From Terrimicrobiaceae bacterium (GTDB lineage Bacteria; Verrucomicrobiota; Verrucomicrobiia; Chthoniobacterales; Terrimicrobiaceae), in assembly GCA_044353785.1 (NCBI GenBank), contig JBILBH010000006.1, forward strand, positions 7,910-71,909: a DNA stretch of 64,000 nt, read 5' to 3'. The notes below the pieces were generated by a model. That model had not been told where the DNA came from and did not search any database. It saw only the letters and a list, made by a program, of their open reading frames with translations. This document shows positions 1 through 64,000 of the stretch, piece by piece. Position 1 is the stretch's first letter. Every line of letters starts with the position of its first letter. Made by a program: the position numbers and the translations under genes.

Positions 1-384
1 GCCGACCACCTGAAATGCACTGCTCACGCTGGCCATGGAAAAGAAGATTCCAAAAAAGAAGGCGGTCGAGGCAGCGTCCTGCTTTGGAAGGAAACCAAGC
101 GATGCCACAAGCATGGCCCACAGGCCGACGTTGAACCATCCCATGCCCAGTGCCATTTCTTTGGGAGTCATCAAGCGGGCGATGAGGGGGAGTGCCAATG
201 CTTGGAGGGCATTGGCCCACGATGGTAGGGAGACGATCCAGCCAAAGGCGGATTTTTCGACCCCGAACCATTGCGTCAGCAAGGCTGCAAGAAGAAAGCC
301 ACCGGGTATGGTAACGACCGTATAGGGAGTTGTCAGTAGACCCTCCATGAGTCCGATACGAAGATTGCGTCGGGAACTATTCAT
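1..384 (-). CDS. Membrane transporter, MFS-like, N-terminal fragment (gene continues beyond window start)
   Basis: I translated the minus strand from the ATG at 384-382: MNSSRRNLRIGLMEGLLTTPYTVVTIPGGFLLAALLTQWFGVEKSAFGWIVSLPSWANALQALALPLIARLMTPKEMALGMGWFNVGLWAMLVASLGF... The frame stays open to position 1 and is rich in hydrophobic helices. It is absent from the ORF track because there is no stop inside the window. Confidence 0.5.
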   Translation of the reverse strand, partial: MNSSRRNLRIGLMEGLLTTPYTVVTIPGGFLLAALLTQWFGVEKSAFGWIVSLPSWANALQALALPLIARLMTPKEMALGMGWFNVGLWAMLVASLGFLPKQDAASTAFFFGIFFSMASVSSAFQVVG

Positions 385-655
385 TGCGTTTTGATGAGAG
401 ATTTCTTCTGTCAAATCGCGAGGTGTGAAGTGCGAAGTTGCACCTTGCTGCAGCGGGTCGTGGGCAGAAGAGCTTGCTCATCGGAGTCAATCAGAGCGTC
501 GAGCAGTTTTTCATAACGTTTGTATTTATCAACCATTCCCTAATTGCGGCACCGCCGCTTCATTTTCAATCTTCTTTTAGAATGAAAAACACTCCATGGG
601 AAAGAGTCCAGTTGACCGTCGGGTAATAAACCACTAAATAAAAACAAACCTTTGT

Positions 656-3559
656 ATGCGCTGCAATCAAGGGCCCCTTTTCTTTCCTATGATTGATTCC
701 AAAAACTATAAAATGCATCTGATCCTGAATACCCATTGGGATCGTGAATACCGGTGGAGCTTCCGCGAGACCCAGGCTCGTTTGCTTGAGGCAGGAGATA
801 TCCTACTCGATGCGATGGTGAAGGATCCGCGCTTCGCTTACTTCCATCCCGATGCGCAGTCTTCGTTCTTGGAGGATTACTTGGAATTCCGTCCCGAGCG
901 CCGCCCGCAGGTCGAAAAGTTGGTGAAGGAAAAGCGTCTCCATGCCGGCCCTTGGTATACGCTTCCGGCGGAGTTTCTGGTGAGTGGCGAGGCGCTCGTT
1001 CGGAATCTTCTTCTGGGTCACCGCATCGCCGAGTCGCTCGGTGGGGTGATGAAATGTGCCTACAATATTTTCAGCTGGGGTCAGGTGTCGCAGTTGCCGC
1101 AGATCTATCGCCAGTTTGGCATGGACACGATCCTCTTCTACCGAGGCATTGATCAGTCTAACATTGAGAAGCTCGAGTTCTGGTGGGATTCTCCAGACGG
1201 TTCTCGTGTGATGGGCTTCACTTTTGGCTCGTTCCACCGCCTCAATTTCTGGATTTACGTTTACAACCCCTACATCCGCGCCACGGGCGGCGCGAGCAGC
1301 CTCCCGACAGGCGACTATGATCTGGAGTCCATCCAACAAAATGGCGGCGTCATCGCCCGCTTGGCCGACACCTACAGCACGGACGACCTGAACTACCATG
1401 TCCTGCGCCAGCCGATCATGAAGAGCATGGAGTCGGCTATCAAAGGCATGGAAACGCTTCGGGATACCGTCAAGGACAAGGTGTCCACCAGGCATCTTCT
1501 CTTCTATCAGGGCTTCGATCAGGAGAATCCAGATCCGCACATTCCCGACCTCGTTGAGGAAATTAATAAGCGTATCGACTACGGCGAGGTAACCATCAGC
1601 AGCCTGCCGGAAGTGGTGCAAACGATTCGCAAAGAAATGGCCGAATCGGGCGCGGACAAAGATCTGCTGCGTTTGGAGGGTGAAATGCTGAGTGTGGAGA
1701 CCAAGGCCGATGCCTTCGCTCCACTTTATATCGGTGTGTTCTCGGCCCGCATGCCGCTGAAGTTGCAAAACGCCGATTGCCAGCATCGCCTGGAGAAATG
1801 GGCTGAGCCGACTTCGGCCTGGCAACTTTTTCATGGCAAGTCTTATCCCGAGACACTGCTGCGCTCGGCGTGGAAAGAGATTCTCCAGAACCAACAGCAC
1901 GACGGTATCGGGGGCTGCCATATCGACCGCGTGCAGCTGGCCATGGAGGAGCGCTATCGTATCGCGAATGACATCAGTGAGTGCGTGACCCGCGACAACC
2001 TCAAGGACCTCGTAACGCGCATCGACTTCTCAGCCATCGGCCAGCACGAACTGGGCGTAACGGTTTTCAACAGCACCTCCGCCATGCGCAGTGAAGTGGT
2101 CGAAGTCGCGGTCGATGTCCCGATCTCTTGGGGCCTGCGCAACTACGGACCTTATAAAAAGCCGCTCATGGTGGATGTGTTCGACTCCATGGGTAATGCC
2201 ATTCGCGCCCAGGTGCTGGGAACAGAAGACGATACTTTTTATGCCTACCTGAAATACGGCAACGCCATCAATGTCGAGGCCACCCGCCTGCGGATCGCGA
2301 TTCCGGTGGAGGTTCCGGCCTTCGGCTACAGCACCTACCGGGTTGTGCCAAAGCAAGCCGCCGCGCGCCCTGTGGACAACATCAGCTCCCAGGTGAATGT
2401 CCTCGAAAACGAATTCCTCCGCGCCGAGGTGCTGGCCGATGGCACGGTAACTCTCACCGACAAGGCAACCGGGCACGCCTACAAGGGCCTCAACGCCTTC
2501 GAGGACGAGGGGGAATGTGGCGGTCCGCTTGTGCATTACCGGGCAAACAACGACGCCTGCTACACCACATTCGGCCAACCCGCTGCTGTGGCTCTCGTGG
2601 CCAACGGGCCAATGACCGCCACCTACCGTGTCGAGCGTGACTGGGAGCTCCCTGAGGGTCTCGAGCAGGAACTCAAGATCCATGTGCCGCACGGTTCCGA
2701 GTGGATCGACACTGGTGCCCTGCGCCGCTCCTCGCGCAAATCCGTCGTGCGCATCCTCACTGAGATCACGCTCCGCCATGGCAGTCGTCAGTTGGAATTC
2801 GTCACCACCGTAGACAACCGCTGTCAGGATCACCGCCTGCGAGTTCTTTTCCCGACCGGCCTCGACAAAGCCAGCCATTGCCATGTGGACAGTGCGTTTG
2901 ATGTGGTCAAGAGGCCCATCTCGATTCCCGACTCCACCGGATGGTATGAAGAAGCCGCACGCACGCTTCCGACGCTGTCATTTGTCGATGTGAGTGACGG
3001 CAAACACGGCCTCGCTGTGCTCCACTACGGGTTTTCAGAATACGAGGTGCAGGATAATCGCGATCGCGCGATTGCTCTCACGATGCTGCGTTGCTTCGGC
3101 ACGGCGGGGAATCCGACCGAGACCCACGTCTTCCAGGCTCTCGCGCAGTGCCAAGGCAAACACGTCTTCCGCTACGCCGTGATGCCGCACACGGGCGATT
3201 GGCGGAAAGGCAAAGTGCCGCAGGCTGCAAGCCGCTTGACGAGTCCGCTCCGCGCTATCGTGGCTACCACACATGACGGCGAGTTGCCGCCGGTGAACAG
3301 CTTCATTTCATTCGACAACCCCGAATTCATCGTCACCGCCCTCAAGAAGGCCGAACATGAAAACGCTGTTGTCGTTCGTGGCTACAATCCAACGCCAGAG
3401 GGCTTTGATGTGACCATCACCGTGCCGGAAAAAACCGCTTCGGTCTCACGCATCACCCTCGAAGAGAAACCGCTGGGCGAGCTCAAACTCTCAAAAAACA
3501 AGGCCACCTTCACCGCCGGCAAGGGTGAGATTGTGTCGCTCCTCATCAATACAAAGTGA
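656..3559 (+). CDS. Glycoside hydrolase family 38 alpha-mannosidase (cytoplasmic)
   Basis: 967-aa ORF. The N-terminal block HLILNTHWDREYRW matches the metal-binding H-x-H-W-D-R-E motif of bacterial GH38 enzymes. The length is typical and there is no signal peptide. The true start may be the ATG at 689 or 713. Confidence 0.85.
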   Translation: MRCNQGPLFFPMIDSKNYKMHLILNTHWDREYRWSFRETQARLLEAGDILLDAMVKDPRFAYFHPDAQSSFLEDYLEFRPERRPQVEKLVKEKRLHAGPWYTLPAEFLVSGEALVRNLLLGHRIAESLGGVMKCAYNIFSWGQVSQLPQIYRQFGMDTILFYRGIDQSNIEKLEFWWDSPDGSRVMGFTFGSFHRLNFWIYVYNPYIRATGGASSLPTGDYDLESIQQNGGVIARLADTYSTDDLNYHVLRQPIMKSMESAIKGMETLRDTVKDKVSTRHLLFYQGFDQENPDPHIPDLVEEINKRIDYGEVTISSLPEVVQTIRKEMAESGADKDLLRLEGEMLSVETKADAFAPLYIGVFSARMPLKLQNADCQHRLEKWAEPTSAWQLFHGKSYPETLLRSAWKEILQNQQHDGIGGCHIDRVQLAMEERYRIANDISECVTRDNLKDLVTRIDFSAIGQHELGVTVFNSTSAMRSEVVEVAVDVPISWGLRNYGPYKKPLMVDVFDSMGNAIRAQVLGTEDDTFYAYLKYGNAINVEATRLRIAIPVEVPAFGYSTYRVVPKQAAARPVDNISSQVNVLENEFLRAEVLADGTVTLTDKATGHAYKGLNAFEDEGECGGPLVHYRANNDACYTTFGQPAAVALVANGPMTATYRVERDWELPEGLEQELKIHVPHGSEWIDTGALRRSSRKSVVRILTEITLRHGSRQLEFVTTVDNRCQDHRLRVLFPTGLDKASHCHVDSAFDVVKRPISIPDSTGWYEEAARTLPTLSFVDVSDGKHGLAVLHYGFSEYEVQDNRDRAIALTMLRCFGTAGNPTETHVFQALAQCQGKHVFRYAVMPHTGDWRKGKVPQAASRLTSPLRAIVATTHDGELPPVNSFISFDNPEFIVTALKKAEHENAVVVRGYNPTPEGFDVTITVPEKTASVSRITLEEKPLGELKLSKNKATFTAGKGEIVSLLINTK

Positions 3560-4539
3560 GTGATCTTTTTCCGAATCTGGGTGTCGATGCTGAAAGCCTC
3601 GGCCTCACACCTGTCGAGCAGACTTCTGACCAGCGCTTCAGCGCCGGGCGGGATGGAGTGAAGGCCATCGCCTGCACTGGCGACGGGGTGGTCGAGTTTG
3701 TTGGCTTCGATCACCAGACCATGGCCCATGTGCGTTCGAGTATGGGTTATCCGGCTTACTACCCGGTGCATCCTGTGAAGTTGGAGCGGCCACTCCAGGC
3801 CGTGCTGATGGACCTCGATGGAACCACCGTGCACAGTGAGGAATTTTGGATTTGGATCATCCAGCAAACCACGGCAAGCCTTCTCGCAAATCCGGGCTTC
3901 GAACTCGAAGAGACCGATTTGCCCCATGTGTCCGGCCACAGCGTTTCCGAGCACCTTCAATATTGCATAAAAAAATATTGCCCCGGCAAAACCGTGGAAG
4001 AAGCAAGGGTCTTCTATTTTCATCACACTCACCGCGAGTTGGCCGCCATTATGGCTGGCGGTGGACGTCCAAACGCCTTCACGCCTGCGCCGGGTTTGAA
4101 AGATTTCCTGCTCGAACTCAAGGGGCGCGGCATCTTGATCGGTCTTGTCACAAGCGGACTTCACGAGAAAGCCTACCCGGAAATCCTCTCGGCTTTCCGC
4201 GCGCTGGGAATGGGGGATCCGGCGCAGTTCTATGATGCTATCATCACCGCTGGTTTTCCGCTCCGTCAGGGGCAAGCCGGAACACTTGGTGAACTTTCTC
4301 CCAAACCCCATCCATGGCTCTACGCCGAGGCCGCGCGGGTCGGTTTGGGGATTTCCTTTGATGGGCGTGCCCGAGTGGCGGGAATCGAAGACAGTGCTGC
4401 GGGAGTCTGTTCGATCCGATTAGCCGGATTCACGGCCTTTGGCTTGGCGGGAGGAAATATCAAGTCGGGCGGGAGCGACGGGCTATGCCATTCACTCCAT
4501 GCCGATCTCGAAGGCGTGCGGACAGCCTTGTTCGATTAG
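3556..4539 (+). CDS. HAD-superfamily hydrolase/phosphatase with N-terminal extension
   Basis: HAD motif I VLMDLDGTTV, motif II LVTSG, and a distal acidic motif GIEDSAAG. The GTG start overlaps the GH38 stop (GTGA at 3556-3559). The first ~85 aa match nothing I recognise. Confidence 0.75.
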   Translation: MSDLFPNLGVDAESLGLTPVEQTSDQRFSAGRDGVKAIACTGDGVVEFVGFDHQTMAHVRSSMGYPAYYPVHPVKLERPLQAVLMDLDGTTVHSEEFWIWIIQQTTASLLANPGFELEETDLPHVSGHSVSEHLQYCIKKYCPGKTVEEARVFYFHHTHRELAAIMAGGGRPNAFTPAPGLKDFLLELKGRGILIGLVTSGLHEKAYPEILSAFRALGMGDPAQFYDAIITAGFPLRQGQAGTLGELSPKPHPWLYAEAARVGLGISFDGRARVAGIEDSAAGVCSIRLAGFTAFGLAGGNIKSGGSDGLCHSLHADLEGVRTALFD

Positions 4540-4654
4540 AAAACAAAGGATTGCTAAATCCCAGCATGGAACCTTTACAATACAAGTTTGTGGCGGAATA
4601 GTCCTTGTCAACTCGTCTCGATGCTTCATCGAGCGCTGTTGATGCTTCCAATTA

Positions 4655-5626
4655 GTGAAAACTCATTCTTCTCCAACTTTGATCGATATCGCCCGTGTGT
4701 GCGATGTGAATATTTCTACCGTCTCCCGAGCGCTTAGCGACGACAAGAGGGTCCGCCCCGACACAAAAAAACGAATCCAGATCACAGCCAAGCGTCTTGG
4801 CTACCGGCCGAACCTCGCCGCCCGCATGTTGCGGGCAAAAAAATCCCAGTTCTTCTGGTTTATCGCTCCAGACCTCGCCAATCCGGTCGATACTTATCTG
4901 GTCGAGGCTGCCGCCCTCGCTGCGGCAGACAGGGACTACGATCTCATGGTTTCTCTTCACTTGGGAAAACAGAAAATCTTCGACCGCATCATCACGGCCA
5001 TGCACTCGGCACTCGCCGGCGGGGCCATCGTCAACCGACGCGACATCGAGGATCTTTCGGTCCTTCACGGCCTCGTCAGCCAAGGATTTCCCATCGTGTT
5101 GGTCGATGTGCCTATCGATTCCATGAACCTGCCCACGGTCACTACGGACCATGCGAAGGCTGCGGATGACTTGGTTCAGGCTTGTCTCGATGAGGGAGCG
5201 AAATCATTTCTGGTGCTTTTCAATCCCTCGCTCAACCTCGTCGATAAGCGCCGCCATGACGCCACGCTCGTTGCTCTCAATGCCCGGGGGATTCCTTTCT
5301 CGACACTGGCGCAGTTTGCCCCAGATGGGTTGAAGCCCGAGCTTCCGTCCCCGTTGTGCCTCATCGAATCCCATCAAACGGCGATTCAGGATTTCCTTTG
5401 GCACAATCCCGGTGTGGCGGAAGGTCGAGAGTTGCTTATCGGATGCTTCGACCAATGGATTGGCTCGCCGAACCCTGCCTCGCGGGTCCTTGTGGCTGAG
5501 CAGGACTGCTCCGGAATTGCCTGCCGCACCGTCGACAACCTCATCGCGCTGATCGAGGGCGACCCCGCCGCGAACGGTTGCGGTGAAGTAGGCCTTCCCC
5601 TTCTACGGATCACCTCGAAAATCTGA
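4655..5626 (+). CDS. LacI-family transcriptional regulator
   Basis: N-terminal HTH LIDIARVCDVNISTVSRALSD...AKRLGYRPNLAARMLR followed by a sugar-binding-fold C-terminal region. GTG start. Confidence 0.85.
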   Translation: MKTHSSPTLIDIARVCDVNISTVSRALSDDKRVRPDTKKRIQITAKRLGYRPNLAARMLRAKKSQFFWFIAPDLANPVDTYLVEAAALAAADRDYDLMVSLHLGKQKIFDRIITAMHSALAGGAIVNRRDIEDLSVLHGLVSQGFPIVLVDVPIDSMNLPTVTTDHAKAADDLVQACLDEGAKSFLVLFNPSLNLVDKRRHDATLVALNARGIPFSTLAQFAPDGLKPELPSPLCLIESHQTAIQDFLWHNPGVAEGRELLIGCFDQWIGSPNPASRVLVAEQDCSGIACRTVDNLIALIEGDPAANGCGEVGLPLLRITSKI

Positions 5627-5642
5627 AGAGGCTAGCGAATTA

Positions 5643-5693
5643 TACAAAGCTTTGCATTTTTATTTGACTCTCGCCCGGAGTCGCATCTAAGCT
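5643..5693 (+). promoter_or_regulatory. Candidate LacI-type operator (TACAAAGCTTTGCA) abutting a candidate -35/-10 promoter
   Basis: 14-bp near-perfect palindrome at 5643-5656 with a perfect inner 10-mer CAAAGCTTTG. TTGACT at 5664-5669, an 18-nt spacer, then TAAGCT at 5688-5693. It lies between the LacI gene and the symporter start at 5767. Confidence 0.3.
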
Positions 5694-5766
5694 GTGAGCG
5701 TATGAACATTGGACCCTCGCCCGAACAATTCCCCCGCGATCTTGGAACCTTGAAAGTAAGCTTCCT

Positions 5767-7734
5767 ATGAGCATCTGGGACTGGTGTACCGTCGGGGTGC
5801 TGTTTGGTGGGCTGCTCTTTCTCACGAACGCCACGCGGAAATACCTACGGGGGGTGAGCGACTTTCTCGCGGCAAATCGTCTTGCGGGTCGTTACATGCT
5901 GACGATTGGCGGGCAGGCGAGCGGCACCGGAGTGATCGCCGTGATCGCGCTTTACGAGGCGGGTTATGTGGCCGGGTTCACTTCCATGTGGTGGGGCATG
6001 CTCGCGCTGCCTGTGGGCGTGATTCTTGCCCTGACGGGTTTTGTTTATTACCGATTCCGAGAGACCCGGGCGCTGACGCTGGCGCAGTTTTTCGAGACGC
6101 GTTACTCACCAAATTTCCGCAAATTTGCGGGTATCGTTTGCTTCCTTACCGGGTTGATCAATTTCGGTGTTTTTCCGGCCGTTGCGGCGCGATTCTATGT
6201 CAATTTCCTTGGCCTGCCCGAGACTTTCCCGATTCCGGGAACTTCGATCGAGTTTTCCACTTTCGCCACCTTGATGGCCTTGGATCTGGGGATTGCCCTT
6301 TTGATGGTCGTTTTCGGCGGGCAGATCAGCATCATGCTCTCGGACTGCTATTCTGGGATTGTTAGTCTGATCGGATTTGTGGCGATCACCGCCTTTGCGA
6401 TTTGGCTGGTCGGTTGGCAAAACATCATCGAGGGCACGCGGTTGGCTCCCGAGAACGCCTCGATGATCCATCCGATGAAGGGCGGGGAGATCAAGGACTT
6501 TAATGTCTGGTTTTATCTCATCGGAATTCTGAACGGAATTCTCGTGCGCGCTGCGTGGCAGGGATCCCAAGGTTACAATGCCTCTGCGAAGAGCCCCCAC
6601 GAGCAAAAAATGGGAGCCATCATCGGCGGGTGGCGTTGGGATGTGCAGGGCTGGATGGGTATAGTGATTGCGGTGGCTGTGTTCGCGTTGCTGAATCTTC
6701 CGGAGTTTTCCAGCACCTCCTCCGTCGTCGAGACCCGCTTGGCTGCGATCGGAAATGAAACGATCCAAAATCAGATGCGCGTTCCGGTCACGCTCTCAGA
6801 AATCCTCCCCGTCGGTCTCAAGGGGCTATTTTTGGCAGTGATGATTTTTTGCTCCATTGGCACGCACAACACTTACATGCACTCCTGGGGCAGTATTTTC
6901 ATCCAGGATGTCTGGATTCCCTTCCGCAAAAAAAACTACTCGCCGAAGGACCACATTTTCCTGCTGCGACTCGCTGTCACGGGGGTGGCACTCTATGCTT
7001 TCATTTTCGGGTTGTTCCACACACCCAGCACGCCGATCTACATGTTCTGGGCGATCACCGGCACGATCTGGCTGCCCGGTGCCGGCGCGGCGGTTATCGG
7101 CGGGCTTTACTGGAAAAAAGGCACGACCGCTGCGTGCTATCCCGCGATTCTTTTCGGTGCGGCGGTGGGATTTTTCGGGCTTCTCTACCCGCCGATCTAC
7201 CAGTCCCAATACGGTGAGGAGTTTCCGATCAACAACCAGTATTTGTATTTCATCGCGATTGTCGGATCAGCTGTAAGTTACATCGCGATCTCGCTGCTGA
7301 CTTACAAGGGAATCCCCTTCAACCTCGATAAAATGCTCCACCGTGGACAATTGGTGGTTGGGTCCGATCATACTGAGAGTAGAGAGAAAGTCTCCAAATG
7401 GCAGAAGATTTTCGGCATCAACAAAGACTTTTCCTTTGGTGACAAGATTCTGGCTGTGTTCCTCGTGGTCTGGAACGCATCTTGGATCCTTCTTTTTGCT
7501 GCTGTGACCCTGATCAATCTGGCGACGCCTCTTTCCATTGGTTGGTGGGAGTCCTACTGGAAATTTTATGTCTTTTTCTACCTCGGCTTCAACGCCGTGA
7601 TCGCCATCTGGTTCACCTTCGGCGGAACGAAGGACATCATCGGTCTTTTCCATGCTCTGAAAACCTCCAAGTTCGATGAGAATGACGACGGGCGTGCCGA
7701 GCATCTCAACAACTCGGGCAAATCCTCGCACTGA
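5767..7734 (+). CDS. Sodium:solute symporter (SSF) family transporter
   Basis: 655-aa polytopic membrane protein with many hydrophobic segments and an SSF-like N-terminus (FLAANRLAGRYMLTIGGQASGTG). It is the first gene of the long co-directional operon. Confidence 0.75.
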   Translation: MSIWDWCTVGVLFGGLLFLTNATRKYLRGVSDFLAANRLAGRYMLTIGGQASGTGVIAVIALYEAGYVAGFTSMWWGMLALPVGVILALTGFVYYRFRETRALTLAQFFETRYSPNFRKFAGIVCFLTGLINFGVFPAVAARFYVNFLGLPETFPIPGTSIEFSTFATLMALDLGIALLMVVFGGQISIMLSDCYSGIVSLIGFVAITAFAIWLVGWQNIIEGTRLAPENASMIHPMKGGEIKDFNVWFYLIGILNGILVRAAWQGSQGYNASAKSPHEQKMGAIIGGWRWDVQGWMGIVIAVAVFALLNLPEFSSTSSVVETRLAAIGNETIQNQMRVPVTLSEILPVGLKGLFLAVMIFCSIGTHNTYMHSWGSIFIQDVWIPFRKKNYSPKDHIFLLRLAVTGVALYAFIFGLFHTPSTPIYMFWAITGTIWLPGAGAAVIGGLYWKKGTTAACYPAILFGAAVGFFGLLYPPIYQSQYGEEFPINNQYLYFIAIVGSAVSYIAISLLTYKGIPFNLDKMLHRGQLVVGSDHTESREKVSKWQKIFGINKDFSFGDKILAVFLVVWNASWILLFAAVTLINLATPLSIGWWESYWKFYVFFYLGFNAVIAIWFTFGGTKDIIGLFHALKTSKFDENDDGRAEHLNNSGKSSH

Positions 7735-7737
7735 ACG

Positions 7738-10700
7738 ATGCGTAATCGATGGGTTGGCATTTTTATTCCCGTTATGGGAGTGCCGTTGCTGAACTGCTCT
7801 GCTTTGGCCGTTGTGCCCCAAGAAAAAGAGCGGGCCTCGTTGGTCATTGATTGCACAGCCCCTCAGGCGGTGGTCTCGGAGTCTGTCGATGTGGAAAACG
7901 GAAGGATCGAAACCGAGATGGGGGCCTTCCAAGAAAGCTTCCCCGTGAAGACCCTTCCCCGCAAAGGCAGCCAGATCCAACTCCGGGTGCCGTTTCGAGA
8001 CGGAACGAACTGTTTGATTCTGGAAATCCAGGAAATCCACAACCGCCGCCCGGAGGCTTTCGGCTATACCGTGCTCGTGAATGGAAAAGAGGTCTATTTC
8101 CGCACCTACCAAGAACTCGGCGCGGGGCCGAACCACTATTTTGTGGAGGTGCCCAAAGACTTTCTGAGAGGTCCGAGTCCGCTAGAGATCACGCTGCGGC
8201 ACGACGGGGGTGGGCCATTCAGCCTTGGCAAAATCTGGGTTCATGGAGACTTTTTTGAAAAGGTGGCCAAGCCCGAAAAGGTCTTTCGCCCCATGGCGAT
8301 TATTTTTCCAACCAGTTCGATCCGCCTGGAGGGCGAAAGCGAAACGAATCGCCTGCAAGGCGAGGGTGTCGAACTCCAGCGAATCCAAAAAATGCGGGCT
8401 GCATATTCCGGGCTTCAGGATTACGGACCGGTTGGTTTTTTGAACTTCGCCGGCGGCTACGGGCACATCGATCCGGAGGAAGGCAGAAAAGAGCTCCTCT
8501 CCCAAATTGACCTTTCCTCGGAGACCGGCATGCCGGGTCTCTGGATCGTCAATGGCACGGGATGGGGAGGCAAGCCCACGGGAACCGACGGGCGTGGGGG
8601 CTATTTCAGCGACATTCAATACACGCACACGATCTATGATTCCGCGCTTGGCACCTACCGCGCCTCATGGCCAAACATGTGGAGCAACACTCCCGGTGCC
8701 GCCCTTCGCAATCCGGTGATGAATGCTTTTTTGGAAAAACGCTTCCAGCAGCTCATGGAGGGCATTCAGGAGCAACTTGCCTGGCTTCGTCTCAAAGGAC
8801 AGCCCGCGCAGCCGATGATCGTGCGCGAATTTGCCCCCGCGAGCGGTGAGATTTCCCAAGCCGTCATCGAGTCGGCGGCGAGGGATGGTCTCACCCTTGA
8901 TCCCACCGATGGCATGAGCTCCGAGGAACGCCTCTGGATGCACCGGGATTCCGTTCGCACCTGGCAGGAATTTGCCGACAGCTCCCAGCGAAACATTGGC
9001 CGGGACATCGCGATTGTGGATCAAGGCAAGCTCCTCCTGCCCGAGGAGCAGTTTTTCCACAATCTTTACGCGCACCCGGATTTTCTTACCGACAAGCCCA
9101 TGAACGATCCGCGCTGGGGTGGTGGTCAGCATGGCATGGTCGATGGACTCTGGAGCAGCGGGGAAATGGGTGAGGGAGTGAACTTCCGCGATATCGCCAT
9201 GTATGACTACCTGCGCGCCCGTGGGAAGCTCTCGATGATCAATATGGAGCGCACAATCCTGAAACAGAATTTCAGTGTGATGAAGCGCCATTTCGAGCGA
9301 GGCTTTCAGTTTCTCTGCTTCTTCAATGCCGATCCCGGCGATGAGATATTTGTCCGCGAGGTGGATGGAATCGCCAACGATCCCATCGATCCTCCGGTGC
9401 ATCGCCAGCCCGCCCTGCTCGATGTGATCGTGCAGCGGGATTTCCATGCCGGACCGAAGGACAAACTTGTTTTTCAAAAAAACATGAAGGTTCACAGCAA
9501 GCTGCGCCTGGCTGTTGAGGATGTGTCCGAGCCTGGAGAGCTGATCTACAAGCTGACAAATTCCGGCGACGCTTTCACCGCACCGCTCGCCTTGGACCTC
9601 GATGGGCGCATCTCGCCAGGCGAGGCGAACAACATCGAGGTCCTCGTTGGCCCCTCCCTCGAGCGCTTGAAAAAAGTCGCCACGCTCACGGAGAAAAACC
9701 TGCCCGACCCGAACCATTGGACGCCGTGGATGACTTCCCGCAAGCTTCTCGATCTTGGTCCTTCGACCATTGGTCAAAAAATCGTTTATTTAAAGATCGT
9801 CTTCAACGCCATGCATGCCCCGGATGCGGCGTTTTTGCTCAGTCTCAATGTGCAATCCAGTTGGCTCCAACAGAGCGGCTACTTGGCCCAACCCTCGCTG
9901 AGCAAGAAGCAGCAACGCACTCTCCAGCTCTGGACGCAGGAACGCGCCATCGCCTCGAGCCTTTTGAAAAAATATTTTGCCACCGGCGGCGAGGATGAAG
10001 TCTATCGCCAAGCCAAGGATTTCTTTGAGCGCGGTTGGTATGCCAGCGCGAGGCGTCTCCTCGCATCGGAGATTTCGCAGGTGCTTCCTGCCACCTACTT
10101 GGTGCGGGGGCATGGTCGTCTGGGGCGCTATCCCATCGAGGTGAAGCTCGAACGTCCCGAGGATTGGGGATTTTTCACCATCGAAAAAATCGGATCCGAG
10201 GGCTGCATTTTCTGTATCAAGTCGGGTCAAGATAGCCAGCCTCTTTCCCTCACCATCGAAAACCTCGGAGCATCTGGGGAATGGGCGCTGCGCCCACTGG
10301 GGCAGGGACGCTACGCGATTTCCCCGGCTGCGAAAAACGGTCGCCGGGCGAAAGGTGGCCACTTGACTTTCGACATCGAGCATTCCAATCCCTCCAAGCT
10401 CGCTCCCAAACTCCCTTCCCGATTCGCGGCCCGGTTCCTTTCTGGAAACAAAAACCGCATCCATATGGATACACAGGATCTGGAGATCATGGACTATGCC
10501 TCGAGCATGAGCCTCCCGCTCGCAAAGGATCCCGTTTTCACCCGTTCGGCCGCCTGCATGGAGGGGGCAGAGGCGCCTGCCAAGGGCGAGATGCCTCAAC
10601 GCCATGACGAGGTCATTGTTAACACCAACGAGGCCGGCGAGGTCACGGCGGTGGAGGCCAGATATGGTTACGAAAAGGGACGGATCAAAAAATTTGAGCC

Positions 10701-11445
10701 ACCTGTGATCGTCGGGGAGCCCTCGAATGGCATCATCGAAATGGAAAGTGGGAACCGATATGAACTCCTGTTCGACAAGGCCGTGACGAAGTTCGACACG
10801 GTTGCCATCCAGGGAACCCTCACGGCCTACGAGATCACCGCCCTGAAGGATGCCATCAAGCCCGGACATGAAGTCGAGTTGCGATTCACCCCGTGCCAAT
10901 CGGAGCAATCCATTCCGCGTTTGCTGGAGGTCAGGCAGGCCCGCGAAATCCTGCTCGATGTCGATTATACAAAAGCTACTGACAGTTCTTGGAAAAACGC
11001 CACGGTTGGAATCCAGGATGCCGATGTGGTCGTTCACAAACCTGAGCCGAACTACCTGTATCGCGTTGAGATGCCGCTCCTCCGCCCACTCAAGCCCTTC
11101 CTGCCGGGGAGCGTGACCTATTTGATCCAAAACGAAAAACCCCTCGGCACCACGGTCGTGGAGATTGCCGCAAGGGCGTTTGACGATTCCAGTCACGTGA
11201 CGGTTTATACCAGCCCCGATGGCGTTGAGTGGATGCGCTGTGGCCAATTCGACAATACTTGGCAGAACAACATTTCACAAAATCTCGACGACCTGCCGTA
11301 TCAATTCATCGACATGACTCCCTCCGTTCAGGGCTTGAAAAATTTCTACCTGAAAATAGAAATGACAGCGAATCCGGCCGACCATCGCTTCTGTGTTGCA
11401 AAACTCCGGGTTGCCACGGAAAAATCCTCTAAGTCCCTTCCATGA
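7738..11445 (+). CDS. Secreted 1,235-aa protein of unknown family, paralog 1 (candidate carbohydrate-active enzyme)
   Basis: Hydrophobic N-terminal signal-like segment. Collinear with the ORFs at 15190-18822 and 21989-25621. Shared blocks include EIHNR, GAGPNH(Y/F)FVEV, DGRGGYFSD, LDPxDG(M/I)SxEE, SGE, N(M/I/L)ER, F(L/V)C(F/L)FNAxPGDE and PSNGIIE. I recognise no known catalytic signature. Confidence 0.8.
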   Translation: MRNRWVGIFIPVMGVPLLNCSALAVVPQEKERASLVIDCTAPQAVVSESVDVENGRIETEMGAFQESFPVKTLPRKGSQIQLRVPFRDGTNCLILEIQEIHNRRPEAFGYTVLVNGKEVYFRTYQELGAGPNHYFVEVPKDFLRGPSPLEITLRHDGGGPFSLGKIWVHGDFFEKVAKPEKVFRPMAIIFPTSSIRLEGESETNRLQGEGVELQRIQKMRAAYSGLQDYGPVGFLNFAGGYGHIDPEEGRKELLSQIDLSSETGMPGLWIVNGTGWGGKPTGTDGRGGYFSDIQYTHTIYDSALGTYRASWPNMWSNTPGAALRNPVMNAFLEKRFQQLMEGIQEQLAWLRLKGQPAQPMIVREFAPASGEISQAVIESAARDGLTLDPTDGMSSEERLWMHRDSVRTWQEFADSSQRNIGRDIAIVDQGKLLLPEEQFFHNLYAHPDFLTDKPMNDPRWGGGQHGMVDGLWSSGEMGEGVNFRDIAMYDYLRARGKLSMINMERTILKQNFSVMKRHFERGFQFLCFFNADPGDEIFVREVDGIANDPIDPPVHRQPALLDVIVQRDFHAGPKDKLVFQKNMKVHSKLRLAVEDVSEPGELIYKLTNSGDAFTAPLALDLDGRISPGEANNIEVLVGPSLERLKKVATLTEKNLPDPNHWTPWMTSRKLLDLGPSTIGQKIVYLKIVFNAMHAPDAAFLLSLNVQSSWLQQSGYLAQPSLSKKQQRTLQLWTQERAIASSLLKKYFATGGEDEVYRQAKDFFERGWYASARRLLASEISQVLPATYLVRGHGRLGRYPIEVKLERPEDWGFFTIEKIGSEGCIFCIKSGQDSQPLSLTIENLGASGEWALRPLGQGRYAISPAAKNGRRAKGGHLTFDIEHSNPSKLAPKLPSRFAARFLSGNKNRIHMDTQDLEIMDYASSMSLPLAKDPVFTRSAACMEGAEAPAKGEMPQRHDEVIVNTNEAGEVTAVEARYGYEKGRIKKFEPPVIVGEPSNGIIEMESGNRYELLFDKAVTKFDTVAIQGTLTAYEITALKDAIKPGHEVELRFTPCQSEQSIPRLLEVRQAREILLDVDYTKATDSSWKNATVGIQDADVVVHKPEPNYLYRVEMPLLRPLKPFLPGSVTYLIQNEKPLGTTVVEIAARAFDDSSHVTVYTSPDGVEWMRCGQFDNTWQNNISQNLDDLPYQFIDMTPSVQGLKNFYLKIEMTANPADHRFCVAKLRVATEKSSKSLP

Positions 11446-13064
11446 AAAAAATCCTCCTCCCAGTCCTCTTTGCTTTTTTGGCCGTCGTGCAAACCTTTGC
11501 AGAATCCAGGCGCCCCAATATTATTCTGTTCCTGGCCGATGACATGGGCATCGGGGATCTGGGCGCTTACGGAAGCACCGATGTCAGCACGCCGAACATC
11601 GACAAGCTCGCTGCCGGTGGGTTGAAATTCACCGATGCCCACTCGCCGGCGGCCGTCTGCCAACCCACTCGCTACGCGATCCTTTCGGGACGCTACTACG
11701 GCCGCTCGGCCTACGGGCGGATTCAATCGGGAATTTATTTCCGAAAAGATGAGATTCTCTTCCCGCAGCTTCTCCAAAAAGCAGGCTACAACACTGCTGC
11801 TTTTGGCAAATGGCACTTGGGCTTCGGCCTTACCAAACGTGGCGAGCCGACGGATTGGAATGGCGACCTAAAGCCAGGTCCGAACGAATGCGGATTCGAC
11901 TGGTTCTTCGGTATGCCGAACAGCCACGCCCAGCCGCCCTATGTTTTTGTTGAGAACAACCGCATCTACAAAGGCGACCCGAATGATCCCCTCGAGGTCA
12001 TTTCCAGCGAAGAGGCCAAGGCCCGCGGTGTGAAGCCGCCCGCCAATGCCCCTTCCGGTTGGGGGATGAGCGTCGGCGGCAAAGCGGCTCACGAGGCCTG
12101 CGACATGAACCGCCTTGATCTAATCATGGCGGAAAAAGCCTGCGAATTCATCGGCCGCCAGACTCCTGAAAAGCCGTTTTTTATCTACCTGCCATGGTTC
12201 GCTCCCCATGTGCCGTTGGCCGTAGCCAAGGAATTCAGTGGCAAGAGCCCGCTCGGAGCCCGCATCAAAAAGCAGAACAACAACGCGGTTCGCAATGCTG
12301 AGTATTGCAATCAACTCGACTTCGCCGTTGGTCAGGTCATGGCCTGCCTCAAGGAGAAGGGCCTTGCCGAAAATACGCTCGTCATTTTTACCAGCGACAA
12401 TGGAGGCGCTATTTCGGGAGACTCGGCTTCGGTGGGCTACAAAACCAACGGGGAATTTCTCGGAACCAAGACCGACACCTGGGAGGGCGGGCACCGGGTT
12501 CCCACGATCGCCTGGTGGCCTGGTAAAATCGCCGCCGGCAAGACGACCAACAAACTATTTTCCCTCACGGATCTCTACGACACCTTCTTGGCCGCGGCGG
12601 ATGTGCCTGTACCTCCAGGGGCGGCGGTGGACAGCGTCAATCTGCTGCCGCTTCTTCTCGACCCCGAAAATGCTCCCGGTCTTGATGGCATGTTTTACAA
12701 GGGTAAAGCCAGCGCCCTCCGTGTCGGCAACTGGTCTTATCATCCGCAGCAGGGCCCGGGCGGACTCTTTGGTACCGGTCCGATCGTTAAACTCGGCCAG
12801 ACGCACTCGGACTACGATGAGACTGGCAAAATCAAGCCCGACGCGCCCCATGAGCAGCTCTACAACCTCGGCACCGATCCGCAGCAGACTCAAAACCTTG
12901 TGAACACCGAACCCGAAGTCGCCGCTGTGATGAAGGACATCATGAAAAAATATGAAGAGGCAAACCGCAAAGACGAAGTGCCTCTGCAAGCGATCCTTGC
13001 CGATCTTTCCCCTGAAACAGCCAAAAAACTCCATGTCAACATTCTGCCAGCCAAAACCAAATGA
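11442..13064 (+). CDS. S1-family (formylglycine-dependent, Cys-type) sulfatase
   Basis: Signal peptide. LFLADDMGIGDLGAYG metal-binding block, the CQPTR formylglycine motif (C-x-P-x-R), and GKWHLG. The ATGA overlap with the upstream gene is at 11442-11445. Confidence 0.9.
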   Translation: MKKILLPVLFAFLAVVQTFAESRRPNIILFLADDMGIGDLGAYGSTDVSTPNIDKLAAGGLKFTDAHSPAAVCQPTRYAILSGRYYGRSAYGRIQSGIYFRKDEILFPQLLQKAGYNTAAFGKWHLGFGLTKRGEPTDWNGDLKPGPNECGFDWFFGMPNSHAQPPYVFVENNRIYKGDPNDPLEVISSEEAKARGVKPPANAPSGWGMSVGGKAAHEACDMNRLDLIMAEKACEFIGRQTPEKPFFIYLPWFAPHVPLAVAKEFSGKSPLGARIKKQNNNAVRNAEYCNQLDFAVGQVMACLKEKGLAENTLVIFTSDNGGAISGDSASVGYKTNGEFLGTKTDTWEGGHRVPTIAWWPGKIAAGKTTNKLFSLTDLYDTFLAAADVPVPPGAAVDSVNLLPLLLDPENAPGLDGMFYKGKASALRVGNWSYHPQQGPGGLFGTGPIVKLGQTHSDYDETGKIKPDAPHEQLYNLGTDPQQTQNLVNTEPEVAAVMKDIMKKYEEANRKDEVPLQAILADLSPETAKKLHVNILPAKTK

Positions 13065-15193
13065 ATCCTATTGCTGACGCCATTTCCGTCCTGGGCTCCC
13101 GCCACGGCCTGATCCTCGACCCCGTCGGGGGAAACGCCCGCATCATCCGCTTCGACATGTTCCACGAGGCCGCTGCGCTCGAAATCCGTGCGGGCTTGCG
13201 GATCGATGGGCAAGAATATGTTTTTCCGCTTTGTCGGGAGGGACAGCGTTTTGGTTTCTTCGATCAACGAATCACTCCCTGCACAAGCCGGTTGATCGGT
13301 ATCCACGAGGACTCGGGCATCAAGGTGGCACTCGAATTTGCCACGCCATTTCGTCCGAAGGATTCCGCGTTCTCAACCATTCCTGTCGTAGCCGCGCGGG
13401 TTTCTATTTCCAAAATCTCCGGAAACTTCCGCTGGCATCCGGTGAAGATGGCCCCCGAATCGGTGGAGTTGTTTTTCGAGGCTTCGAGCCGGGAGATGAC
13501 ATTCCAGGCGGTCGGTCCCGATGCGTTGGATATCACATTCAGCAGCCTGACCCTCCGCAGCTCGCATGAGAAGGCGTCGGATCCCGCCAACCGTCTGCTA
13601 CAGTTGGACCGCCTTGTAGCTCCCAGTGCGAAACGTGAAGGAAACCGCTTCTCGATCGAGGTGCCGAACAAGGAATTTGGCAAACGCACCTTGGATGTCT
13701 TCTGGTGCAGTCACAACGCGCCAGTGCTCGAGGTTTTTGGCAAGAAGCATCCCTTTCTGTATGCCTCGCGCTTCGCCTCGCTCGAGGCCGTCGCGGATTG
13801 GGCGAGGACGAACGGAGAGGAAATTTTCGCCAATGCCAAAAAGGTGGATGCCATTGTCGCTGCAAACAATCTGCCTCCCTCGATCAACAACCTCATGGCG
13901 CAAACGCTCCATTCGTGGCTCATGAACACCTGGTGGGTGGACCGCGATGGCAGGGATTGGTTCAGCGTTTGGGAAGGTAGTTGTGGATTCCATTCCACGG
14001 TGGATGTCGAGTTCACCCAGTCGCCGTTCTATCTGGCCGTCTGGCCCGAGCTTTTGGGCATCGAGCTGGATTACTGGCCCGAGTTTTCAAAGTCCGGCAC
14101 GCTGACCTTAGGCGATTGCGGAGAGGGGACGGAATTTCTCTCCCACGATTGTGGAGCCATGGCCCAAGCCAACGGGCAGGACTACCCGCACGAGATGGAG
14201 GTCGAGGAGACGACCAACTACCTCATCATGCTCTACGCACATTGGAGGCGGACCGGGGACTTCTCGATAGCCCGAAAGTGGGCGGCGACGGTGGTCAAAT
14301 ATTTGCGCTTTCTCGAGCGCTGCGACACGAAGGGCAAAGGCGTGCCCGATGTCGGCGTGGCGAACACCATTGATGATGGCGCCCCGGCGTTGCAATACGG
14401 CCGCGAGCAGGTCTATCTCGCGGTGAAGACGCTTGCCGCCTTCCAGTGCGGTGCCGCGATCCTCCAGGAGCTCGGCGATGCCGCGACCGCCAGCCATTTT
14501 CGGAACAAGGCTGACTTCATTCGCGGGCGTGTGGAGACCGAGGGATGGAAGGACGACCACTACATCTGCCTGCTTAACACCGATGGCAGGGGGCTTAAAA
14601 ACCCTTGGACCGGCAAGGATCTCGGTATGGAAATCGTTCCCGGCTGGGATGGCTTCCACATCTACACCGCAAATGGATTGGCTCCGCTGGACATGGTGGG
14701 CTTCTCGACCGGCCTTGATGAAACAAGACTCGTCAAAGACTTGATTAACGCCACAGAGGCCTGCCTCTGCGAATATGGCTGCTCGCATAGCGACTACGAG
14801 GCTGATGAATACGCGCTTGGCGGGCTGCAGGATGGAATGGCCGGCGTCTCCGCCAAGCCCGGCTGGATTTCGATGAACATGCTCCGCGACATTTCTGCCC
14901 TCTACAGGGGCCTCGATTTCCGGGATCTCTCCGAGCGCTATTGGAATTGGCAGGTCACAACCAATGCCCAAGCCCCAGCACTCTTCTTTGAAACCTTCGG
15001 GGGGAACAATCTTCATTTCTATCCTCGAGGTGTCGCGGTGTGGGGATTTTTTGATGCGCTGGCCGGCCTACGGATCGACCGTGTCGCTGGCCGGGACGAG
15101 ACACAACCCGTTGTTTCCCGGTTGAAAGTTCCCCGTCTCATCGACGCCGATTGGACGGCCGGCAAGGCTTCCACAATCAACTCGAACATATGA
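13061..15193 (+). CDS. Putative six-hairpin (alpha/alpha)6 glycoside hydrolase, GH52-like (distant)
   Basis: 710 aa with no signal peptide. The blocks WEGSCGFHSTVDVEFTQ, FLSHDCG, EETTNYLIMLYAHWRRTGD, GVPDVGVANTIDDG and a C-terminal FYPRGVAVWGF resemble, by eye, the order and spacing of conserved blocks I associate with ~705-aa GH52 beta-xylosidases. This is not verified by HMM. Confidence 0.4.
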   Translation: MNPIADAISVLGSRHGLILDPVGGNARIIRFDMFHEAAALEIRAGLRIDGQEYVFPLCREGQRFGFFDQRITPCTSRLIGIHEDSGIKVALEFATPFRPKDSAFSTIPVVAARVSISKISGNFRWHPVKMAPESVELFFEASSREMTFQAVGPDALDITFSSLTLRSSHEKASDPANRLLQLDRLVAPSAKREGNRFSIEVPNKEFGKRTLDVFWCSHNAPVLEVFGKKHPFLYASRFASLEAVADWARTNGEEIFANAKKVDAIVAANNLPPSINNLMAQTLHSWLMNTWWVDRDGRDWFSVWEGSCGFHSTVDVEFTQSPFYLAVWPELLGIELDYWPEFSKSGTLTLGDCGEGTEFLSHDCGAMAQANGQDYPHEMEVEETTNYLIMLYAHWRRTGDFSIARKWAATVVKYLRFLERCDTKGKGVPDVGVANTIDDGAPALQYGREQVYLAVKTLAAFQCGAAILQELGDAATASHFRNKADFIRGRVETEGWKDDHYICLLNTDGRGLKNPWTGKDLGMEIVPGWDGFHIYTANGLAPLDMVGFSTGLDETRLVKDLINATEACLCEYGCSHSDYEADEYALGGLQDGMAGVSAKPGWISMNMLRDISALYRGLDFRDLSERYWNWQVTTNAQAPALFFETFGGNNLHFYPRGVAVWGFFDALAGLRIDRVAGRDETQPVVSRLKVPRLIDADWTAGKASTINSNI

Positions 15194-18100
15194 TGAAGAG
15201 AATTCTTTGCACGGCAGTTGTTCTGGCTCTCGTTATGCCAACTATTGCGAGAGCCAATAAAACGGCCGATCACATCGTGTTTGGCTATGCGACGAGTGAA
15301 TCGTCCCATGGTCTGACAGCGATGGGTGGACGTTCGGAGATTGTCCGAATCGATTCGCGGTTGGGCGTGCTCGAGCGCATCTACACCGCGCGCCAACTTG
15401 AGGGTGGTGGTGCTGCTTTGGAATTCACCTTGAAAATTCCGCCTGACGATTTGAAGGCATCGAAGGGGCCTTTGACACTCGAGTTTCGGGAAATCCACAA
15501 CCGCCAAACGGGAGTTTTTGCCTACCGGATTTTTGTTTCGGGCAAGGAGGTCTTTTTCCGCAACTACGAGGAGGCCGGCTCCGGTCCGAATCATTTCTTT
15601 GTGGAGGTTGATCGTGTCTTGGTCGCTGCCGACGGAAAGGTTCCCATTCGCATCCAGAGCGAATCTGGCGTTCCGTTTTGCCTTGGGGAGGTGTGGCTCT
15701 ATTCGGACTTTGCATCGTTGGCTGCCTCGCAAAATATCGAGCCGGGAAAAATGGGTTTCATCCTCGGCCTTTCGGCGGAACTCGCCGGTGTTCCTGTCGA
15801 TCTGAAGAAAAACCCCGATCAGAAAATAAAGGTCGTCGAGGCGCTTCAGCAAAAATATGGCGGGTTGCAATCTTATGAGCTGGGGTTGATGGGCAGCGTG
15901 GCCTACGCCCTGCGTTCCCGCCCCGAGGGCCAAAAGTCGATCGACGACACTCTGGAAATCTCGGCAGCAACGGGGTTGCCCTATCATCTGATGTTCAGCT
16001 CCTGGTGGGGCGGTGCGGCCACCGGAATGGATGGACGCGGCGGGTATTTTTCTGATCTCGAATACGAGGGGGTCAGTTACAACTCCGAGACCAAAGCCTA
16101 CGCTCCCTCCTTCCCGAACCAGTGGGGAAGCTCGCTCTGGCCAACAAGAAACGATCCGCATCTTAATAATATCAACAACCTCCGCATCGAGCGTCTGGCC
16201 CGCTACTTGGTGGATCGTCGCGCTGCATTGGAGCTGGGCGGAGCAAAACTGCCAACGGGTGTCATCTATGCCGAGATGGGCCCGGGTTACGGGATCGAAG
16301 CCAACCGCCAAACCCGCGAACTCGCGAAAAAAGAGGGCGTCACTCTTGATCCCGAGGATGGCATCTCACGCGAGGAGGCCGAGTGGGCCTTGAAAAACTA
16401 CGGGGCCTACTTCGCCCAGCAGGTTCCCGCCTACCGTGCGGGCCTCGGCCGGGGAACAATCAAGGTTAACAACGGCACGCTTGAATTTCCGTCCGATCCT
16501 GTTTTCGACAACATTTACACCCACGGCTTTTGGGGAATCGGCGGTCCGTTAAACGACCCGAAGTTCGCCTACTGGCAGGCGAACCTCAATGAGGGCATGT
16601 GGAACAGCGGGGAACTCACCGAGGCCTACCCTCAGGCATGGTATGACTATGTTGTGGCAAACGGACGGATCGCCTGCGTGAACATCGAGCGGGTCATGAT
16701 CCAGAATCTCCGTTACATGCCGTTCGCCTATGGCAATGGGCTTCAATTTGTCTGCCTGTTCAATGCAAAGCCCGGAGACGAAGAGTTGCTTAAGAAGGAG
16801 GATGGAGTCTCCGACAAACCCAATCCTCCGATCGATTATCCCCGCCGCGTATTGGATGTGAACTTTGCCCGCGACAAGTCGCCGGCCAAGGCCCCGGGTG
16901 TAGTCGGGTTCAAAGAACTCTCCAGTGGCACCAAGGGCGGCCATGTCCAGCCCCTCGAAAGCAACCGGGAAGGAGAGATCGTTTGTGAAATCAAAGATTC
17001 CGAGACGGCTTTTGCCAATGGTCTGGATTTGAAAGTCTCAGGCGTGGTCGGGCGCGTGCCTCGCAAAGGTTCCTACATCAAAGTGCTGGCCGGAGACTCG
17101 CCGATGCAACTATCGGAAGTGAAAAATCTCGTCGGAACAGACTTTGTGGCCAGTGCCGGATGGGGCGCTAAAAGCTTTGCCACGGTCGATCTCTCCTCCA
17201 TCGCCAAAGGGAAAAAGTCTGTGTTTATTGCAATCAAGATCGCCTCCGAAGGGATGGCCGCCGAAGTAACGGTTAGTCAAATCTCGGCCTACATCCCCTG
17301 GAGCATCAAAGCGGGTCAAACGAACGGGCTGGTTCCAACCCTCGGTGACAGCCGCCGTCGCAGCCTCTGGGTGCAACAGCGTGCGCGTTTGGATCGAATG
17401 CTGCAGATGTTTGAGCGGGCCGGTGGCTCAGATCAGGTTCTCGTCAAAGCTTCGGAGCTCAAGGCGGCGGGATTTTACACCCAGGCTTTGGAATTTTTAT
17501 TCCGCGAATACGCCCAGATCTTTCCCGCGCGCTTCGCAGTGAAAGGCACGGGCAAACTGGCCAGCCAACCCGTGGAGGTTTCCGTGAAGTCCCCCGAGGC
17601 CGTGGTGATCGTGGATCTTTTGAAAGCTGCGACGAACGGCATTGATCTCGAAATGCGTGCCGCAGCCGACACGCCCTGCTCGGTGGCCTTCAGCGGGCTT
17701 CCCGAGAAATCCTTTTGGAAACTTTTCCGTGTCTCCGGCGCTTTGTTCCAGTTGCGTCCCGCTGCAAAAGGTGATCCCGAGGCCGTCGCCGCAACGGGTG
17801 GCCGTGCGTCTTTCGATCTCACGATCGGTCAGCCTCCACTTCCTTCGCTTCCAAAAACTCTGATTGCCCAAGGCGGCGGTGGCGGTTTTACGATTCAGGA
17901 CATCGAACTCACCGATGGGGAAATGCTGCGCCGTATTCCTCTGGCCCAAGACACCCTCATTACCCGTCGAAAGGTCGGCGAGGCCATGAACAACAACCGT
18001 TACCGCGGCAGGTATGATGGCGATCGTCTGAGCCTGACGCTCAACGACGCCGGGGAGGTCGAGCGAATCGATGCCGAATTTGGAAAGGATGCAGGGACGA

Positions 18101-18822
18101 TCAAATCCTTCACGCCTCCCTCAGTCTATCCCAAGCCGAGCAACGGCATCATCGAGCTCGACAACGGCAACCGCTACGAACTCGGCTACAACCGGGGGAT
18201 GACTGATACCGAAGTCGTCGGCCTCTCGGCTCTCAAGTCCAGCAGCCTTGACACGATCAAGCAGGCGTTCGCTCCCGGCCAATGGGTGGAGATTTCCTAC
18301 TCCCCCTACACCAGCCACAACCGTCCGCCCCGCATCCTGAAAATCACCCAGCCCGTCGAGACGATTTTCAAGGAGGATTACGGCACATCCGATGATTCGT
18401 GGGGGCAGAGAGCCCTGGAGGTGGAGAACATACATGTCGCCGATTTGAAGGGCAGGAAGCTCTGGCCGACAAAGGCCTGGACGCCCGGCCATGTCGTCTA
18501 TCGCATCGAGGCTCCGCGTCCCTTGGGGCAAACCTCGGTGGGTTTTACAGGCCGTCTGATTCTCAATCCCGAAAATCGCATCACCCTCTTCGTTCGCACC
18601 GACGGCGGGGAGTGGCAAACGTGCGGCGAGTATGTCACGGCATCCTCGGGTTCGAACAATTTCGGCGCCCTCAAAATGGTCGATGTGACCCCATGGGTGC
18701 GTGGAAAAAAATCCTTCGACCTCAAAGTTGAAATGCTCACCACCAACAGCACCTGGTGCTCGATCGGTTCGATCGAAGTCCGCACCGAGGGCGACCACTC
18801 ACAACCACTAATAAACCAATGA
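15190..18822 (+). CDS. Secreted ~1,210-aa protein of unknown family, paralog 2 (divergent)
   Basis: The ATG at 15190 overlaps the upstream stop (ATGA) and yields the signal peptide MMKRILCTAVVLALVMPTIARA. It is collinear with paralogs 1 and 3 but much more diverged. Shared blocks include EIHNR, SGPNHFFVEV, DGRGGYFSD, LDPEDGISREE, VNIER, FVCLFNAKPGDE and PSNGIIELDNGNRYEL. Confidence 0.8.
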   Translation: MMKRILCTAVVLALVMPTIARANKTADHIVFGYATSESSHGLTAMGGRSEIVRIDSRLGVLERIYTARQLEGGGAALEFTLKIPPDDLKASKGPLTLEFREIHNRQTGVFAYRIFVSGKEVFFRNYEEAGSGPNHFFVEVDRVLVAADGKVPIRIQSESGVPFCLGEVWLYSDFASLAASQNIEPGKMGFILGLSAELAGVPVDLKKNPDQKIKVVEALQQKYGGLQSYELGLMGSVAYALRSRPEGQKSIDDTLEISAATGLPYHLMFSSWWGGAATGMDGRGGYFSDLEYEGVSYNSETKAYAPSFPNQWGSSLWPTRNDPHLNNINNLRIERLARYLVDRRAALELGGAKLPTGVIYAEMGPGYGIEANRQTRELAKKEGVTLDPEDGISREEAEWALKNYGAYFAQQVPAYRAGLGRGTIKVNNGTLEFPSDPVFDNIYTHGFWGIGGPLNDPKFAYWQANLNEGMWNSGELTEAYPQAWYDYVVANGRIACVNIERVMIQNLRYMPFAYGNGLQFVCLFNAKPGDEELLKKEDGVSDKPNPPIDYPRRVLDVNFARDKSPAKAPGVVGFKELSSGTKGGHVQPLESNREGEIVCEIKDSETAFANGLDLKVSGVVGRVPRKGSYIKVLAGDSPMQLSEVKNLVGTDFVASAGWGAKSFATVDLSSIAKGKKSVFIAIKIASEGMAAEVTVSQISAYIPWSIKAGQTNGLVPTLGDSRRRSLWVQQRARLDRMLQMFERAGGSDQVLVKASELKAAGFYTQALEFLFREYAQIFPARFAVKGTGKLASQPVEVSVKSPEAVVIVDLLKAATNGIDLEMRAAADTPCSVAFSGLPEKSFWKLFRVSGALFQLRPAAKGDPEAVAATGGRASFDLTIGQPPLPSLPKTLIAQGGGGGFTIQDIELTDGEMLRRIPLAQDTLITRRKVGEAMNNNRYRGRYDGDRLSLTLNDAGEVERIDAEFGKDAGTIKSFTPPSVYPKPSNGIIELDNGNRYELGYNRGMTDTEVVGLSALKSSSLDTIKQAFAPGQWVEISYSPYTSHNRPPRILKITQPVETIFKEDYGTSDDSWGQRALEVENIHVADLKGRKLWPTKAWTPGHVVYRIEAPRPLGQTSVGFTGRLILNPENRITLFVRTDGGEWQTCGEYVTASSGSNNFGALKMVDVTPWVRGKKSFDLKVEMLTTNSTWCSIGSIEVRTEGDHSQPLINQ

Positions 18823-20453
18823 AAAAACCACTCCTACTCGCGCTCGCAACAACCCTTGCCGCTCTACCGCTCCATGCCGTCGAGATGTGCTGGATTTTTG
18901 GAAACAACATGGTCCTCCAAGCCGACCGACCCCTTCCAATCTGGGGTCAGGGCAAACCCGGCGAGGAAGTGGGCGTCGCTTTTGCTGGCCAGGAGAAAAA
19001 AACCACGGCGGATTCCGATGGTGAATGGCGTGTGGTGTTTGATGCTTTGCCTGCGAATCCGAAAGGGCAGACGATGAAGGTTTCTGCATCCTCGGGGGGA
19101 AGAGAATTTAAGGATGTGCTCCTTGGCGATGTATGGTTGGCCTCCGGCCAATCAAATATGGCCCAACCCAGTGCCGACAAATCAGAGGGAGGCGACAAAT
19201 TGGCATCCGAGCCTTCAAACACTCTGTTTCGTGTCTTTCCCGTGGCTTACAACGAGTGGGCTCCGGAGCCGAATAACAAGCAGTTTGGATGGGATAAAAA
19301 AGTCACCAATTGGTTCGAGTGGATTCCTGCCCACCCTGGCGTATCAGGCGTTCCATATTGGTTTGGCTCCAACCTCCAAAAGGAAACCGGCCGCCCAATC
19401 GGCGTCATCATTTCCCCAGTGGGCGCTTCGCATGCTGAGTGCTGGATCTCCATGAAAGATCTCGAGGCCGATCCCTATTTCAAGGATGTCGTAGAGAACT
19501 CGAAGAAGCGCATCACGAATGCCCAAGCGGAGCGCGAAAAATTCAAGGCGGAAGTGGCCTCATGGGAAGAACGCAAGAAAGCCGCCCAGAATGCCGGGCA
19601 GCCGTTCAATGAACGCCAGCCGAACGATCAGCGTGATGAGTTGGCCGTGCGATGGTGGGTTGGTGCCCTATATAACGCCCGTATCGCTCCGTTGCGTGAT
19701 CTCTCGATCAAGGGCGTGATCTGGTATCAGGGCGAAAACAACGCGGGAAAAAGAGGCGTCAACGCTTACACCACCGAGTCCTACGACAGGTTAATGAAAA
19801 ATATCATCGCATCGTGGAGGAAACAATTCGGCCAGACCGATCTGCCTTTCCATACCGTTCAGTTATCTTTTTTTAACTGGAATGATGGCAATGGACGGAC
19901 GCCACGCGATCCGAACAAGCCAGGAGGTTGGCCGATCATTCGCGAAGCACAGGAAAAAACGGCCAAGGACACGCCGAACTCGGAGATGGTAGTCTCGTGG
20001 GATATTGGAGAGAAGGCCGACATCCACCCAAAAAACAAGCGCCCCGTCGGTGAGCGCCTTGCCAAGGTTGCTTTACGAGACACCTACGGTCAAAAGGCAG
20101 TGATTGCCGACAGCCCCTCATATGCCTCGCACAAGGTCGAGGATGGCAAAATCCGCGTTTCCTTTACAAACACTCATGGTGGACTCAAGACCAAGGGCGA
20201 CAAAGTGCTCGGTTTCGCTATCGCTGGAGCGGACGACAAATTCGTCTGGGCCGATGCGGCGATCGAGGGCAAAGACAGCGTCTTGGTCTCGAGCCCGCAG
20301 GTTCCCCAACCGAAAAATGTGCGTTTCGGCTACATCCAGTTTCAGGACTCGGATCTTTACAATTTGGTCGATTTTCCGGCAGTGCCGTTCCGCACGGACA
20401 CATTGCCTCTTGAACAAAACAAAGGCTCTGAACCCGCTTCGCCTCAATCCTAA
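18819..20453 (+). CDS. SASA-domain (sialate O-acetylesterase-like) carbohydrate esterase
   Basis: The ATG at 18819 overlaps the upstream stop (ATGA) and gives the signal peptide MKKPLLLALATTLAALPLHA. It carries the GQSNM catalytic-serine block (VWLASGQSNMAQP) and a later WYQGENN block typical of the SASA/DUF303 esterase family. Confidence 0.8.
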   Translation: MKKPLLLALATTLAALPLHAVEMCWIFGNNMVLQADRPLPIWGQGKPGEEVGVAFAGQEKKTTADSDGEWRVVFDALPANPKGQTMKVSASSGGREFKDVLLGDVWLASGQSNMAQPSADKSEGGDKLASEPSNTLFRVFPVAYNEWAPEPNNKQFGWDKKVTNWFEWIPAHPGVSGVPYWFGSNLQKETGRPIGVIISPVGASHAECWISMKDLEADPYFKDVVENSKKRITNAQAEREKFKAEVASWEERKKAAQNAGQPFNERQPNDQRDELAVRWWVGALYNARIAPLRDLSIKGVIWYQGENNAGKRGVNAYTTESYDRLMKNIIASWRKQFGQTDLPFHTVQLSFFNWNDGNGRTPRDPNKPGGWPIIREAQEKTAKDTPNSEMVVSWDIGEKADIHPKNKRPVGERLAKVALRDTYGQKAVIADSPSYASHKVEDGKIRVSFTNTHGGLKTKGDKVLGFAIAGADDKFVWADAAIEGKDSVLVSSPQVPQPKNVRFGYIQFQDSDLYNLVDFPAVPFRTDTLPLEQNKGSEPASPQS

Positions 20454-20462
20454 TCCCTTTGT

Positions 20463-21965
20463 ATGTTTAAAAAAATCCACCTCCTTCTCGCGACTGCACT
20501 CGCGCTTCCAATTGCCGCCAAAGCAGCACCGGCAGGCCCCAAGCAGCCTGTCAAAAAAACCAACATCATCCTGATGTTGGCCGACGATCTCGGATTCGGC
20601 GATGTGAGTTGCTACGGAGCCAAGCTGATCAAGACGCCAAACATCGACAAACTCGCCGCCGAGGGCGTGAAGTTCACCGACGCCCATGCGCCGGCCGCAG
20701 TCTGCCAGCCCACACGCTATGGCATTCTTGCCGGGCGCTACCATTGGCGTGCAAAACGCACCGAACCGGCCCTTTACTTCGCCGAAAATGAAATCCTCTT
20801 GCCGCAGACCCTCAAGGACAACGGCTACAACACAGCCGCCTTTGGAAAATGGCACCTCGGCTGGGGTTCTGGGCAACCGAATGATGATGCCTTTTGGAAC
20901 GGCGAAATCACTCCCGGCCCGCTGAACACCGGCTTCGACTCCTACTTCGGAGTTCCTCACTCCCACTCGCAGCCGCCATTCGTGTTCATCGAAAACACAC
21001 GCATCTACAAAGGCGATCCCAATGATCCGCTGCGCCTGAACAAGGAACAGCCTTCCCACTGGAAGCATACGATGAATTCCGGTGGCAGCGAGGGAGCCAA
21101 GGCGGCTCATCAAGCGTGCAACATGGATCGACTCGACCTCACACTTGCTGAGCGCGCATCGGACTTCATTGCCCAGCAGACGAAAGACAAGCCGTTCTTC
21201 CTCTACCTTCCGTTCTACGCGCCGCATGTTCCGATCCTGCCCGCAAAGGAATTTCAGGGCACCAGTCAAGCCGATGCTCTGGGGGACTATGTCCAACAAC
21301 TCGACCACGCCGTGGGATTGGTCATGGAGGCTCTCAAGAAACACGGATTCGATGAAAACACGCTCGTCGTCTTCACCAGCGATAATGGTGGCTGCCATAT
21401 CGTGGAGAGCATGGCGATCGGTCACAACAGCAGTGGGCCTTGGTTGGGGCTCAAAACCGATGTCTGGGAGGGCGGCCATCGTGTTCCCTTCATAGCCCGC
21501 TGGCCCGGCAAAATTCCCGCCGACACGACTTGCGACAAGCTTCTCTCGTTAACGGATCTTTTCCCGACCTTCGCAGCGGCTTCCGGAATCCTCCTTCCGA
21601 GAAACGCCGCACCGGATGGTCTGAACATGCTGCCTCTTCTGGAGAGCCCTGCGGGCACTCCGGCGATTCGCACCGAGATGGTTTACTCCGGCCGTGGCCG
21701 CGGATTCCGTAGCGGCGACTGGGTTTACATCCCCGGCAAGGGCTCCGGCGGCCTTTTTGGCACATTCTACTTCGAGAAATTCGGCTACTCGAATTCCGAT
21801 CACGATGCTCAGGGCAAGCTCCTCGAGACAGCCCAGCCCGAGCAGCTCTACAACCTCAAGGAGGATCCCCGCCAAGCGATGAATGTCGCGGACAAATATC
21901 CCGAAGTGACCCGCCAGATGTCTTCCCGCTTCGCGGAAATCTCCCGTCAGGCCAAATCCCGCTGA
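20463..21965 (+). CDS. S1-family (Cys-type) sulfatase, paralog of 11442-13064
   Basis: Signal peptide. LMLADDLGFGDVSCYG, the CQPTR motif and GKWHLG. It aligns with the first sulfatase over its whole length, for example QPP(Y/F)VF(V/I)EN.RIYKGDPNDPL. Confidence 0.9.
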   Translation: MFKKIHLLLATALALPIAAKAAPAGPKQPVKKTNIILMLADDLGFGDVSCYGAKLIKTPNIDKLAAEGVKFTDAHAPAAVCQPTRYGILAGRYHWRAKRTEPALYFAENEILLPQTLKDNGYNTAAFGKWHLGWGSGQPNDDAFWNGEITPGPLNTGFDSYFGVPHSHSQPPFVFIENTRIYKGDPNDPLRLNKEQPSHWKHTMNSGGSEGAKAAHQACNMDRLDLTLAERASDFIAQQTKDKPFFLYLPFYAPHVPILPAKEFQGTSQADALGDYVQQLDHAVGLVMEALKKHGFDENTLVVFTSDNGGCHIVESMAIGHNSSGPWLGLKTDVWEGGHRVPFIARWPGKIPADTTCDKLLSLTDLFPTFAAASGILLPRNAAPDGLNMLPLLESPAGTPAIRTEMVYSGRGRGFRSGDWVYIPGKGSGGLFGTFYFEKFGYSNSDHDAQGKLLETAQPEQLYNLKEDPRQAMNVADKYPEVTRQMSSRFAEISRQAKSR

Positions 21966-21988
21966 GTCAAATCCTCCGAGTTCCAATC

Positions 21989-24900
21989 ATGATCAAAATA
22001 CGCCGCCCTGCATTGATGGCAGCCACACTGCTTGCCGCATTCGCTTCCCGAACCCATGCCTCTGTGGGTGTGGTGTCCCTTGGTGACAAGAACCTCCAGA
22101 TCCAATCCACGCCCTCCGTGGTTGTTGAACATCTCGATACCAAAATGGGAACCCTCCAAGGCTCCCATTTGGTTCGCACCATTCCCCACAAGGGCGATGA
22201 ACTCACCTTCGATATTTCTTTTGATGCTGGAGCGAAATCGCTGATTCTGGAGTTTCAGGAGATTCACAATCGCCGTCCGGCTGCTTACGGATACACGGTT
22301 TTGATCAATGGCCGGGAGGTTTACTTCCGCACTTACCAGGAACTCGGCGCAGGCCCGAATCACTTCTTTGTCGAGGTGCCGGAGGATCTGCTGAAAAGCG
22401 GGTCTCCGCTCAAGGTCACGCTGCGCCACGAGGGTGGAGGAGCCTTCAGCGTCGCCAAAGTTTGGGCGTGGGAAGACTTTTTTGAAACAACTGCAAAAGC
22501 CGAGCACGTCTTCAAACCCATGGGCCTTCTCCTTCCGCCCAATGCCATCAAAATCGACGGCAAACCGGTGAAACCTAAAACCGATGAGGAGTGGGCGGCG
22601 TTGTTCGAGGAGCAAAAAAAACGATTCTCCGACCTGAAGGATTATTCACCTGTCGGCACTCTGGCCTTCGGAGGTTCCTACGGCGGGCGTGATCCGAAGG
22701 AGGGTAATAAATCGCTTATCCAAGGCATCCGTCTCTCGGGACTCACCGGAATGCCGGGCGAGATGATGCTCAATGGGCTCGGCTGGTTTTCCGGCCCCAC
22801 CGGCCCGGATGGCCTCGGCGGCTACTTCAGCGACATCCGCTACCAGAAGACCAGCTTCAATCGCGAAAAAGGTGCTTGGCAGGCCTCGTTTCCAAATATT
22901 TGGGGTAATACGCCCGCCTACACCCTGCGCGATCCGAATATGAACGCGTTTCTCGAAAAACGCTTCCAGCAAATGATGGCTGGCGCTCCTGAGGAGCTGG
23001 CTCGTCTGCGTCTGGCCGGAAAACCGTCCCAACCGATCCTCATCCGTGAGTTTGCCCCCGCCAGCGGGGAGATCACCGACGAGATCGTGAAGGCCGCTGC
23101 GAAAGATGGCGTGAAACTCGATCCCATCGACGGCATGAGCTTCGAGGAGCGTATGTGGATGCATGGAGACACCCTTCGCACTTGGCAGGAATACGCCGAC
23201 AGCCTCCGCAAAGCCATGGGACGCGACATCGCCGTTGTGGATCGCGGTCAGCTTCTCCTCACTGACGAGCAGAGTTTTGACAATTTCTATGCTCATCCGA
23301 ACTTCATGACCGACGATCCCGCTGGCGACGAACGCTACGGCGGCGGCCAGCACGGTATGGTTGATGGACTCTGGAGCAGCGGCGAGATTGGTGCCACAAG
23401 CGGACACCAGGACATCGGAGCCAATACCAAGTTCCGCGATGTCGCGATGTATGACTACCTGCCTGCCAACGGCAAATTTGCAGCCATCAACCTTGAGCGC
23501 ACCATGCTGAAAGAGAACTTCGAGGTGCTGCGACTCTACTACGAGCGGGGCTCGCAATTCCTCTGCCTCTTTAATGCCGATGATGGCGACGAGAAGTTTG
23601 TGCGTAGCGTGGATGGCATCGAGAACGATCCCGCATCCCCTCCGTCCCACGCCCAGCCTGTGGTGACGATGGAAAAAATCGCCCCCCAAAAATCCAAGGG
23701 TAAAACTCCCTTCCACCGCGAAGCCCTCTACCGCCTGAGCAGTGCGGGTGATCCTTTCCCAAGTGGTCTCACTCTCGATTTGGACGGCCGCATCTCGCCT
23801 GGAGAGGTCAACAAAATCGAGGTCTTCCTCGGGGATTCGCCGAAAGATATGAAGCTGGTCGCGACGTTGACCGAAAAAGAGCTTCCCGATCCCGACCACT
23901 GGACACCCCAAATGACCAGCCAGTATTCGATGGAACTCGGTGATTCCATGATCGGCAAAAACGAGACCTACTTGAAATTCGTTTTTCATGCCGAGGGAGC
24001 GGAGGACGCCGCGTTCCTGATTTCCCAGAATGTGAAAACCCGCTGGCCGAAACAGAGTGGCTATCTCGGCAAAACCAACCTGACCCGCAAGGATGCCCGA
24101 ACGCTTCAGCTTTGGCTGCAGGAACGCAGCGTTTGCGAGCGACTGCTCCGCTACTACCACGAAGCGGGTGGCGAGGATGCGAGCTGGAAAGAGGCGAAAG
24201 CCCTCTACGACGAAGGCCTCTACGCCAGCGCGCGCCGACTTCTCGGTCCTGCTATCTCGGAGGTGCTTCCTGCCCGCTACTTGGTTCGCGGCCATGGGAA
24301 CCTTGGCCGTCATCCCGTCGAAGTGCGTCTTCCTGCTGAGAACGATTCGATTTTTGTAACCCTGGAAAAAATCGCTCCCGATGGGGCGGCGTTTTCTCTT
24401 CGATCAGAGACCGACTACGCCAAGGTTGATCTCGTTTTTGACACCCTCGATCCGAAAAAATCCTGGCGTCTCGAATCCCCAACGCCCGCAACCTATCGCT
24501 TGGTAGTGGGGCAGGATGCCGATAAGCGCGTGGCCGTGAAGGAGGGCAAGGTCAGAGTCACTCTTGATCACGCCAACCCGCCAACTGCCAAACCCAAACT
24601 GCCCGCAAAGCTGGTGGCGCGTTTCCTCGGGCAGCGTGGCAATACCATCACGGTCGATCTCCAAGATCTGGAACTGATGGATTACGGTAGCAACATGAGC
24701 CTCCCCATCGTGAAAAATGCACCCCACACGCGCGAAGCCGATGGGCTCGACAATCCCACGCTGGCGTCAGCGAAAAGTCCTCAGCCACACGATCAAGTCA
24801 CCCTTGATATCAACGAGCAAGGCGAGGTGATTGCGATTCACTCCCGATACGGATATGACAAGGGTCGACTCAAAAAATTTCACCCGCCTGTCGTAATCGG

Positions 24901-25621
24901 TGGGGCCTCAAATGGCGCAATCGAGTTGGAGAATGGCAAAAAATACGAACTCGTCTTCGAAAAAGGTAGCGCTGCTGGAAACTTCGAGACCGTAGCCCTG
25001 CAGGGCGGCATCATTTCCAACGAACTCCAAAGCCTCGCCAGCGCCTTCAAGCCCGGCGATGAGTTTGAGATTTTCTACTCGCCCTATGCGGAAAAGAAGG
25101 GCCTGCCACGCATCATCACCGTCAAGCAACCCCGGAAGATGCTTCTTGATGTGGATTACACCAAGGATACCGAGTGGAAAGACAGTACTCACAGCGTGAC
25201 GGGGGTGGATGTGAAGCCCCACCGGCCGGAGCCGAACTACCTCTACAAAATCGAAATCCCGATGATGCGGCCGGTGAAGGCGTTTGAGACGGGAAGCGTG
25301 GTTTACCACATCACCAACGAAAAACCGCTTGGCACGACCGCCGTGGAATTTGCCGCACGAGCCTTCGATGCCTCGAGTCGAGTGACCTTCTACACAAGCC
25401 CGGACGGTCAGAAATGGACGCGTGTCGGCCAGTTCGACAAGACCTGGCAAAATAGCATTCCCCAAAACCTCGGGGCGCTTCCCTACCAATTCCTTGACCT
25501 CACTCCGCAGGTGAAAGGATTGAAATCGTTTTACCTGAAAGCCGAGTTGGCCATGAATAGCGCGGACCACCGTTACTGCCTGGCCAAACTGCGTGTGGCC
25601 ACAGCAGACTCTGAAGAGTAA
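21989..25621 (+). CDS. Secreted 1,210-aa protein of unknown family, paralog 3 (close to paralog 1)
   Basis: Signal peptide MIKIRRPALMAATLLAAFASRTHA. Long stretches are near-identical to paralog 1, for example LILEFQEIHNRRPAAYGYTVLINGREVYFRTYQELGAGPNHFFVEVP and YGGGQHGMVDGLWSSGE. Confidence 0.8.
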   Translation: MIKIRRPALMAATLLAAFASRTHASVGVVSLGDKNLQIQSTPSVVVEHLDTKMGTLQGSHLVRTIPHKGDELTFDISFDAGAKSLILEFQEIHNRRPAAYGYTVLINGREVYFRTYQELGAGPNHFFVEVPEDLLKSGSPLKVTLRHEGGGAFSVAKVWAWEDFFETTAKAEHVFKPMGLLLPPNAIKIDGKPVKPKTDEEWAALFEEQKKRFSDLKDYSPVGTLAFGGSYGGRDPKEGNKSLIQGIRLSGLTGMPGEMMLNGLGWFSGPTGPDGLGGYFSDIRYQKTSFNREKGAWQASFPNIWGNTPAYTLRDPNMNAFLEKRFQQMMAGAPEELARLRLAGKPSQPILIREFAPASGEITDEIVKAAAKDGVKLDPIDGMSFEERMWMHGDTLRTWQEYADSLRKAMGRDIAVVDRGQLLLTDEQSFDNFYAHPNFMTDDPAGDERYGGGQHGMVDGLWSSGEIGATSGHQDIGANTKFRDVAMYDYLPANGKFAAINLERTMLKENFEVLRLYYERGSQFLCLFNADDGDEKFVRSVDGIENDPASPPSHAQPVVTMEKIAPQKSKGKTPFHREALYRLSSAGDPFPSGLTLDLDGRISPGEVNKIEVFLGDSPKDMKLVATLTEKELPDPDHWTPQMTSQYSMELGDSMIGKNETYLKFVFHAEGAEDAAFLISQNVKTRWPKQSGYLGKTNLTRKDARTLQLWLQERSVCERLLRYYHEAGGEDASWKEAKALYDEGLYASARRLLGPAISEVLPARYLVRGHGNLGRHPVEVRLPAENDSIFVTLEKIAPDGAAFSLRSETDYAKVDLVFDTLDPKKSWRLESPTPATYRLVVGQDADKRVAVKEGKVRVTLDHANPPTAKPKLPAKLVARFLGQRGNTITVDLQDLELMDYGSNMSLPIVKNAPHTREADGLDNPTLASAKSPQPHDQVTLDINEQGEVIAIHSRYGYDKGRLKKFHPPVVIGGASNGAIELENGKKYELVFEKGSAAGNFETVALQGGIISNELQSLASAFKPGDEFEIFYSPYAEKKGLPRIITVKQPRKMLLDVDYTKDTEWKDSTHSVTGVDVKPHRPEPNYLYKIEIPMMRPVKAFETGSVVYHITNEKPLGTTAVEFAARAFDASSRVTFYTSPDGQKWTRVGQFDKTWQNSIPQNLGALPYQFLDLTPQVKGLKSFYLKAELAMNSADHRYCLAKLRVATADSEE

Positions 25622-25624
25622 AAG

Positions 25625-27313
25625 ATGTTCAGGCCCGGTCGACCGTTTCCCGATTTGGATGGAAATCCCATCCAAGCCCATGCTGCCTCCATCCTGCGGC
25701 ACGGCGAATACTGGTATTGGTATGGACAGGATATGGGTGGGCGTCATACGTCGGCGGATCCATCGTTCACCGGAGTCTCCGTGTATCGATCCAGCGATTT
25801 GCTCTCCTGGAAACGACTCGGAAAAGCCCTTGCTCCTGACACTGCGAATCCTGAAAGTCCGCTTCACACCGATCGCATCGGCGAACGGGCAAAGGTTATT
25901 TATAATCCCCGCAGCAAAAAATTCGTGATGTGGCTGCATCTCGACCGCCGTGCCTACGATTTCTCCATGGCCGGAGTGGCTATCTCAGACTTGCCCGAAG
26001 GGCCGTTTGATCTGCTGAGGGCTTTTCGTCCCCTGCCGGTCGAGGAGGATATGTACCCTGAAGATCCGAGTCGTGCAGGCGAAGAGAGCGCTGTGTTGGA
26101 TACGAGCCTTTTTGTTGATCACGATGGCAAGGCCTACTTCATCTACTGCTCGGAAGGCCTCGCGACCCTGCATATCTGCGAGTTGAACGAGGACTTCACC
26201 GACATCTGCCGTCCTGCGACTCGGGGAGTCACTTGGGCTCGTGCACTTGCGGGCCTCGTCCGCGAAGCGCCTGCCCTTTTCCGCTGGCGAGATCATGTCT
26301 ATATGTTCACCTCCGGCTGCACCGGCTGGGAGCCGAACTTCCTGCTGACAGCCCGCGCCCCCTCGCCTCTCGGGCCTTGGGAGCTCCTTGGGGATCCTTG
26401 CATCGGCCCGGATGCTGAGACCGGCTACGCCTCTCAACCCGCATGGGTTCTCCCTGTAGAGAGTCACGGTCCCGATGCCTTTGTTTATATCGGTGACCGC
26501 TGGAACCAACGTGATTTGGAATCCACCGCACCCGTTTGGCTTCCATTCCGCATGGAGGCGGGAAAGAACCCGCAGCTCCGATTTCTTTCCGAGTGGAGTT
26601 TCGATCTTTTCCAACCCAAGACTCTGCCACTCGCTGTGAATAATCTCTCTGCCGTGGCCTGGGACTCGCGTGGTGCCCAAATGCAGCCCGACACCGTCAA
26701 GCTTTCATGGGATTCCTCACCCCTCGCCGATGGCTACGCGATTTGCCGCAATGGCACTGAGATCGATTTCACCACAGTCACAGAGTTCACCCTCCCGCTT
26801 GGCCTGCCTGGTGTGGCCTGCATCTTTTCCGTGAGAGCTTGGAATCTGGCGGATGGTTACTCGCCGGAATCCTCCACCTCCGCTTTAACGCGGGGAAAAT
26901 CCAGAGAGGTCTTTCTTAGCGACGGGCCATGGCTCCGCAGTTGGTCCGGCTTTTGCCGGGTGATTCGTGACCAGTCATGGGATGGTGGACCACTGGCGAT
27001 ATGTGACCAAAATTATTCCAAGGGCCTGTTTGTCCATGCCCCGGCGGAGGTGGAATTTGACCTTGGAGGCATTTATCGCCGCTTTTCTTGCGACGCGGGC
27101 CTGTTTTGCGGCTTCCCTGGTGATTGCCAATGCCGTGTCGAAGTCGATGGGAAAATTCTTTTTAAATCACAACCTCTCAATCATTACGCTGCCCCCCTCA
27201 CAATCGAACTCGAAGTCACAGGAGCCCACAGACTGCTCCTGCGTGTGGAATCTCTCGGCCGAGGCCCCCTCGATGGGCGCTTCGTCTGGGCCTCCCCCCG
27301 TATCATCCCGTAG
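25625..27313 (+). CDS. GH43 glycoside hydrolase (subfamily 24-like) with C-terminal NPCBM-type carbohydrate-binding module
   Basis: The N-terminal five-bladed-propeller blocks IQAHAASILRHGEYWYWYG, ERAKVIYNPRSKKFVMWLH and REAPALFRWRDHVYMFTSGCTGWEPN resemble exo-beta-1,3-galactanase-type GH43. The C-terminal FLSDGPWLRSWSGF...DQNYSKGLFVHAPAEVEFDLGG resembles the NPCBM/NEW2 module. There is no signal peptide. Confidence 0.7.
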   Translation: MFRPGRPFPDLDGNPIQAHAASILRHGEYWYWYGQDMGGRHTSADPSFTGVSVYRSSDLLSWKRLGKALAPDTANPESPLHTDRIGERAKVIYNPRSKKFVMWLHLDRRAYDFSMAGVAISDLPEGPFDLLRAFRPLPVEEDMYPEDPSRAGEESAVLDTSLFVDHDGKAYFIYCSEGLATLHICELNEDFTDICRPATRGVTWARALAGLVREAPALFRWRDHVYMFTSGCTGWEPNFLLTARAPSPLGPWELLGDPCIGPDAETGYASQPAWVLPVESHGPDAFVYIGDRWNQRDLESTAPVWLPFRMEAGKNPQLRFLSEWSFDLFQPKTLPLAVNNLSAVAWDSRGAQMQPDTVKLSWDSSPLADGYAICRNGTEIDFTTVTEFTLPLGLPGVACIFSVRAWNLADGYSPESSTSALTRGKSREVFLSDGPWLRSWSGFCRVIRDQSWDGGPLAICDQNYSKGLFVHAPAEVEFDLGGIYRRFSCDAGLFCGFPGDCQCRVEVDGKILFKSQPLNHYAAPLTIELEVTGAHRLLLRVESLGRGPLDGRFVWASPRIIP

Positions 27314-27477
27314 TAAGCGCACGCAATCGGTGGGTTAAAAAATCTTGGAGCCGCGCTGGCGTGGCAGGATTGTATCTGGGTTTTTGGGATGCCGTTCCCG
27401 CTCGACGAGGAACAGAAACCGGGTGTTGCATTTGAACCGTGAAACACGGTTTGCAGGAGATTGCTGGGAATCGCGCT

Positions 27478-28164
27478 TTAGCTCTGGCCTTGGCTTTCTT
27501 CGAGCAAGTCCGGCCGTCTTTGTCGTGTGGCTTCGAGGGCGGTTTCGTGCCGCCAATTTTCGATGGCTGCATGGTTGCCGCCGAGGAGGATTTCGGGGAC
27601 TTTCCAGCCTTTGTAATCGGCGGGGCGGGTGTAATGGGGGTGGTCAAGGATGCCGGATGAGAAGGAATCCTGTTGGGCGGATTGCTCGTCGCCGAGGACG
27701 CCGGGGATGAGTCGCACAACGGCGTCTGTGACGACGAGGGCAGGCAGGACTCCGCTGGTGAGGACATAGTCGCCGATGGATATTTCGTCATCGACGAGGT
27801 GGTCGGCCACGCGCTGGTCGATGCCTTCGTAGTGGCCACACAGGAAAATGAGGTCGCTTTCTTTCGCGAGTTCACGGGCTATGGGATCGGAAAACTTCCG
27901 TCCCTGCGGTGTGAGGAGGATCACTTTGGAATCGAGTGAGCGGATTTCGGAGAGGGCGAGATCGATGGGTTCGATCTTCATGACCATGCCGGGGCCGCCG
28001 CCGTAGGGTGCGTCATCCACCGTGCGGTGGCGGTCGTTGGTCCATCGCCGGAGGTCCACCGCTTCGAGTGTGGCGAGTTTTTTTTCCTGCGCCCTTTTAA
28101 GGATGCTCTCGGAGAACACGCTCCGGCAGACATCGGGAAAGATGGTGAGGATTTGAATTTTCAC
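27478..28164 (-). CDS. trmD: tRNA (guanine37-N1)-methyltransferase
   Basis: MKIQILTIFPD...DDAPYGGGPGMVMKIEPI...LLTPQG...FLCGHYEGIDQRV. The match to TrmD runs the full length. Confidence 0.93.
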   Translation of the reverse strand: MKIQILTIFPDVCRSVFSESILKRAQEKKLATLEAVDLRRWTNDRHRTVDDAPYGGGPGMVMKIEPIDLALSEIRSLDSKVILLTPQGRKFSDPIARELAKESDLIFLCGHYEGIDQRVADHLVDDEISIGDYVLTSGVLPALVVTDAVVRLIPGVLGDEQSAQQDSFSSGILDHPHYTRPADYKGWKVPEILLGGNHAAIENWRHETALEATRQRRPDLLEESQGQS

Positions 28165-28221
28165 AGGTGGTCAGGAAGATTGCGTGTCGGATCTCCCAGC
28201 AAAATGCTTTAATCTCCTCCT

Positions 28222-30144
28222 GTGCCCAAGCCCAAATCCAGCAAAAAGCCGCGCCGTGTCGCAAGGCCGCTCGTCAAGGAGCGCCGCAAGAAGCGTCATG
28301 TGCTGCTGGTCGCCTTGTTGAAAATCGGGATCGTCACCGCCCTGCTCTGGTCGATTGTCGGGGCTGCCTACTATGGCTGGGCGCATGTGTTCGATATCAA
28401 GGAAATCCACGAAATGGACGAGCGTTCGGTGATCTACGACCACGAGGGGAAATATTATTCCCGCCTTGCTGGCGAGAATCGTGTGACTGTGCCATTCGAC
28501 AAGGTGTCGAACGATTTCTACAACGCGCTCATCAGCCGCGAGGACACGAGGTTTTACAAACACCACGGCATCGATCCCATCGGCATCGCCCGCGCCGTGG
28601 TGCGCAATCTTTTCCTCGGAGGCTTCCGCGAGGGCGCCAGCACGATCACGCAGCAGCTCGCGCGCAACAGTTTTCCCCTCGGAGGAAAAAATCTTCACCG
28701 CAAACTCATCGAAGCCGCTCTGGCCTTCCGCATCGAGACGGAACTCACGAAAGAGGATATCCTCACGGCTTATGTGAACCGCATTTACTTTGGCTCGGGC
28801 ACCTACGGCATCGAAGCGGCAAGCCAGACCTACTTCGGGAAACCGGCGTCGAAACTCAATCTTCCGGAGTCAGCAACCCTTGCCGGACTCATCCGCAGCC
28901 CGAATCGCTTTTCCCCGCTCAACAATCCCAATGGCTCCCTGCGCGAGCGCAACACGGTGCTGGGCCGCATGCGCGATCTGGGTTTCATTACCACCCTGCA
29001 ATACGACGAGGCATCGGCCAGTCCGCTGCTTGCCATGCCGCGCATCAAAACCTCGCCGGAAGACAACTGGGCGATGGATGCCATACTTCGCGAGCTGGAA
29101 CTCGTGCTGGAGCCGGGGCAGATGAACGAGGGAGGGCTGAAAATTTATACCACGATCGATGGCCCGCTCCAAGCCGCCGCAGAGGAGTCCTTGCGCAATC
29201 GCTTGCAGGCTGTGGAAGCACAGCCGGGCTACCCGCACAAGCCGATGAGCGATTTCGCAGGCGCTGTTTTGGATGGTGAAAAATCTGCGCCGTATCTGCA
29301 AGCGGCAGCGATTGCGTTGGACAACAAAAGTGGCGGCATTCGGGCGATTGTCGGAGGGCGTGACTATGAGAACAGCAAGTTCCACCGCGCGCTCTTCGGA
29401 AAACGCCAGGCTGGATCTGTCATCAAGCCCTTCGTCTATGCCTGTGCTTTCGAATCCGGTATCGCGCCGAATGATCCTGTCTCCGACGACCGCATCCAAT
29501 CGGGAGAAATTCCGCGTAAATTTGGGAGCTATGACCCCTCGAACTCGGATGGATCGTATCGAGGCATCCGGCCTGCGGGAGAGGGTTTGATTGAATCCCG
29601 CAACACCATGACTGTGCGACTCGGGATGCGGGCTGGTTTGGATCGCATCGCCAACATGGTTGTGAAGGCCGGTATCGCAGTGGACCCCCCGCGCTATCCT
29701 GCGATTTGCCTCGGGGCCTTTGAAACCAACCTCAAGGACATCACGTCCGCTTACACCGTCTTTGCAACCGGCGGGGTGAAGTTGCAGCCCTACCTGATCG
29801 ACCGGGTTTTCGATGCACGGGGAAATGCCCTCTACAAATCGACGCGCGGCCGAATTCCTGTAATGAACCCTGCTGCGGCGCGAATAACAACTTCGCTTTT
29901 GGAGGATGTCGTGACTCGCGGCACAGCGGCCCGCGCGAGGGAGTTTGGCCTGACTGGAAAAGGCGGTGGAAAAACCGGAACAACGAACAACTACCTCGAC
30001 GCCTGGTTCGTTGGATTCGATCCCGCTCTGACCTGCGGCGTCTGGGTTGGCTTCGACAAGCCGCGTCCGATCAAGCCCGGCGGCTACGGCGGAGCACTGG
30101 CCCTGCCGATCTGGGTCGATATCGTCGAAGCTGCGAAGCGCTGA
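28222..30144 (+). CDS. Class A penicillin-binding protein (GT51 transglycosylase + transpeptidase)
   Basis: N-terminal membrane anchor. GT51 motifs EDTRFYKHHGID, GASTITQQLARN and RKLIEA. Transpeptidase motifs SVIK (SxxK) and KTGTTN. Confidence 0.9.
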   Translation: MPKPKSSKKPRRVARPLVKERRKKRHVLLVALLKIGIVTALLWSIVGAAYYGWAHVFDIKEIHEMDERSVIYDHEGKYYSRLAGENRVTVPFDKVSNDFYNALISREDTRFYKHHGIDPIGIARAVVRNLFLGGFREGASTITQQLARNSFPLGGKNLHRKLIEAALAFRIETELTKEDILTAYVNRIYFGSGTYGIEAASQTYFGKPASKLNLPESATLAGLIRSPNRFSPLNNPNGSLRERNTVLGRMRDLGFITTLQYDEASASPLLAMPRIKTSPEDNWAMDAILRELELVLEPGQMNEGGLKIYTTIDGPLQAAAEESLRNRLQAVEAQPGYPHKPMSDFAGAVLDGEKSAPYLQAAAIALDNKSGGIRAIVGGRDYENSKFHRALFGKRQAGSVIKPFVYACAFESGIAPNDPVSDDRIQSGEIPRKFGSYDPSNSDGSYRGIRPAGEGLIESRNTMTVRLGMRAGLDRIANMVVKAGIAVDPPRYPAICLGAFETNLKDITSAYTVFATGGVKLQPYLIDRVFDARGNALYKSTRGRIPVMNPAAARITTSLLEDVVTRGTAARAREFGLTGKGGGKTGTTNNYLDAWFVGFDPALTCGVWVGFDKPRPIKPGGYGGALALPIWVDIVEAAKR

Positions 30145-30169
30145 GAATCAGCGCTGCATTGGACCAAAT

Positions 30170-30484
30170 TCATGCCATTTTAGCGCTGCGGATGGCAACT
30201 TCAGCGGCAAGGCTCAGGCTCCCATGGTGCTCGGCGAGGCGCTCGAGTTTCTCACGAATCTCAGGTGCAAGCAGCAGAGTCGTTCGGACATGTGCTCGCG
30301 GTTTACGTCCAGCCCCTGGGCGGTATCCTCCTCGCATCGACTCTAGAGTCTTGCTGGCCGCTTGGCGAACAGCCTGAATCTCCTGTGCCGTTGTATTGGA
30401 ACGGAAGGTAGAAAGGTTGTCCTCGATTTGCTGCTCGTAAGAGCTTAACGAAACGCCGAGGGATTTTTTCACATCGTATTTCAT
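30170..30484 (-). CDS. Ribbon-helix-helix (CopG-like) antitoxin-like small protein
   Basis: I take the start as ATG 30484-30482 (MKYDVKKSL...), which overlaps the stop of the upstream toxin remnant (ATGA). The C-terminal RTTLLLAPEIREKLERLAEHHGSLSLAAEVAIRSA looks like an RHH DNA-binding module. The 129-aa ORF in the track is probably over-extended. Confidence 0.45.
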   Translation of the reverse strand: MKYDVKKSLGVSLSSYEQQIEDNLSTFRSNTTAQEIQAVRQAASKTLESMRGGYRPGAGRKPRAHVRTTLLLAPEIREKLERLAEHHGSLSLAAEVAIRSAKMA

Positions 30485-30734
30485 CGGTGGTGGCTTTTTT
30501 GGAGGTTGCGGTATGGGAAAACCGTGATCATGCGCAAACCCGTTCCCCGGAATTCGCACGCCACGGCATGAACATAGCCGTTTATATCAACAGCGAGCAC
30601 GATTTGCCCCGGATGCACCGAGTCGGTATAATGTCCAAAAGACCAACTGCTTCAATAGCTTACAGAATAATTTCCCATGTCAGTGCACGATCCTTCAGGC
30701 TTTGTTTATTCGGGTCGCCTGGCAGGATGCGCAT
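30481..30734 (-). pseudogene. Decayed DUF4258-like toxin gene (in-frame TAA plus a frameshift)
   Basis: My translation from the ATG at 30734 gives MRILPGDPNKQSLKDRALTWEIIL, then TAA at 30662-30660. A second frame reads ...GHYTDSVHPGQIVLAVDINGYVHAVACEFRGTGLRMITVFPYRNLQKSHHR and stops at 30483-30481. Joined, the pieces resemble the DUF4258 pattern (xTWEEI...Y.D...p..ilL....g..lHvV.......i.iITVY.P). The total length of 254 nt is not a multiple of 3. Confidence 0.4.
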
Positions 30735-30798
30735 TTGAAAAAGTTAGCTCTTTTTCAAAACTCTCCAATCCCCACATTTTTATTCCTACTGCGTTTGG

Positions 30799-32610
30799 CT
30801 ACTGCAGACGGACATTGAACTCGAGCTTCCAGCTTTCGCCCGAGGCTGGGTGGAGGAAGTGGAGTTCGAGGTTCCCGAGTTCGGTCACTCTTGCTTCGAG
30901 GCGGACGGGAACTTCCTCGCCCGGTTGATGTCCGGCAGGCGGAGGGATTTCAATTTGCAGGCGAGCGGACTCTTCGAGTTCTGCGGCATCGGGCAGCATC
31001 TGGCCGGGCTGATCGCCGGCTCGGACTTCGGATTGGAAGAAGCGGAATTCTGAGGATTCGCCGGTGTAGAGGAAGAATTCTTGTCCGGAGATTTCGAGGA
31101 GGGTTCCCTCTTCCATGCCTTGAGGGGCGACGCAGAGGGCCTTGGTGGCGGGTCGCCGGCCCGGGACGGCCATGGCGGAGGATTCCATGCCGATGTAGTA
31201 GGAACGAGCGGTGCCGGACTTGATGCGTAGACCTTCGCCCGTTGCGCGCAGACGGGCATAGGCGGCAGCGCCGAGGGCGACGGCGTGGTCGGGACGTGAG
31301 CCTTCCAGTTCACGGATCGGCGTGCCTGCCCATTGGCTCAATTGCTCAAGCACGCGCTGGCGCAGAGGGGAGGCGTTGAAGACGCCTCCATTGAAGAGAA
31401 CGGCATCGGGCAGCAGGAGCGGGGAGCGCGCGAGGCGGTCGCTGCCGCCTATGGCTTCAATGAGGTGGGCGGACGAGGCGGCATTGGCTTTGGCCCGCGA
31501 GAGGAAGCGGGCGAGATGCTTTGAAATGGCTGCATCCGCCGCATAGGGCAGGCCGGATTCCCTGAGACCTCCAGCTCGCCGCAGGAGGGGCATTTCATCG
31601 TTTCGCACGATGGGAAAAAAACCGTCGATGGCGATTTGTTGCACATCATCCCGCGTGAGAACCGCGCTGATGGTGGAGGCAATGAGTTTGCGGCCGCGCG
31701 AGGGGATCGAGATCGGGGTTTCTTGCAGCGAGGGATTTGACAGCAGGGCCTCTTTGGCGGTGCGGACGGTTTGGATGAGGGCGAGGAATTGCCAGTCGTC
31801 AAGGGTGGTTCCTGCTGTGTTGAGTTTTTCCGAAACGGCGTGGGCCAGCGCGAGGTCCATGTTGTCGCCGCCGAGCAGGAGGTGCTCGCCAACGGCGATG
31901 CGCTCCAAGGCGAGGCTGCCGTCTTTTCCTGTCACTGCGATGAGGCTGAAATCCGCCGTTCCGCCGCCGACATCGCAGACGAGCAGAAGGTCACCGGATT
32001 TCACCTGTTTGCGCCATTCGGCGCCTTGGTTTTCCAGCCAGGCGTAAAACGCCGCCTGGGGCTCTTCGAGAAGAGTGACCTCGTGCAGGCCGGCTTGTGT
32101 AGCGGCCTCGAGGGTGAGTGCGCGGGCGGCTTCGTCAAAGGAGGCCGGAACTGTGATGACGGAGTGTTGAAGTGTCGCGTCGGGATGTGCTGCGCGGATA
32201 TTTGCGAGCATGTGCGAGAGGAGTTCCCGCGAGACTTCGAGGGGTGAGAGTTTTTTTTCCACCGCAGTGCTGCCCCATGGAAGAATCGGGCCGCGCCGGT
32301 CGGCATGCGGATGGCAGAGCCAGCTTTTTGCAGAGGCGATGAGGCGGTCGGGTTGCAGTGCTCCGCGGTCGCGGGCGAAGGTGCCAAGGAACGAATGGGT
32401 TTCTGTTTGTTGCCACGGGAGTTGCGGCCCTCCTTCAGGAAATTCGCCTGCGGCGGGAATGTAGAGCGCTGATGGAAGGAGCGGGCGCTCTCCGATGCCA
32501 GAGGCGTTCATCACTTGCGTGATGGCTAGGATTTCAGGCAGTCCGGCATCCGATGCCTTCGCAATGGCGCAGTTGCTGGTGCCGAGGTCGATTCCAAAGT
32601 AGTGGCTCAT
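30799..32610 (-). CDS. Hsp70-family ATPase, non-canonical (not DnaK proper)
   Basis: Actin-like ATPase motifs FGIDLGTSNCAI and VCDVGGGTADFSLI. 603 aa with a short divergent C-terminal domain. It starts 11 nt after a DUF2760 gene. Confidence 0.85.
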   Translation of the reverse strand: MSHYFGIDLGTSNCAIAKASDAGLPEILAITQVMNASGIGERPLLPSALYIPAAGEFPEGGPQLPWQQTETHSFLGTFARDRGALQPDRLIASAKSWLCHPHADRRGPILPWGSTAVEKKLSPLEVSRELLSHMLANIRAAHPDATLQHSVITVPASFDEAARALTLEAATQAGLHEVTLLEEPQAAFYAWLENQGAEWRKQVKSGDLLLVCDVGGGTADFSLIAVTGKDGSLALERIAVGEHLLLGGDNMDLALAHAVSEKLNTAGTTLDDWQFLALIQTVRTAKEALLSNPSLQETPISIPSRGRKLIASTISAVLTRDDVQQIAIDGFFPIVRNDEMPLLRRAGGLRESGLPYAADAAISKHLARFLSRAKANAASSAHLIEAIGGSDRLARSPLLLPDAVLFNGGVFNASPLRQRVLEQLSQWAGTPIRELEGSRPDHAVALGAAAYARLRATGEGLRIKSGTARSYYIGMESSAMAVPGRRPATKALCVAPQGMEEGTLLEISGQEFFLYTGESSEFRFFQSEVRAGDQPGQMLPDAAELEESARLQIEIPPPAGHQPGEEVPVRLEARVTELGNLELHFLHPASGESWKLEFNVRLQ

Positions 32611-32621
32611 TTTTTGATGGA

Positions 32622-33224
32622 TCAGTTGCCGCTGACTTCGACTTCGGCCGGGGCTAGAACCGGCCAGGGGCGTTTTTCTGTAGTGCTTGTGACGCGCGGG
32701 AGTTTCACGCCCTGGGCGATCCAGCCCGGATGCAGAAGTTTGCCCTTGTAGGGTGGGTTCTCTGGAACCGAGCCGAGAAGACGGTAGGCAGGGGCGTCGT
32801 AGCCCTCCTCCAGTGTGAGGCAGGTTCCTTCGGCGGCCGTTTGCAGAGGAGTGATCTCAAAATACTCGTCGAGGACTTTGCGGCAGCCGGCGTGGACGAC
32901 GCGGGCGGCGGATCCGATCTGGGCATCGGTTGCGGCAGCAATGTCTTCTTTGGCGAAATCCACCAACCGGCCGTGCTCTTGGAGGAGCGAAAGAAAAGCA
33001 ACGATCTCCGCCTCGGCGCGGGGAGGCGGAGCTGCAGGCTTTGCGGGTGCGGCAGCCTCGGGCTTTTGCTTGGGCTGAGGTCGGATCGCCAAAAACACGA
33101 GGACCATGCCAATGGCGGCGGACGCGGTCTGCGCGGACAGTGTGAGATTTTGTTCGGGAAAATAAACGGCGGCGGCATTGAGACCGAGAAGGACGGCGCC
33201 GCAGGCAATCAGGCTGTTTTTCAT
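32622..33224 (-). CDS. DUF2760-domain membrane protein
   Basis: The likely start is MKNSLIACGAVLLGLNAAAVYF (ATG 33224). It has two N-terminal hydrophobic segments and an Ala/Pro linker. The C-terminal block FLSLLQEHGRLVDFAKEDIAAATDAQIGSAARVVHAGCRKVLDEYF...KGKLLHPGW matches what I recall of DUF2760. Confidence 0.6.
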   Translation of the reverse strand: MKNSLIACGAVLLGLNAAAVYFPEQNLTLSAQTASAAIGMVLVFLAIRPQPKQKPEAAAPAKPAAPPPRAEAEIVAFLSLLQEHGRLVDFAKEDIAAATDAQIGSAARVVHAGCRKVLDEYFEITPLQTAAEGTCLTLEEGYDAPAYRLLGSVPENPPYKGKLLHPGWIAQGVKLPRVTSTTEKRPWPVLAPAEVEVSGN

Positions 33225-33339
33225 ACGGGGCGGGATAGTGCGAGATGCTGCTTTTCTTGGCAATGGAGATTCCACCCCATGCAGGCGGGCTTTTGCGTTT
33301 GATTTTTCGGTGGTCGTGGAGAATGATGAGCACTGATCA

Positions 33340-33413
33340 GCACCCGTAGCTCAATTGGATAGAGTGACGGTCTCCGAAGCCGTAGGTTGTGGGTTCGACC
33401 CCCGCCGGGTGCA
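33340..33413 (+). tRNA. tRNA-Arg (anticodon CCG)
   Basis: I folded the cloverleaf by hand. Acceptor GCACCCG/CGGGTGC, D-stem GCTC/GAGT, anticodon stem ACGGT/GCCGT with loop CTCCGAA, T-arm GTGGG-TTCGACC-CCCGC. No encoded CCA. Confidence 0.9.
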
Positions 33414-33542
33414 GATTTTTGTAGAGGCTCATTTTGGTGTTGCGCAAACCGGACGAATCATTACGCTGCGCAACCTGTCATTTCCAAAAGCGACTGAACA
33501 ACGTAAGCCGATGGAGGCGACGAAAAACCCACAAACCCTTTT

Positions 33543-33617
33543 GCCAGGGTAGCTCAGAGGTAGAGCAGGGGACTCATAAGCCCTTGGTCGGGAGTTCAAT
33601 TCTCCCCCCTGGCACCA
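33543..33617 (+). tRNA. tRNA with CAT anticodon (elongator Met or lysidine-dependent Ile2); CCA encoded
   Basis: Acceptor GCCAGGG/CCCTGGC with G1-C72 paired, so it is not an initiator. D-stem GCTC/GAGC, anticodon loop CTCATAA, T-arm GGGAG-TTCAATT-CTCCC, then ACCA. The GAGCAGGxGACTCATAA...TTGGTCG context resembles Ile2-type tRNAs. There is one A31-G39 mismatch. Confidence 0.85.
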
Positions 33618-33626
33618 ACACATTTT

Positions 33627-33899
33627 ATGGCCAACACAAAATCAGCAGAAAAAAGCGCCCGCCAAAGCGAGAAGCGCCATGCCCGCAACGCATCCGTGAT
33701 CACAGCTATCAAATCACGTCAGAAGAAGCTTCGCACCGTAATCTCCAGCGGTGACGCGGCGGCAGCCAAGGTCGAATTCGACGGTCTCTCCTCCGCTCTC
33801 GACAAGGCAGCCAAGCGCGGTATCATTCATCGCAACGTGGCCAACCGCCGCAAGAGCCGCCTGAACAAGGCAGTGATCGCTGCGAAAGCCGCGAAGTAA
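33627..33899 (+). CDS. rpsT: 30S ribosomal protein S20
   Basis: [24 protein letters not shown]...[20 protein letters not shown] is a canonical S20 sequence. Confidence 0.95.
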
Positions 33900-33923
33900 G
33901 TTTTTTTCGATTTCCCCCCCCTT

Positions 33924-33969
33924 CGAACGGCGCGATCCGCTAAAACAGACGCGCCGTTCGATATTTTTT
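33924..33969 (+). terminator. Rho-independent terminator of rpsT
   Basis: Perfect 11-bp GC-rich stem CGAACGGCGCG (33924-33934) / CGCGCCGTTCG (33950-33960), followed by ATATTTTTTG. Confidence 0.8.
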
Positions 33970-33982
33970 GCCGTGCCGACGC

Positions 33983-34792
33983 ATGGCGAATTTGTTTGAT
34001 TCAGGCATGGCACCGAAACGGCCGCGTTCCGTGAAAAAGACGCGTCAGTCTCTTTACTCCACTCTCACAGGTGTGGAGGCGGGCTATGTCCCCAAGCGTT
34101 GGGTGAAATTTCCGACCGGCATTCTCCTGCTCCTGCCCTGCGTTGTTCTGACCCTCTCATTTTACGAAGCCTTTCTAAAAAGCGCGGCTCATGCCGGATT
34201 TTTGCTGAGCGAAGAGTTTAGCGGTTTCGCAATTGGCGGTTTGGTCGGCCTGCTCTGGTTTTTCGCCTGCACCCCGCTGCGACTGCTCTATGTGATGGGG
34301 CATGAACTCACCCACGCTCTGTGGGTCTGGATTCACGGCGGTCGTGTGCATGATTTTCATGTCCGGGAAAATGGTGGACATGTGGTGACGGACAGGACGA
34401 ATACTTTGATCATCCTCGCGCCGTATTTCTTCCCCTTCTACACACTCTGCTGGGTCGGGGCATATGGATTCGCGATGTTTTGTTTCGATCTGCAGGGATT
34501 CCCCGGCCTGTTATATTTCGGGCTTGGTTTCACTTGGTTCCTGCACCTCGCCTACACGGTATGGATGATTCAAAAGGGCCAGCCCGACCTCGAATATGGC
34601 GGCGCCTTTTTTTCCCTCACCGTGATCTATCTGGCGAACCTCTCCTTCATCTCTGCGCTGTTGGTCATCGCCTCTCCAAGCGTTAGTTGGATTGGGTTTG
34701 CGGGCGATCTTTTGCACAATGCCACCGAGGTGTCTGCGGTGATCGTGCAAGTCGTGGAGATCGCCATCCAGAGCCTTTTGCGGATGGTGTAA
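33983..34792 (+). CDS. Polytopic membrane protein with HExxH motif (putative intramembrane metalloprotease-like)
   Basis: I chose the ATG at 33983 (MANLFDSG...) because the TTG at 33968 lies inside the rpsT terminator T-tract. There are several hydrophobic segments, and MGHELTHALW sits at a membrane-helix boundary. Confidence 0.45.
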   Translation: MANLFDSGMAPKRPRSVKKTRQSLYSTLTGVEAGYVPKRWVKFPTGILLLLPCVVLTLSFYEAFLKSAAHAGFLLSEEFSGFAIGGLVGLLWFFACTPLRLLYVMGHELTHALWVWIHGGRVHDFHVRENGGHVVTDRTNTLIILAPYFFPFYTLCWVGAYGFAMFCFDLQGFPGLLYFGLGFTWFLHLAYTVWMIQKGQPDLEYGGAFFSLTVIYLANLSFISALLVIASPSVSWIGFAGDLLHNATEVSAVIVQVVEIAIQSLLRMV

Positions 34793-34801
34793 GAGGATTT
34801 T

Positions 34802-35122
34802 TCAGGCGGTCTTTTCGCAACTCGCGATCACCCAAGCGGAGTAGGCTTGCGAGGCTTGAACCGCTTCAAAAAACGCGATCTCCGGGGTCTCGTAGGGGTG
34901 CAGGGAAAGGAGCTCGGATTCGAAGGCACTCGCTGCTATTTTTGGAATTTTAAAAATTACGACCACCTCGGCGGAGTCTTCGATGGCATCCTTCCATCGG
35001 TAAATGGATCGTGCGCCAGGAAGGATTATGCCGCAGGCGGCGGACTTTTTTTCTACAAGTTGACGGATGATGTGCGCGGCTGTGGGTTCGTCGGGGAGCG
35101 TGGTGACGACGAAGAGGATCAT
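34802..35122 (-). CDS. cutA: Divalent-cation tolerance protein CutA
   Basis: MILFVVTTLPDEPTAAHIIRQLVEKKSAACGIILPGARSIYRWKDAIEDSAEVVVIFK...LHPYETPEI is a canonical CutA1 pattern. The ATG at 35122 overlaps the mnmA stop (ATGA). Confidence 0.85.
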   Translation of the reverse strand: MILFVVTTLPDEPTAAHIIRQLVEKKSAACGIILPGARSIYRWKDAIEDSAEVVVIFKIPKIAASAFESELLSLHPYETPEIAFFEAVQASQAYSAWVIASCEKTA

Positions 35123-36276
35123 GCCGCAACCGGCGCGGGTTCGCGTGTGATCCAACCGCCACCGACGACTACATCGCCATCATAGAAGACAGCTGCCTGG
35201 CCGGGTGTGATGGCGCGCTGCGGAGTGTTGAGTTGGATGCGGGCCTTGCCGCCTGGCAGGGCTTGGACGGTCGCGTCGGTGCCAGGATGCGCGTAGCGGA
35301 TTTTGACTGTGATGCGCTCACTGCTGGCGGGTTCACCGCGCAGCCAGTTTGCACGGTCCACTTCAAAGCCCTCGCGCACGAGGTCCTCCTCATCGCCGAC
35401 GATGACACGATTGGTCTGGGGATCGATGTCGATGACATAGCGCGGGCGCGGAGATCCCCCTGGCAGGCCCTTGCGCTGGCCGATGGTGAACATCTCGATC
35501 CCTTCGTGATCGGCGATGAAGTTGCCTTTTGTGTCGTAGATGCCGCCTTTGTGGAATTCCTCCTCACCAAGGTGTCCACGAAGAAAAGCTTTGTAGTCAT
35601 TGCCCGGCACGAAGCAGATTTCCTGGCTGTCCACCTTGTCGGCGACCCTCAGCCCGAGCCCTCGTGCGATCTCGCGAATTTCAGGTTTTTCCATGCCGCC
35701 CAGCGGCGTGAGGGCGTGTTGGAGTTGATCCTGGCCCAGGCTGAAGAGGAAATATGATTGGTCCTTGCGGGCGTCGCGCCCTTTGCGGAGCACGGCGTGG
35801 TTCTCGTGGTGGTCAATGATCGCGTAGTGGCCTGTGGCGATGAAGTCCGCGCCGAGGGAGCGAGCCTTGGTGCGGAGGTTGCCGAATTTGAGGTGCTCGT
35901 TGCACATCACGCATGGGTTTGGTGTGCGTCCTTTTTTATATTCGCTGGCGAAATAATCGATGACGATCTTTTCGAAATTGTCGGCCTCATCGACGACATA
36001 ATGCGGAATGCCGAGCTTGTGGGCGACGCCACGCGCATCGGCGATGGCCGATGGACCGCAGCATTTGTCCTCTGCGCGGGAGATGCAGTCCTGCGGCCAG
36101 ACTTTCATGGTTACGCCGATCACCTCCCATCCATCGCGTTGCAACAACGCAGCTGCGACGCTGGAATCCACTCCGCCGCTCATTCCGAGCAGCACCCTTC
36201 TGCCATTACCTTTCATGGGTGTGAGCATATGGAGTGCCGGCGGTGGCGTCAAATCGCAGGCTTCGCTTGGAGACAC
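35119..36276 (-). CDS. mnmA: tRNA-specific 2-thiouridylase MnmA
   Basis: PP-loop motif LLGMSGGVDSSVAA, CCGPSAIADARGVAHKLGIPHYV and ATGHYA. The true start may be an internal Met (MLTPMKGNG or MKGNG). Confidence 0.92.
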   Translation of the reverse strand: MSPSEACDLTPPPALHMLTPMKGNGRRVLLGMSGGVDSSVAAALLQRDGWEVIGVTMKVWPQDCISRAEDKCCGPSAIADARGVAHKLGIPHYVVDEADNFEKIVIDYFASEYKKGRTPNPCVMCNEHLKFGNLRTKARSLGADFIATGHYAIIDHHENHAVLRKGRDARKDQSYFLFSLGQDQLQHALTPLGGMEKPEIREIARGLGLRVADKVDSQEICFVPGNDYKAFLRGHLGEEEFHKGGIYDTKGNFIADHEGIEMFTIGQRKGLPGGSPRPRYVIDIDPQTNRVIVGDEEDLVREGFEVDRANWLRGEPASSERITVKIRYAHPGTDATVQALPGGKARIQLNTPQRAITPGQAAVFYDGDVVVGGGWITREPAPVAA

Positions 36277-36331
36277 GATTCTTGCGAAAGTCCGCTTTGG
36301 CCATTAGCAATAATGCCATCCTGAGAAGAGG

Positions 36332-38449
36332 ATGCGGAGCCGCGCCGTTCACTGCGGCCTTTATATGCCTATGGATTTCTCGAATAAAAACAATTTCATC
36401 AACCGCGAGTTGAGCTGGCTGGAATTCAACCAGCGGGTGCTCGATCAGGCATTTGACGAAACGAACCCGCTTCTGGAGCGCTTGAAGTTCCTCTGCATCG
36501 TCAGCTCAAATCTGGATGAATTTTTCGAGGTCCGAGTCGCGGGTCTGAAGCAGCAGCAACAGACCGGCTCGACCGATACGGGGCCTGATGGCCTTTCGGC
36601 GGCCGAAACGCTGGCCCGAATCAGCGTGCGTGCCAGAAAGATGGTCGATGACCAATACCGTTGCTGGCGCGAGCACATCGCCCCTGCGCTGCAACAGGAG
36701 AAAATCCGCTTTCACAACTACCCCGATGTTCCGGAGTCCGAGCGGGTGTATTTCGAGAAGTTTTTCCGCGAGACGGTTTATCCTGTTTTAACTCCGCTGG
36801 CGGTGGATCCCGCGCATCCATTTCCGCAGCTCTTGAACAAGAGCCTGAATGTGATTGTGGAGTTGGAGGGCGAGGATTTGAGCACCGACATCGCCGTTGT
36901 GCAGGCACCGCGCATCTTGCCGCGCGTGGTGCCGTTCTCCTCGAAGGTCGATGGCGACGATTATGTTTTTCTTGGAAACATCATCCAGGCACATGTGCAG
37001 TCGCTTTTCCGGGGAGTGAAGGTGAAGGGAACGCACCTTTTCCGTGTCACCCGCAACAGCAACCTTTATGTGGACGAGGAGGAGGCCAGCAATCTGTTGC
37101 ATGCCATCGAGGAGGAGCTTCGAAAGGTCAATCGTGGCGCGGCCGTGCGGTTGGAGGTCAAAGAGGATTGCCCCGACCATGTCCTGCAGCGCTTGCTGGA
37201 GATTTTCAACCTTGAGCAGGAGGATGTATTCCGCATCGATGGTCCTCTCAACTTTTCGCGTCTTATGCCGCTGGCCTTGCAGCTGGACCGTCCCGATCTG
37301 CGCTACAAGCGCTTCACGCCTTGTTCTGTGGTTTCATTGGACACGGAAGCGGATTTGTTTTTTCACATTCGGAAGGGTGACATCCTGCTGCACCATCCGT
37401 ATGACAGCTTCCAGACTGTGGTCGATTTTCTGGCGCAGGCGGCGGAGGATCCCCAGGTGCTGGCGATCAAGCAGACGCTCTACCGCACCAGCTCGGACTC
37501 CCCAATTGTGCAGGCGCTGATCACGGCGGCGAGGAATGGAAAGCAGGTCACGGCAGTCATCGAGTTGAAAGCGCGCTTCGACGAGGCTGCGAACATCCAG
37601 TGGGCGCGCATGATGCGGGAGGCGGGGGTGGATGTTGTCTATGGCGTGACCGGGCTCAAGACCCATGCGAAGGCCATGCTGATCATTCGCAGTGAGGGCG
37701 AGCGCATCCGCCGCTACGCCCACATGGGCACAGGGAACTACCATCCCTCGACTGCGAAAATTTATACCGACCTGAGCCTGCTCACCTGCCGCGAGGAGCT
37801 CACGAGCGAGCTGGCGGAGACTTTTAATTGTCTTACCGGTGTGTCGCGTTTTCCGGTGATGAAGGAGTTGCTGGTCGCTCCCTGGTCGCTTTACGAGGGC
37901 TTTCAGGAACTCATCGAAAACGAAACCGGCCATGCTTGGGCGGGCCGGCCGTGCGGGATTTATGCGAAGGTCAACTCGCTTGTGGAGGAGGGTATCATCG
38001 AAGCACTCTACCGCGCCTCAGCAGCAGGTGTTCCGATTCGACTCCTTGTGCGCGGCATGTGTGCCATCAAGGTGGGCATTCCCGGGGTTAGCGAAAAGAT
38101 CGAAGTCCGCAGTCTTGTCGGGAGGTTTTTGGAGCACAGCCGGGTCTTCCAGTTTGTCAACGGCGGCGAGAACCGCATCCTCTTGGGCAGTTCGGACTGG
38201 ATGCCGCGAAATCTGTTCCGCCGCGTGGAAACGGTCTTCCCTGTGACGGCGCCTGGAATGAAGCAGCATGTGCAGGAGATCTTGGATTGGTTCTGGCGCG
38301 ACAATGTAAAAGTTCAGGTCATGCAGCCTGATGGAACCTATCGTTTTCGCGAGCGCGGTGAGGGCGAAGCTCCCTTCGACGCACAGGCCGAGTTTCTTGC
38401 GGATGCCCAGCGGCGGCGCAAAAACCAGACGAAGACGATCGAGCGCTGA
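36332..38449 (+). CDS. ppk: Polyphosphate kinase 1
   Basis: FINRELSWLEFNQRVLDQA...PLLERLKFLCIVSSNLDEFFEVRVAGL, and the length is typical of PPK1. The start may be the Met at 36365 (MPMDFS). Confidence 0.93.
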   Translation: MRSRAVHCGLYMPMDFSNKNNFINRELSWLEFNQRVLDQAFDETNPLLERLKFLCIVSSNLDEFFEVRVAGLKQQQQTGSTDTGPDGLSAAETLARISVRARKMVDDQYRCWREHIAPALQQEKIRFHNYPDVPESERVYFEKFFRETVYPVLTPLAVDPAHPFPQLLNKSLNVIVELEGEDLSTDIAVVQAPRILPRVVPFSSKVDGDDYVFLGNIIQAHVQSLFRGVKVKGTHLFRVTRNSNLYVDEEEASNLLHAIEEELRKVNRGAAVRLEVKEDCPDHVLQRLLEIFNLEQEDVFRIDGPLNFSRLMPLALQLDRPDLRYKRFTPCSVVSLDTEADLFFHIRKGDILLHHPYDSFQTVVDFLAQAAEDPQVLAIKQTLYRTSSDSPIVQALITAARNGKQVTAVIELKARFDEAANIQWARMMREAGVDVVYGVTGLKTHAKAMLIIRSEGERIRRYAHMGTGNYHPSTAKIYTDLSLLTCREELTSELAETFNCLTGVSRFPVMKELLVAPWSLYEGFQELIENETGHAWAGRPCGIYAKVNSLVEEGIIEALYRASAAGVPIRLLVRGMCAIKVGIPGVSEKIEVRSLVGRFLEHSRVFQFVNGGENRILLGSSDWMPRNLFRRVETVFPVTAPGMKQHVQEILDWFWRDNVKVQVMQPDGTYRFRERGEGEAPFDAQAEFLADAQRRRKNQTKTIER

Positions 38450-38497
38450 GCGCGGGGATATTGCAGTGCAGGCGGGCAATTGGTAGCTTTCCAGCTT

Positions 38498-38818
38498 ATG
38501 CCAAATTACGATTACGAGTGCGAAAAGTGCGGGAAAACCTTTGAGGCGTTTCAGTCCATGAAGGACAAGGCATTTGAAACCTGTCCAGAAGCATCCTGCC
38601 TCATGGAGACATGGGGCAAGGGCAAGGTGCGCCGCCTTCTAGGTACCGGTGCAGGCTTGATCTTCAAAGGCTCCGGATTCTACATCACAGACTACCGTAG
38701 CGAGGGTTACAAACAGGCCGCCAAACAAGATAGCGGCGGCAGTGGCGCGACCAAGACCGAGTCGAAACCCGCTGCGCCCGCAGCTGCTCCAGCTCCGTCC
38801 TCCACTCCCAAGACATGA
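38498..38818 (+). CDS. FmdB-family zinc-ribbon protein
   Basis: MPNYDYECEKCGKTFEAFQSMKDKAFETCPEASC is the hallmark N-terminus of the FmdB/CxxC_CxxC_SSSS family. The tail is low-complexity. Confidence 0.8.
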   Translation: MPNYDYECEKCGKTFEAFQSMKDKAFETCPEASCLMETWGKGKVRRLLGTGAGLIFKGSGFYITDYRSEGYKQAAKQDSGGSGATKTESKPAAPAAAPAPSSTPKT

Positions 38819-39600
38819 AAGTTTGCACCGCCTGCAACACAGAGAACGACGACACGCGCGTCTTTTGTCTGCATTGCGGGCAGCGTCTTACCCAGTCCGT
38901 ATTGGTGGCATCAGTTGGCGTCAAGCAAGCTCCTGTGGGGGCGTCTGCTCCGCCCCTGCCCTCGTCAAAGCCGGTAAAAAAACAAATTCCCGGCAAGCCT
39001 TTGAACACGGCTCGAAATTTATTCAGTCTGTTTTGGAATCTCCTTTTCTGGGCAGTTTTCGCTGGGATGGTTTTCGGCATTTATCTCATTTCCCAGGCGC
39101 CTGCTGCCTTACGACCCGCTGTGAAAAAGGATTCTACCGCCTCTGTTGCGCTGGCCTCTTTTTTAAAAAAAGCCTCCACTACGCCGGGCGGGGCTTGGAT
39201 GGGTAGCGAGGATGCGATTAACAACTTCCTTTTGGAAAATGTAAAACTCGTTCCTGTAAAAACGGCTTTGGGCATTCACACGGAGTTCAAGCGTTGCTTC
39301 GTCGAACTGGGCGAGGGGCGTCTGGATTTTGTTATGGAGCAATCTCTCGAAGACTATCCGCTCTACTTCTCGCTGCAGCTTGAACCATACTCTCAAAATG
39401 GTGATTTGAAGGTTCGCGTGATTGGAGCCTCGCTTGGCCAGTTGCCCGTTCCCTCTCTTGTTGCGCCCCATATTCTGGCGATTTGGCGGCCGTGCTTTGA
39501 CTCGCTGGGGGCTGTTTTGGAAACCCTGGATTCCGCCAGTTCCGCCTCGGTCACTCCTAAAAGCCTGGTTGTGCGATGGCCTGGAAAAAGCGACTCCTGA
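38815..39600 (+). CDS. Zinc-ribbon membrane protein, function unknown
   Basis: N-terminal CTACNTENDDTRVFCLHCG (CxxC...CxxC), one transmembrane segment (LFSLFWNLLFWAVFAGMVFGIYLI), then a ~160-aa extracytoplasmic domain. The ATGA overlap with the upstream stop is at 38815-38818. Confidence 0.6.
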   Translation: MKVCTACNTENDDTRVFCLHCGQRLTQSVLVASVGVKQAPVGASAPPLPSSKPVKKQIPGKPLNTARNLFSLFWNLLFWAVFAGMVFGIYLISQAPAALRPAVKKDSTASVALASFLKKASTTPGGAWMGSEDAINNFLLENVKLVPVKTALGIHTEFKRCFVELGEGRLDFVMEQSLEDYPLYFSLQLEPYSQNGDLKVRVIGASLGQLPVPSLVAPHILAIWRPCFDSLGAVLETLDSASSASVTPKSLVVRWPGKSDS

Positions 39601-40841
39601 TCTTGCTGGCTGCAGGAGTTCCTCTCCTTCCCGCCGAGCCGACGCGTGTTGCCAAGGCTTCGCTTGCGGCCTCCTCATCAAGCCGGAGTGGGGCATTCAT
39701 TGCCTTCTCCCAAGACCGCGACCTTCGAAACAGAATGCTTCGCGCGGCCGACGCCGCACTGCTTGAGTGGGAAAAAATCCATGAGACCAATGCGGGCGCC
39801 GCGTCGCCGATTATTCTCAACGACAAAACCCGCTCGGCCATTCCAAGGGGCGGGGGCACCGTTGTGCCGTTGATTTTTGAGACAGAGGCCGGCATGAAGG
39901 TGCAGGTCGATGTCTACGATGAAGCCGCGCTTCGCAGCGGAGGCTTCGATGCGGGAGTCCTCTCAGCCCTTGCGCTCCACGCCATGCATCGTGATCAGCC
40001 TCCACGCGCGGGGAAGGCCTTTGCGCTGCCGCCTCCATGGTTCATTGAAGGGCTTGCCGAGGAGGTGCGCCGCTCGCGGGATGGGGCACCGGACGGGGTC
40101 TACTCGGCCCTCATCCAGAGCGGGCCACCGCCGGAGTTAGACGCGTTTTTTCGGCAGAAACCGGAAATCCTCGATGCGGCTTCGATTATTCTCTACCGCG
40201 CCCAAGCTGTGTCGCTCTTGCGGGTGTTAAAAAAAGCGGATGGGTCGAAAAAAAGCTTTGTCACCTTGTTTGCGGATCCCTCATTTCCCAGAGGCGGGGA
40301 GAATCCGATTCTCTCAGCGTTCCCCCGGCTCGGTTCGCGAAGTGAACTTTCCAAACTTTGGACGCTGGATATCGCGCACAGTTCGCTGCCGCCGCGCATG
40401 GCCTCGCTCACCGTAGGGAAGAGTGAACGCGAGTTGGCGGACCTTTTACAATCTGTCAATGGCGGGCAGAGCCTCTCGGAAGCAGCCAAGTCGAAGGGGG
40501 GAGCTTTTCTCATGCGGGAATGCGTCGTGCGGCTTTTCAACCTGGAATTTCGCGCGCATCCACTCTTCCAGCCGGTCTTGGAGCAGTATCGAAACATCGC
40601 CTCGCTGCTCGCCAAAAAGCCGAAGGCTGCGGTCTCGGCCAAAATCCAGGAAATGGAGCGCGCGCGTGCGCTTCTTGTCGAGCGCTCGGAAAAAATTGCG
40701 GACTACTTGAATTGGTTTGAAGTTACACAGCTTGATGCAGTGGAGAATCCAGCCTTTCAGCCATCGGGATCGCCGACTGACATGCCGCGCAATAATCCTT
40801 ATTCATTGTATCTTGATAGTCTTGAAGCGAGAGGTTGGTGA
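39576..40841 (+). CDS. Secreted hypothetical protein (possible degenerate MA-clan peptidase-like fold)
   Basis: Signal peptide MAWKKRLLILLAAGVPLLPA. LALHAMHRD...LPPPWFIEGLAEEV weakly recalls the HExxH...W..EGLA layout of DUF1570-type peptidases, but the catalytic Glu is absent. It overlaps the upstream gene by 25 nt. Confidence 0.5.
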   Translation: MAWKKRLLILLAAGVPLLPAEPTRVAKASLAASSSSRSGAFIAFSQDRDLRNRMLRAADAALLEWEKIHETNAGAASPIILNDKTRSAIPRGGGTVVPLIFETEAGMKVQVDVYDEAALRSGGFDAGVLSALALHAMHRDQPPRAGKAFALPPPWFIEGLAEEVRRSRDGAPDGVYSALIQSGPPPELDAFFRQKPEILDAASIILYRAQAVSLLRVLKKADGSKKSFVTLFADPSFPRGGENPILSAFPRLGSRSELSKLWTLDIAHSSLPPRMASLTVGKSERELADLLQSVNGGQSLSEAAKSKGGAFLMRECVVRLFNLEFRAHPLFQPVLEQYRNIASLLAKKPKAAVSAKIQEMERARALLVERSEKIADYLNWFEVTQLDAVENPAFQPSGSPTDMPRNNPYSLYLDSLEARGW

Positions 40842-40898
40842 TTTTTTTCATGAAAATGAAATTGAACAGACGGGTGGCTCTTATTAAACTTTAGGTAA

Positions 40899-41300
40899 AT
40901 GAAAACCTCCCCGTCCAAAACCGCTCTCGAAATAACCATCGTTGAGACGCGGTCATTCATTCAAGACGGCGTGCAACAGTCTTCCGAAGTCCGCGAAATT
41001 CCTCTTGAAGCGTCCATCGACGAGTTTCTGCTCAAGCTTGGTCAATCAAACGCCCATGTCTTGGGGGTTGTGATCCAGTTGCTGACCCGCACTAAGGTTC
41101 GCGTTGATTTTCGTGATTACACACTTCGTTTGGAACTGGCTGCGGGCGAAAATCCCATGGAGCGCTCGGAAGCCGTGGCTGTTTTTGATGATTATATCAA
41201 ACGCCACAAAAATCCCGACGGTGAGCGTTCAGCTGATGTGACGCAAAAAATCATGGTTCAAGCCCCGAGGGTTTCCCTTCCCAGGCCGGGCCAGCGTTGA
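40899..41300 (+). CDS. Hypothetical protein
   Basis: 133-aa ORF with protein-like composition and no overlapping competitor. I recognise no motif. Confidence 0.45.
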   Translation: MKTSPSKTALEITIVETRSFIQDGVQQSSEVREIPLEASIDEFLLKLGQSNAHVLGVVIQLLTRTKVRVDFRDYTLRLELAAGENPMERSEAVAVFDDYIKRHKNPDGERSADVTQKIMVQAPRVSLPRPGQR

Positions 41301-41303
41301 GTT

Positions 41304-43424
41304 TCAAGCTCCGGTGCCTGTGCGGCCGGCGAGTTCGTCGCGGCGGGATGTTTGGATTTCTTTCTCGAGGGCTTGACGCGCGTTCTGGCGGTTTTTGAGT
41401 TCTTGCATGAGTGCGGATTGCAGGGTTTCGCGATCCTTCAGCAAGGTTACGACCTCGTCGCGCGCCTGAACGATGAACGGCTCCACGGCTTTGGCTTCAG
41501 GGCTTTCGGGGGACTGTGTGAGGAGGGGCTCAAAGGGTTTCACTGCCTCGCCAAGCCAGTGGATGACACAATCCGCGCGTCTCGCGGCGGCCAAGTTGTT
41601 TGAAAGCGCGATATCACTGGCAGCGATTTTTCTCAAGTAATCGATCGCTTCGTTTGCCGTGGGTGTGAGAACGGCGACTTGGTAGGAACTTGAGGAAGGG
41701 CCTCGCGATTCATCCGGCGGATTCACAGGAATGGCTCTGGCGACCTGCGGTTCTTTTTGGGGAGCGGGTGCAGGTGCTGGAGTCTCCTGCGGCGTCGCTT
41801 GTGGGGGGGCTTGCGGCGGGGGGATAACGGCAATTGCGGAGGGTTTGGGCGGTTGAGGTGGCGGGGTGGCTGAGGCCATGGGAGTCGGAGCGGGTTGCTC
41901 CGCCATGAGGGGCTGTGGGGTTTGTGTGGCAGCGGGCTCAGGCTTCGGAGGTTCAGGGGTGGGAGCCTGGGCAAGATCAACGACGGGCGGGATATCCAAT
42001 GGCTCGCTGTCGAGCAGTGGAGGTGCAGGCTTGGTCAGGAGAGGAGTTGGTGCAGTGGCTTCAGGTTTGGTGATGCGTGCGGGAGGGAGGACGGGTTCTG
42101 GAGTGTCCGGCGGCTCGTATTTGGCGGCGTTTTCAGCCTGAGGAGGGAGACCCAGGTCATTGAGGAGGTCGTTCGTTTCGTCCGGGGCGGGGGGGCTTGG
42201 AGCGTTCGAGAGGAGGGCGTTTCCTGCTGGCTCGAAGGACATCTCCGGCAGGGGGGTATCGAAATCCACTTTCTGTATCTCCGCAAATAGAGCGGCGTTT
42301 GATGCTTTCTTTTTTTTGCTGACGCGAATGAAGCGCGGGTCCTCCCATTGGCCGAGAAAGCGGCTGGGATCATGGAAGAGGGGCGGGGCTTTGCCTGGCG
42401 AGAAGCGGCGGGGATCGCTGATGGCGCGCTGCATGAGGTCGCCGGAGAGTTTGAGGTCTGAACCTGGGGCGGTTTTTCTGAGCTGGTCGGCGAGGTAGGG
42501 CAGCGTGCGGACGGCGAATCCCTTGAAGGGGTTTTGCACATTGGCGCGGGGATTTTCCGCTTTGAAATTTTGGATGGCCTGGAGGCTGCCGCCCGAGAGG
42601 ATGTTGCTCAGGTTGACTCGCAGGGGAGGAACGGATGTCCGGGCGGCTGTGCCTGCGATCGGGCTGTATTGGCGCGGAGGGAGGCTGTCGAGGAGGGCGA
42701 AGTAGTCGAGTTGCCCGTTGCGGCCGCCTTGTTGGACGAGGTGGTGGTAAAGGTCGTCCATGCGGCCGGCATAGGGACGGAGAAAAATGCCGTCTGTGAC
42801 CAGATTCCCACCCACATCTGCGGCGTAGATGCGGTTGAAGAGACTTTGGAGTTCGGCGAAATTTTGCGAAGACCATCCCTCGCTGCGTGACGAGTCGAGA
42901 GCCTGTGCGCGGGCGGGTTCGAGGGGGACGATCCGTGCGGGAAGTTCGCGGTCGAGTGCGATGGGGCGCCCGCCGAGTCCAATGATGGCATCGATATTGC
43001 GGAAGTTGCCGCCGGTGAGTCGGGAACCATCGAAATTCAATGTATCGGCGGGCGGGAATTGGGAGGCTGCTGCAGCCTGCTCGCTGGGGTCGGGATTTTC
43101 TGCCAGAAAAATGTCGGCGAGCCGGTTCAGAGTCGATGGCTGGAGGCGGGGAAGGATGCGGTCGAATTTCGTGAGAAGGATGATGGAAAGGCCGGCCTGA
43201 GTGGTGCGCTGACGCTCGGAATCTGGAAAATCTCTTGCAGCGCGGGCGAGGGCGGTAGCAGTCGCAGCAGATTGTTGCAGGACCGGGACAGCCTGTTCCT
43301 GCGGCACGGTGGCATTTGCTGCACGGAGGTGAGTGCTGGCGAAGATGAGAGTCAAAATGACAACCAAAGCGAGATTGCCCGTCTTTTTTTCAATCTCGCT
43401 GAATCTCGGGAGAGATTTTGTCAT
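41304..43424 (-). CDS. Membrane-anchored 706-aa protein with long Pro/Ala/Thr-rich linker, function unknown (last gene of the flagellar strand)
   Basis: N-terminal anchor NLALVVILTLIFASTHLRA, a ~380-aa globular region, a ~180-aa proline-rich linker (PAPTP, PPQAPPQATPQETPAPAPAP), and a C-terminal coiled-coil-like ~130 aa. It starts 42 nt after the orf96 stop. Confidence 0.6.
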   Translation of the reverse strand: MTKSLPRFSEIEKKTGNLALVVILTLIFASTHLRAANATVPQEQAVPVLQQSAATATALARAARDFPDSERQRTTQAGLSIILLTKFDRILPRLQPSTLNRLADIFLAENPDPSEQAAAASQFPPADTLNFDGSRLTGGNFRNIDAIIGLGGRPIALDRELPARIVPLEPARAQALDSSRSEGWSSQNFAELQSLFNRIYAADVGGNLVTDGIFLRPYAGRMDDLYHHLVQQGGRNGQLDYFALLDSLPPRQYSPIAGTAARTSVPPLRVNLSNILSGGSLQAIQNFKAENPRANVQNPFKGFAVRTLPYLADQLRKTAPGSDLKLSGDLMQRAISDPRRFSPGKAPPLFHDPSRFLGQWEDPRFIRVSKKKKASNAALFAEIQKVDFDTPLPEMSFEPAGNALLSNAPSPPAPDETNDLLNDLGLPPQAENAAKYEPPDTPEPVLPPARITKPEATAPTPLLTKPAPPLLDSEPLDIPPVVDLAQAPTPEPPKPEPAATQTPQPLMAEQPAPTPMASATPPPQPPKPSAIAVIPPPQAPPQATPQETPAPAPAPQKEPQVARAIPVNPPDESRGPSSSSYQVAVLTPTANEAIDYLRKIAASDIALSNNLAAARRADCVIHWLGEAVKPFEPLLTQSPESPEAKAVEPFIVQARDEVVTLLKDRETLQSALMQELKNRQNARQALEKEIQTSRRDELAGRTGTGA

Positions 43425-43466
43425 CTCAATGGAAGGTCAGACAGCCCGCCTGCTGGCGGCAAGGGG

Positions 43467-43757
43467 TCAGTAGTTGCACTGCAGGGTGATTTTTTCCCCG
43501 CAGGCGCATGTGATGACGATATGGCCGATGCGGCCGACGCTATCCGGGACGAGTTCGAGCTGGGGAGCGGAGGAACCTTGAGTCGTGATGGACTCGGGGA
43601 GTGGTTCGCTGTCGAGCGCGATGTCGGAGAGGTTGATGCTATCCGGGTGGATATGGGGCGTGTTAATCGGCGGCAGGGGAGTTGTCGCTACCGGGGACTC
43701 CGCGCGGCGGTTGGATCCGCCTCCGGCGAGCGAACGGCCTTGGAGAAAATCCTTCAT
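43467..43757 (-). CDS. Small 96-aa protein with C-terminal Cys motif, translationally coupled to motB
   Basis: The ATG at 43757-43755 overlaps the motB TGA at 43756-43754 (ATGA). The C-terminus is GHIVITCACGEKITLQCNY. I recognise no family. Confidence 0.5.
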   Translation of the reverse strand: MKDFLQGRSLAGGGSNRRAESPVATTPLPPINTPHIHPDSINLSDIALDSEPLPESITTQGSSAPQLELVPDSVGRIGHIVITCACGEKITLQCNY

Positions 43758-44539
43758 CGGGCGGTGGGATTAGGAGTTGCTGGAGCGGCTCCGGGGCTCG
43801 GAGCCGGTGCAGGCGCGGGGGCTGTTTGCGTAAGCGAGAGGCTAACGGTGATGCGCTGGTTGTCTTCCGAGTCTGCGGGGACATTCGGGAGCGGTTGGGA
43901 ATCCCCGCAGCCGGCGATGCGTTTCATTTTTTCCGGCGTCATGGCATAAAATTCCATGAGACGGCGGGCGGCATTGGCCCGGTCGGTGCTGAGTTCCCAA
44001 GGTGTGTAGTTTTTATTGGGTCCCAGATCGAGTCCCTTGGGCGTATGACCTTCGAGATAAACCTGAAAATTGTAGCGCTGGATAAGCCAAGAAAGGTTTT
44101 GAAAAACGAAGTTGCCCCATTCGGTGAATTCTGTGGTGTTGTCCTTGAAGAGCGGCTTCTTCGTGCGGTTGTAGATTTCCATTTTCAGCCCTTCGTCAGT
44201 GATGGTGATGTCGATGGGCCTGTTCTCTTCGTTGTTGACATTGAGGAGTCGGTTGAAATCCCGCGCGATGGCGCGGAGGAAGCCTTGATTCTCGGTGTGG
44301 GTCTGGTCGTTGAGCGAGGCATCTTTGCGGGTGGCTTGGATTTCCTTCTCCATGACGCCCCAAGTGGTAGGCCAGTTTTTGTTCGTGGGATCCTTGAAGT
44401 AGAGCGATGTGTAAACAAGGATCTCCGGCTTGAAGTTGGCAATCCACAGAACGAGGAAGAGAGCCATCATGGAGGTGACAAAGTCCGCGTAGGCGACTTT
44501 CCACGCTCCGCCGTGGTGTTCGTGTTTTTTCTTGGCCAT
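43754..44539 (-). CDS. motB: Flagellar stator protein MotB (OmpA-like peptidoglycan-binding C-terminus)
   Basis: N-terminus MAKKKHEHHGGAWKVAYADFVTSMMALFLVLW contains the conserved plug/TM Asp. The C-terminal block is ELSTDRANAARRLM. Confidence 0.88.
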   Translation of the reverse strand: MAKKKHEHHGGAWKVAYADFVTSMMALFLVLWIANFKPEILVYTSLYFKDPTNKNWPTTWGVMEKEIQATRKDASLNDQTHTENQGFLRAIARDFNRLLNVNNEENRPIDITITDEGLKMEIYNRTKKPLFKDNTTEFTEWGNFVFQNLSWLIQRYNFQVYLEGHTPKGLDLGPNKNYTPWELSTDRANAARRLMEFYAMTPEKMKRIAGCGDSQPLPNVPADSEDNQRITVSLSLTQTAPAPAPAPSPGAAPATPNPTAR

Positions 44540-44544
44540 GGGGG

Positions 44545-45411
44545 TTAGTTGGCTGGCGTTCCGGTATTTTTGACCATTTCTTCGACTGCTTCCGCTGTGG
44601 GTTGGAAGGCGGGATCAATGGCGCGACGGGCGGCCTCGATGGCCATGATCGGTGCCATGCCGCCAGTGAAGCCGAGGACGCCCTTCATGATGACCGCATA
44701 GTATTGGAGTTCGTAAACATTGTTGAGCTTGATGCGGGCAGCGAGGGGGTTGATGAACCCGTAGGCTCCAAGCACGCCGAGAAAGGTTCCGACGAGGGCT
44801 GCCGCGACCTTCTGGCCGACTTTTTCGGGGCCCATGGCGATTGCCGCCATGGTGTTGATGATGCCCATAACTGCGGCCACGATACCGATGCCTGGCAGGG
44901 AGTCTCCGACGAGGTTGAGGATGTGGATCGGTTGGACGGCATCCTCTTCCTTGGCTTCGAAGTCGGCATGGAGTAGGCTGCCGAGTTGCTCTGGCTTGAG
45001 GCGGCCATCGATGACAGGTTTCAAGCTGTTCGTAAGGAATTCCAAGCGTTCATGGTCGTTGATGAAGGAAGGGTATTTCGAGAGAATGGGGCTCTCCTTG
45101 GGAGACATGATGTCGTCTTCAATTGCGATCAAACCGCCTCGGCGGGCTTTGCTGAAGAGTTCGTAAAGGAGCTTCAGGAGGTCGGTGTAATCGGATGTCG
45201 GAACGGCCTGGTTGCGGAAGGCTATCTTGATTTTTTTGACTATGTTTTTCAGCAGCGAGACCGGGCTGGCGATGACCATGAGGCCGATCGAAATGCCGAT
45301 GATGATGACATATTCCGAGATCGGGAAGAGCAGGCCGATTTTGCCTCCGGCCATCATGAAGCCGCCGAGCGTCGAACCGAGAACGATAATGTAACCTATT
45401 ATGAGGATCAT
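44545..45411 (-). CDS. motA: Flagellar stator protein MotA
   Basis: 288 aa with four TM segments, a cytoplasmic loop, and the C-terminal GIVAAVMGIINTM...ALVGTFLGVL...P block typical of the MotA/TolQ/ExbB family. It is adjacent to motB. Confidence 0.9.
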   Translation of the reverse strand: MILIIGYIIVLGSTLGGFMMAGGKIGLLFPISEYVIIIGISIGLMVIASPVSLLKNIVKKIKIAFRNQAVPTSDYTDLLKLLYELFSKARRGGLIAIEDDIMSPKESPILSKYPSFINDHERLEFLTNSLKPVIDGRLKPEQLGSLLHADFEAKEEDAVQPIHILNLVGDSLPGIGIVAAVMGIINTMAAIAMGPEKVGQKVAAALVGTFLGVLGAYGFINPLAARIKLNNVYELQYYAVIMKGVLGFTGGMAPIMAIEAARRAIDPAFQPTAEAVEEMVKNTGTPAN

Positions 45412-45454
45412 GGGTGGTGGATGGTTGTTTTGTTTTTCTTAGAATGGTGAAGAG

Positions 45455-46249
45455 TCAGCGCTCCATGGCTTTGCGGATATAGGCCTTTAGGCCGAGCACA
45501 GCCTGAGTGTGGATTTGGCAAATCCGGGATTCAGTAACGCCAAAAACCCTGGCAATTTCCGCGAGGCGGAGGTTTTCAAAGTAATACATGGCGAGAATTT
45601 TCCTCTGCATGTCGGGCAGCATCTGGAGGCGTTCCGCGACGAGTTTGATGAGTTCCTGTTTCAGCGCGATCTCGCTGGCATTCGGTTGGTTCTCGTCGGC
45701 GATGACTTCGTGCAGGCTGGAGTCTTCGTCGTCTCCTGCGAGCGCATCGAGTTCCACATAGCTGAGCGGGCGGACTTCATCGAGCAGGATGGAGTATTCT
45801 TCGCTGGAGATACCGAGTTCATCGGCGATCTCTGCTTCCGTGGCAGGGCGGCCTGCGTTTTGCTCGAAGGCTGAGATGACATCAGTGAGCTTTTTGGCTT
45901 TGACGCGAAGTGTGCGTGACATCCAGTCGACGCGACGGAGCTCGTCGAGCACAGCGCCGCGGACGCGCATGGCCGCGTAGGCTGCGAAGGTGACGCCATG
46001 TGTGGGGTCGAAGCGGCGTTGGGCTTGAATGAGGCCGAGGAGCCCCACCGAGTAGAGGTCATCGACATCGAGATGTGCCGGTAGGCTGGCGCGCATGCGA
46101 TCTACAACGGAGCGGACGAGCGGCATGTGGTTTTTAAGAATTTCCTCTTCGCTGCCCTGTGAGACACCGCCGTAGGCACGCCATGCTGCCGTGTATTTTT
46201 GAGCATCGGGCCGGGGAGTGGACATGATGGGTTCGGCGAGTTGCTGCAT
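45455..46249 (-). CDS. fliA: Flagellar sigma factor FliA (sigma-28)
   Basis: Region 2 DDLYSVGLLGLIQAQRRFDP...FAAYAAMRVRGAVLDELR and region 4 RLAEIARVFGVTESRICQIHTQAV. The length and flagellar context fit. Confidence 0.88.
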   Translation of the reverse strand: MQQLAEPIMSTPRPDAQKYTAAWRAYGGVSQGSEEEILKNHMPLVRSVVDRMRASLPAHLDVDDLYSVGLLGLIQAQRRFDPTHGVTFAAYAAMRVRGAVLDELRRVDWMSRTLRVKAKKLTDVISAFEQNAGRPATEAEIADELGISSEEYSILLDEVRPLSYVELDALAGDDEDSSLHEVIADENQPNASEIALKQELIKLVAERLQMLPDMQRKILAMYYFENLRLAEIARVFGVTESRICQIHTQAVLGLKAYIRKAMER

Positions 46250-46251
46250 GT

Positions 46252-46533
46252 TTAGGCGGCCGGTTGGGCAGGCGTCTCAGGAGTGCTCTCCTGTGGGGGG
46301 GGGGCTTCGGCTTCGGCGGTTTTTTTTATATCGCGGAGGCGGGCTTTCTCCGCCACGACTTGCTTGGCGCAGTATTCGATAACCAATCGGAAGACTCTGA
46401 AGAGTAGCGCAGTCAGAACGCAGCCGATGGTCGCATTGAACACGGTGTCTTCGAGGGTCTTGCCAGCGACAAAGCTCACCAGAAAGGCGAGAACGAAGCC
46501 AGTGAAGCCTCCGATGAGCGTGAAATATTGCAT
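46252..46533 (-). CDS. Small two-TM membrane protein immediately upstream of fliA, function unknown
   Basis: I prefer the ATG at 46533 (MQYFTLIGGFTGFVLAFLVSFVAG...). The TTG at 46575 in the ORF track lies within the candidate promoter. The stop is 2 nt before the fliA start. The tail is acidic and Pro-rich. Confidence 0.5.
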   Translation of the reverse strand: MQYFTLIGGFTGFVLAFLVSFVAGKTLEDTVFNATIGCVLTALLFRVFRLVIEYCAKQVVAEKARLRDIKKTAEAEAPPPQESTPETPAQPAA

Positions 46534-46571
46534 GTGGGCTGGTGGGTTTCTAAAAAATCCCTTCGTTCGCA

Positions 46572-46586
46572 GCAATTTTTACGCCA
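46572..46586 (-). promoter_or_regulatory. Candidate sigma-54 (-24/-12) promoter TGGCGT-N5-TTGC
   Basis: The minus strand reads tttt-TGGCGTAAAAATTGC-tgcg. GG and GC are separated by exactly 10 nt, as in the TGGCAC-N5-TTGC consensus. It sits in the A+T-rich 125-nt gap after flhA, about 40 nt upstream of the ATG at 46533. Confidence 0.35.
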
Positions 46587-46700
46587 AAAAATGAAATGCA
46601 AGAATTTTGGGTCGATGGCATATAAAACAACAGTTAAAGAGGTTTTTTCAGCGTTTTCTGATTTTTTTGAGGGCGAAGCGGAAAAATCTGCCGATGTGGA

Positions 46701-48875
46701 TCAGGCGGCTGCAGGCATGCGTTCAGTCGGTGGGGGAACGATGATACCTGTGTTTTGGATTTCTGTTTGGGAGGGAAGTTCCTGGTAGGAGAGAACGATG
46801 AGTTTAGGCAAGGAGGGCTCGAAGAAGCGTTTGAACGCGAGTCGGAGTTCGGCCGTGAGGATGGTGATCGGTGAGAGGCCTTGCTCGGCAAGGGAGTTTG
46901 AGCGGATGGTGAGTTCGCGGAGCAGGTATTGTGCGGTGTTCGGGTCGAGCGCGAGCGTGGTTTCGAAATGGGAGCGCTGGATGCGGGTCATCAGGGTTTG
47001 CTCCAGACGAGGATCGATGGTGATGCACTTGATGAGACCCGGCTCAGACTCGTATTGGCTGATGAAGTAGGTGCCAAGGCGGCGGCGGACTTGCTCGGAA
47101 AGTTCGTCAGGGTTTTTTGTGACCGGCGCATAGTCGGCGAGTGTCTCCAGAATGAGCGGCAGGTTTTTGATCGGCACGCCCTCGCGGAGGAGGTTTTGCA
47201 AGACGCGCTGGATGATGCCAAGATTGACGAGGTCGGGGAGGAGTTCTGCGATAAGAGCGGGGTTGGACTCCTTGACGCGGTCGATGAGGGATTGGACTTC
47301 CTGGCGCGTGAGGATGAGGTGGGAGACTTGTTTGAGGGTTTCTGCGAGGTGGGTGATCATCACCGATGTGGCGTCCACCACGCTGTAGCCATTGATTTCG
47401 GCGGTGCGTTTTTCTTCTTCGGCGATCCAGACGGCTTCAATGCCGAACACGGGTTCACGTGTGGGGACGCCTTTGAGGTTGACCATGCTGCCGGAGACAT
47501 TCATGGCGAGCCAGCGGTTTGGAATCACTGAGGCGCGGGCGAAGGATTTGCCCCGGAGGAGGAAGTTGTATTCGTTAGGCTCAAGTTCGAGGCTGTCGCG
47601 GATGGCAATCGGAGGAATGACCATGCCGTTGTCGCGGGCAAAGCCTTTGCGGACGCCGGTGATGCGGTCGAGGAGGTCGCCGCCTTGGGTTTTATCGGCA
47701 AGGCGGAGGAGTCCATAGCCCACTTCGATGGAGAGGACTTCGGCTTCGATGAGCTTGTGGAGATCTTCGGGTCCGGTATTGGCTGGGGATCCTTGACCAC
47801 CTGCTGCGCCTTGTTGGCCTCCTTGGTTGGCATTTCCCCCACCAGGTGCTGGAAGTGCAAGGGTGCTGCCTTTGGCTCCGGTTGCGAGCGGGTTTTGGGA
47901 TTGTTTTTTCAGCATATAGGCCACGAAGCCTGTGATGCCGCCGAGTATGAGGAAGGGGGCTGCCGGCATGCCGGGAGCGAGGGCGAGAGCTGCGATGAGA
48001 CCGGCTGAGATGCCGACGGCGCGAGGGTAGGCTCCGAGTTGTTTGCCGATCTGGGCTCCGAGGCTGTTGTCGCCTTGGGCGCGAGTCACGAGGAGACCTG
48101 CGGCAACCGAGACCACGAGCGCGGGGACCTGGGAAACAAGACCATCACCGATGGAAAGGAGGGTGTATTTTTGGAGGGCTTGGTCCATGGGCATGCCTTT
48201 TTGGAGCATGCCGATGCCGAAACCCCCGATGACGTTGATGAAGGTGATGAGGATACCGGCGACAGCATCGCCTCGCACGAACTTGCTGGCACCGTCCATC
48301 GCGCCGTAGAAATCGGCTTCTTTTTGGACTTTGAGTCGGCGGGATGTGGCGGTGAGTTCGTCGATGATGCCGGCGTTGAGTTCGGCGTCGATGGCCATCT
48401 GTTTACCCGGCATGGCATCGAGGGTGAATCGTGCAGCAACCTCGGCGATACGGCCGGCACCCTTGGTGATGACGACGAAATTGATGATGACCAGAATGAT
48501 GAAAACAACAGCGCCGACAATATAGTTGCCTTGGATGAGCACATGGCCGAAGGCTTCGATGACATTTCCGGCGAAGCCGTCGAGCAGAATGAGTCGCGTG
48601 GAAGCGATGTTCAGCGCCAGTCGCATCAGGGTGACGGCGAGCAGAATGGTGGGGAAGGCCGAGAACTCGGGCGGATCTTTTACATAAATGATCACGAGCA
48701 GGATCAGCAGGGAGATGCCGATATTGACGGAAAGTAAAAAATCGAGCGCCCAGGTCGGGACGGGGATGACTAAAAGAAGGATGATGCCGAAGAGTCCGAG
48801 CGTAAAGATCAGGTCTGTCTGCTTGAGCAGGTCGCTCCACTTGAATCTTGAGGTTTGGGCGTTTGCGGTGGCCAT
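46701..48875 (-). CDS. flhA: Flagellar export apparatus protein FlhA
   Basis: 724 aa. FPTILLAVTLMRLALNIASTRLIL, GNYIVGAVVFIILVIINFVVITKGAGRIAEVAARFTLDAMPGKQMAIDA and a cytoplasmic C-terminal domain. Confidence 0.95.
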   Translation of the reverse strand: MATANAQTSRFKWSDLLKQTDLIFTLGLFGIILLLVIPVPTWALDFLLSVNIGISLLILLVIIYVKDPPEFSAFPTILLAVTLMRLALNIASTRLILLDGFAGNVIEAFGHVLIQGNYIVGAVVFIILVIINFVVITKGAGRIAEVAARFTLDAMPGKQMAIDAELNAGIIDELTATSRRLKVQKEADFYGAMDGASKFVRGDAVAGILITFINVIGGFGIGMLQKGMPMDQALQKYTLLSIGDGLVSQVPALVVSVAAGLLVTRAQGDNSLGAQIGKQLGAYPRAVGISAGLIAALALAPGMPAAPFLILGGITGFVAYMLKKQSQNPLATGAKGSTLALPAPGGGNANQGGQQGAAGGQGSPANTGPEDLHKLIEAEVLSIEVGYGLLRLADKTQGGDLLDRITGVRKGFARDNGMVIPPIAIRDSLELEPNEYNFLLRGKSFARASVIPNRWLAMNVSGSMVNLKGVPTREPVFGIEAVWIAEEEKRTAEINGYSVVDATSVMITHLAETLKQVSHLILTRQEVQSLIDRVKESNPALIAELLPDLVNLGIIQRVLQNLLREGVPIKNLPLILETLADYAPVTKNPDELSEQVRRRLGTYFISQYESEPGLIKCITIDPRLEQTLMTRIQRSHFETTLALDPNTAQYLLRELTIRSNSLAEQGLSPITILTAELRLAFKRFFEPSLPKLIVLSYQELPSQTEIQNTGIIVPPPTERMPAAA

Positions 48876-48887
48876 GTGGCGGACGGA

Positions 48888-49982
48888 TCAGGATTTCAGA
48901 CGGCGTGATTTGAGTTGGTAGAAGTAGTAGCGGTGGGTGCGGTAAACGTAACCAAGAATTTCAGCGATGGCTTGATAAAGTTGGGCAGGGATGGGTTTGC
49001 CGACTTGGCCGAATTTATAAAGCGCGCGGGCTACGGGTTTGTTTTCGACAGTAGGAACTTCGTGCTTCGATCCGATGGCTTTGATCCGCTGGGCGAACAG
49101 GTTTTGGCCTTTGGCTAGAACGACCGGAGCGGCATCGACGCCGCGCTCGTATTTCAGGGCCACGGCGTAATGTGTGGGGTTGGTGACGATGACATCGGCG
49201 TTTGGCACATCCGCCAGCATTTGTTTTTGCAGGAGGCGACGGGCCATGGCGCGTTGGGCCATCTTGACATTCGGGTCGCCCATGGATTGGCGTTGCTCGT
49301 CTTTGATCTCCTGCTTGGTCATCATGAGATCCTTTTCGGTTTTTTTGAGTTGGAAGATATAGTGGAGGAGGGCGAGGCCGCCCATGGCGAGGGCGAGTCG
49401 GAAGAAAAGGGAGAGCGTTGAGTCGTAGATGAAACTTCCGATGCGGAAAACGGGAACGGGCGTGAAGAAGATCGGGTCGGCGAGGATTTGTTTGACACTG
49501 CCGTAGATGAGGACGGCTACGACGAGACACTTTCCCGATTCCACGAAGAGTTTGACGAGTCCTTGCTTGCTAAAGACGCGCTGGAATCCTGTCACAGGGT
49601 TGAGCTTTTCAAATTTGAAGCCCACCACTTCCGGAGTCGCTTTAAAATGCGTCTGGAGGCCACCGGCGAGGATGCTGGCGACTGTCGTGGCGAGAAACAT
49701 TGGAGCCAGCAAGCCGAAGAGCGTTAGGAACGCCATGCCCGTCCAATGGGGTATGAAATCACTGATGATTTGGTATTTTTCGAGATTGCCGAGGATGCTG
49801 GCCACCATCTCGGTCATGTAGCGGGATTGGCTGTCCAGCGTGAACAGAAAAACGAAGTAGGCGGCAATCAGGCCGAAGACGACCTGAATCTCCGGTGCCT
49901 GGGCGAATTGACCCTTGTTATGGGCCTCCGACAGTTTTTTTTCTGTCGGTTTCTCTGTTGCGTTGTCGTTTTCGTTCGCCAT
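48888..49982 (-). CDS. flhB: Flagellar export apparatus protein FlhB
   Basis: N-terminus EKPTEKKLSEAHNKGQFAQAPE and the autocleavage motif NPTHYAVAL. Confidence 0.95.
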   Translation of the reverse strand: MANENDNATEKPTEKKLSEAHNKGQFAQAPEIQVVFGLIAAYFVFLFTLDSQSRYMTEMVASILGNLEKYQIISDFIPHWTGMAFLTLFGLLAPMFLATTVASILAGGLQTHFKATPEVVGFKFEKLNPVTGFQRVFSKQGLVKLFVESGKCLVVAVLIYGSVKQILADPIFFTPVPVFRIGSFIYDSTLSLFFRLALAMGGLALLHYIFQLKKTEKDLMMTKQEIKDEQRQSMGDPNVKMAQRAMARRLLQKQMLADVPNADVIVTNPTHYAVALKYERGVDAAPVVLAKGQNLFAQRIKAIGSKHEVPTVENKPVARALYKFGQVGKPIPAQLYQAIAEILGYVYRTHRYYFYQLKSRRLKS

Positions 49983-49989
49983 CGCAGTT

Positions 49990-50748
49990 TTACCTCAGAA
50001 AATGGAGCATCAACTCCGGCAAGTGCTGCATGTCGCGGAGGATGTATTGAATGGTGAGCCCGAGCGTCATGGAAAACACTGTGAGCCCGGCGAGAATTTG
50101 AACAGGGAAGCTGAGCATGAAGACATTCAGGCTCGGCGCTGCTCGGCCGAGGACCGAGAAGGCCATGTTGACGAGAAAGCTGATCGCGAGGAGCGGGGCG
50201 GAAATTTGAACGGCAAGAAGAAAAATCCTGCCGCTCGCGGCGATGACGGTATCCATCGATTGAGGAGCAAAAATCGCGCTCGGAGGGAAGATTTCGAAAC
50301 TGCGGGCAAACGCGAGGAGGCAGAACTGATACGCACCTGTCACCAGAAAGAGCACGGTTCCGAGGGAAAAAAGCATCGTGTTCGGCGGGGTTGCCGAGGT
50401 TCTTGTAATGGGATCGATGTTAGTGCTCATCGAGAGTCCAATCTGCACGGCTATGATTTCACCCGCCATTTCCAAAGCGTAGAGCAGGAATCGCACCGCA
50501 AATCCCATGAGCAGCCCGGTGAGAATTTCGTGTATGACTTGCATGACCACGATGAACCAATGTCCTGGCACTCCGCCGAAATCGCCGAAAATCGGGGCAA
50601 GCAGGTAGGCAAGTATTGCCGCCAAGGCGATGCGGACGGTGGAGGGAATCATGCTGCCTGAGAAAACCGGTAGAATCAGAAAGAGTCCAGTGGCTCGCAG
50701 GAAAATGAGCAATCCGGGGTAGATATCCTCGACATGAATAGTGATCAT
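49990..50748 (-). CDS. fliR: Flagellar export apparatus protein FliR
   Basis: 252-aa polytopic protein with an FliR-like N-terminus (LLIFLRATGLFLILPVF). It sits between fliQ and flhB and shares an ATGA overlap with the fliQ stop. Confidence 0.88.
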   Translation of the reverse strand: MITIHVEDIYPGLLIFLRATGLFLILPVFSGSMIPSTVRIALAAILAYLLAPIFGDFGGVPGHWFIVVMQVIHEILTGLLMGFAVRFLLYALEMAGEIIAVQIGLSMSTNIDPITRTSATPPNTMLFSLGTVLFLVTGAYQFCLLAFARSFEIFPPSAIFAPQSMDTVIAASGRIFLLAVQISAPLLAISFLVNMAFSVLGRAAPSLNVFMLSFPVQILAGLTVFSMTLGLTIQYILRDMQHLPELMLHFLR

Positions 50749-51014
50749 CTCGTCATTTCCGGGATTTTATTGATGAAAAAAACCGTAAATTGCATGAGTT
50801 GCCGAAGCATCCAAGGCGCTCCAATAATGATGATTGCGCCGACAGCGATAAGTTTTGGCGCAAAGCTCAGAGTAGGCTCTTGAATGCTGGTGACGGCTTG
50901 GAGGAGGCTGATGATAACGCCGACAACGACCGCTGCCAAGATGATCGGGGTCGTCACGAGCAGTGAGACCGTGATGAGCGAGCGGAGCATTTCAATGGCG
51001 GTTTCTTGGTTCAT
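50745..51014 (-). CDS. fliQ: Flagellar export apparatus protein FliQ
   Basis: I take the start as ATG 51014 (MNQETAIEMLRSLITVSLLV...), giving 89 aa with two TM segments and an ATGA overlap with the fliP stop. The longer ORF in the track overlaps fliP. Confidence 0.88.
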   Translation of the reverse strand: MNQETAIEMLRSLITVSLLVTTPIILAAVVVGVIISLLQAVTSIQEPTLSFAPKLIAVGAIIIIGAPWMLRQLMQFTVFFINKIPEMTR

Positions 51015-51886
51015 GAGGCAAAACTTTGCACGAGAGAGCGAACGACGAGTTGCCATCCATCGACCAGAACGAAAAGCAGGAGCTTCAAGGGTAGTGCCAC
51101 CATCGTTGGAGGCATCATCATCATTCCCATGGACATAAGTGTTGACGCCACCAGAAAGTCAATCACGAGAAATGGAATGAAAATGAGAAATCCCATCTGG
51201 AAGGCCGTTCGGAGTTCGCTGATGATAAACGCCGGCAGCACCACTCGCATCGGGAGGTCTTTCAGGTCCGTGCGCCCCATGCCTGCAAGGTCCAGGAAGA
51301 AATCGACTTCACCCGGGCGCGTTTGACGGAGCATGAAGTTCCGGATCGGTTCGACGGCGAGGTCCATCGCCTCATTCGAGCTGATCTGTTCGTTCATGTA
51401 GGGATTGATGGCCTGCTCTTGAATCTGCTGCCAGACTGGGGCCATGATGAAAAAAGTGATAAAAATCGAGATGCCAATGATAAGTTGATTGGCCGGAGCG
51501 CTCGGAACGCCAAGTGCGGTGCGGACAAAACCCAGAACGATCACGATGCGCGTGAAGCTGGTCATGAGCATGATGAGCGATGGTGCCAGCGTGAGCAGGG
51601 TCATCACAATCACGATCTGGATCGCTGTGCTCAAATTTTGGCGGTCATTGCCATTTCCGATCTGGAGGTTTACCAATGGTGTGCCCTGAGAGGAAATTGA
51701 AGGAGGCTGTGGCGCGTTCGGGGCCGTTGGCGCACGGGGAGCTGCGGGAGCTGTTGGCGAAGTCAGCAAAGGTGGAAATGGCGTCGGCCCGGGTGCTGGA
51801 GACTGCGCGATTGCCGACGAGGCGAGCATGGCAAGCAACAGAGCCATCAGAAACGATTTAAAGCAATAAAAGCGAGGAAATTTCAT
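51011..51886 (-). CDS. fliP: Flagellar export apparatus protein FliP
   Basis: Conserved core LTLAPSLIMLMTSFTRIVIVLGFVRTALG...PANQLIIGISIFITFFIMAPV. The ATG at 51886 gives the signal peptide MKFPRFYCFKSFLMALLLAMLASSAIA. The ORF track extends it to 51967. Confidence 0.9.
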   Translation of the reverse strand: MKFPRFYCFKSFLMALLLAMLASSAIAQSPAPGPTPFPPLLTSPTAPAAPRAPTAPNAPQPPSISSQGTPLVNLQIGNGNDRQNLSTAIQIVIVMTLLTLAPSLIMLMTSFTRIVIVLGFVRTALGVPSAPANQLIIGISIFITFFIMAPVWQQIQEQAINPYMNEQISSNEAMDLAVEPIRNFMLRQTRPGEVDFFLDLAGMGRTDLKDLPMRVVLPAFIISELRTAFQMGFLIFIPFLVIDFLVASTLMSMGMMMMPPTMVALPLKLLLFVLVDGWQLVVRSLVQSFAS

Positions 51887-52052
51887 GCCATTAAGTGGTG
51901 TTTGCAGTCGGGCAAAGAGGGGAGCACAGGCGTCCCGCCTGTGTAAGCCACTGTTGAAGATGTCCAAAGAGGCTGAGGTTTAGAGGCGCATGGTGTGCCA
52001 CTGAAAAACAGGCGATCGCAGGCGGATTCTGATTGGCGATAGGCTGTTCTTC

Positions 52053-52598
52053 TCACTGGGCGGCTCCTTTTTTTTCGGATTGGTCCATGAGTTGGGAAAA
52101 ATCCGCTGGATTTGTTGAAACGGAGTCTAGGGGACAGAGGTAATCGATTTTTCCCGGTGTCACTCCAAGCAGCATGCGGGTGTCGTCGTAGCCCACTACG
52201 ATAAGAAATTGGCGATTTCCGAGTGGGCGCATCTCCAAGACTTGAAGTTTGCGTTCTTCTTTGGAACGGTTGCGGTGCAGAGGGATGCCAAATTTGATGA
52301 GGTAAATCGCTGCGCCGGCGAGTGCAGCCAACAGGGTAATGTAACCAAGCAAGCGCCCAAATTCGTCCATTCCGGGCACTGCAGCTGCCATGGATTTCTT
52401 TTCAGCTGGAGCAGCGGATGGTTGGGCCAAATCCGAAGTGGTTGTCGGAATTGCGCTTTCCGTATTTTGAGCAGGCGCAGATGCCGCTGCACTTTGAGCC
52501 GCAGGCATGCTCGATAGCTCCTCCGTGGCTTGGAGCAGTGGGAATTGGAGACATGCGAGAGCCGCCACGAGGGCGAGCCTCCACGCAAGGTTCCTCAT
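52053..52598 (-). CDS. fliO: FliO/FliZ-like flagellar export protein
   Basis: One central TM segment (LLGYITLLAALAGAAIYLI) followed by LQVLEMRPLGNRQFLIVVGYDDTRMLLGVTPGKIDYL, as in the FliO family. It sits between fliN and fliP. Confidence 0.7.
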   Translation of the reverse strand: MRNLAWRLALVAALACLQFPLLQATEELSSMPAAQSAAASAPAQNTESAIPTTTSDLAQPSAAPAEKKSMAAAVPGMDEFGRLLGYITLLAALAGAAIYLIKFGIPLHRNRSKEERKLQVLEMRPLGNRQFLIVVGYDDTRMLLGVTPGKIDYLCPLDSVSTNPADFSQLMDQSEKKGAAQ

Positions 52599-52855
52599 GC
52601 CGCGTCTCCGACGATCTGGGTGATTTTGATGCCGAAGTTCTCATCCACGACCACGACTTCACCACGAGCGATTAGCTTGTCGTTCACATAGAGGCCGACT
52701 GGCTCGCTGGCAAGTTGGTCGAGTTGAAGCACGGTGCCTTCGCCGAGTTCCACGACATCCCTCATGGGCAGCATGCAGGAGCCGATGCGGACGGTGAGAT
52801 CGACTTTGACATCGAGGATGACGGAGAGGTTTTTGGCGTCGTTGATGGTGCTCAT
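52595..52855 (-). CDS. fliN: Flagellar switch protein FliN (SpoA domain only)
   Basis: LTVRIGSCMLPMRDVVELGEGTVLQLDQLASEPVGLYVNDKLIARGEVVVVDENFGIKI is a canonical FliN C-terminal domain. Confidence 0.9.
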   Translation of the reverse strand: MSTINDAKNLSVILDVKVDLTVRIGSCMLPMRDVVELGEGTVLQLDQLASEPVGLYVNDKLIARGEVVVVDENFGIKITQIVGDAA

Positions 52856-53850
52856 TGTTTTTGGGCAGGTTGGATTTCAGAAGTGATTTGAATGGCAACA
52901 TGGCCGTTTTCGCAGCCTGCTTGTGCACTGAAGCGCGGGGCATTGGCGATACGGACGCGGGTGTTGTTAAGTGTGGTTTTCGGCATTTCCAGCACATCTC
53001 CGACTCGCAGGCGGAGGACATCGCTCACATTCACGCCGGGCACTTCCCAATCGGCTATGAGTGGAACGGAAATTTGGTTGTAAGAACTGCGCCACTGCTG
53101 GGGCTTGATGTCGGGCTGAACCTGCAAATCGCGTGAGCGGCGACTGTGCATGTTCTTAACGATCGGCTCGAGCATGTTGTAGGGCACGCCGATCTGGATG
53201 AGTTCCACGCTGTCGCCTGCCAGCGCCTCGATCGTGAGGGCGAGCATGACAGTGTCATTTGAACAGGCTTGAAGGAAACGCGGATTGTTCTCGTGGCCAA
53301 TTTGGCGTCCGCTGTATTGGCGCTCATCTTTCCACTGGCGGCACCATTCATTGACAATGATATCAACGATTTCCTCGAGAAGGGCGATTTCGATTTCGGT
53401 GAGGTAGCGTTCTTCGTCGGAGGTGCTGCCGCGACCGCCCAGCATGCGGTTGGTCATGCTGATAGCCAGACGCGGATGAATTTCCAGAATTCCGATACCT
53501 GGAAGCTGATCGACCTTGAAGAGGGAAATATGGGTCGGATTCTTCATCGACTCCGCAAACTTCCCGTAGGGCATGGTCGTGAGCTTTGCCAGTTTCAGGC
53601 TCATGTCCGCTCGCAGAAGTGAGGAAAAACGCGCGGAAATTGTTGAAATAAAGCCTGTATGGATCGTCCGAATACGACGAATCTCCGCCTCGGCCAAGTG
53701 GATCGGCGTGCGAAAGTCGAACGCCTTGGGTTGAACCTGATTGGCGGTCGGAAATCGTGAGCCGTCGAAGCGGTAAATCGATGGAGCAGAAGACTGGGCA
53801 GCCTCAGCGACGAGTCTGTCGATATCGGATTGGTTAAGAGTTCCGGCCAT
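52852..53850 (-). CDS. fliM: Flagellar switch protein FliM
   Basis: N-terminal LNQSDIDRLV (a CheY-P binding-type peptide), a middle domain, and a C-terminal SpoA-like region. The length is 332 aa. Confidence 0.9.
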   Translation of the reverse strand: MAGTLNQSDIDRLVAEAAQSSAPSIYRFDGSRFPTANQVQPKAFDFRTPIHLAEAEIRRIRTIHTGFISTISARFSSLLRADMSLKLAKLTTMPYGKFAESMKNPTHISLFKVDQLPGIGILEIHPRLAISMTNRMLGGRGSTSDEERYLTEIEIALLEEIVDIIVNEWCRQWKDERQYSGRQIGHENNPRFLQACSNDTVMLALTIEALAGDSVELIQIGVPYNMLEPIVKNMHSRRSRDLQVQPDIKPQQWRSSYNQISVPLIADWEVPGVNVSDVLRLRVGDVLEMPKTTLNNTRVRIANAPRFSAQAGCENGHVAIQITSEIQPAQKQ

Positions 53851-53889
53851 ATCAGGTATGAGGGTGGAAAAGCGCGGCGGGACGCGCTT

Positions 53890-54411
53890 TTATTGGATTA
53901 CGAATTCGGAGAAATAAATTTGGTCGATCACCTCGGCGCCGAGGAGACTGTTGAACTTGGCAATCAGTTGCTTGCGCACAGCCTCGCGTCCGCCGGGGTT
54001 GTCCAGAGCCGATGGCGCCTGAGAGGAAAGAATCGTGATCGCCGCATCGCGCAGCGGGGATTCGTTTTCCTTCATGATGTTGCTGATCTTGGCATCCGCG
54101 CTCGCCACCTTGAAATTTGTCCGCAGATAGCGAGAGCTTCCCGTTCCAGAGAGATTCACGACGAGACCACCAAATTCCGCAGTGTGCTCGCCCAGAGCGG
54201 AAACGGTTTTCGGAGTCTTCTCGCCATGGTCGTCTGCATGCTTGGCAGTGCCTGCCGCCGCTTTGAGCTTGGGCAAGATGACAAAATCCATGACGCCATA
54301 GACCAAAGCGGGCACCAGAATCACGACGGCAATGACTGGCATCAAGGGATTTCCGGATTTCTTCGGGGCGGAAAGGTTTTGGTTGGCTGTATCTGGTTCG
54401 TTGGCTGGCAT
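53890..54411 (-). CDS. fliL: Flagellar basal-body-associated protein FliL
   Basis: A single TM segment followed by LVVNLSGTGSSRYLRTNFKV...LRDAAITILSS...IDQIYFSEFVIQ, the FliL pattern. Confidence 0.85.
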   Translation of the reverse strand: MPANEPDTANQNLSAPKKSGNPLMPVIAVVILVPALVYGVMDFVILPKLKAAAGTAKHADDHGEKTPKTVSALGEHTAEFGGLVVNLSGTGSSRYLRTNFKVASADAKISNIMKENESPLRDAAITILSSQAPSALDNPGGREAVRKQLIAKFNSLLGAEVIDQIYFSEFVIQ

Positions 54412-54441
54412 ATTATTTGTTTTGTTTTTTAATTGAAACGC

Positions 54442-55281
54442 TTAGCGCTTGAGATTGACGATCTCCTCCATCACGGAATCGGAAACTGTAATCACACGTG
54501 AGCCTGCTTGGAACGCACGCTGAGCGACGATGAGGTCGGAGAATTGTTGGGTCAGATCGACATTCGAAAGTTCCAATGTGCCTTGGATGATGTCGCCGAA
54601 AAGTGTGGCATTCGCAGCCGTGGCTTCAGTTGATCCTGCCGCACCCACGCCGCCAGCTTCACCTCCGGGGTTGTTGAGGAGATTGCCCGAAATCCGCTCC
54701 AAGGCATTGGGGTTTGCAAAGGAGGTCAGGAGGATTTGGCCAATCGGCGTGGCGGTTGTTCCGTTTGCATAATAAGCAGAAACTTCACCGTTTTTATCGA
54801 TTTTATAAGATTGGAGTGGGTTGGCTCCCTGGGTGGGAGGGATTACAACTTTGCCAGTGCCCATCATGACATTCATTCCATCGTTAGTCAGAAGATTACC
54901 AGTGTCATCAAGCCGAAAATCTCCTGCTCGTGTGTAATAAAAATTTTGATTCTCAGGATCTTGAACCTTGAAAAATCCCTTGCCTGAAATTCCTAGGTCC
55001 GCTGGTCCACCGGTAGTGCTGAGAACTCCCTGCGTGAAGCGCTGGCTTACGCTAGCAACACTCGTTCCGGAGCCAATTTGCATTGAATTGGCTCCGGGAA
55101 CATCTCCATTTGCTGCACTCGAGCGGACGAGTGTTTCGCTGAAGTTGTCTTGGTTCGTTACGCGGGAACCCTTGAAGCCCGTTGTGTTCACATTGGCGAT
55201 GTTATCACCGATGACTTCAAGATTCTTTCCGAAAGTTTTGACAGCTGATACGCCGCTATTGAAAGAGTTGAGGAGTGCCAT
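54442..55281 (-). CDS. flgE: Flagellar hook protein FlgE (short form, 279 aa)
   Basis: N-terminus NLEVIGDNIANVNTTGFKGSRV and C-terminus LELSNVDLTQQFSDLIVAQRAFQAGSRVITVSD (rod/hook family). Its position directly after flgD argues for hook rather than distal rod. Confidence 0.7.
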   Translation of the reverse strand: MALLNSFNSGVSAVKTFGKNLEVIGDNIANVNTTGFKGSRVTNQDNFSETLVRSSAANGDVPGANSMQIGSGTSVASVSQRFTQGVLSTTGGPADLGISGKGFFKVQDPENQNFYYTRAGDFRLDDTGNLLTNDGMNVMMGTGKVVIPPTQGANPLQSYKIDKNGEVSAYYANGTTATPIGQILLTSFANPNALERISGNLLNNPGGEAGGVGAAGSTEATAANATLFGDIIQGTLELSNVDLTQQFSDLIVAQRAFQAGSRVITVSDSVMEEIVNLKR

Positions 55282-55299
55282 AAGATTTTAAAGGTGGAA

Positions 55300-55797
55300 T
55301 TACGATTGGGGGTTGGGACCAACGCTGGAAGTTTCTGGTGTAGAAATTGGCGGGATTGAAGTGGGTGGTGGCATGGCAATTCCTTTGATTAGGTTAGTAT
55401 CATAGGATTTGCCGTTTATCGTGATAGCGGGTTTTCCGTCCTTGAGCGTTATGGCTTCCACAATGCCGGTGATGTCCCCTGCGGCATCTTTTACGGTGAC
55501 ATTTCGTCCTAAAAAAGCCGGTGCTGCCGATAATTTTTGATCGCTTGTGAAGGTTTCAAACGATTGGGATAATGTCCGCATTTGCTCCAATGAGGTGAAG
55601 TTTGCCATCTGGGATATGAACTCCGTATCTTTCATCGGATTCATTGGGTCCTGCGAGGTAAGCTGCGTTGTCAGCAACTTCATGAAATCATCCGCGCCGA
55701 GCATTTGTTTGCCTGCATTGCTTTTCATTGCGAGACCGGTTATGGGGTCTTTTGCAGGGGGGGCGGAGGTTTGGGGTGTTACGCTTGAGATTGGCAT
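55300..55797 (-). CDS. flgD: Flagellar hook-capping protein FlgD
   Basis: LGADDFMKLLTTQLTSQDPMNPMKDTEFISQMANFTSLEQM is the canonical FlgD N-terminal domain. Confidence 0.9.
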   Translation of the reverse strand: MPISSVTPQTSAPPAKDPITGLAMKSNAGKQMLGADDFMKLLTTQLTSQDPMNPMKDTEFISQMANFTSLEQMRTLSQSFETFTSDQKLSAAPAFLGRNVTVKDAAGDITGIVEAITLKDGKPAITINGKSYDTNLIKGIAMPPPTSIPPISTPETSSVGPNPQS

Positions 55798-55807
55798 GGC
55801 TTGAATT

Positions 55808-57118
55808 TTACGCCCAGAGATTTACGGAACCTGCTTTGTTTCCGATAGGGGTGGAGTTTGAGACGATTGCAGGATTGCGATTTTTGGTCGCGCTTTGGTT
55901 TGGTGAAGTTGGAAAGTTGGAGGAATCTTGCTGATATTGGCGTTGGCGTCCTTGTTCGGATGCGGCGTCTTGATTGCGTGCAAAGGAGTCTTGGAATTGG
56001 GATTCCCCGAAGCGAACCCCTTGTGCACGATGGGTGGCTGTGAAATCCGGCCAGGCTTTTTGGAGTGCTTCGCGGAGTTCTGGAGATTCAGTGATGAAGG
56101 TAGAGCGAATCTCACCGGCTCGCAGGCTGAGACGTATTTTGACGGATTCGTTGTCGCTAACTGGCAATTCCAGTTGGACTTGGGACTGGCCCGTTTGTTG
56201 AAATTTTTCAATTTCAGGGGCTAGCGACCTAAGAAGCGAGGAGGCTTGCGAGGCTGCGTTTTTTTGAAGGGCGCTCTTTCCGCCGATAGGAATCAGGGCA
56301 GGGTTTCCGGCAGAAAAATTACCTGTCGAATTGTCTGCGCCGGAGCCTGTGCTTTCTATGGAGCGAATCTCAGCGCGCTCCGATAGACTTGCCAGGGCTG
56401 ATAATCGATTCGTTGAAGTAATGGACGGCTCGCTAACTGCTTCTGGGGCAGAGGAGGCCTGGAATTCTTCAAATGTGGCAAGCGAAACCATTTCATCCTC
56501 AATCGTAGCAGATTTCATGCCACTCGAGGTATCTTGGGATTCTTCAAGGGTAGAAATAGCCGTTTCTTGAGTTTCCTCCTCCCGATCCAAGGAGCTTTTG
56601 AGGTCGGAATTTTCCGGGGTTGGTAGAGCTTCTTCTTGATTTTGAGTTCGTGCCTCCAGGGATTCCATTTTTGACAAATCTTTAGTCAAGTTTGCTGGAT
56701 CGCTTTCCGAGGCGGCGGAAATTTTAGTGTTTCGTGACATGTCCGCTTGGCGCTGGGTATCGAGTTGCTGGCCCGAGGTTTGATCCAGTGACAGCAATGG
56801 AGCGGATTCACCTTGTTGCAACTGGAGTGGATCCTGCGTTAGATCAAAGCAAGGTTCGGATTGCACAGTTCCACTCCTTGCGGCTTGTGCAGCAATGGCT
56901 GCGGCATCTTGCGCCTTTTTACGCTTTTTTGCCGCTTCGGCCTCTTCCAGTTCGTCTTGGCGGTCTTGTCGCTGGTCGTTTTGGCTTATTAAGCTTTCGA
57001 ATGATGGGGTCTCAGAGTTTTTGGGGGGCGCGCAAAAATTCAGCAAGCCGCTTTGGAGGGAGTTCTTTGACTCTCCGATAGCGGGTTTTGAAGGTTGCGC
57101 TGGAAGAGGGGAGGTCAT
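55808..57118 (-). CDS. fliK: Flagellar hook-length control protein FliK
   Basis: Long acidic, Ser/Gln-rich, disordered N-terminal region. The C-terminal Flg_hook-type block is QVQLELPVSDNESVKIRLSLRAGEIRSTFITESPELREALQKAWPDF. It sits between motE and flgD. Confidence 0.8.
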   Translation of the reverse strand: MTSPLPAQPSKPAIGESKNSLQSGLLNFCAPPKNSETPSFESLISQNDQRQDRQDELEEAEAAKKRKKAQDAAAIAAQAARSGTVQSEPCFDLTQDPLQLQQGESAPLLSLDQTSGQQLDTQRQADMSRNTKISAASESDPANLTKDLSKMESLEARTQNQEEALPTPENSDLKSSLDREEETQETAISTLEESQDTSSGMKSATIEDEMVSLATFEEFQASSAPEAVSEPSITSTNRLSALASLSERAEIRSIESTGSGADNSTGNFSAGNPALIPIGGKSALQKNAASQASSLLRSLAPEIEKFQQTGQSQVQLELPVSDNESVKIRLSLRAGEIRSTFITESPELREALQKAWPDFTATHRAQGVRFGESQFQDSFARNQDAASEQGRQRQYQQDSSNFPTSPNQSATKNRNPAIVSNSTPIGNKAGSVNLWA

Positions 57119-57789
57119 CGGGTTGCTTGGGGGGATTCGTTTTTGAAGAGGCGGAGTTGGTCGCTGATGGCGGCGGCGCGATTGGCGAGGGTCGTTTTGG
57201 AGTCAGCCGGGGCGGTGGGGTCTTTGGTTTTTGCCATTTCGCCGAGGATTTTTGCGACGATGTCGGCCTTCATGGTGGCAAGGAGTTTAACGATATTGGC
57301 GTCGGACATCTGAGCGAGGATGGCAACGGCTTCGGCGGGCTTCATGCTCGCGTAGGTGCGGGCCAGGTTGCGGACATTGGATTTTTCCGTGCTGAGGAGT
57401 TCGGTGGTCTGGGTGGTGAGGTCGTCGCGCATCTTTTGGATTTCGCCGCGGAGGCGGAGGAGTTCCTGCTTCTCGGCTTCGATGCGCATTTCGACTGCGC
57501 CCAGGTCCTTGGTCTTGATCTCGTAGGCGGTGCGTTGTTTTTGAAGTTCCTGGAGGAGGTTGTCGATTTCAGCGGTGTAGAAATCCCAGTCCTTTGATTG
57601 GGATTTGATTTTTGTCCGTGTGGCCGGGGGTTCCGGAGGCAGGGTGGTGACGGAGGGCCACTTCAGCAGGAGGACGCCGGCGGCCGTGGCGGTACCGAGG
57701 ATGACGGCGAGTAGGATTAGGCCCCAGTTGGAAGAGGGCTTCTGGTCGGCTTCGGAGAACGGGTTGAGTGTGGGTGTGTTGGCGTTCAT
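57115..57789 (-). CDS. MotE/YlxF-like flagellar protein (MgtE_N-type repeat)
   Basis: N-terminal TM segment, a coiled-coil, and a C-terminal MKPAEAVAILAQMSDANIVKLLATMKADIVAKILGEM block. It occupies the ylxF position between fliJ and fliK. Confidence 0.65.
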   Translation of the reverse strand: MNANTPTLNPFSEADQKPSSNWGLILLAVILGTATAAGVLLLKWPSVTTLPPEPPATRTKIKSQSKDWDFYTAEIDNLLQELQKQRTAYEIKTKDLGAVEMRIEAEKQELLRLRGEIQKMRDDLTTQTTELLSTEKSNVRNLARTYASMKPAEAVAILAQMSDANIVKLLATMKADIVAKILGEMAKTKDPTAPADSKTTLANRAAAISDQLRLFKNESPQATR

Positions 57790-58233
57790 TTATGGGATGG
57801 CAGATTGGAGAAAGCGGGTTGCTGTGACGAAGTCTTCGAGTTGTTTTTCCTCGGCACGGGCGGCTTCGAGTTGGATGGTGGCGAGCCATTTTTCGCGCAG
57901 TTTCAGCACGAGTTGGTGGTCGCGGTCGGCGACGATAAGGAGTTCACGTTTGGCGTCGACTTTTTGCTCTTCTTGGGCAAGGCGGTTTTGAAGGGTGCGA
58001 AGGAGGTCGCGCTGGGCGTTGAGGGCGTTCCAGCCTTGTTCCCGCACCCAAGCAGGGAAACGCTCCCCGCTGATCATGCGGGTGAGTTCCTCCAAGCGGG
58101 AGGCAGCTTCGGCCACGCGGGCGGCAGCGAGGTCGCGGTCGCGCACGGCGGCGGCAAAGATCTCCGAGGCCTTGTCTTTGGCCTTCTCGCGGAGGTCGAG
58201 CACGGTCTGGAGACTGTATTTTTTCCGGGTCAT
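57790..58233 (-). CDS. fliJ: Flagellar export chaperone/stalk protein FliJ
   Basis: 147-aa all-coiled-coil protein starting YSLQTVLDLREKAKDKASEIFAAAV. It lies directly after fliI. Confidence 0.85.
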   Translation of the reverse strand: MTRKKYSLQTVLDLREKAKDKASEIFAAAVRDRDLAAARVAEAASRLEELTRMISGERFPAWVREQGWNALNAQRDLLRTLQNRLAQEEQKVDAKRELLIVADRDHQLVLKLREKWLATIQLEAARAEEKQLEDFVTATRFLQSAIP

Positions 58234-59558
58234 GCGACGATTTTTGCGAGTTCGGTGAAGCTTTTATCCCTCGTCCATTTGTCTTCGATGGGTTGGCGAA
58301 GAAGGCTCCGGAGGAGTGGGGTTTTCTCGATGGCCAGATCGACGTGGGTGTTGCTGCCCTTCGTGTAGGCGCCGATGGTGATGACATCCTCGTTTTTGCG
58401 GTAGGCCGCGAGGAGGTCGCGCGCCGTGCCGATGGAGTCGAGTTCTTCTTTTGAGCAAATTTCGAGGGTCACACGGCTCACGCTCTCCAAGACATCCACC
58501 GCTGGAAAGTGGTTTGCGGTTGCCAGAGCGCGGCTGAGAACCACGTGGCCATCCAAAATGCCTCGCACGGCATCGGCGATGGGTTCGTTCATGTCGTCAC
58601 CATCCACCAGAACAGTGTAGAGGGCGGTGATTGATCCCTTCTCGGCATTGCCGGTGCGTTCGAGAAGGCGGGGCAGGACGGAGAAAACCGAAGGCGTATA
58701 GCCGCGGCTGGTGGGCGGCTCTCCCACGGCGAGGCCGATTTCGCGCTGGGCCATGGCGTAACGGGTCACCGAGTCCATCATGAAGAGGACTTTTTTGCCC
58801 TCATCACGGAAATGCTCGGCGATGGCTGTGGCGATGTGTGCTGCGCGGCGGCGGATCAGGGCCGGCTGGTCGGATGTCGACACAACGATGATCGAGCGCG
58901 CCATGCCTTCCGAGCCGAGATCTTTTTCAATGAATTCACGGAGTTCGCGGCCGCGCTCGCCGATGAGGGCAATGACATTGATATCCGATTCGGCTCCTCG
59001 GGCGATCATGCCAAGCAGCGTGGATTTTCCGACTCCTGATCCTGCGAAAATGCCCAGACGCTGGCCACGGCCCACAGGTGTGAAAAGGTCGAGGGATTTC
59101 ACGCCGGTTTGAAAGGGCTTCAGAATACGCTGGCGGGTGAGGGGGTTGGGCGGTTGGCAATGGAGCGGGCGGAGCGTGCCGCCTGGGAGCGGGCCTTTGC
59201 CGTCGATTGGGCGTCCGATGCCGTCAATGATGCGGCCTACGAGGGCATCGCTCACATTGATGCCTGCGGCGCGGCCGGTGGCGGCGACTTCGCAGCCGGC
59301 ATGAATTTCCTGCATCTCGCCCAGTGGCATGAGGAGCACGCGGTGGTCGCGGAAGCCGACCACTTCGGCTTGCAGGCCGTTGAGGCGCGGCGAGCGGATT
59401 TCGCAGATGTCGCCGAGGGAAACATTTGGTCCCACTGACTCGATCACGAGACCCGTAACTTGCACGACCTCGCCCATTCTCACCAGCGGTGTGGTGGATT
59501 CAATACGCCCGCGCAGGTTTTGCATCAGCGCGGGCAGAATGGGCGATCCTTGGTTCAT
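58230..59558 (-). CDS. fliI: Flagellum-specific ATPase FliI
   Basis: Walker A GIFAGSGVGKSTLLGMI, Walker B VLFMMDSVTRYA, and F1-beta-like architecture. Confidence 0.95.
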   Translation of the reverse strand: MNQGSPILPALMQNLRGRIESTTPLVRMGEVVQVTGLVIESVGPNVSLGDICEIRSPRLNGLQAEVVGFRDHRVLLMPLGEMQEIHAGCEVAATGRAAGINVSDALVGRIIDGIGRPIDGKGPLPGGTLRPLHCQPPNPLTRQRILKPFQTGVKSLDLFTPVGRGQRLGIFAGSGVGKSTLLGMIARGAESDINVIALIGERGRELREFIEKDLGSEGMARSIIVVSTSDQPALIRRRAAHIATAIAEHFRDEGKKVLFMMDSVTRYAMAQREIGLAVGEPPTSRGYTPSVFSVLPRLLERTGNAEKGSITALYTVLVDGDDMNEPIADAVRGILDGHVVLSRALATANHFPAVDVLESVSRVTLEICSKEELDSIGTARDLLAAYRKNEDVITIGAYTKGSNTHVDLAIEKTPLLRSLLRQPIEDKWTRDKSFTELAKIVA

Positions 59559-60157
59559 TTGAGTGAGCGCGCTATAGTTTGAAGCTTCGTCAGGACACGG
59601 GCATCAATCATTCCAAACCGGCTCTTCGCCACACAATCGCCAGGCGTCAGTTCGGGGTCAGCGTTCAATTTGATGCCGGGGTATTTCTGCTCCAGCTCGG
59701 CATCGACTCCCTGAACCAAAGCGAGGTCTTGGGGATGAAGACGAATTTCCACATCAGTCGAGCCGGGAGCTACTTCGGCGAGGGTTTCGGAAATGATTTT
59801 GCGAACGGTTTCAGCATCCGGTTTGAAGCCCGCCAGTACGCGGTGGGTGATTTCGAGAATGAGATCCGGCAAAATCTGGGAAACCTCATGAGCGAGGGTT
59901 TCCGATTGTGCGGCAAGGTTTTTGAAGATGGCATCCTGTAGCTGGGCGACTTCGGCGCGTTGCTCGGCGATCTGGTTTGTGAGTGCATCGGTGGCTTCTT
60001 GGAAGCCCCGGTTGTAGGCCTCTTGGCAAGCGGCCTCGTGCTCCTCAAGGCTCACACGCGTGTCCAGAGGCTCCACCGCGGCGGCAAGAAATTCCTGCAC
60101 GATGGTGATGGCCACCGGCGCGGCGGTGAAGTCGATTGCTCTAGCCTGCGGATTCAC
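59555..60157 (-). CDS. fliH: Flagellar assembly protein FliH
   Basis: The C-terminal block ILEITHRVL...VEIRLHPQDLALV...PGDCVAKSRFGMIDARV is typical of FliH. I propose a GTG start at 60157, overlapping fliG by 17 nt. The 253-aa ORF in the track overlaps fliG by 176 nt and its extension is Arg/Ser/Pro-rich. Confidence 0.75.
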   Translation of the reverse strand: MNPQARAIDFTAAPVAITIVQEFLAAAVEPLDTRVSLEEHEAACQEAYNRGFQEATDALTNQIAEQRAEVAQLQDAIFKNLAAQSETLAHEVSQILPDLILEITHRVLAGFKPDAETVRKIISETLAEVAPGSTDVEIRLHPQDLALVQGVDAELEQKYPGIKLNADPELTPGDCVAKSRFGMIDARVLTKLQTIARSLK

Positions 60158-61163
60158 TGGAGTCCTCCTGGGAGATATCAATCTCTCCAGCTTCGGAGAG
60201 TTGCATGATCTGGGCGATGATGCGGTCCTGGGCTGCCTCAACATCCTTATTGCGGACGGGGCCCTGGATTTCGATTTCTTCCTTGAGTGACTCTGAAGCG
60301 CGTTTCGACATGGCACCGAAGAACACGCGTTTGACGGCCTCCGAGGCGTTTTTCATCGCCACGGCGAGTTCCTGCGTTTCCACATCGCGCAGCAGGCGCT
60401 GCACATCGCGTTGAGTAAGTGTGGCGATATCTTCGAAGTTGAAAAGCCGTTTGCGGATCGCTTCGCCGAGTTCGGCGTTGCGCTCTTCGATGCGGCCGAG
60501 CAGGTTTTGGCTGAGTTCCTTGTCGAGGGACTTGAGGAGTTGCGCCGCTGCCTGCGCCCCGCCGCGTTTGTGCATGCTGTATTGCTGTGGACCGGTGGAG
60601 AGATGCTTGCCGAGACTGCGCAGCACCTTGTTGATGAGCTCGCTCGAGATGGAATCCATCGTTCCCAAGCGCTCTACGATTTCCTCGCGGGCTTCGGGTG
60701 AAAACAAGGGGATGATCTGTGAGACCTGGCGACCATCGAGGTAGGAAAGAATGAACGCGACGGTCTGCGGTTGCTCGTTTTTGATGATGTTGAAAATCTG
60801 CCGCGTATCCATCTGGCTGAGTTCGCGGACGGCATCGATCGAGTTGCTGGCAGGAAGCGCCCGAAGCAGGATGCTCGAAGCCGCCTGAGGGCCTCTCGCT
60901 GCTTCCAGCGCACGCTGGGCGAATAACATGCCGCCGAGGGCGGTGGATAGCCCATCGCCGATGAGGCCACAAAATTCGTCGAGGATTTTCTCTTGGAGTT
61001 TGAAATCCACGACATCCATCGCGGCCATCTCGCGCGCCACGGCTTCTATCTCCGGGTCGCGGAGTTGTTTCATTAGCTCGGGAGCCAAGTCGGGGCCAAC
61101 AATGATGAAAAACGCAGCAAGTTTCTGCGTTTTGGACATCGTTTCGAATTCTGCGGTAGGCAT
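60141..61163 (-). CDS. fliG: Flagellar motor switch protein FliG
   Basis: QKLAAFFIIVGPDLAPELMKQL..., the MFxF-type linker (RLFNFEDI), and a C-terminal torque-helix region. 340 aa. Confidence 0.95.
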   Translation of the reverse strand: MPTAEFETMSKTQKLAAFFIIVGPDLAPELMKQLRDPEIEAVAREMAAMDVVDFKLQEKILDEFCGLIGDGLSTALGGMLFAQRALEAARGPQAASSILLRALPASNSIDAVRELSQMDTRQIFNIIKNEQPQTVAFILSYLDGRQVSQIIPLFSPEAREEIVERLGTMDSISSELINKVLRSLGKHLSTGPQQYSMHKRGGAQAAAQLLKSLDKELSQNLLGRIEERNAELGEAIRKRLFNFEDIATLTQRDVQRLLRDVETQELAVAMKNASEAVKRVFFGAMSKRASESLKEEIEIQGPVRNKDVEAAQDRIIAQIMQLSEAGEIDISQEDSSESAG

Positions 61164-61166
61164 GGC

Positions 61167-62774
61167 TTAGGAGTTGTTTTTGTCGATGAGCCACTCGCGC
61201 AGGGTGGCTCCCACATTTTCCGGTTTTTGGCGGATGAGCGAGTTGAGAAGTTCCGGCGAAACCTTGAGGTTTTTGGCTGCCGGCAGGAAGGATGCGGGGT
61301 CCTCTGCGCCGCCGATATTCGGCAGTGCGCCCGCTGGTTGCGGTGTGTTGGCGTTATCGTCCACAAGTTCAAAAGAAATTTCCTCAGGCTTCGCGCGGCG
61401 GAGCATGAAGAAGAAAATAGCAAAGACAATGCCCGCTATGGCCAACGCGGCGATTGGGCGGATCATTTCGACATAGCCGCCGACTTGATCTGTGAGAGGC
61501 GCTCCGGCATTCACTGTGGACGGGAAGGCGACTTCTTTGATGGAAACAAACGAGGCGGGATTTTCGTTTTTTGGAACTTCGATGCCGAGGGCATTGATCA
61601 CCATGCTGCGAAGCTCATTGATCTGCTCGGGAGTTCTTGGTGTGAGTTCACCAGTCTCGGAGGATTTTTCCGCAAGGAAGACCGCTGCGGTGATTCGGGT
61701 AATGGCTCCGGGATTTTTGACGGTATTCGTGAGAGTTTTATTGATCTCGTAGCTCTGAGTCTTGGATGAACGGGAGGTATTGCTGGCTTTGGTCGGGCCG
61801 GGATTGTTTGGTTGGCCTGCCTGCGCCGCTGTATTCGCCGCGACTCCTGCCCCTTGGGCCTGCTCCGCGCTGGTTTCGTTGGTCGAGGTGTTGTCCTCCA
61901 CCGTCACTTCTTGACGCGGCACCTGACCCTCAGGGTCGAAACGCTCTTCGGTCATTGTTGCGGCTTCCGTGTTGATTGTAGCGGAAACGCGAACCACGGA
62001 ATTTCCTGGGCCAAGAACCTTGGCGAGCATGGTTTCAACCTTGGAGGCGAGATATTCCTCGGTCTGCTGTTTGTATTTTACGATGCTGGCTGCATTGCCG
62101 AGTTGAGGGTCGGATTTCAAATCCTCGGAAAGCACATTGCCCGCATTGTCGATCACAGCGACATCGTCAATTTTAAGGCCTTCCACTGAGCTGGCGACCA
62201 ACGAGCGGATGGAATTGACAGCGGCTTTATCAAGCTGCGTGCTACCGGTATCCACAAACACCGATGCCGTCGGGCGCGAATCGGTGGTTCGCACCAAGAG
62301 TCGGCTCTCGGGAAGGACGACCATGACACGCGCGGACTTGACGCCTTGCATCTGGGCCACCGTGCGGCTGAGTTCGCCTTGGAGGGCGCGGGTGTAGTTT
62401 GTGCGCTGAACGAAGTCACTGATACCGAAATTGCTTCGATCGAAGATTTCAAATCCCACGCCGTCCGCAGTTGGGAGGCCCTTTGCTGCCAGATTCATTC
62501 GGACGCGATAAACATCCTTCGAATTCACATAGATGGAGCTTCCTCCTCCGCCGATTTGGAAAGGAATGCTTTGAGCTTCGAGTTCTTTGACCACCTCGGC
62601 GGCTTCTTTTTCGCCGAGTTTGCCATAGAGGAGCTTCATATCAGGGCGTTGTGCCCAGTAGAGCATGGCCCCAATGCCAAGAGCCACCGCCACGCCTGCG
62701 GCGGAGACAATGACACGATGGGTCGGGCTCAGTTCGCTCCAAATTTTGGTGATTTGCTGGAGTGCTTGTTTCAT
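61167..62774 (-). CDS. fliF: Flagellar MS-ring protein FliF
   Basis: N-terminal TM segment, then RPDMKLLYGKLGEKEAAEVVKELEAQSIPFQI, a second TM segment near the C-terminus, and a FliG-binding tail. Confidence 0.95.
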   Translation of the reverse strand: MKQALQQITKIWSELSPTHRVIVSAAGVAVALGIGAMLYWAQRPDMKLLYGKLGEKEAAEVVKELEAQSIPFQIGGGGSSIYVNSKDVYRVRMNLAAKGLPTADGVGFEIFDRSNFGISDFVQRTNYTRALQGELSRTVAQMQGVKSARVMVVLPESRLLVRTTDSRPTASVFVDTGSTQLDKAAVNSIRSLVASSVEGLKIDDVAVIDNAGNVLSEDLKSDPQLGNAASIVKYKQQTEEYLASKVETMLAKVLGPGNSVVRVSATINTEAATMTEERFDPEGQVPRQEVTVEDNTSTNETSAEQAQGAGVAANTAAQAGQPNNPGPTKASNTSRSSKTQSYEINKTLTNTVKNPGAITRITAAVFLAEKSSETGELTPRTPEQINELRSMVINALGIEVPKNENPASFVSIKEVAFPSTVNAGAPLTDQVGGYVEMIRPIAALAIAGIVFAIFFFMLRRAKPEEISFELVDDNANTPQPAGALPNIGGAEDPASFLPAAKNLKVSPELLNSLIRQKPENVGATLREWLIDKNNS

Positions 62775-62813
62775 CCTATCGAGACAACGGGGATTGGTTT
62801 AGCTTTTAGTTAC

Positions 62814-63173
62814 TCAGACTTGGGCGCGCATGAGTTCCTGATAGCTCTCCACGAGTTTGTTGCGGAGTTCGACCATGAGAGTGAAAGCCACACTGGATTC
62901 TTGGCCGGCGATCATGGCTTGGTGAAGATTCGTGGCTTCGCCTGTGAGGACTTTAGTTTTCTCGGTGGCGGATGTTTTCATTTTGTCATCCACATCGGTA
63001 ACGAATTTTTTCATCATGTTGCCGAAGGGGTCTGGGCCGCCGACTTGTGTTCCCCCTGCGGATAACCCAGCTTCCTTCAGCGAGTTGGTGCGATCAAGTT
63101 CGGGCTGGAAATTCCGCATGGTGAGCGGGGCCGTCATGGTAGGAATGTTGGAGGGGATGGCGGAGATGTTCAT
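62814..63173 (-). CDS. fliE: Flagellar hook-basal body protein FliE
   Basis: The C-terminal LHQAMIAGQESSVAFTLMVELRNKLVESYQELMRAQV is canonical FliE. Confidence 0.9.
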   Translation of the reverse strand: MNISAIPSNIPTMTAPLTMRNFQPELDRTNSLKEAGLSAGGTQVGGPDPFGNMMKKFVTDVDDKMKTSATEKTKVLTGEATNLHQAMIAGQESSVAFTLMVELRNKLVESYQELMRAQV

Positions 63174-63192
63174 ATTAAAAAGTTTCTAAATG

Positions 63193-63603
63193 TTAGCGGC
63201 CTATGGAAAGGGCTTGAGTGGCCATCTGGCGGGCGTTGCGAACGACGGCGAGGTTGGCTTCGTAGGAGCGGGTGGCTGTAACCATGTCCACCATTTCAAA
63301 TGGGATGTTTACATTCGGCATGGTGACATTGCCATCATCGTCCGCATGGGGGTGCTGGGGGCTATTAATGATTTCTCCGGGGGTTTCATCGCGTTTGATT
63401 TCCGAAACGCGAACGCCCTGCATATTGGGGCCGGTGGCGGCGTCGAGGAGGGACTCGAAGGCTACGATGCGGCGCTGGTAGGGTTTGCCGTCGATGCCCT
63501 TGGTCGTGTTGGCGTTCGCAATATTCTGGGAAACGATATCGACGCGCATTTTTTCGGCGTCGAGAGCGCTGCCGGTGATGCTGCTGGCGGAAATAACATT
63601 CAT
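63193..63603 (-). CDS. flgC: Flagellar proximal rod protein FlgC
   Basis: SGSALDAEKMRVDIVSQNIANANTT...PYQRR and the C-terminal SYEANLAVVRNARQMATQALSIGR. Confidence 0.93.
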   Translation of the reverse strand: MNVISASSITGSALDAEKMRVDIVSQNIANANTTKGIDGKPYQRRIVAFESLLDAATGPNMQGVRVSEIKRDETPGEIINSPQHPHADDDGNVTMPNVNIPFEMVDMVTATRSYEANLAVVRNARQMATQALSIGR

Positions 63604-63639
63604 AATAAGAGGCTTGTTTCTTCGATTGATTCAGGAAAA

Positions 63640-63975
63640 TCAGGCGGGGCGGCCCGTGATGGCGTGACGGAGTTGTTTTAACGAGCCGCTGGCAAAGTCG
63701 GTCAAAACATTGAAATTCATCGTGTTTTTTGTGAGGCCAAGAAGCTCGCTATCAATCTGCACATTGTTGCCATCGGCGCGGGTCGATGGAGTGAGCGCAT
63801 CAACTTCGGTGCGGGGCAAGGCCTCCGCAATTTCATGGGCATTGCGGGATTTGATGCTGGCGCGCAACTCCTCTTCGAACGACTTGCTCATGTCCGCGCG
63901 CTTGTAGCCCGGGGTCGAAACATTGGCGAGGTTGCTTGCGATGGCTGCGTGGCGCAGAGCCGAAACATCCATCAT
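63640..63975 (-). CDS. flgB: Flagellar proximal rod protein FlgB
   Basis: AIASNLANVSTPGYKRADM and the C-terminal FNVLTDFASGSLKQLRHAITG. It is the first gene of the cluster; the upstream region is cut by the window end. Confidence 0.88.
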   Translation of the reverse strand: MMDVSALRHAAIASNLANVSTPGYKRADMSKSFEEELRASIKSRNAHEIAEALPRTEVDALTPSTRADGNNVQIDSELLGLTKNTMNFNVLTDFASGSLKQLRHAITGRPA

Positions 63976-64000
63976 TTTTTTAACAGCGGTATAATTATCG

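Follow-up and report, generated by a model that had tools for sequence, protein, structure and literature searches.

Glycosidases of clan GH-A, the 4/7 superfamily that includes GH35 (8fa4, 4d1i), GH42 (1kwg) and GH26 (2whk), are built on a (β/α)8 barrel with a canonical Asn-Glu on strand 4. Larger enzymes, such as GH66 (cycloisomaltooligosaccharide glucanotransferase/dextranase) and GH101 (endo-α-N-acetylgalactosaminidase), have an N-terminal β-sandwich, a TIM barrel and C-terminal β-sandwiches, in that order, and the catalytic pair of GH66 lies on strands 4 and 6. At the level of whole loci, Gram-positive systems for xanthan and N-glycans bring together three components: a depolymerase at the cell surface, an ABC transporter and a cytoplasmic GH38, the last being the intracellular α-mannosidase in xanthan loci. 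Here we analyzed a window of 64,000 nucleotides from a freshwater Terrimicrobiaceae-like organism, in which three genes encoding large paralogous proteins (P1, P2 and P3) lie among genes for carbohydrate-active proteins.

Three paralogs in one operon

The genes concerned are as follows.

656..3559, + strand: GH38 α-mannosidase with four GH38 Pfam domains; no signal peptide
3556..4539, + strand: HAD-superfamily hydrolase (Pfam HAD_2/Hydrolase), overlapping the GH38 stop by 4 bp
4655..5626, + strand: LacI-family regulator (Pfam LacI)
5767..7734, + strand: sodium:solute symporter (Pfam SSF), 3 bp upstream of P1
7738..11445, + strand: P1, 1235 aa, the member modeled by AlphaFold2
11442..13064, + strand: first S1 sulfatase (Pfam Sulfatase); signal-like N-terminus, exported
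13061..15193, + strand: (α/α)6 six-hairpin protein (Pfam GtaA_6_Hairpin, partial GH52); no signal peptide
15190..18822, + strand: P2, 1210 aa, of a deep-branching clade
18819..20453, + strand: SASA-type carbohydrate O-acetylesterase (Pfam SASA); signal-like N-terminus, exported
20463..21965, + strand: second S1 sulfatase (Pfam Sulfatase); signal-like N-terminus, exported
21989..25621, + strand: P3, 1210 aa, of the clade sister to that of P1
25625..27313, + strand: GH43 + NPCBM protein (Pfam); no signal peptide; last gene of the operon

BLASTP of all three pairs showed that P1, P2 and P3 are full-length collinear paralogs, with similarity far above chance: P1 and P3 were 53% identical over 1205 columns (E = 0), while P2 was 30% identical both to P1 (E = 5e-165) and to P3 (E = 1e-161). 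The three collinear reading frames and the greater divergence of P2 had been described in the initial annotation, which also took P1 and P3 to be very similar products of a recent duplication. The latter view does not stand, since the two are only 53% identical and, in a neighbor-joining tree, fall into separate clades, each with orthologs from several genomes; their duplication is thus old. In the same tree, P2 clustered with the members P0104 and P0107. The mechanical reading frame of P2 begins at TTG 15151; the gene call on public contigs of identical sequence starts at the ATG at 15190, which leaves a 4-bp overlap with the stop of the preceding gene. A protein identical to P3 is carried by JGI and Logan contigs. 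The motifs listed earlier were found in all three translations with small deviations, namely GSGPNH in place of GAGPNH in P2 and, in P3, DGLGGYFSD, DGDE for PGDE, and ASNGAIELENGKKYEL.

The genes of the operon (5767-27313) all lie on the same strand, either overlapping by 4 bp or separated by at most 23 bp. The operon is followed by trmD on the opposite strand, and the paralogs occupy about 51% of it, in agreement with the earlier estimate of half. Pfam confirmed the neighbors that had been named, i.e., two sulfatases, the SASA esterase, the GtaA six-hairpin protein with a partial GH52 and the GH43+NPCBM protein. The carbohydrate-active character of the operon likewise held, with three exported-type paralogs beside two sulfatases and an acetylesterase. 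Signal-like N-termini were seen on P1-P3 (Sec-type in appearance, the translations being judged by eye), both sulfatases and the esterase, and none on the GH38, HAD, six-hairpin and GH43 proteins. In searches of PDB sequences, the first sulfatase was closest to S1_15 (Gal/GalNAc-6-O-sulfatase type), matching 9bau ("S1_15B"; E = 4e-69) and the N-acetylgalactosamine-6-O-sulfatase 6s20. The esterase matched 9h4u, 9ega and 7kmm (E = 2e-81 to 4e-65), the GH43+NPCBM protein the exo-β-1,3-galactanases 3vsf, 7bys and 5flw (E = 2e-49 to 1e-28), and the GH38 protein 3lvt/5kbp (E = 1e-106) and Streptococcus pyogenes 2wyh; the HAD and six-hairpin proteins had no match.

Predicted fold and candidate active site

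AlphaFold2 gave confident models of P1 residues 37-1235 (pLDDT 92, pTM 0.91) and of the barrel (pLDDT 89.5, pTM 0.88), in which an N-terminal β-sandwich, a (β/α)8 barrel, further β and helical domains and a discoidin-like C-terminus follow in this order.

7738..7809, + strand: signal-like peptide of P1, residues 1-24, MRNRWVGIFIPVMGVPLLNCSALA, by eye from the translation
7846..8253, + strand: N-terminal β-sandwich module, residues ~37-172, all-β in the model
8293..9432, + strand: central (β/α)8 TIM-barrel module, residues ~186-565, alternating strand and helix in the models
9466..10935, + strand: accessory domains, from the secondary structure of the model, high pLDDT
10942..11421, + strand: C-terminal β-sandwich, from the model and weak profile matches

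The accessory region, for which a Pfam search found no match, is modeled as a β-sandwich (577-707), a three-helix bundle (723-781) and two β domains (785-1066). The C-terminal module is probably discoidin (F5/8 type C)/CBM32-like: it had weak profile matches to the "putative chitobiase" domains 2kd7/3ggl (E = 0.7-0.8), and the member P0213 aligns to profile positions 1061-1187 where Pfam calls F5_F8_type_C. This module is absent from many Firmicute and other short members, and members of 1039-1108 aa lack it.

When the barrel was compared with the PDB by Foldseek, the top 27 among the matches listed were glycoside hydrolases of GH35, GH26 and GH42 (probability 0.98-1.0, TM up to 0.51). The isolated barrel matched GH35 8fa4 with E = 7e-4 and TM 0.42-0.48 and GH42 1kwg with TM 0.51, and GH26 2whk was also among its matches; xylose isomerase-like and sugar epimerase barrels were close behind, at E of about 0.02-0.03. 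Matches to the whole protein were mainly multidomain TIM-barrel glycosidases of GH66, GH101, GH96, GH10 and GH26. These models and nearest folds (TM 0.4-0.5) support the glycosidase-type barrel proposed in the initial annotation, while the comparison yielded no confident match to an established family; at ~10% identity and E of about 1e-3, the predicted likeness to clan GH-A is weak and at the level of fold only.

Conservation was assessed in a 77-sequence alignment and in a wider set of 246 sequences from several phyla. The best-conserved polar residues were D284, D292, Y295, E476, N502 and E504, together with E99, H101, Y110 and R122 of the N-terminal module. In the wider set, D284 was retained in 230/231 sequences, D292 and Y295 each in 228/233, E476 in 224/231, N502 in 230/231, E504 in 217/231 and E/D364 in 213/230. 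The near-invariant carboxylates among them, and N502, lie at barrel strand ends or in loops: the secondary structure of the model puts E364 at the end of strand 4, E476 at that of strand 6 and E504 at that of strand 7, with D284 and D292 in the strand 3 loop. An insertion of ~85 residues after strand 3 carries the motif DGxGG[YF]FxD. All candidate catalytic residues are present in each of P1, P2 and P3. Of the acidic residues that had been called invariant, E364 is E or D in 92% of the 77 sequences and E504 is E in 88%; PGDE fails as a signature, with D535 in 79% and E536 in 49%. In 9/77 members, position 504 holds Tyr, Phe, Thr or Trp, and six have Cys, Ser or Gly at position 364, in a stretch of locally uncertain alignment. 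Positions 364 and 504 covary, with Asp at position 364 in 7/9 sequences without E504, compared with 5/68 others (Fisher p = 1e-5, phylogeny ignored).

Conservation within the family peaks in the N-terminal module, whose residues 87-136 form the highest-scoring 50-residue block (mean 0.74). Its conserved residues are E96, E99, H101, R103, Y110, R122, Y124, N132 and H133, with E99 in 223/223 and R122 in 223/226 of the wider set; the block comprising E99, H101, Y110 and R122 had not been stressed before. When conservation on the two faces of the barrel was crudely compared, it was not in excess on the catalytic one. We suggest that the conserved barrel carboxylates may perform acid/base catalysis. 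The most GH-A-like assignment would pair E364, at the strand 4 end, with E504 (N502-x-E504), at the strand 7 end. In that case D284, D292 and E476, which are invariant, would bind substrate; alternatively, they may themselves be the catalytic residues.

Distribution and proposed function of the family

Neither Pfam nor NCBIfam gave a significant match to P1, P2 or P3, nor did PDB sequences, also when searched with the 77-sequence profile, and in distant relatives Pfam found no domain over the family core. Source names were "hypothetical" or "SLH domain-containing" throughout, also for cultured Paenibacillus and Cohnella members in RefSeq/UniRef, and no mention of members' accession numbers was found in the searchable literature. 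The earlier statement that no family is recognizable thus stands: as judged by Pfam, NCBIfam and PDB sequences, the paralogs are members of a small, unannotated family, which, given the predicted fold, may plausibly be a new family of enzymes that degrade polysaccharides.

This family comprises 337 clusters among 1.84 billion representatives, with hosts in Verrucomicrobiota, Kiritimatiellia, Planctomycetota and Paenibacillaceae/Clostridia; Firmicute members bear SLH cell-wall anchors. About 22 independent loci hold at least two members, and the gene order P3-type, sulfatase, P2-type, SASA, sulfatase is found again in a distant lineage. Sulfatases were found in 26/69 loci. They are frequent in the loci of PVC bacteria, whereas the Firmicute loci examined, including the six from cultured Paenibacillaceae, had no sulfatase match. 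A sulfated, acetylated substrate, as initially proposed, may fit the present locus, but sulfation is not a built-in feature of the family. The partner common to Verrucomicrobiota and Paenibacillaceae is GH38, found within 10 kb of members in 13/69 loci. These include 6/6 from cultured Paenibacillaceae, and in the four of these six whose spacing was read it directly adjoins the member. The GH38-HAD pair is conserved in L003-L006, L057 and L069, and the six-hairpin protein recurs in L028, L065 and L066. Other neighbors are SASA or GDSL esterases, GH88, GH78, GH67, GH127 and GH63-like proteins and rhaM. No obvious endo-acting enzyme besides the family member was seen in the loci examined, and the locus of Cohnella fermenti holds an ABC transporter, GH38 and the family member, nothing more.

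We consider it reasonably probable (about 0.6) that P1, P2 and P3 are exported multidomain carbohydrate-active proteins with a glycoside-hydrolase-type (β/α)8 core, acting as depolymerases of a mannose-containing heteroglycan. The core would be flanked by the highly conserved N-terminal β-sandwich, accessory β domains and the terminal discoidin/CBM32-like module. Working outside the cytoplasm together with the two exported sulfatases and the exported O-acetylesterase, the three non-redundant paralogs may cut different glycosidic bonds in a single complex heteroglycan. The adjacent symporter probably imports the breakdown products, whose degradation would be completed by the GH38, GH43, six-hairpin and HAD proteins, and the LacI repressor probably regulates the locus. 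Judging from the neighboring genes, the substrate probably contains α-mannose and here may also be sulfated and acetylated, as in an algal or cyanobacterial exopolysaccharide.

Alternatively, the barrel might carry out other polymer chemistry, as a metal-dependent isomerase- or epimerase-type enzyme, lyase, transglycosylase or esterase, which we regard as unlikely. Xylose isomerase-like and D-allulose-3-epimerase barrels were matched at TM 0.35-0.40, E/D364, D428, H446 and E476/E504 could in principle hold a metal, and the best whole-protein match, GH66 CITase, is a transglycosylase. However, Gln replaces H446 in about one-quarter of members, D428 is conserved in only 82%, and the top 27 among the barrel matches listed were glycoside hydrolases. 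Export, SLH anchoring and discoidin-like modules suit depolymerases, as do loci with no other obvious endo-acting enzyme, and known PL folds make a lyase role less likely on a TIM barrel.

It is slightly less likely again that the paralogs are ordinary members, of known activity, of an existing CAZy family that has neither a Pfam/NCBIfam model nor a close solved structure, e.g., one of GH150-GH195 or a PL family. Several recent CAZy families have no Pfam model, which would favor this reading, but the sequence and profile searches, the uninformative names of cultured members and the literature search all speak against it, and Foldseek against the PDB to April 2026 gave a generic GH-A barrel at best. 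According to PMC13063451, CAZy numbering had reached GH195 or beyond by 2026. The recent families that emerged from the literature search differ from ours in the accessible parts of their published descriptions, where GH191 comprises GH114 homologs, GH192-194 are β-1,2-glucanases and GH195 is related to GH99.

Least likely is a non-catalytic role, in which surface proteins built on a degenerate barrel would bind glycans or serve as a scaffold, capturing polysaccharide for the sulfatases and esterase: several carbohydrate-binding-like β domains, the discoidin-like C-terminus, the loss of E504 or E364 in some members, the negative barrel-face comparison and a conservation peak outside the barrel are in its favor, but non-enzymatic TIM barrels are rare, it is difficult to account for the near-invariance of D284, D292, E476, N502 and E504 in 246 sequences from several phyla if the barrel has no catalytic role, and in the Cohnella fermenti locus an extracellular depolymerase would otherwise be missing.

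Comparison with known systems

Like clan GH-A enzymes, the family has a (β/α)8 barrel (Foldseek probability 0.99-1.0 and TM 0.42-0.51 for the isolated barrel), carboxylates at the ends of strands 4 (E/D364) and 7 (E504), and a multidomain build with β-sandwich accessory domains. It differs in that neither its sequences nor its profile matched a GH-A family of Pfam, in carrying Arg-Glu rather than Asn-Glu on strand 4, in the insertion after strand 3, and in that D284, D292 and E476 (strand 6) are strictly invariant whereas E364 and E504 are not. GH66 (3wnk, 5x7g, 5axg) and GH101 (5a55, 3ecq) were the best whole-protein matches (E = 1e-9 to 1e-5) and share the order of domains, and a strand 4/6 catalytic pair as in GH66 would fit E/D364 with E476; however, global TM is only 0.12-0.2, sequence similarity is absent, and neither family appeared in the top 50 Foldseek matches of the isolated barrel. 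In the 1575-aa member P0105, a GHL6 domain (Pfam PF14871, "hypothetical glycosyl hydrolase 6") is fused N-terminally to a complete family body, which suggests a glycan-degrading role in common. GHL6 is present there in addition to the family barrel and is distinct from it: hhalign found no similarity between the family profile and the GHL6 segment, and P1, P2 and P3 had no PF14871 match.

The closest parallel at the level of loci is with the Gram-positive xanthan and N-glycan systems. In Paenibacillus agaridevorans and Cohnella, the neighbors of an SLH-anchored member are an ABC transporter and GH38, sometimes joined by GH63-like and GH78 proteins, and an ABC transporter stood beside the member and GH38 in the Paenibacillaceae loci where this was examined. 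The arrangement would thus be that of a surface depolymerase, a transporter and a cytoplasmic GH38, but the slot of the depolymerase would be filled by this unclassified family instead of GH5, GH9, PL8, GH18 or GH85.

Three paralogues in one operon

P1, P2 and P3, the three paralogous secreted proteins of the window, are collinear from end to end in pairwise BLASTP, with 53% identity between P1 and P3 (E = 0) and 30% identity for both P1/P2 (E = 5e-165) and P2/P3 (E = 1e-161). The initial annotation had described three full-length collinear paralogous ORFs, and their coordinates as well as their collinearity were reproduced; the motifs it quoted are present in the P1-P3 translations, with small deviations from the form given.

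Open reading frames of the three paralogues
7738-11445, plus strand: P1, 1235 aa
15151/15190-18822, plus strand: P2, 1210 aa counted from the ATG
21989-25621, plus strand: P3, 1210 aa

Read by eye, each N terminus consists of a basic n-region, a hydrophobic core and an A-x-A-like site, and within the operon such signal-like peptides occur only on P1-P3, both sulfatases and the SASA esterase. The sulfatases, the esterase, the six-hairpin protein and the GH43 protein are the neighbours first listed.

Genes around P1-P3
Two S1 sulfatases
SASA acetylesterase
Six-hairpin protein (GtaA_6_Hairpin and partial GH52 matches)
GH43+NPCBM protein
5' of P1, same strand: Na+/solute symporter, LacI regulator, HAD hydrolase, GH38 alpha-mannosidase

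Between the symporter (5767) and GH43 (27313), adjacent genes either share 4 bp or lie no more than 23 bp apart, and the next gene past GH43, trmD, lies on the opposite strand. This stretch is one operon. P1-P3 make up about half of it, as had been noted, which means that half of its coding capacity is devoted to a family without a name in any database. The gene order 'P3-type, sulfatase, P2-type, SASA, sulfatase' was found again in a divergent lineage; together with the tree, this shows that P1-P3 are old and non-redundant, and the tree rejected the recent P1/P3 duplication that had been proposed.

At window 656-4539, the genes for GH38 and the 327-aa HAD hydrolase overlap by 4 bp; in several lineages (loci L003-L006, L057 and L069) this conserved pair stands 5' of a transporter gene and a member of the family. 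The HAD protein, for which we found no sequence relative in the PDB, might be a sugar phosphatase. Elsewhere in the window, a flagellar cluster occupies ~44000-63000 on the minus strand (FlhA, FlhB, FliM, FliK-like, FliI ATPase, FliF); GC skew is strongly positive from ~40 kb on and near zero across the glycan operon region; and two ORFs, 41304-43424 (minus strand, 706 aa) and 39576-40841 (plus strand, 421 aa), matched no Pfam family at E <= 1e-5. At 30799-33275 on the minus strand, a DUF2760 gene comes after an HSP70-like gene (603 aa); a similar HSP70-like gene stands beside a DnaJ/TPR gene downstream of the Cohnella fermenti member (locus L039, 14678-17779), probably by coincidence.

A family outside the named domains

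Membership in a Pfam or NCBIfam family was called when a score exceeded the curated gathering threshold of the family HMM, and P1-P3 passed no glycoside hydrolase, lyase or esterase HMM of Pfam-A or NCBIfam. P1 matched nothing in Pfam at E <= 1, P2 and P3 had sub-threshold, chance-level Pfam matches only (NHase_beta_C, BT_MCC_alpha, DUF7104), and nothing significant emerged from NCBIfam or, by phmmer and profile hmmsearch, from PDB sequences. The absence of a recognisable family, claimed initially, was thus borne out in all three resources. The NHase_beta_C match in P2 (window 18250-18500, residues ~1024-1104; 18.5 bits against a cutoff of 27.7) concerns the SH3-like barrel domain at the C terminus of nitrile hydratase beta; it covers the small beta domain around PSNGIIE...GNRYEL and is likely a resemblance of fold only.

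A word-indexed search of 5.8 billion clusters returned 114 relatives of P1, named 'hypothetical protein' where the source gave a name, and an exhaustive profile search of 1.84 billion representatives returned 337 clusters at E <= 1e-3. A further word-indexed search, seeded by an 870-aa relative, likewise yielded 'hypothetical' proteins only, and none of 14 divergent or longer relatives from the 337 clusters had a Pfam domain over the core. The single Pfam domain among the 114 relatives is the putative glycosidase domain GHL6 (PF14871), fused N-terminally to a whole family body in the metagenomic homologue P0105 (1575 aa). GHL6 was considered as the family's own barrel and rejected, being an added domain unrelated to it by hhalign.

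Identical P3 sequences occur on JGI and Logan metagenome contigs in the same gene order, and among genome bins, Terrimicrobiaceae MAGs from Lake Mendota come nearest (93% and 82% identity). Members are found in further Verrucomicrobiota (Terrimicrobiaceae, Chthoniobacterales, Rariglobus), in Kiritimatiellia, Planctomycetota and Victivallis, and among Firmicutes in four Cohnella genomes, Paenibacillus agaridevorans, Paenibacillus sp. 598K and Clostridia MAGs; remoter relatives of ~830-900 aa occur in Armatimonadota and Bacteroidota. Cultured members bear just the RefSeq/UniRef name 'S-layer homology domain-containing protein'. Their accession numbers appeared in no searchable paper, and literature searches by accession number, recent GH family number and Terrimicrobiaceae sulfatase work found nothing on the family.

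Barrel fold and conserved residues

We modelled P1 residues 37-1235 by AlphaFold2 from the 77-sequence family alignment (mean pLDDT 92, pTM 0.91).

Domains of P1 in the AlphaFold2 model
37-172: beta-sandwich
186-565: alternating strand/helix domain
577-707: beta-sandwich
723-781: three-helix bundle
785-1066: two beta domains
1069-1228: C-terminal beta-sandwich

The C-terminal module, absent in many shorter members, is probably discoidin/CBM32-like: the family profile weakly matched 'putative chitobiase' domains (E = 0.7-0.8), and the homologue P0213 aligned to profile positions 1061-1187 with a region assigned to F5_F8_type_C by Pfam; P1-P3 themselves had no direct Pfam match to F5/8 type C (PF00754).

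When the whole protein was searched against the PDB with Foldseek, it matched mostly multidomain TIM-barrel glycosidases (GH66, GH101, GH96, GH10, GH26), many at E < 1e-5, yet at a global TM of just 0.1-0.2. A homologous whole architecture was rejected on this low TM, which reflects shared beta-sandwich and barrel pieces, and the barrel was therefore re-modelled alone (pLDDT 89.5). Both models contain eight strand/helix repeats forming a (beta/alpha)8 barrel, and the barrel alone best matched GH35, GH26 and GH42 (probability 0.99-1.0, TM 0.42-0.51, E ~1e-3, identity ~10%). As modelled, the core is a (beta/alpha)8 barrel closest to clan GH-A, and the earlier view of the central module as a glycosidase-type barrel is upheld by these confident models and matches.

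That the barrel performs other chemistry, as an epimerase, lyase or transglycosylase, is unlikely: TIM-barrel sugar epimerases and xylose isomerases do appear among the barrel matches listed, at E = 0.02-0.03, below a top 27 made up of glycoside hydrolases. It is unlikely that P1-P3 belong to an existing CAZy family that neither Pfam nor the PDB represents. The modelled core stands as far from clan GH-A as separate families typically do.

Among the polar residues of the barrel, D284, D292, Y295, E476, Y491 and N502 (P1 numbering) are invariant across the 77-sequence alignment; Glu occupies position 504 in 88% of sequences, and at position 364 Glu accounts for 77% and Asp for 16% (59 and 12 of 77). 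The PGDE motif, initially listed among the invariant acidic residues, is not conserved family-wide in this alignment and was rejected as a catalytic motif. The core of the initial interpretation was supported, and its details on PGDE and on the age of the P1/P3 duplication were corrected.

Conservation of barrel residues in the wider set of 246 sequences
D284: 230/231
D292: 228/233
Y295: 228/233
E476: 224/231
N502: 230/231
E504: 217/231
E/D364: 213/230

In the models, E364 is predicted to end strand 4, E476 to follow strand 6 and N502-x-E504 to end strand 7, with D284 and D292 in the long loop following strand 3. Carboxylates on strands 4 and 7 are the clan GH-A arrangement, and a strand 4/strand 6 pair is known from GH66- or GH31-type enzymes; an alternative candidate pair, E/D364 with the invariant E476, would fit the latter pattern. 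Of the 9 sequences without E504, 7 have Asp at position 364, against 5 of the remaining 68 (Fisher p = 1e-5, with no correction for phylogeny), a covariation that hints at functional coupling. Sequences without E504, mostly with D364, may form a subclade with altered or lost catalysis; P0105, with Tyr at 504 and Asp at 364, is one such sequence.

Over the full length of the protein, conservation peaks in the N-terminal beta-sandwich (residues 87-136, mean column conservation 0.74), where E99, Y110 and R122 are nearly invariant (223-226 sequences). This conservation suggests that the N-terminal module helps to form the active site or to bind substrate. All candidate residues are kept in P1, P2 and P3. 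A crude comparison showed no excess conservation on the barrel's catalytic face (0.49 at C-terminal against 0.53 at N-terminal strand ends). That P1-P3 are non-catalytic binding or scaffold proteins is unlikely.

Neighbourhoods and proposed role

We compared the window's operon proteins with 69 fetched loci around family members by tblastn, many of the contigs being short.

Loci with a match to each operon partner
Sulfatase: 26/69
SASA: 14/69
GH38: 13/69
Six-hairpin protein: 9/69
GH43+NPCBM: 7/69

Across these loci, GH38 is the sole partner common to both phyla. It lies within 10 kb of a member in all six cultured Paenibacillaceae loci, none of which gave a sulfatase match by tblastn with window proteins, and directly adjoins the member in the four where spacing was read, with ABC-transporter genes there too. 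The cultured Paenibacillus and Cohnella strains have a minimal locus of ABC transporter, GH38 and one member; the Cohnella fermenti locus contains these alone, which leaves the member as its only candidate extracellular depolymerase. Firmicute members carry SLH domains and are thus expected to be surface-anchored. A GH38-HAD-transporter-member core was seen in Terrimicrobiaceae and one other lineage, and two to four members share a locus in ~22 independent cases. Other recurring neighbours are GH78, GH88, GH67, GH127, GH63/MGH1-like proteins, rhaM and GDSL esterases. A FA_desaturase + Rieske + NAD_binding_1 fusion of ~760-790 aa (L065 2508-4796, L066 2418-4796, L069 17195-19474) accompanies members on two or three contigs, where AraC regulators and GDSL esterases are also close by; this protein may oxygenate a modified (e.g., O-methylated) sugar.

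The operon enzymes are nearest to S1_15 Gal/GalNAc-6-O-sulfatases (first sulfatase), SASA-type carbohydrate acetylesterases, exo-beta-1,3-galactanases (GH43), and the Enterococcus and Streptococcus pyogenes enzymes (GH38). In the mechanism that we propose, and hold to be probable if not strongly so, the exported P1-P3, presumably endo-acting, would each cleave a different linkage in a complex heteroglycan that contains mannose and, in this organism, would be sulfated and acetylated. The sulfatases and the SASA esterase would strip the decorations, the symporter would take up the fragments, and GH38, GH43, the six-hairpin protein and the HAD hydrolase, all without signal peptides, would finish degradation under LacI control.

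A more far-reaching reading, to which we assign a probability of about 0.45, is that the family is a new glycoside hydrolase family outside CAZy whose members may act as keystone extracellular depolymerases of alpha-mannose-containing exopolysaccharides. The substrate would be sulfated and acetylated, plausibly cyanobacterial or algal, in freshwater PVC bacteria and unsulfated in soil Paenibacillaceae, and the active site may be joint between the non-canonical TIM barrel (D284, D292, E476, N502-x-E504) and the N-terminal beta-sandwich (E99, H101, R122). To our knowledge, the backbone-cutting enzymes for freshwater sulfated glycans are largely unidentified. Freshwater Verrucomicrobiota have been proposed as major, sulfatase-rich polysaccharide degraders (PMC5615132). 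If P1-P3 are glycosidases, they would represent a new CAZyme family of ~340 sequence clusters in PVC bacteria, Armatimonadota and Firmicutes, account for 'hypothetical' genes between sulfatases in many metagenome-assembled genomes, and provide a genetic marker for an unidentified mannose-containing glycan.

Two known enzymes were set aside. GH195, a sulfated-mannan endo-mannanase, is GH99-related according to its own paper and hence unrelated to the family; alpha-agarase (GH96), prompted by the P. agaridevorans host and the match 9m0b, reached a TM of 0.1-0.17 with no sequence match.

GH66 gave E = 1e-9 in the whole-protein search but a TM of 0.12-0.2 and no sequence match to the family, and GH66/clan GH-D-like families are absent from the best 50 barrel-only matches. 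Clan GH-A has an Asn-Glu signature on strand 4; in the family an Arg precedes E364, and neither candidate Glu is strictly invariant: position 364 is Cys, Ser or Gly in six members, and 9 of 77 have Tyr, Phe, Thr or Trp at position 504. As a polysaccharide-utilisation operon that encodes multidomain secreted TIM-barrel carbohydrate-active enzymes, the system is of a familiar type; none of the resources queried (Pfam, NCBIfam, PDB, RefSeq/UniRef names, literature) recognises the family itself, which is distinguished by its non-canonical conserved residues, highly conserved N-terminal module, multi-paralogue habit and cross-phylum link to GH38.
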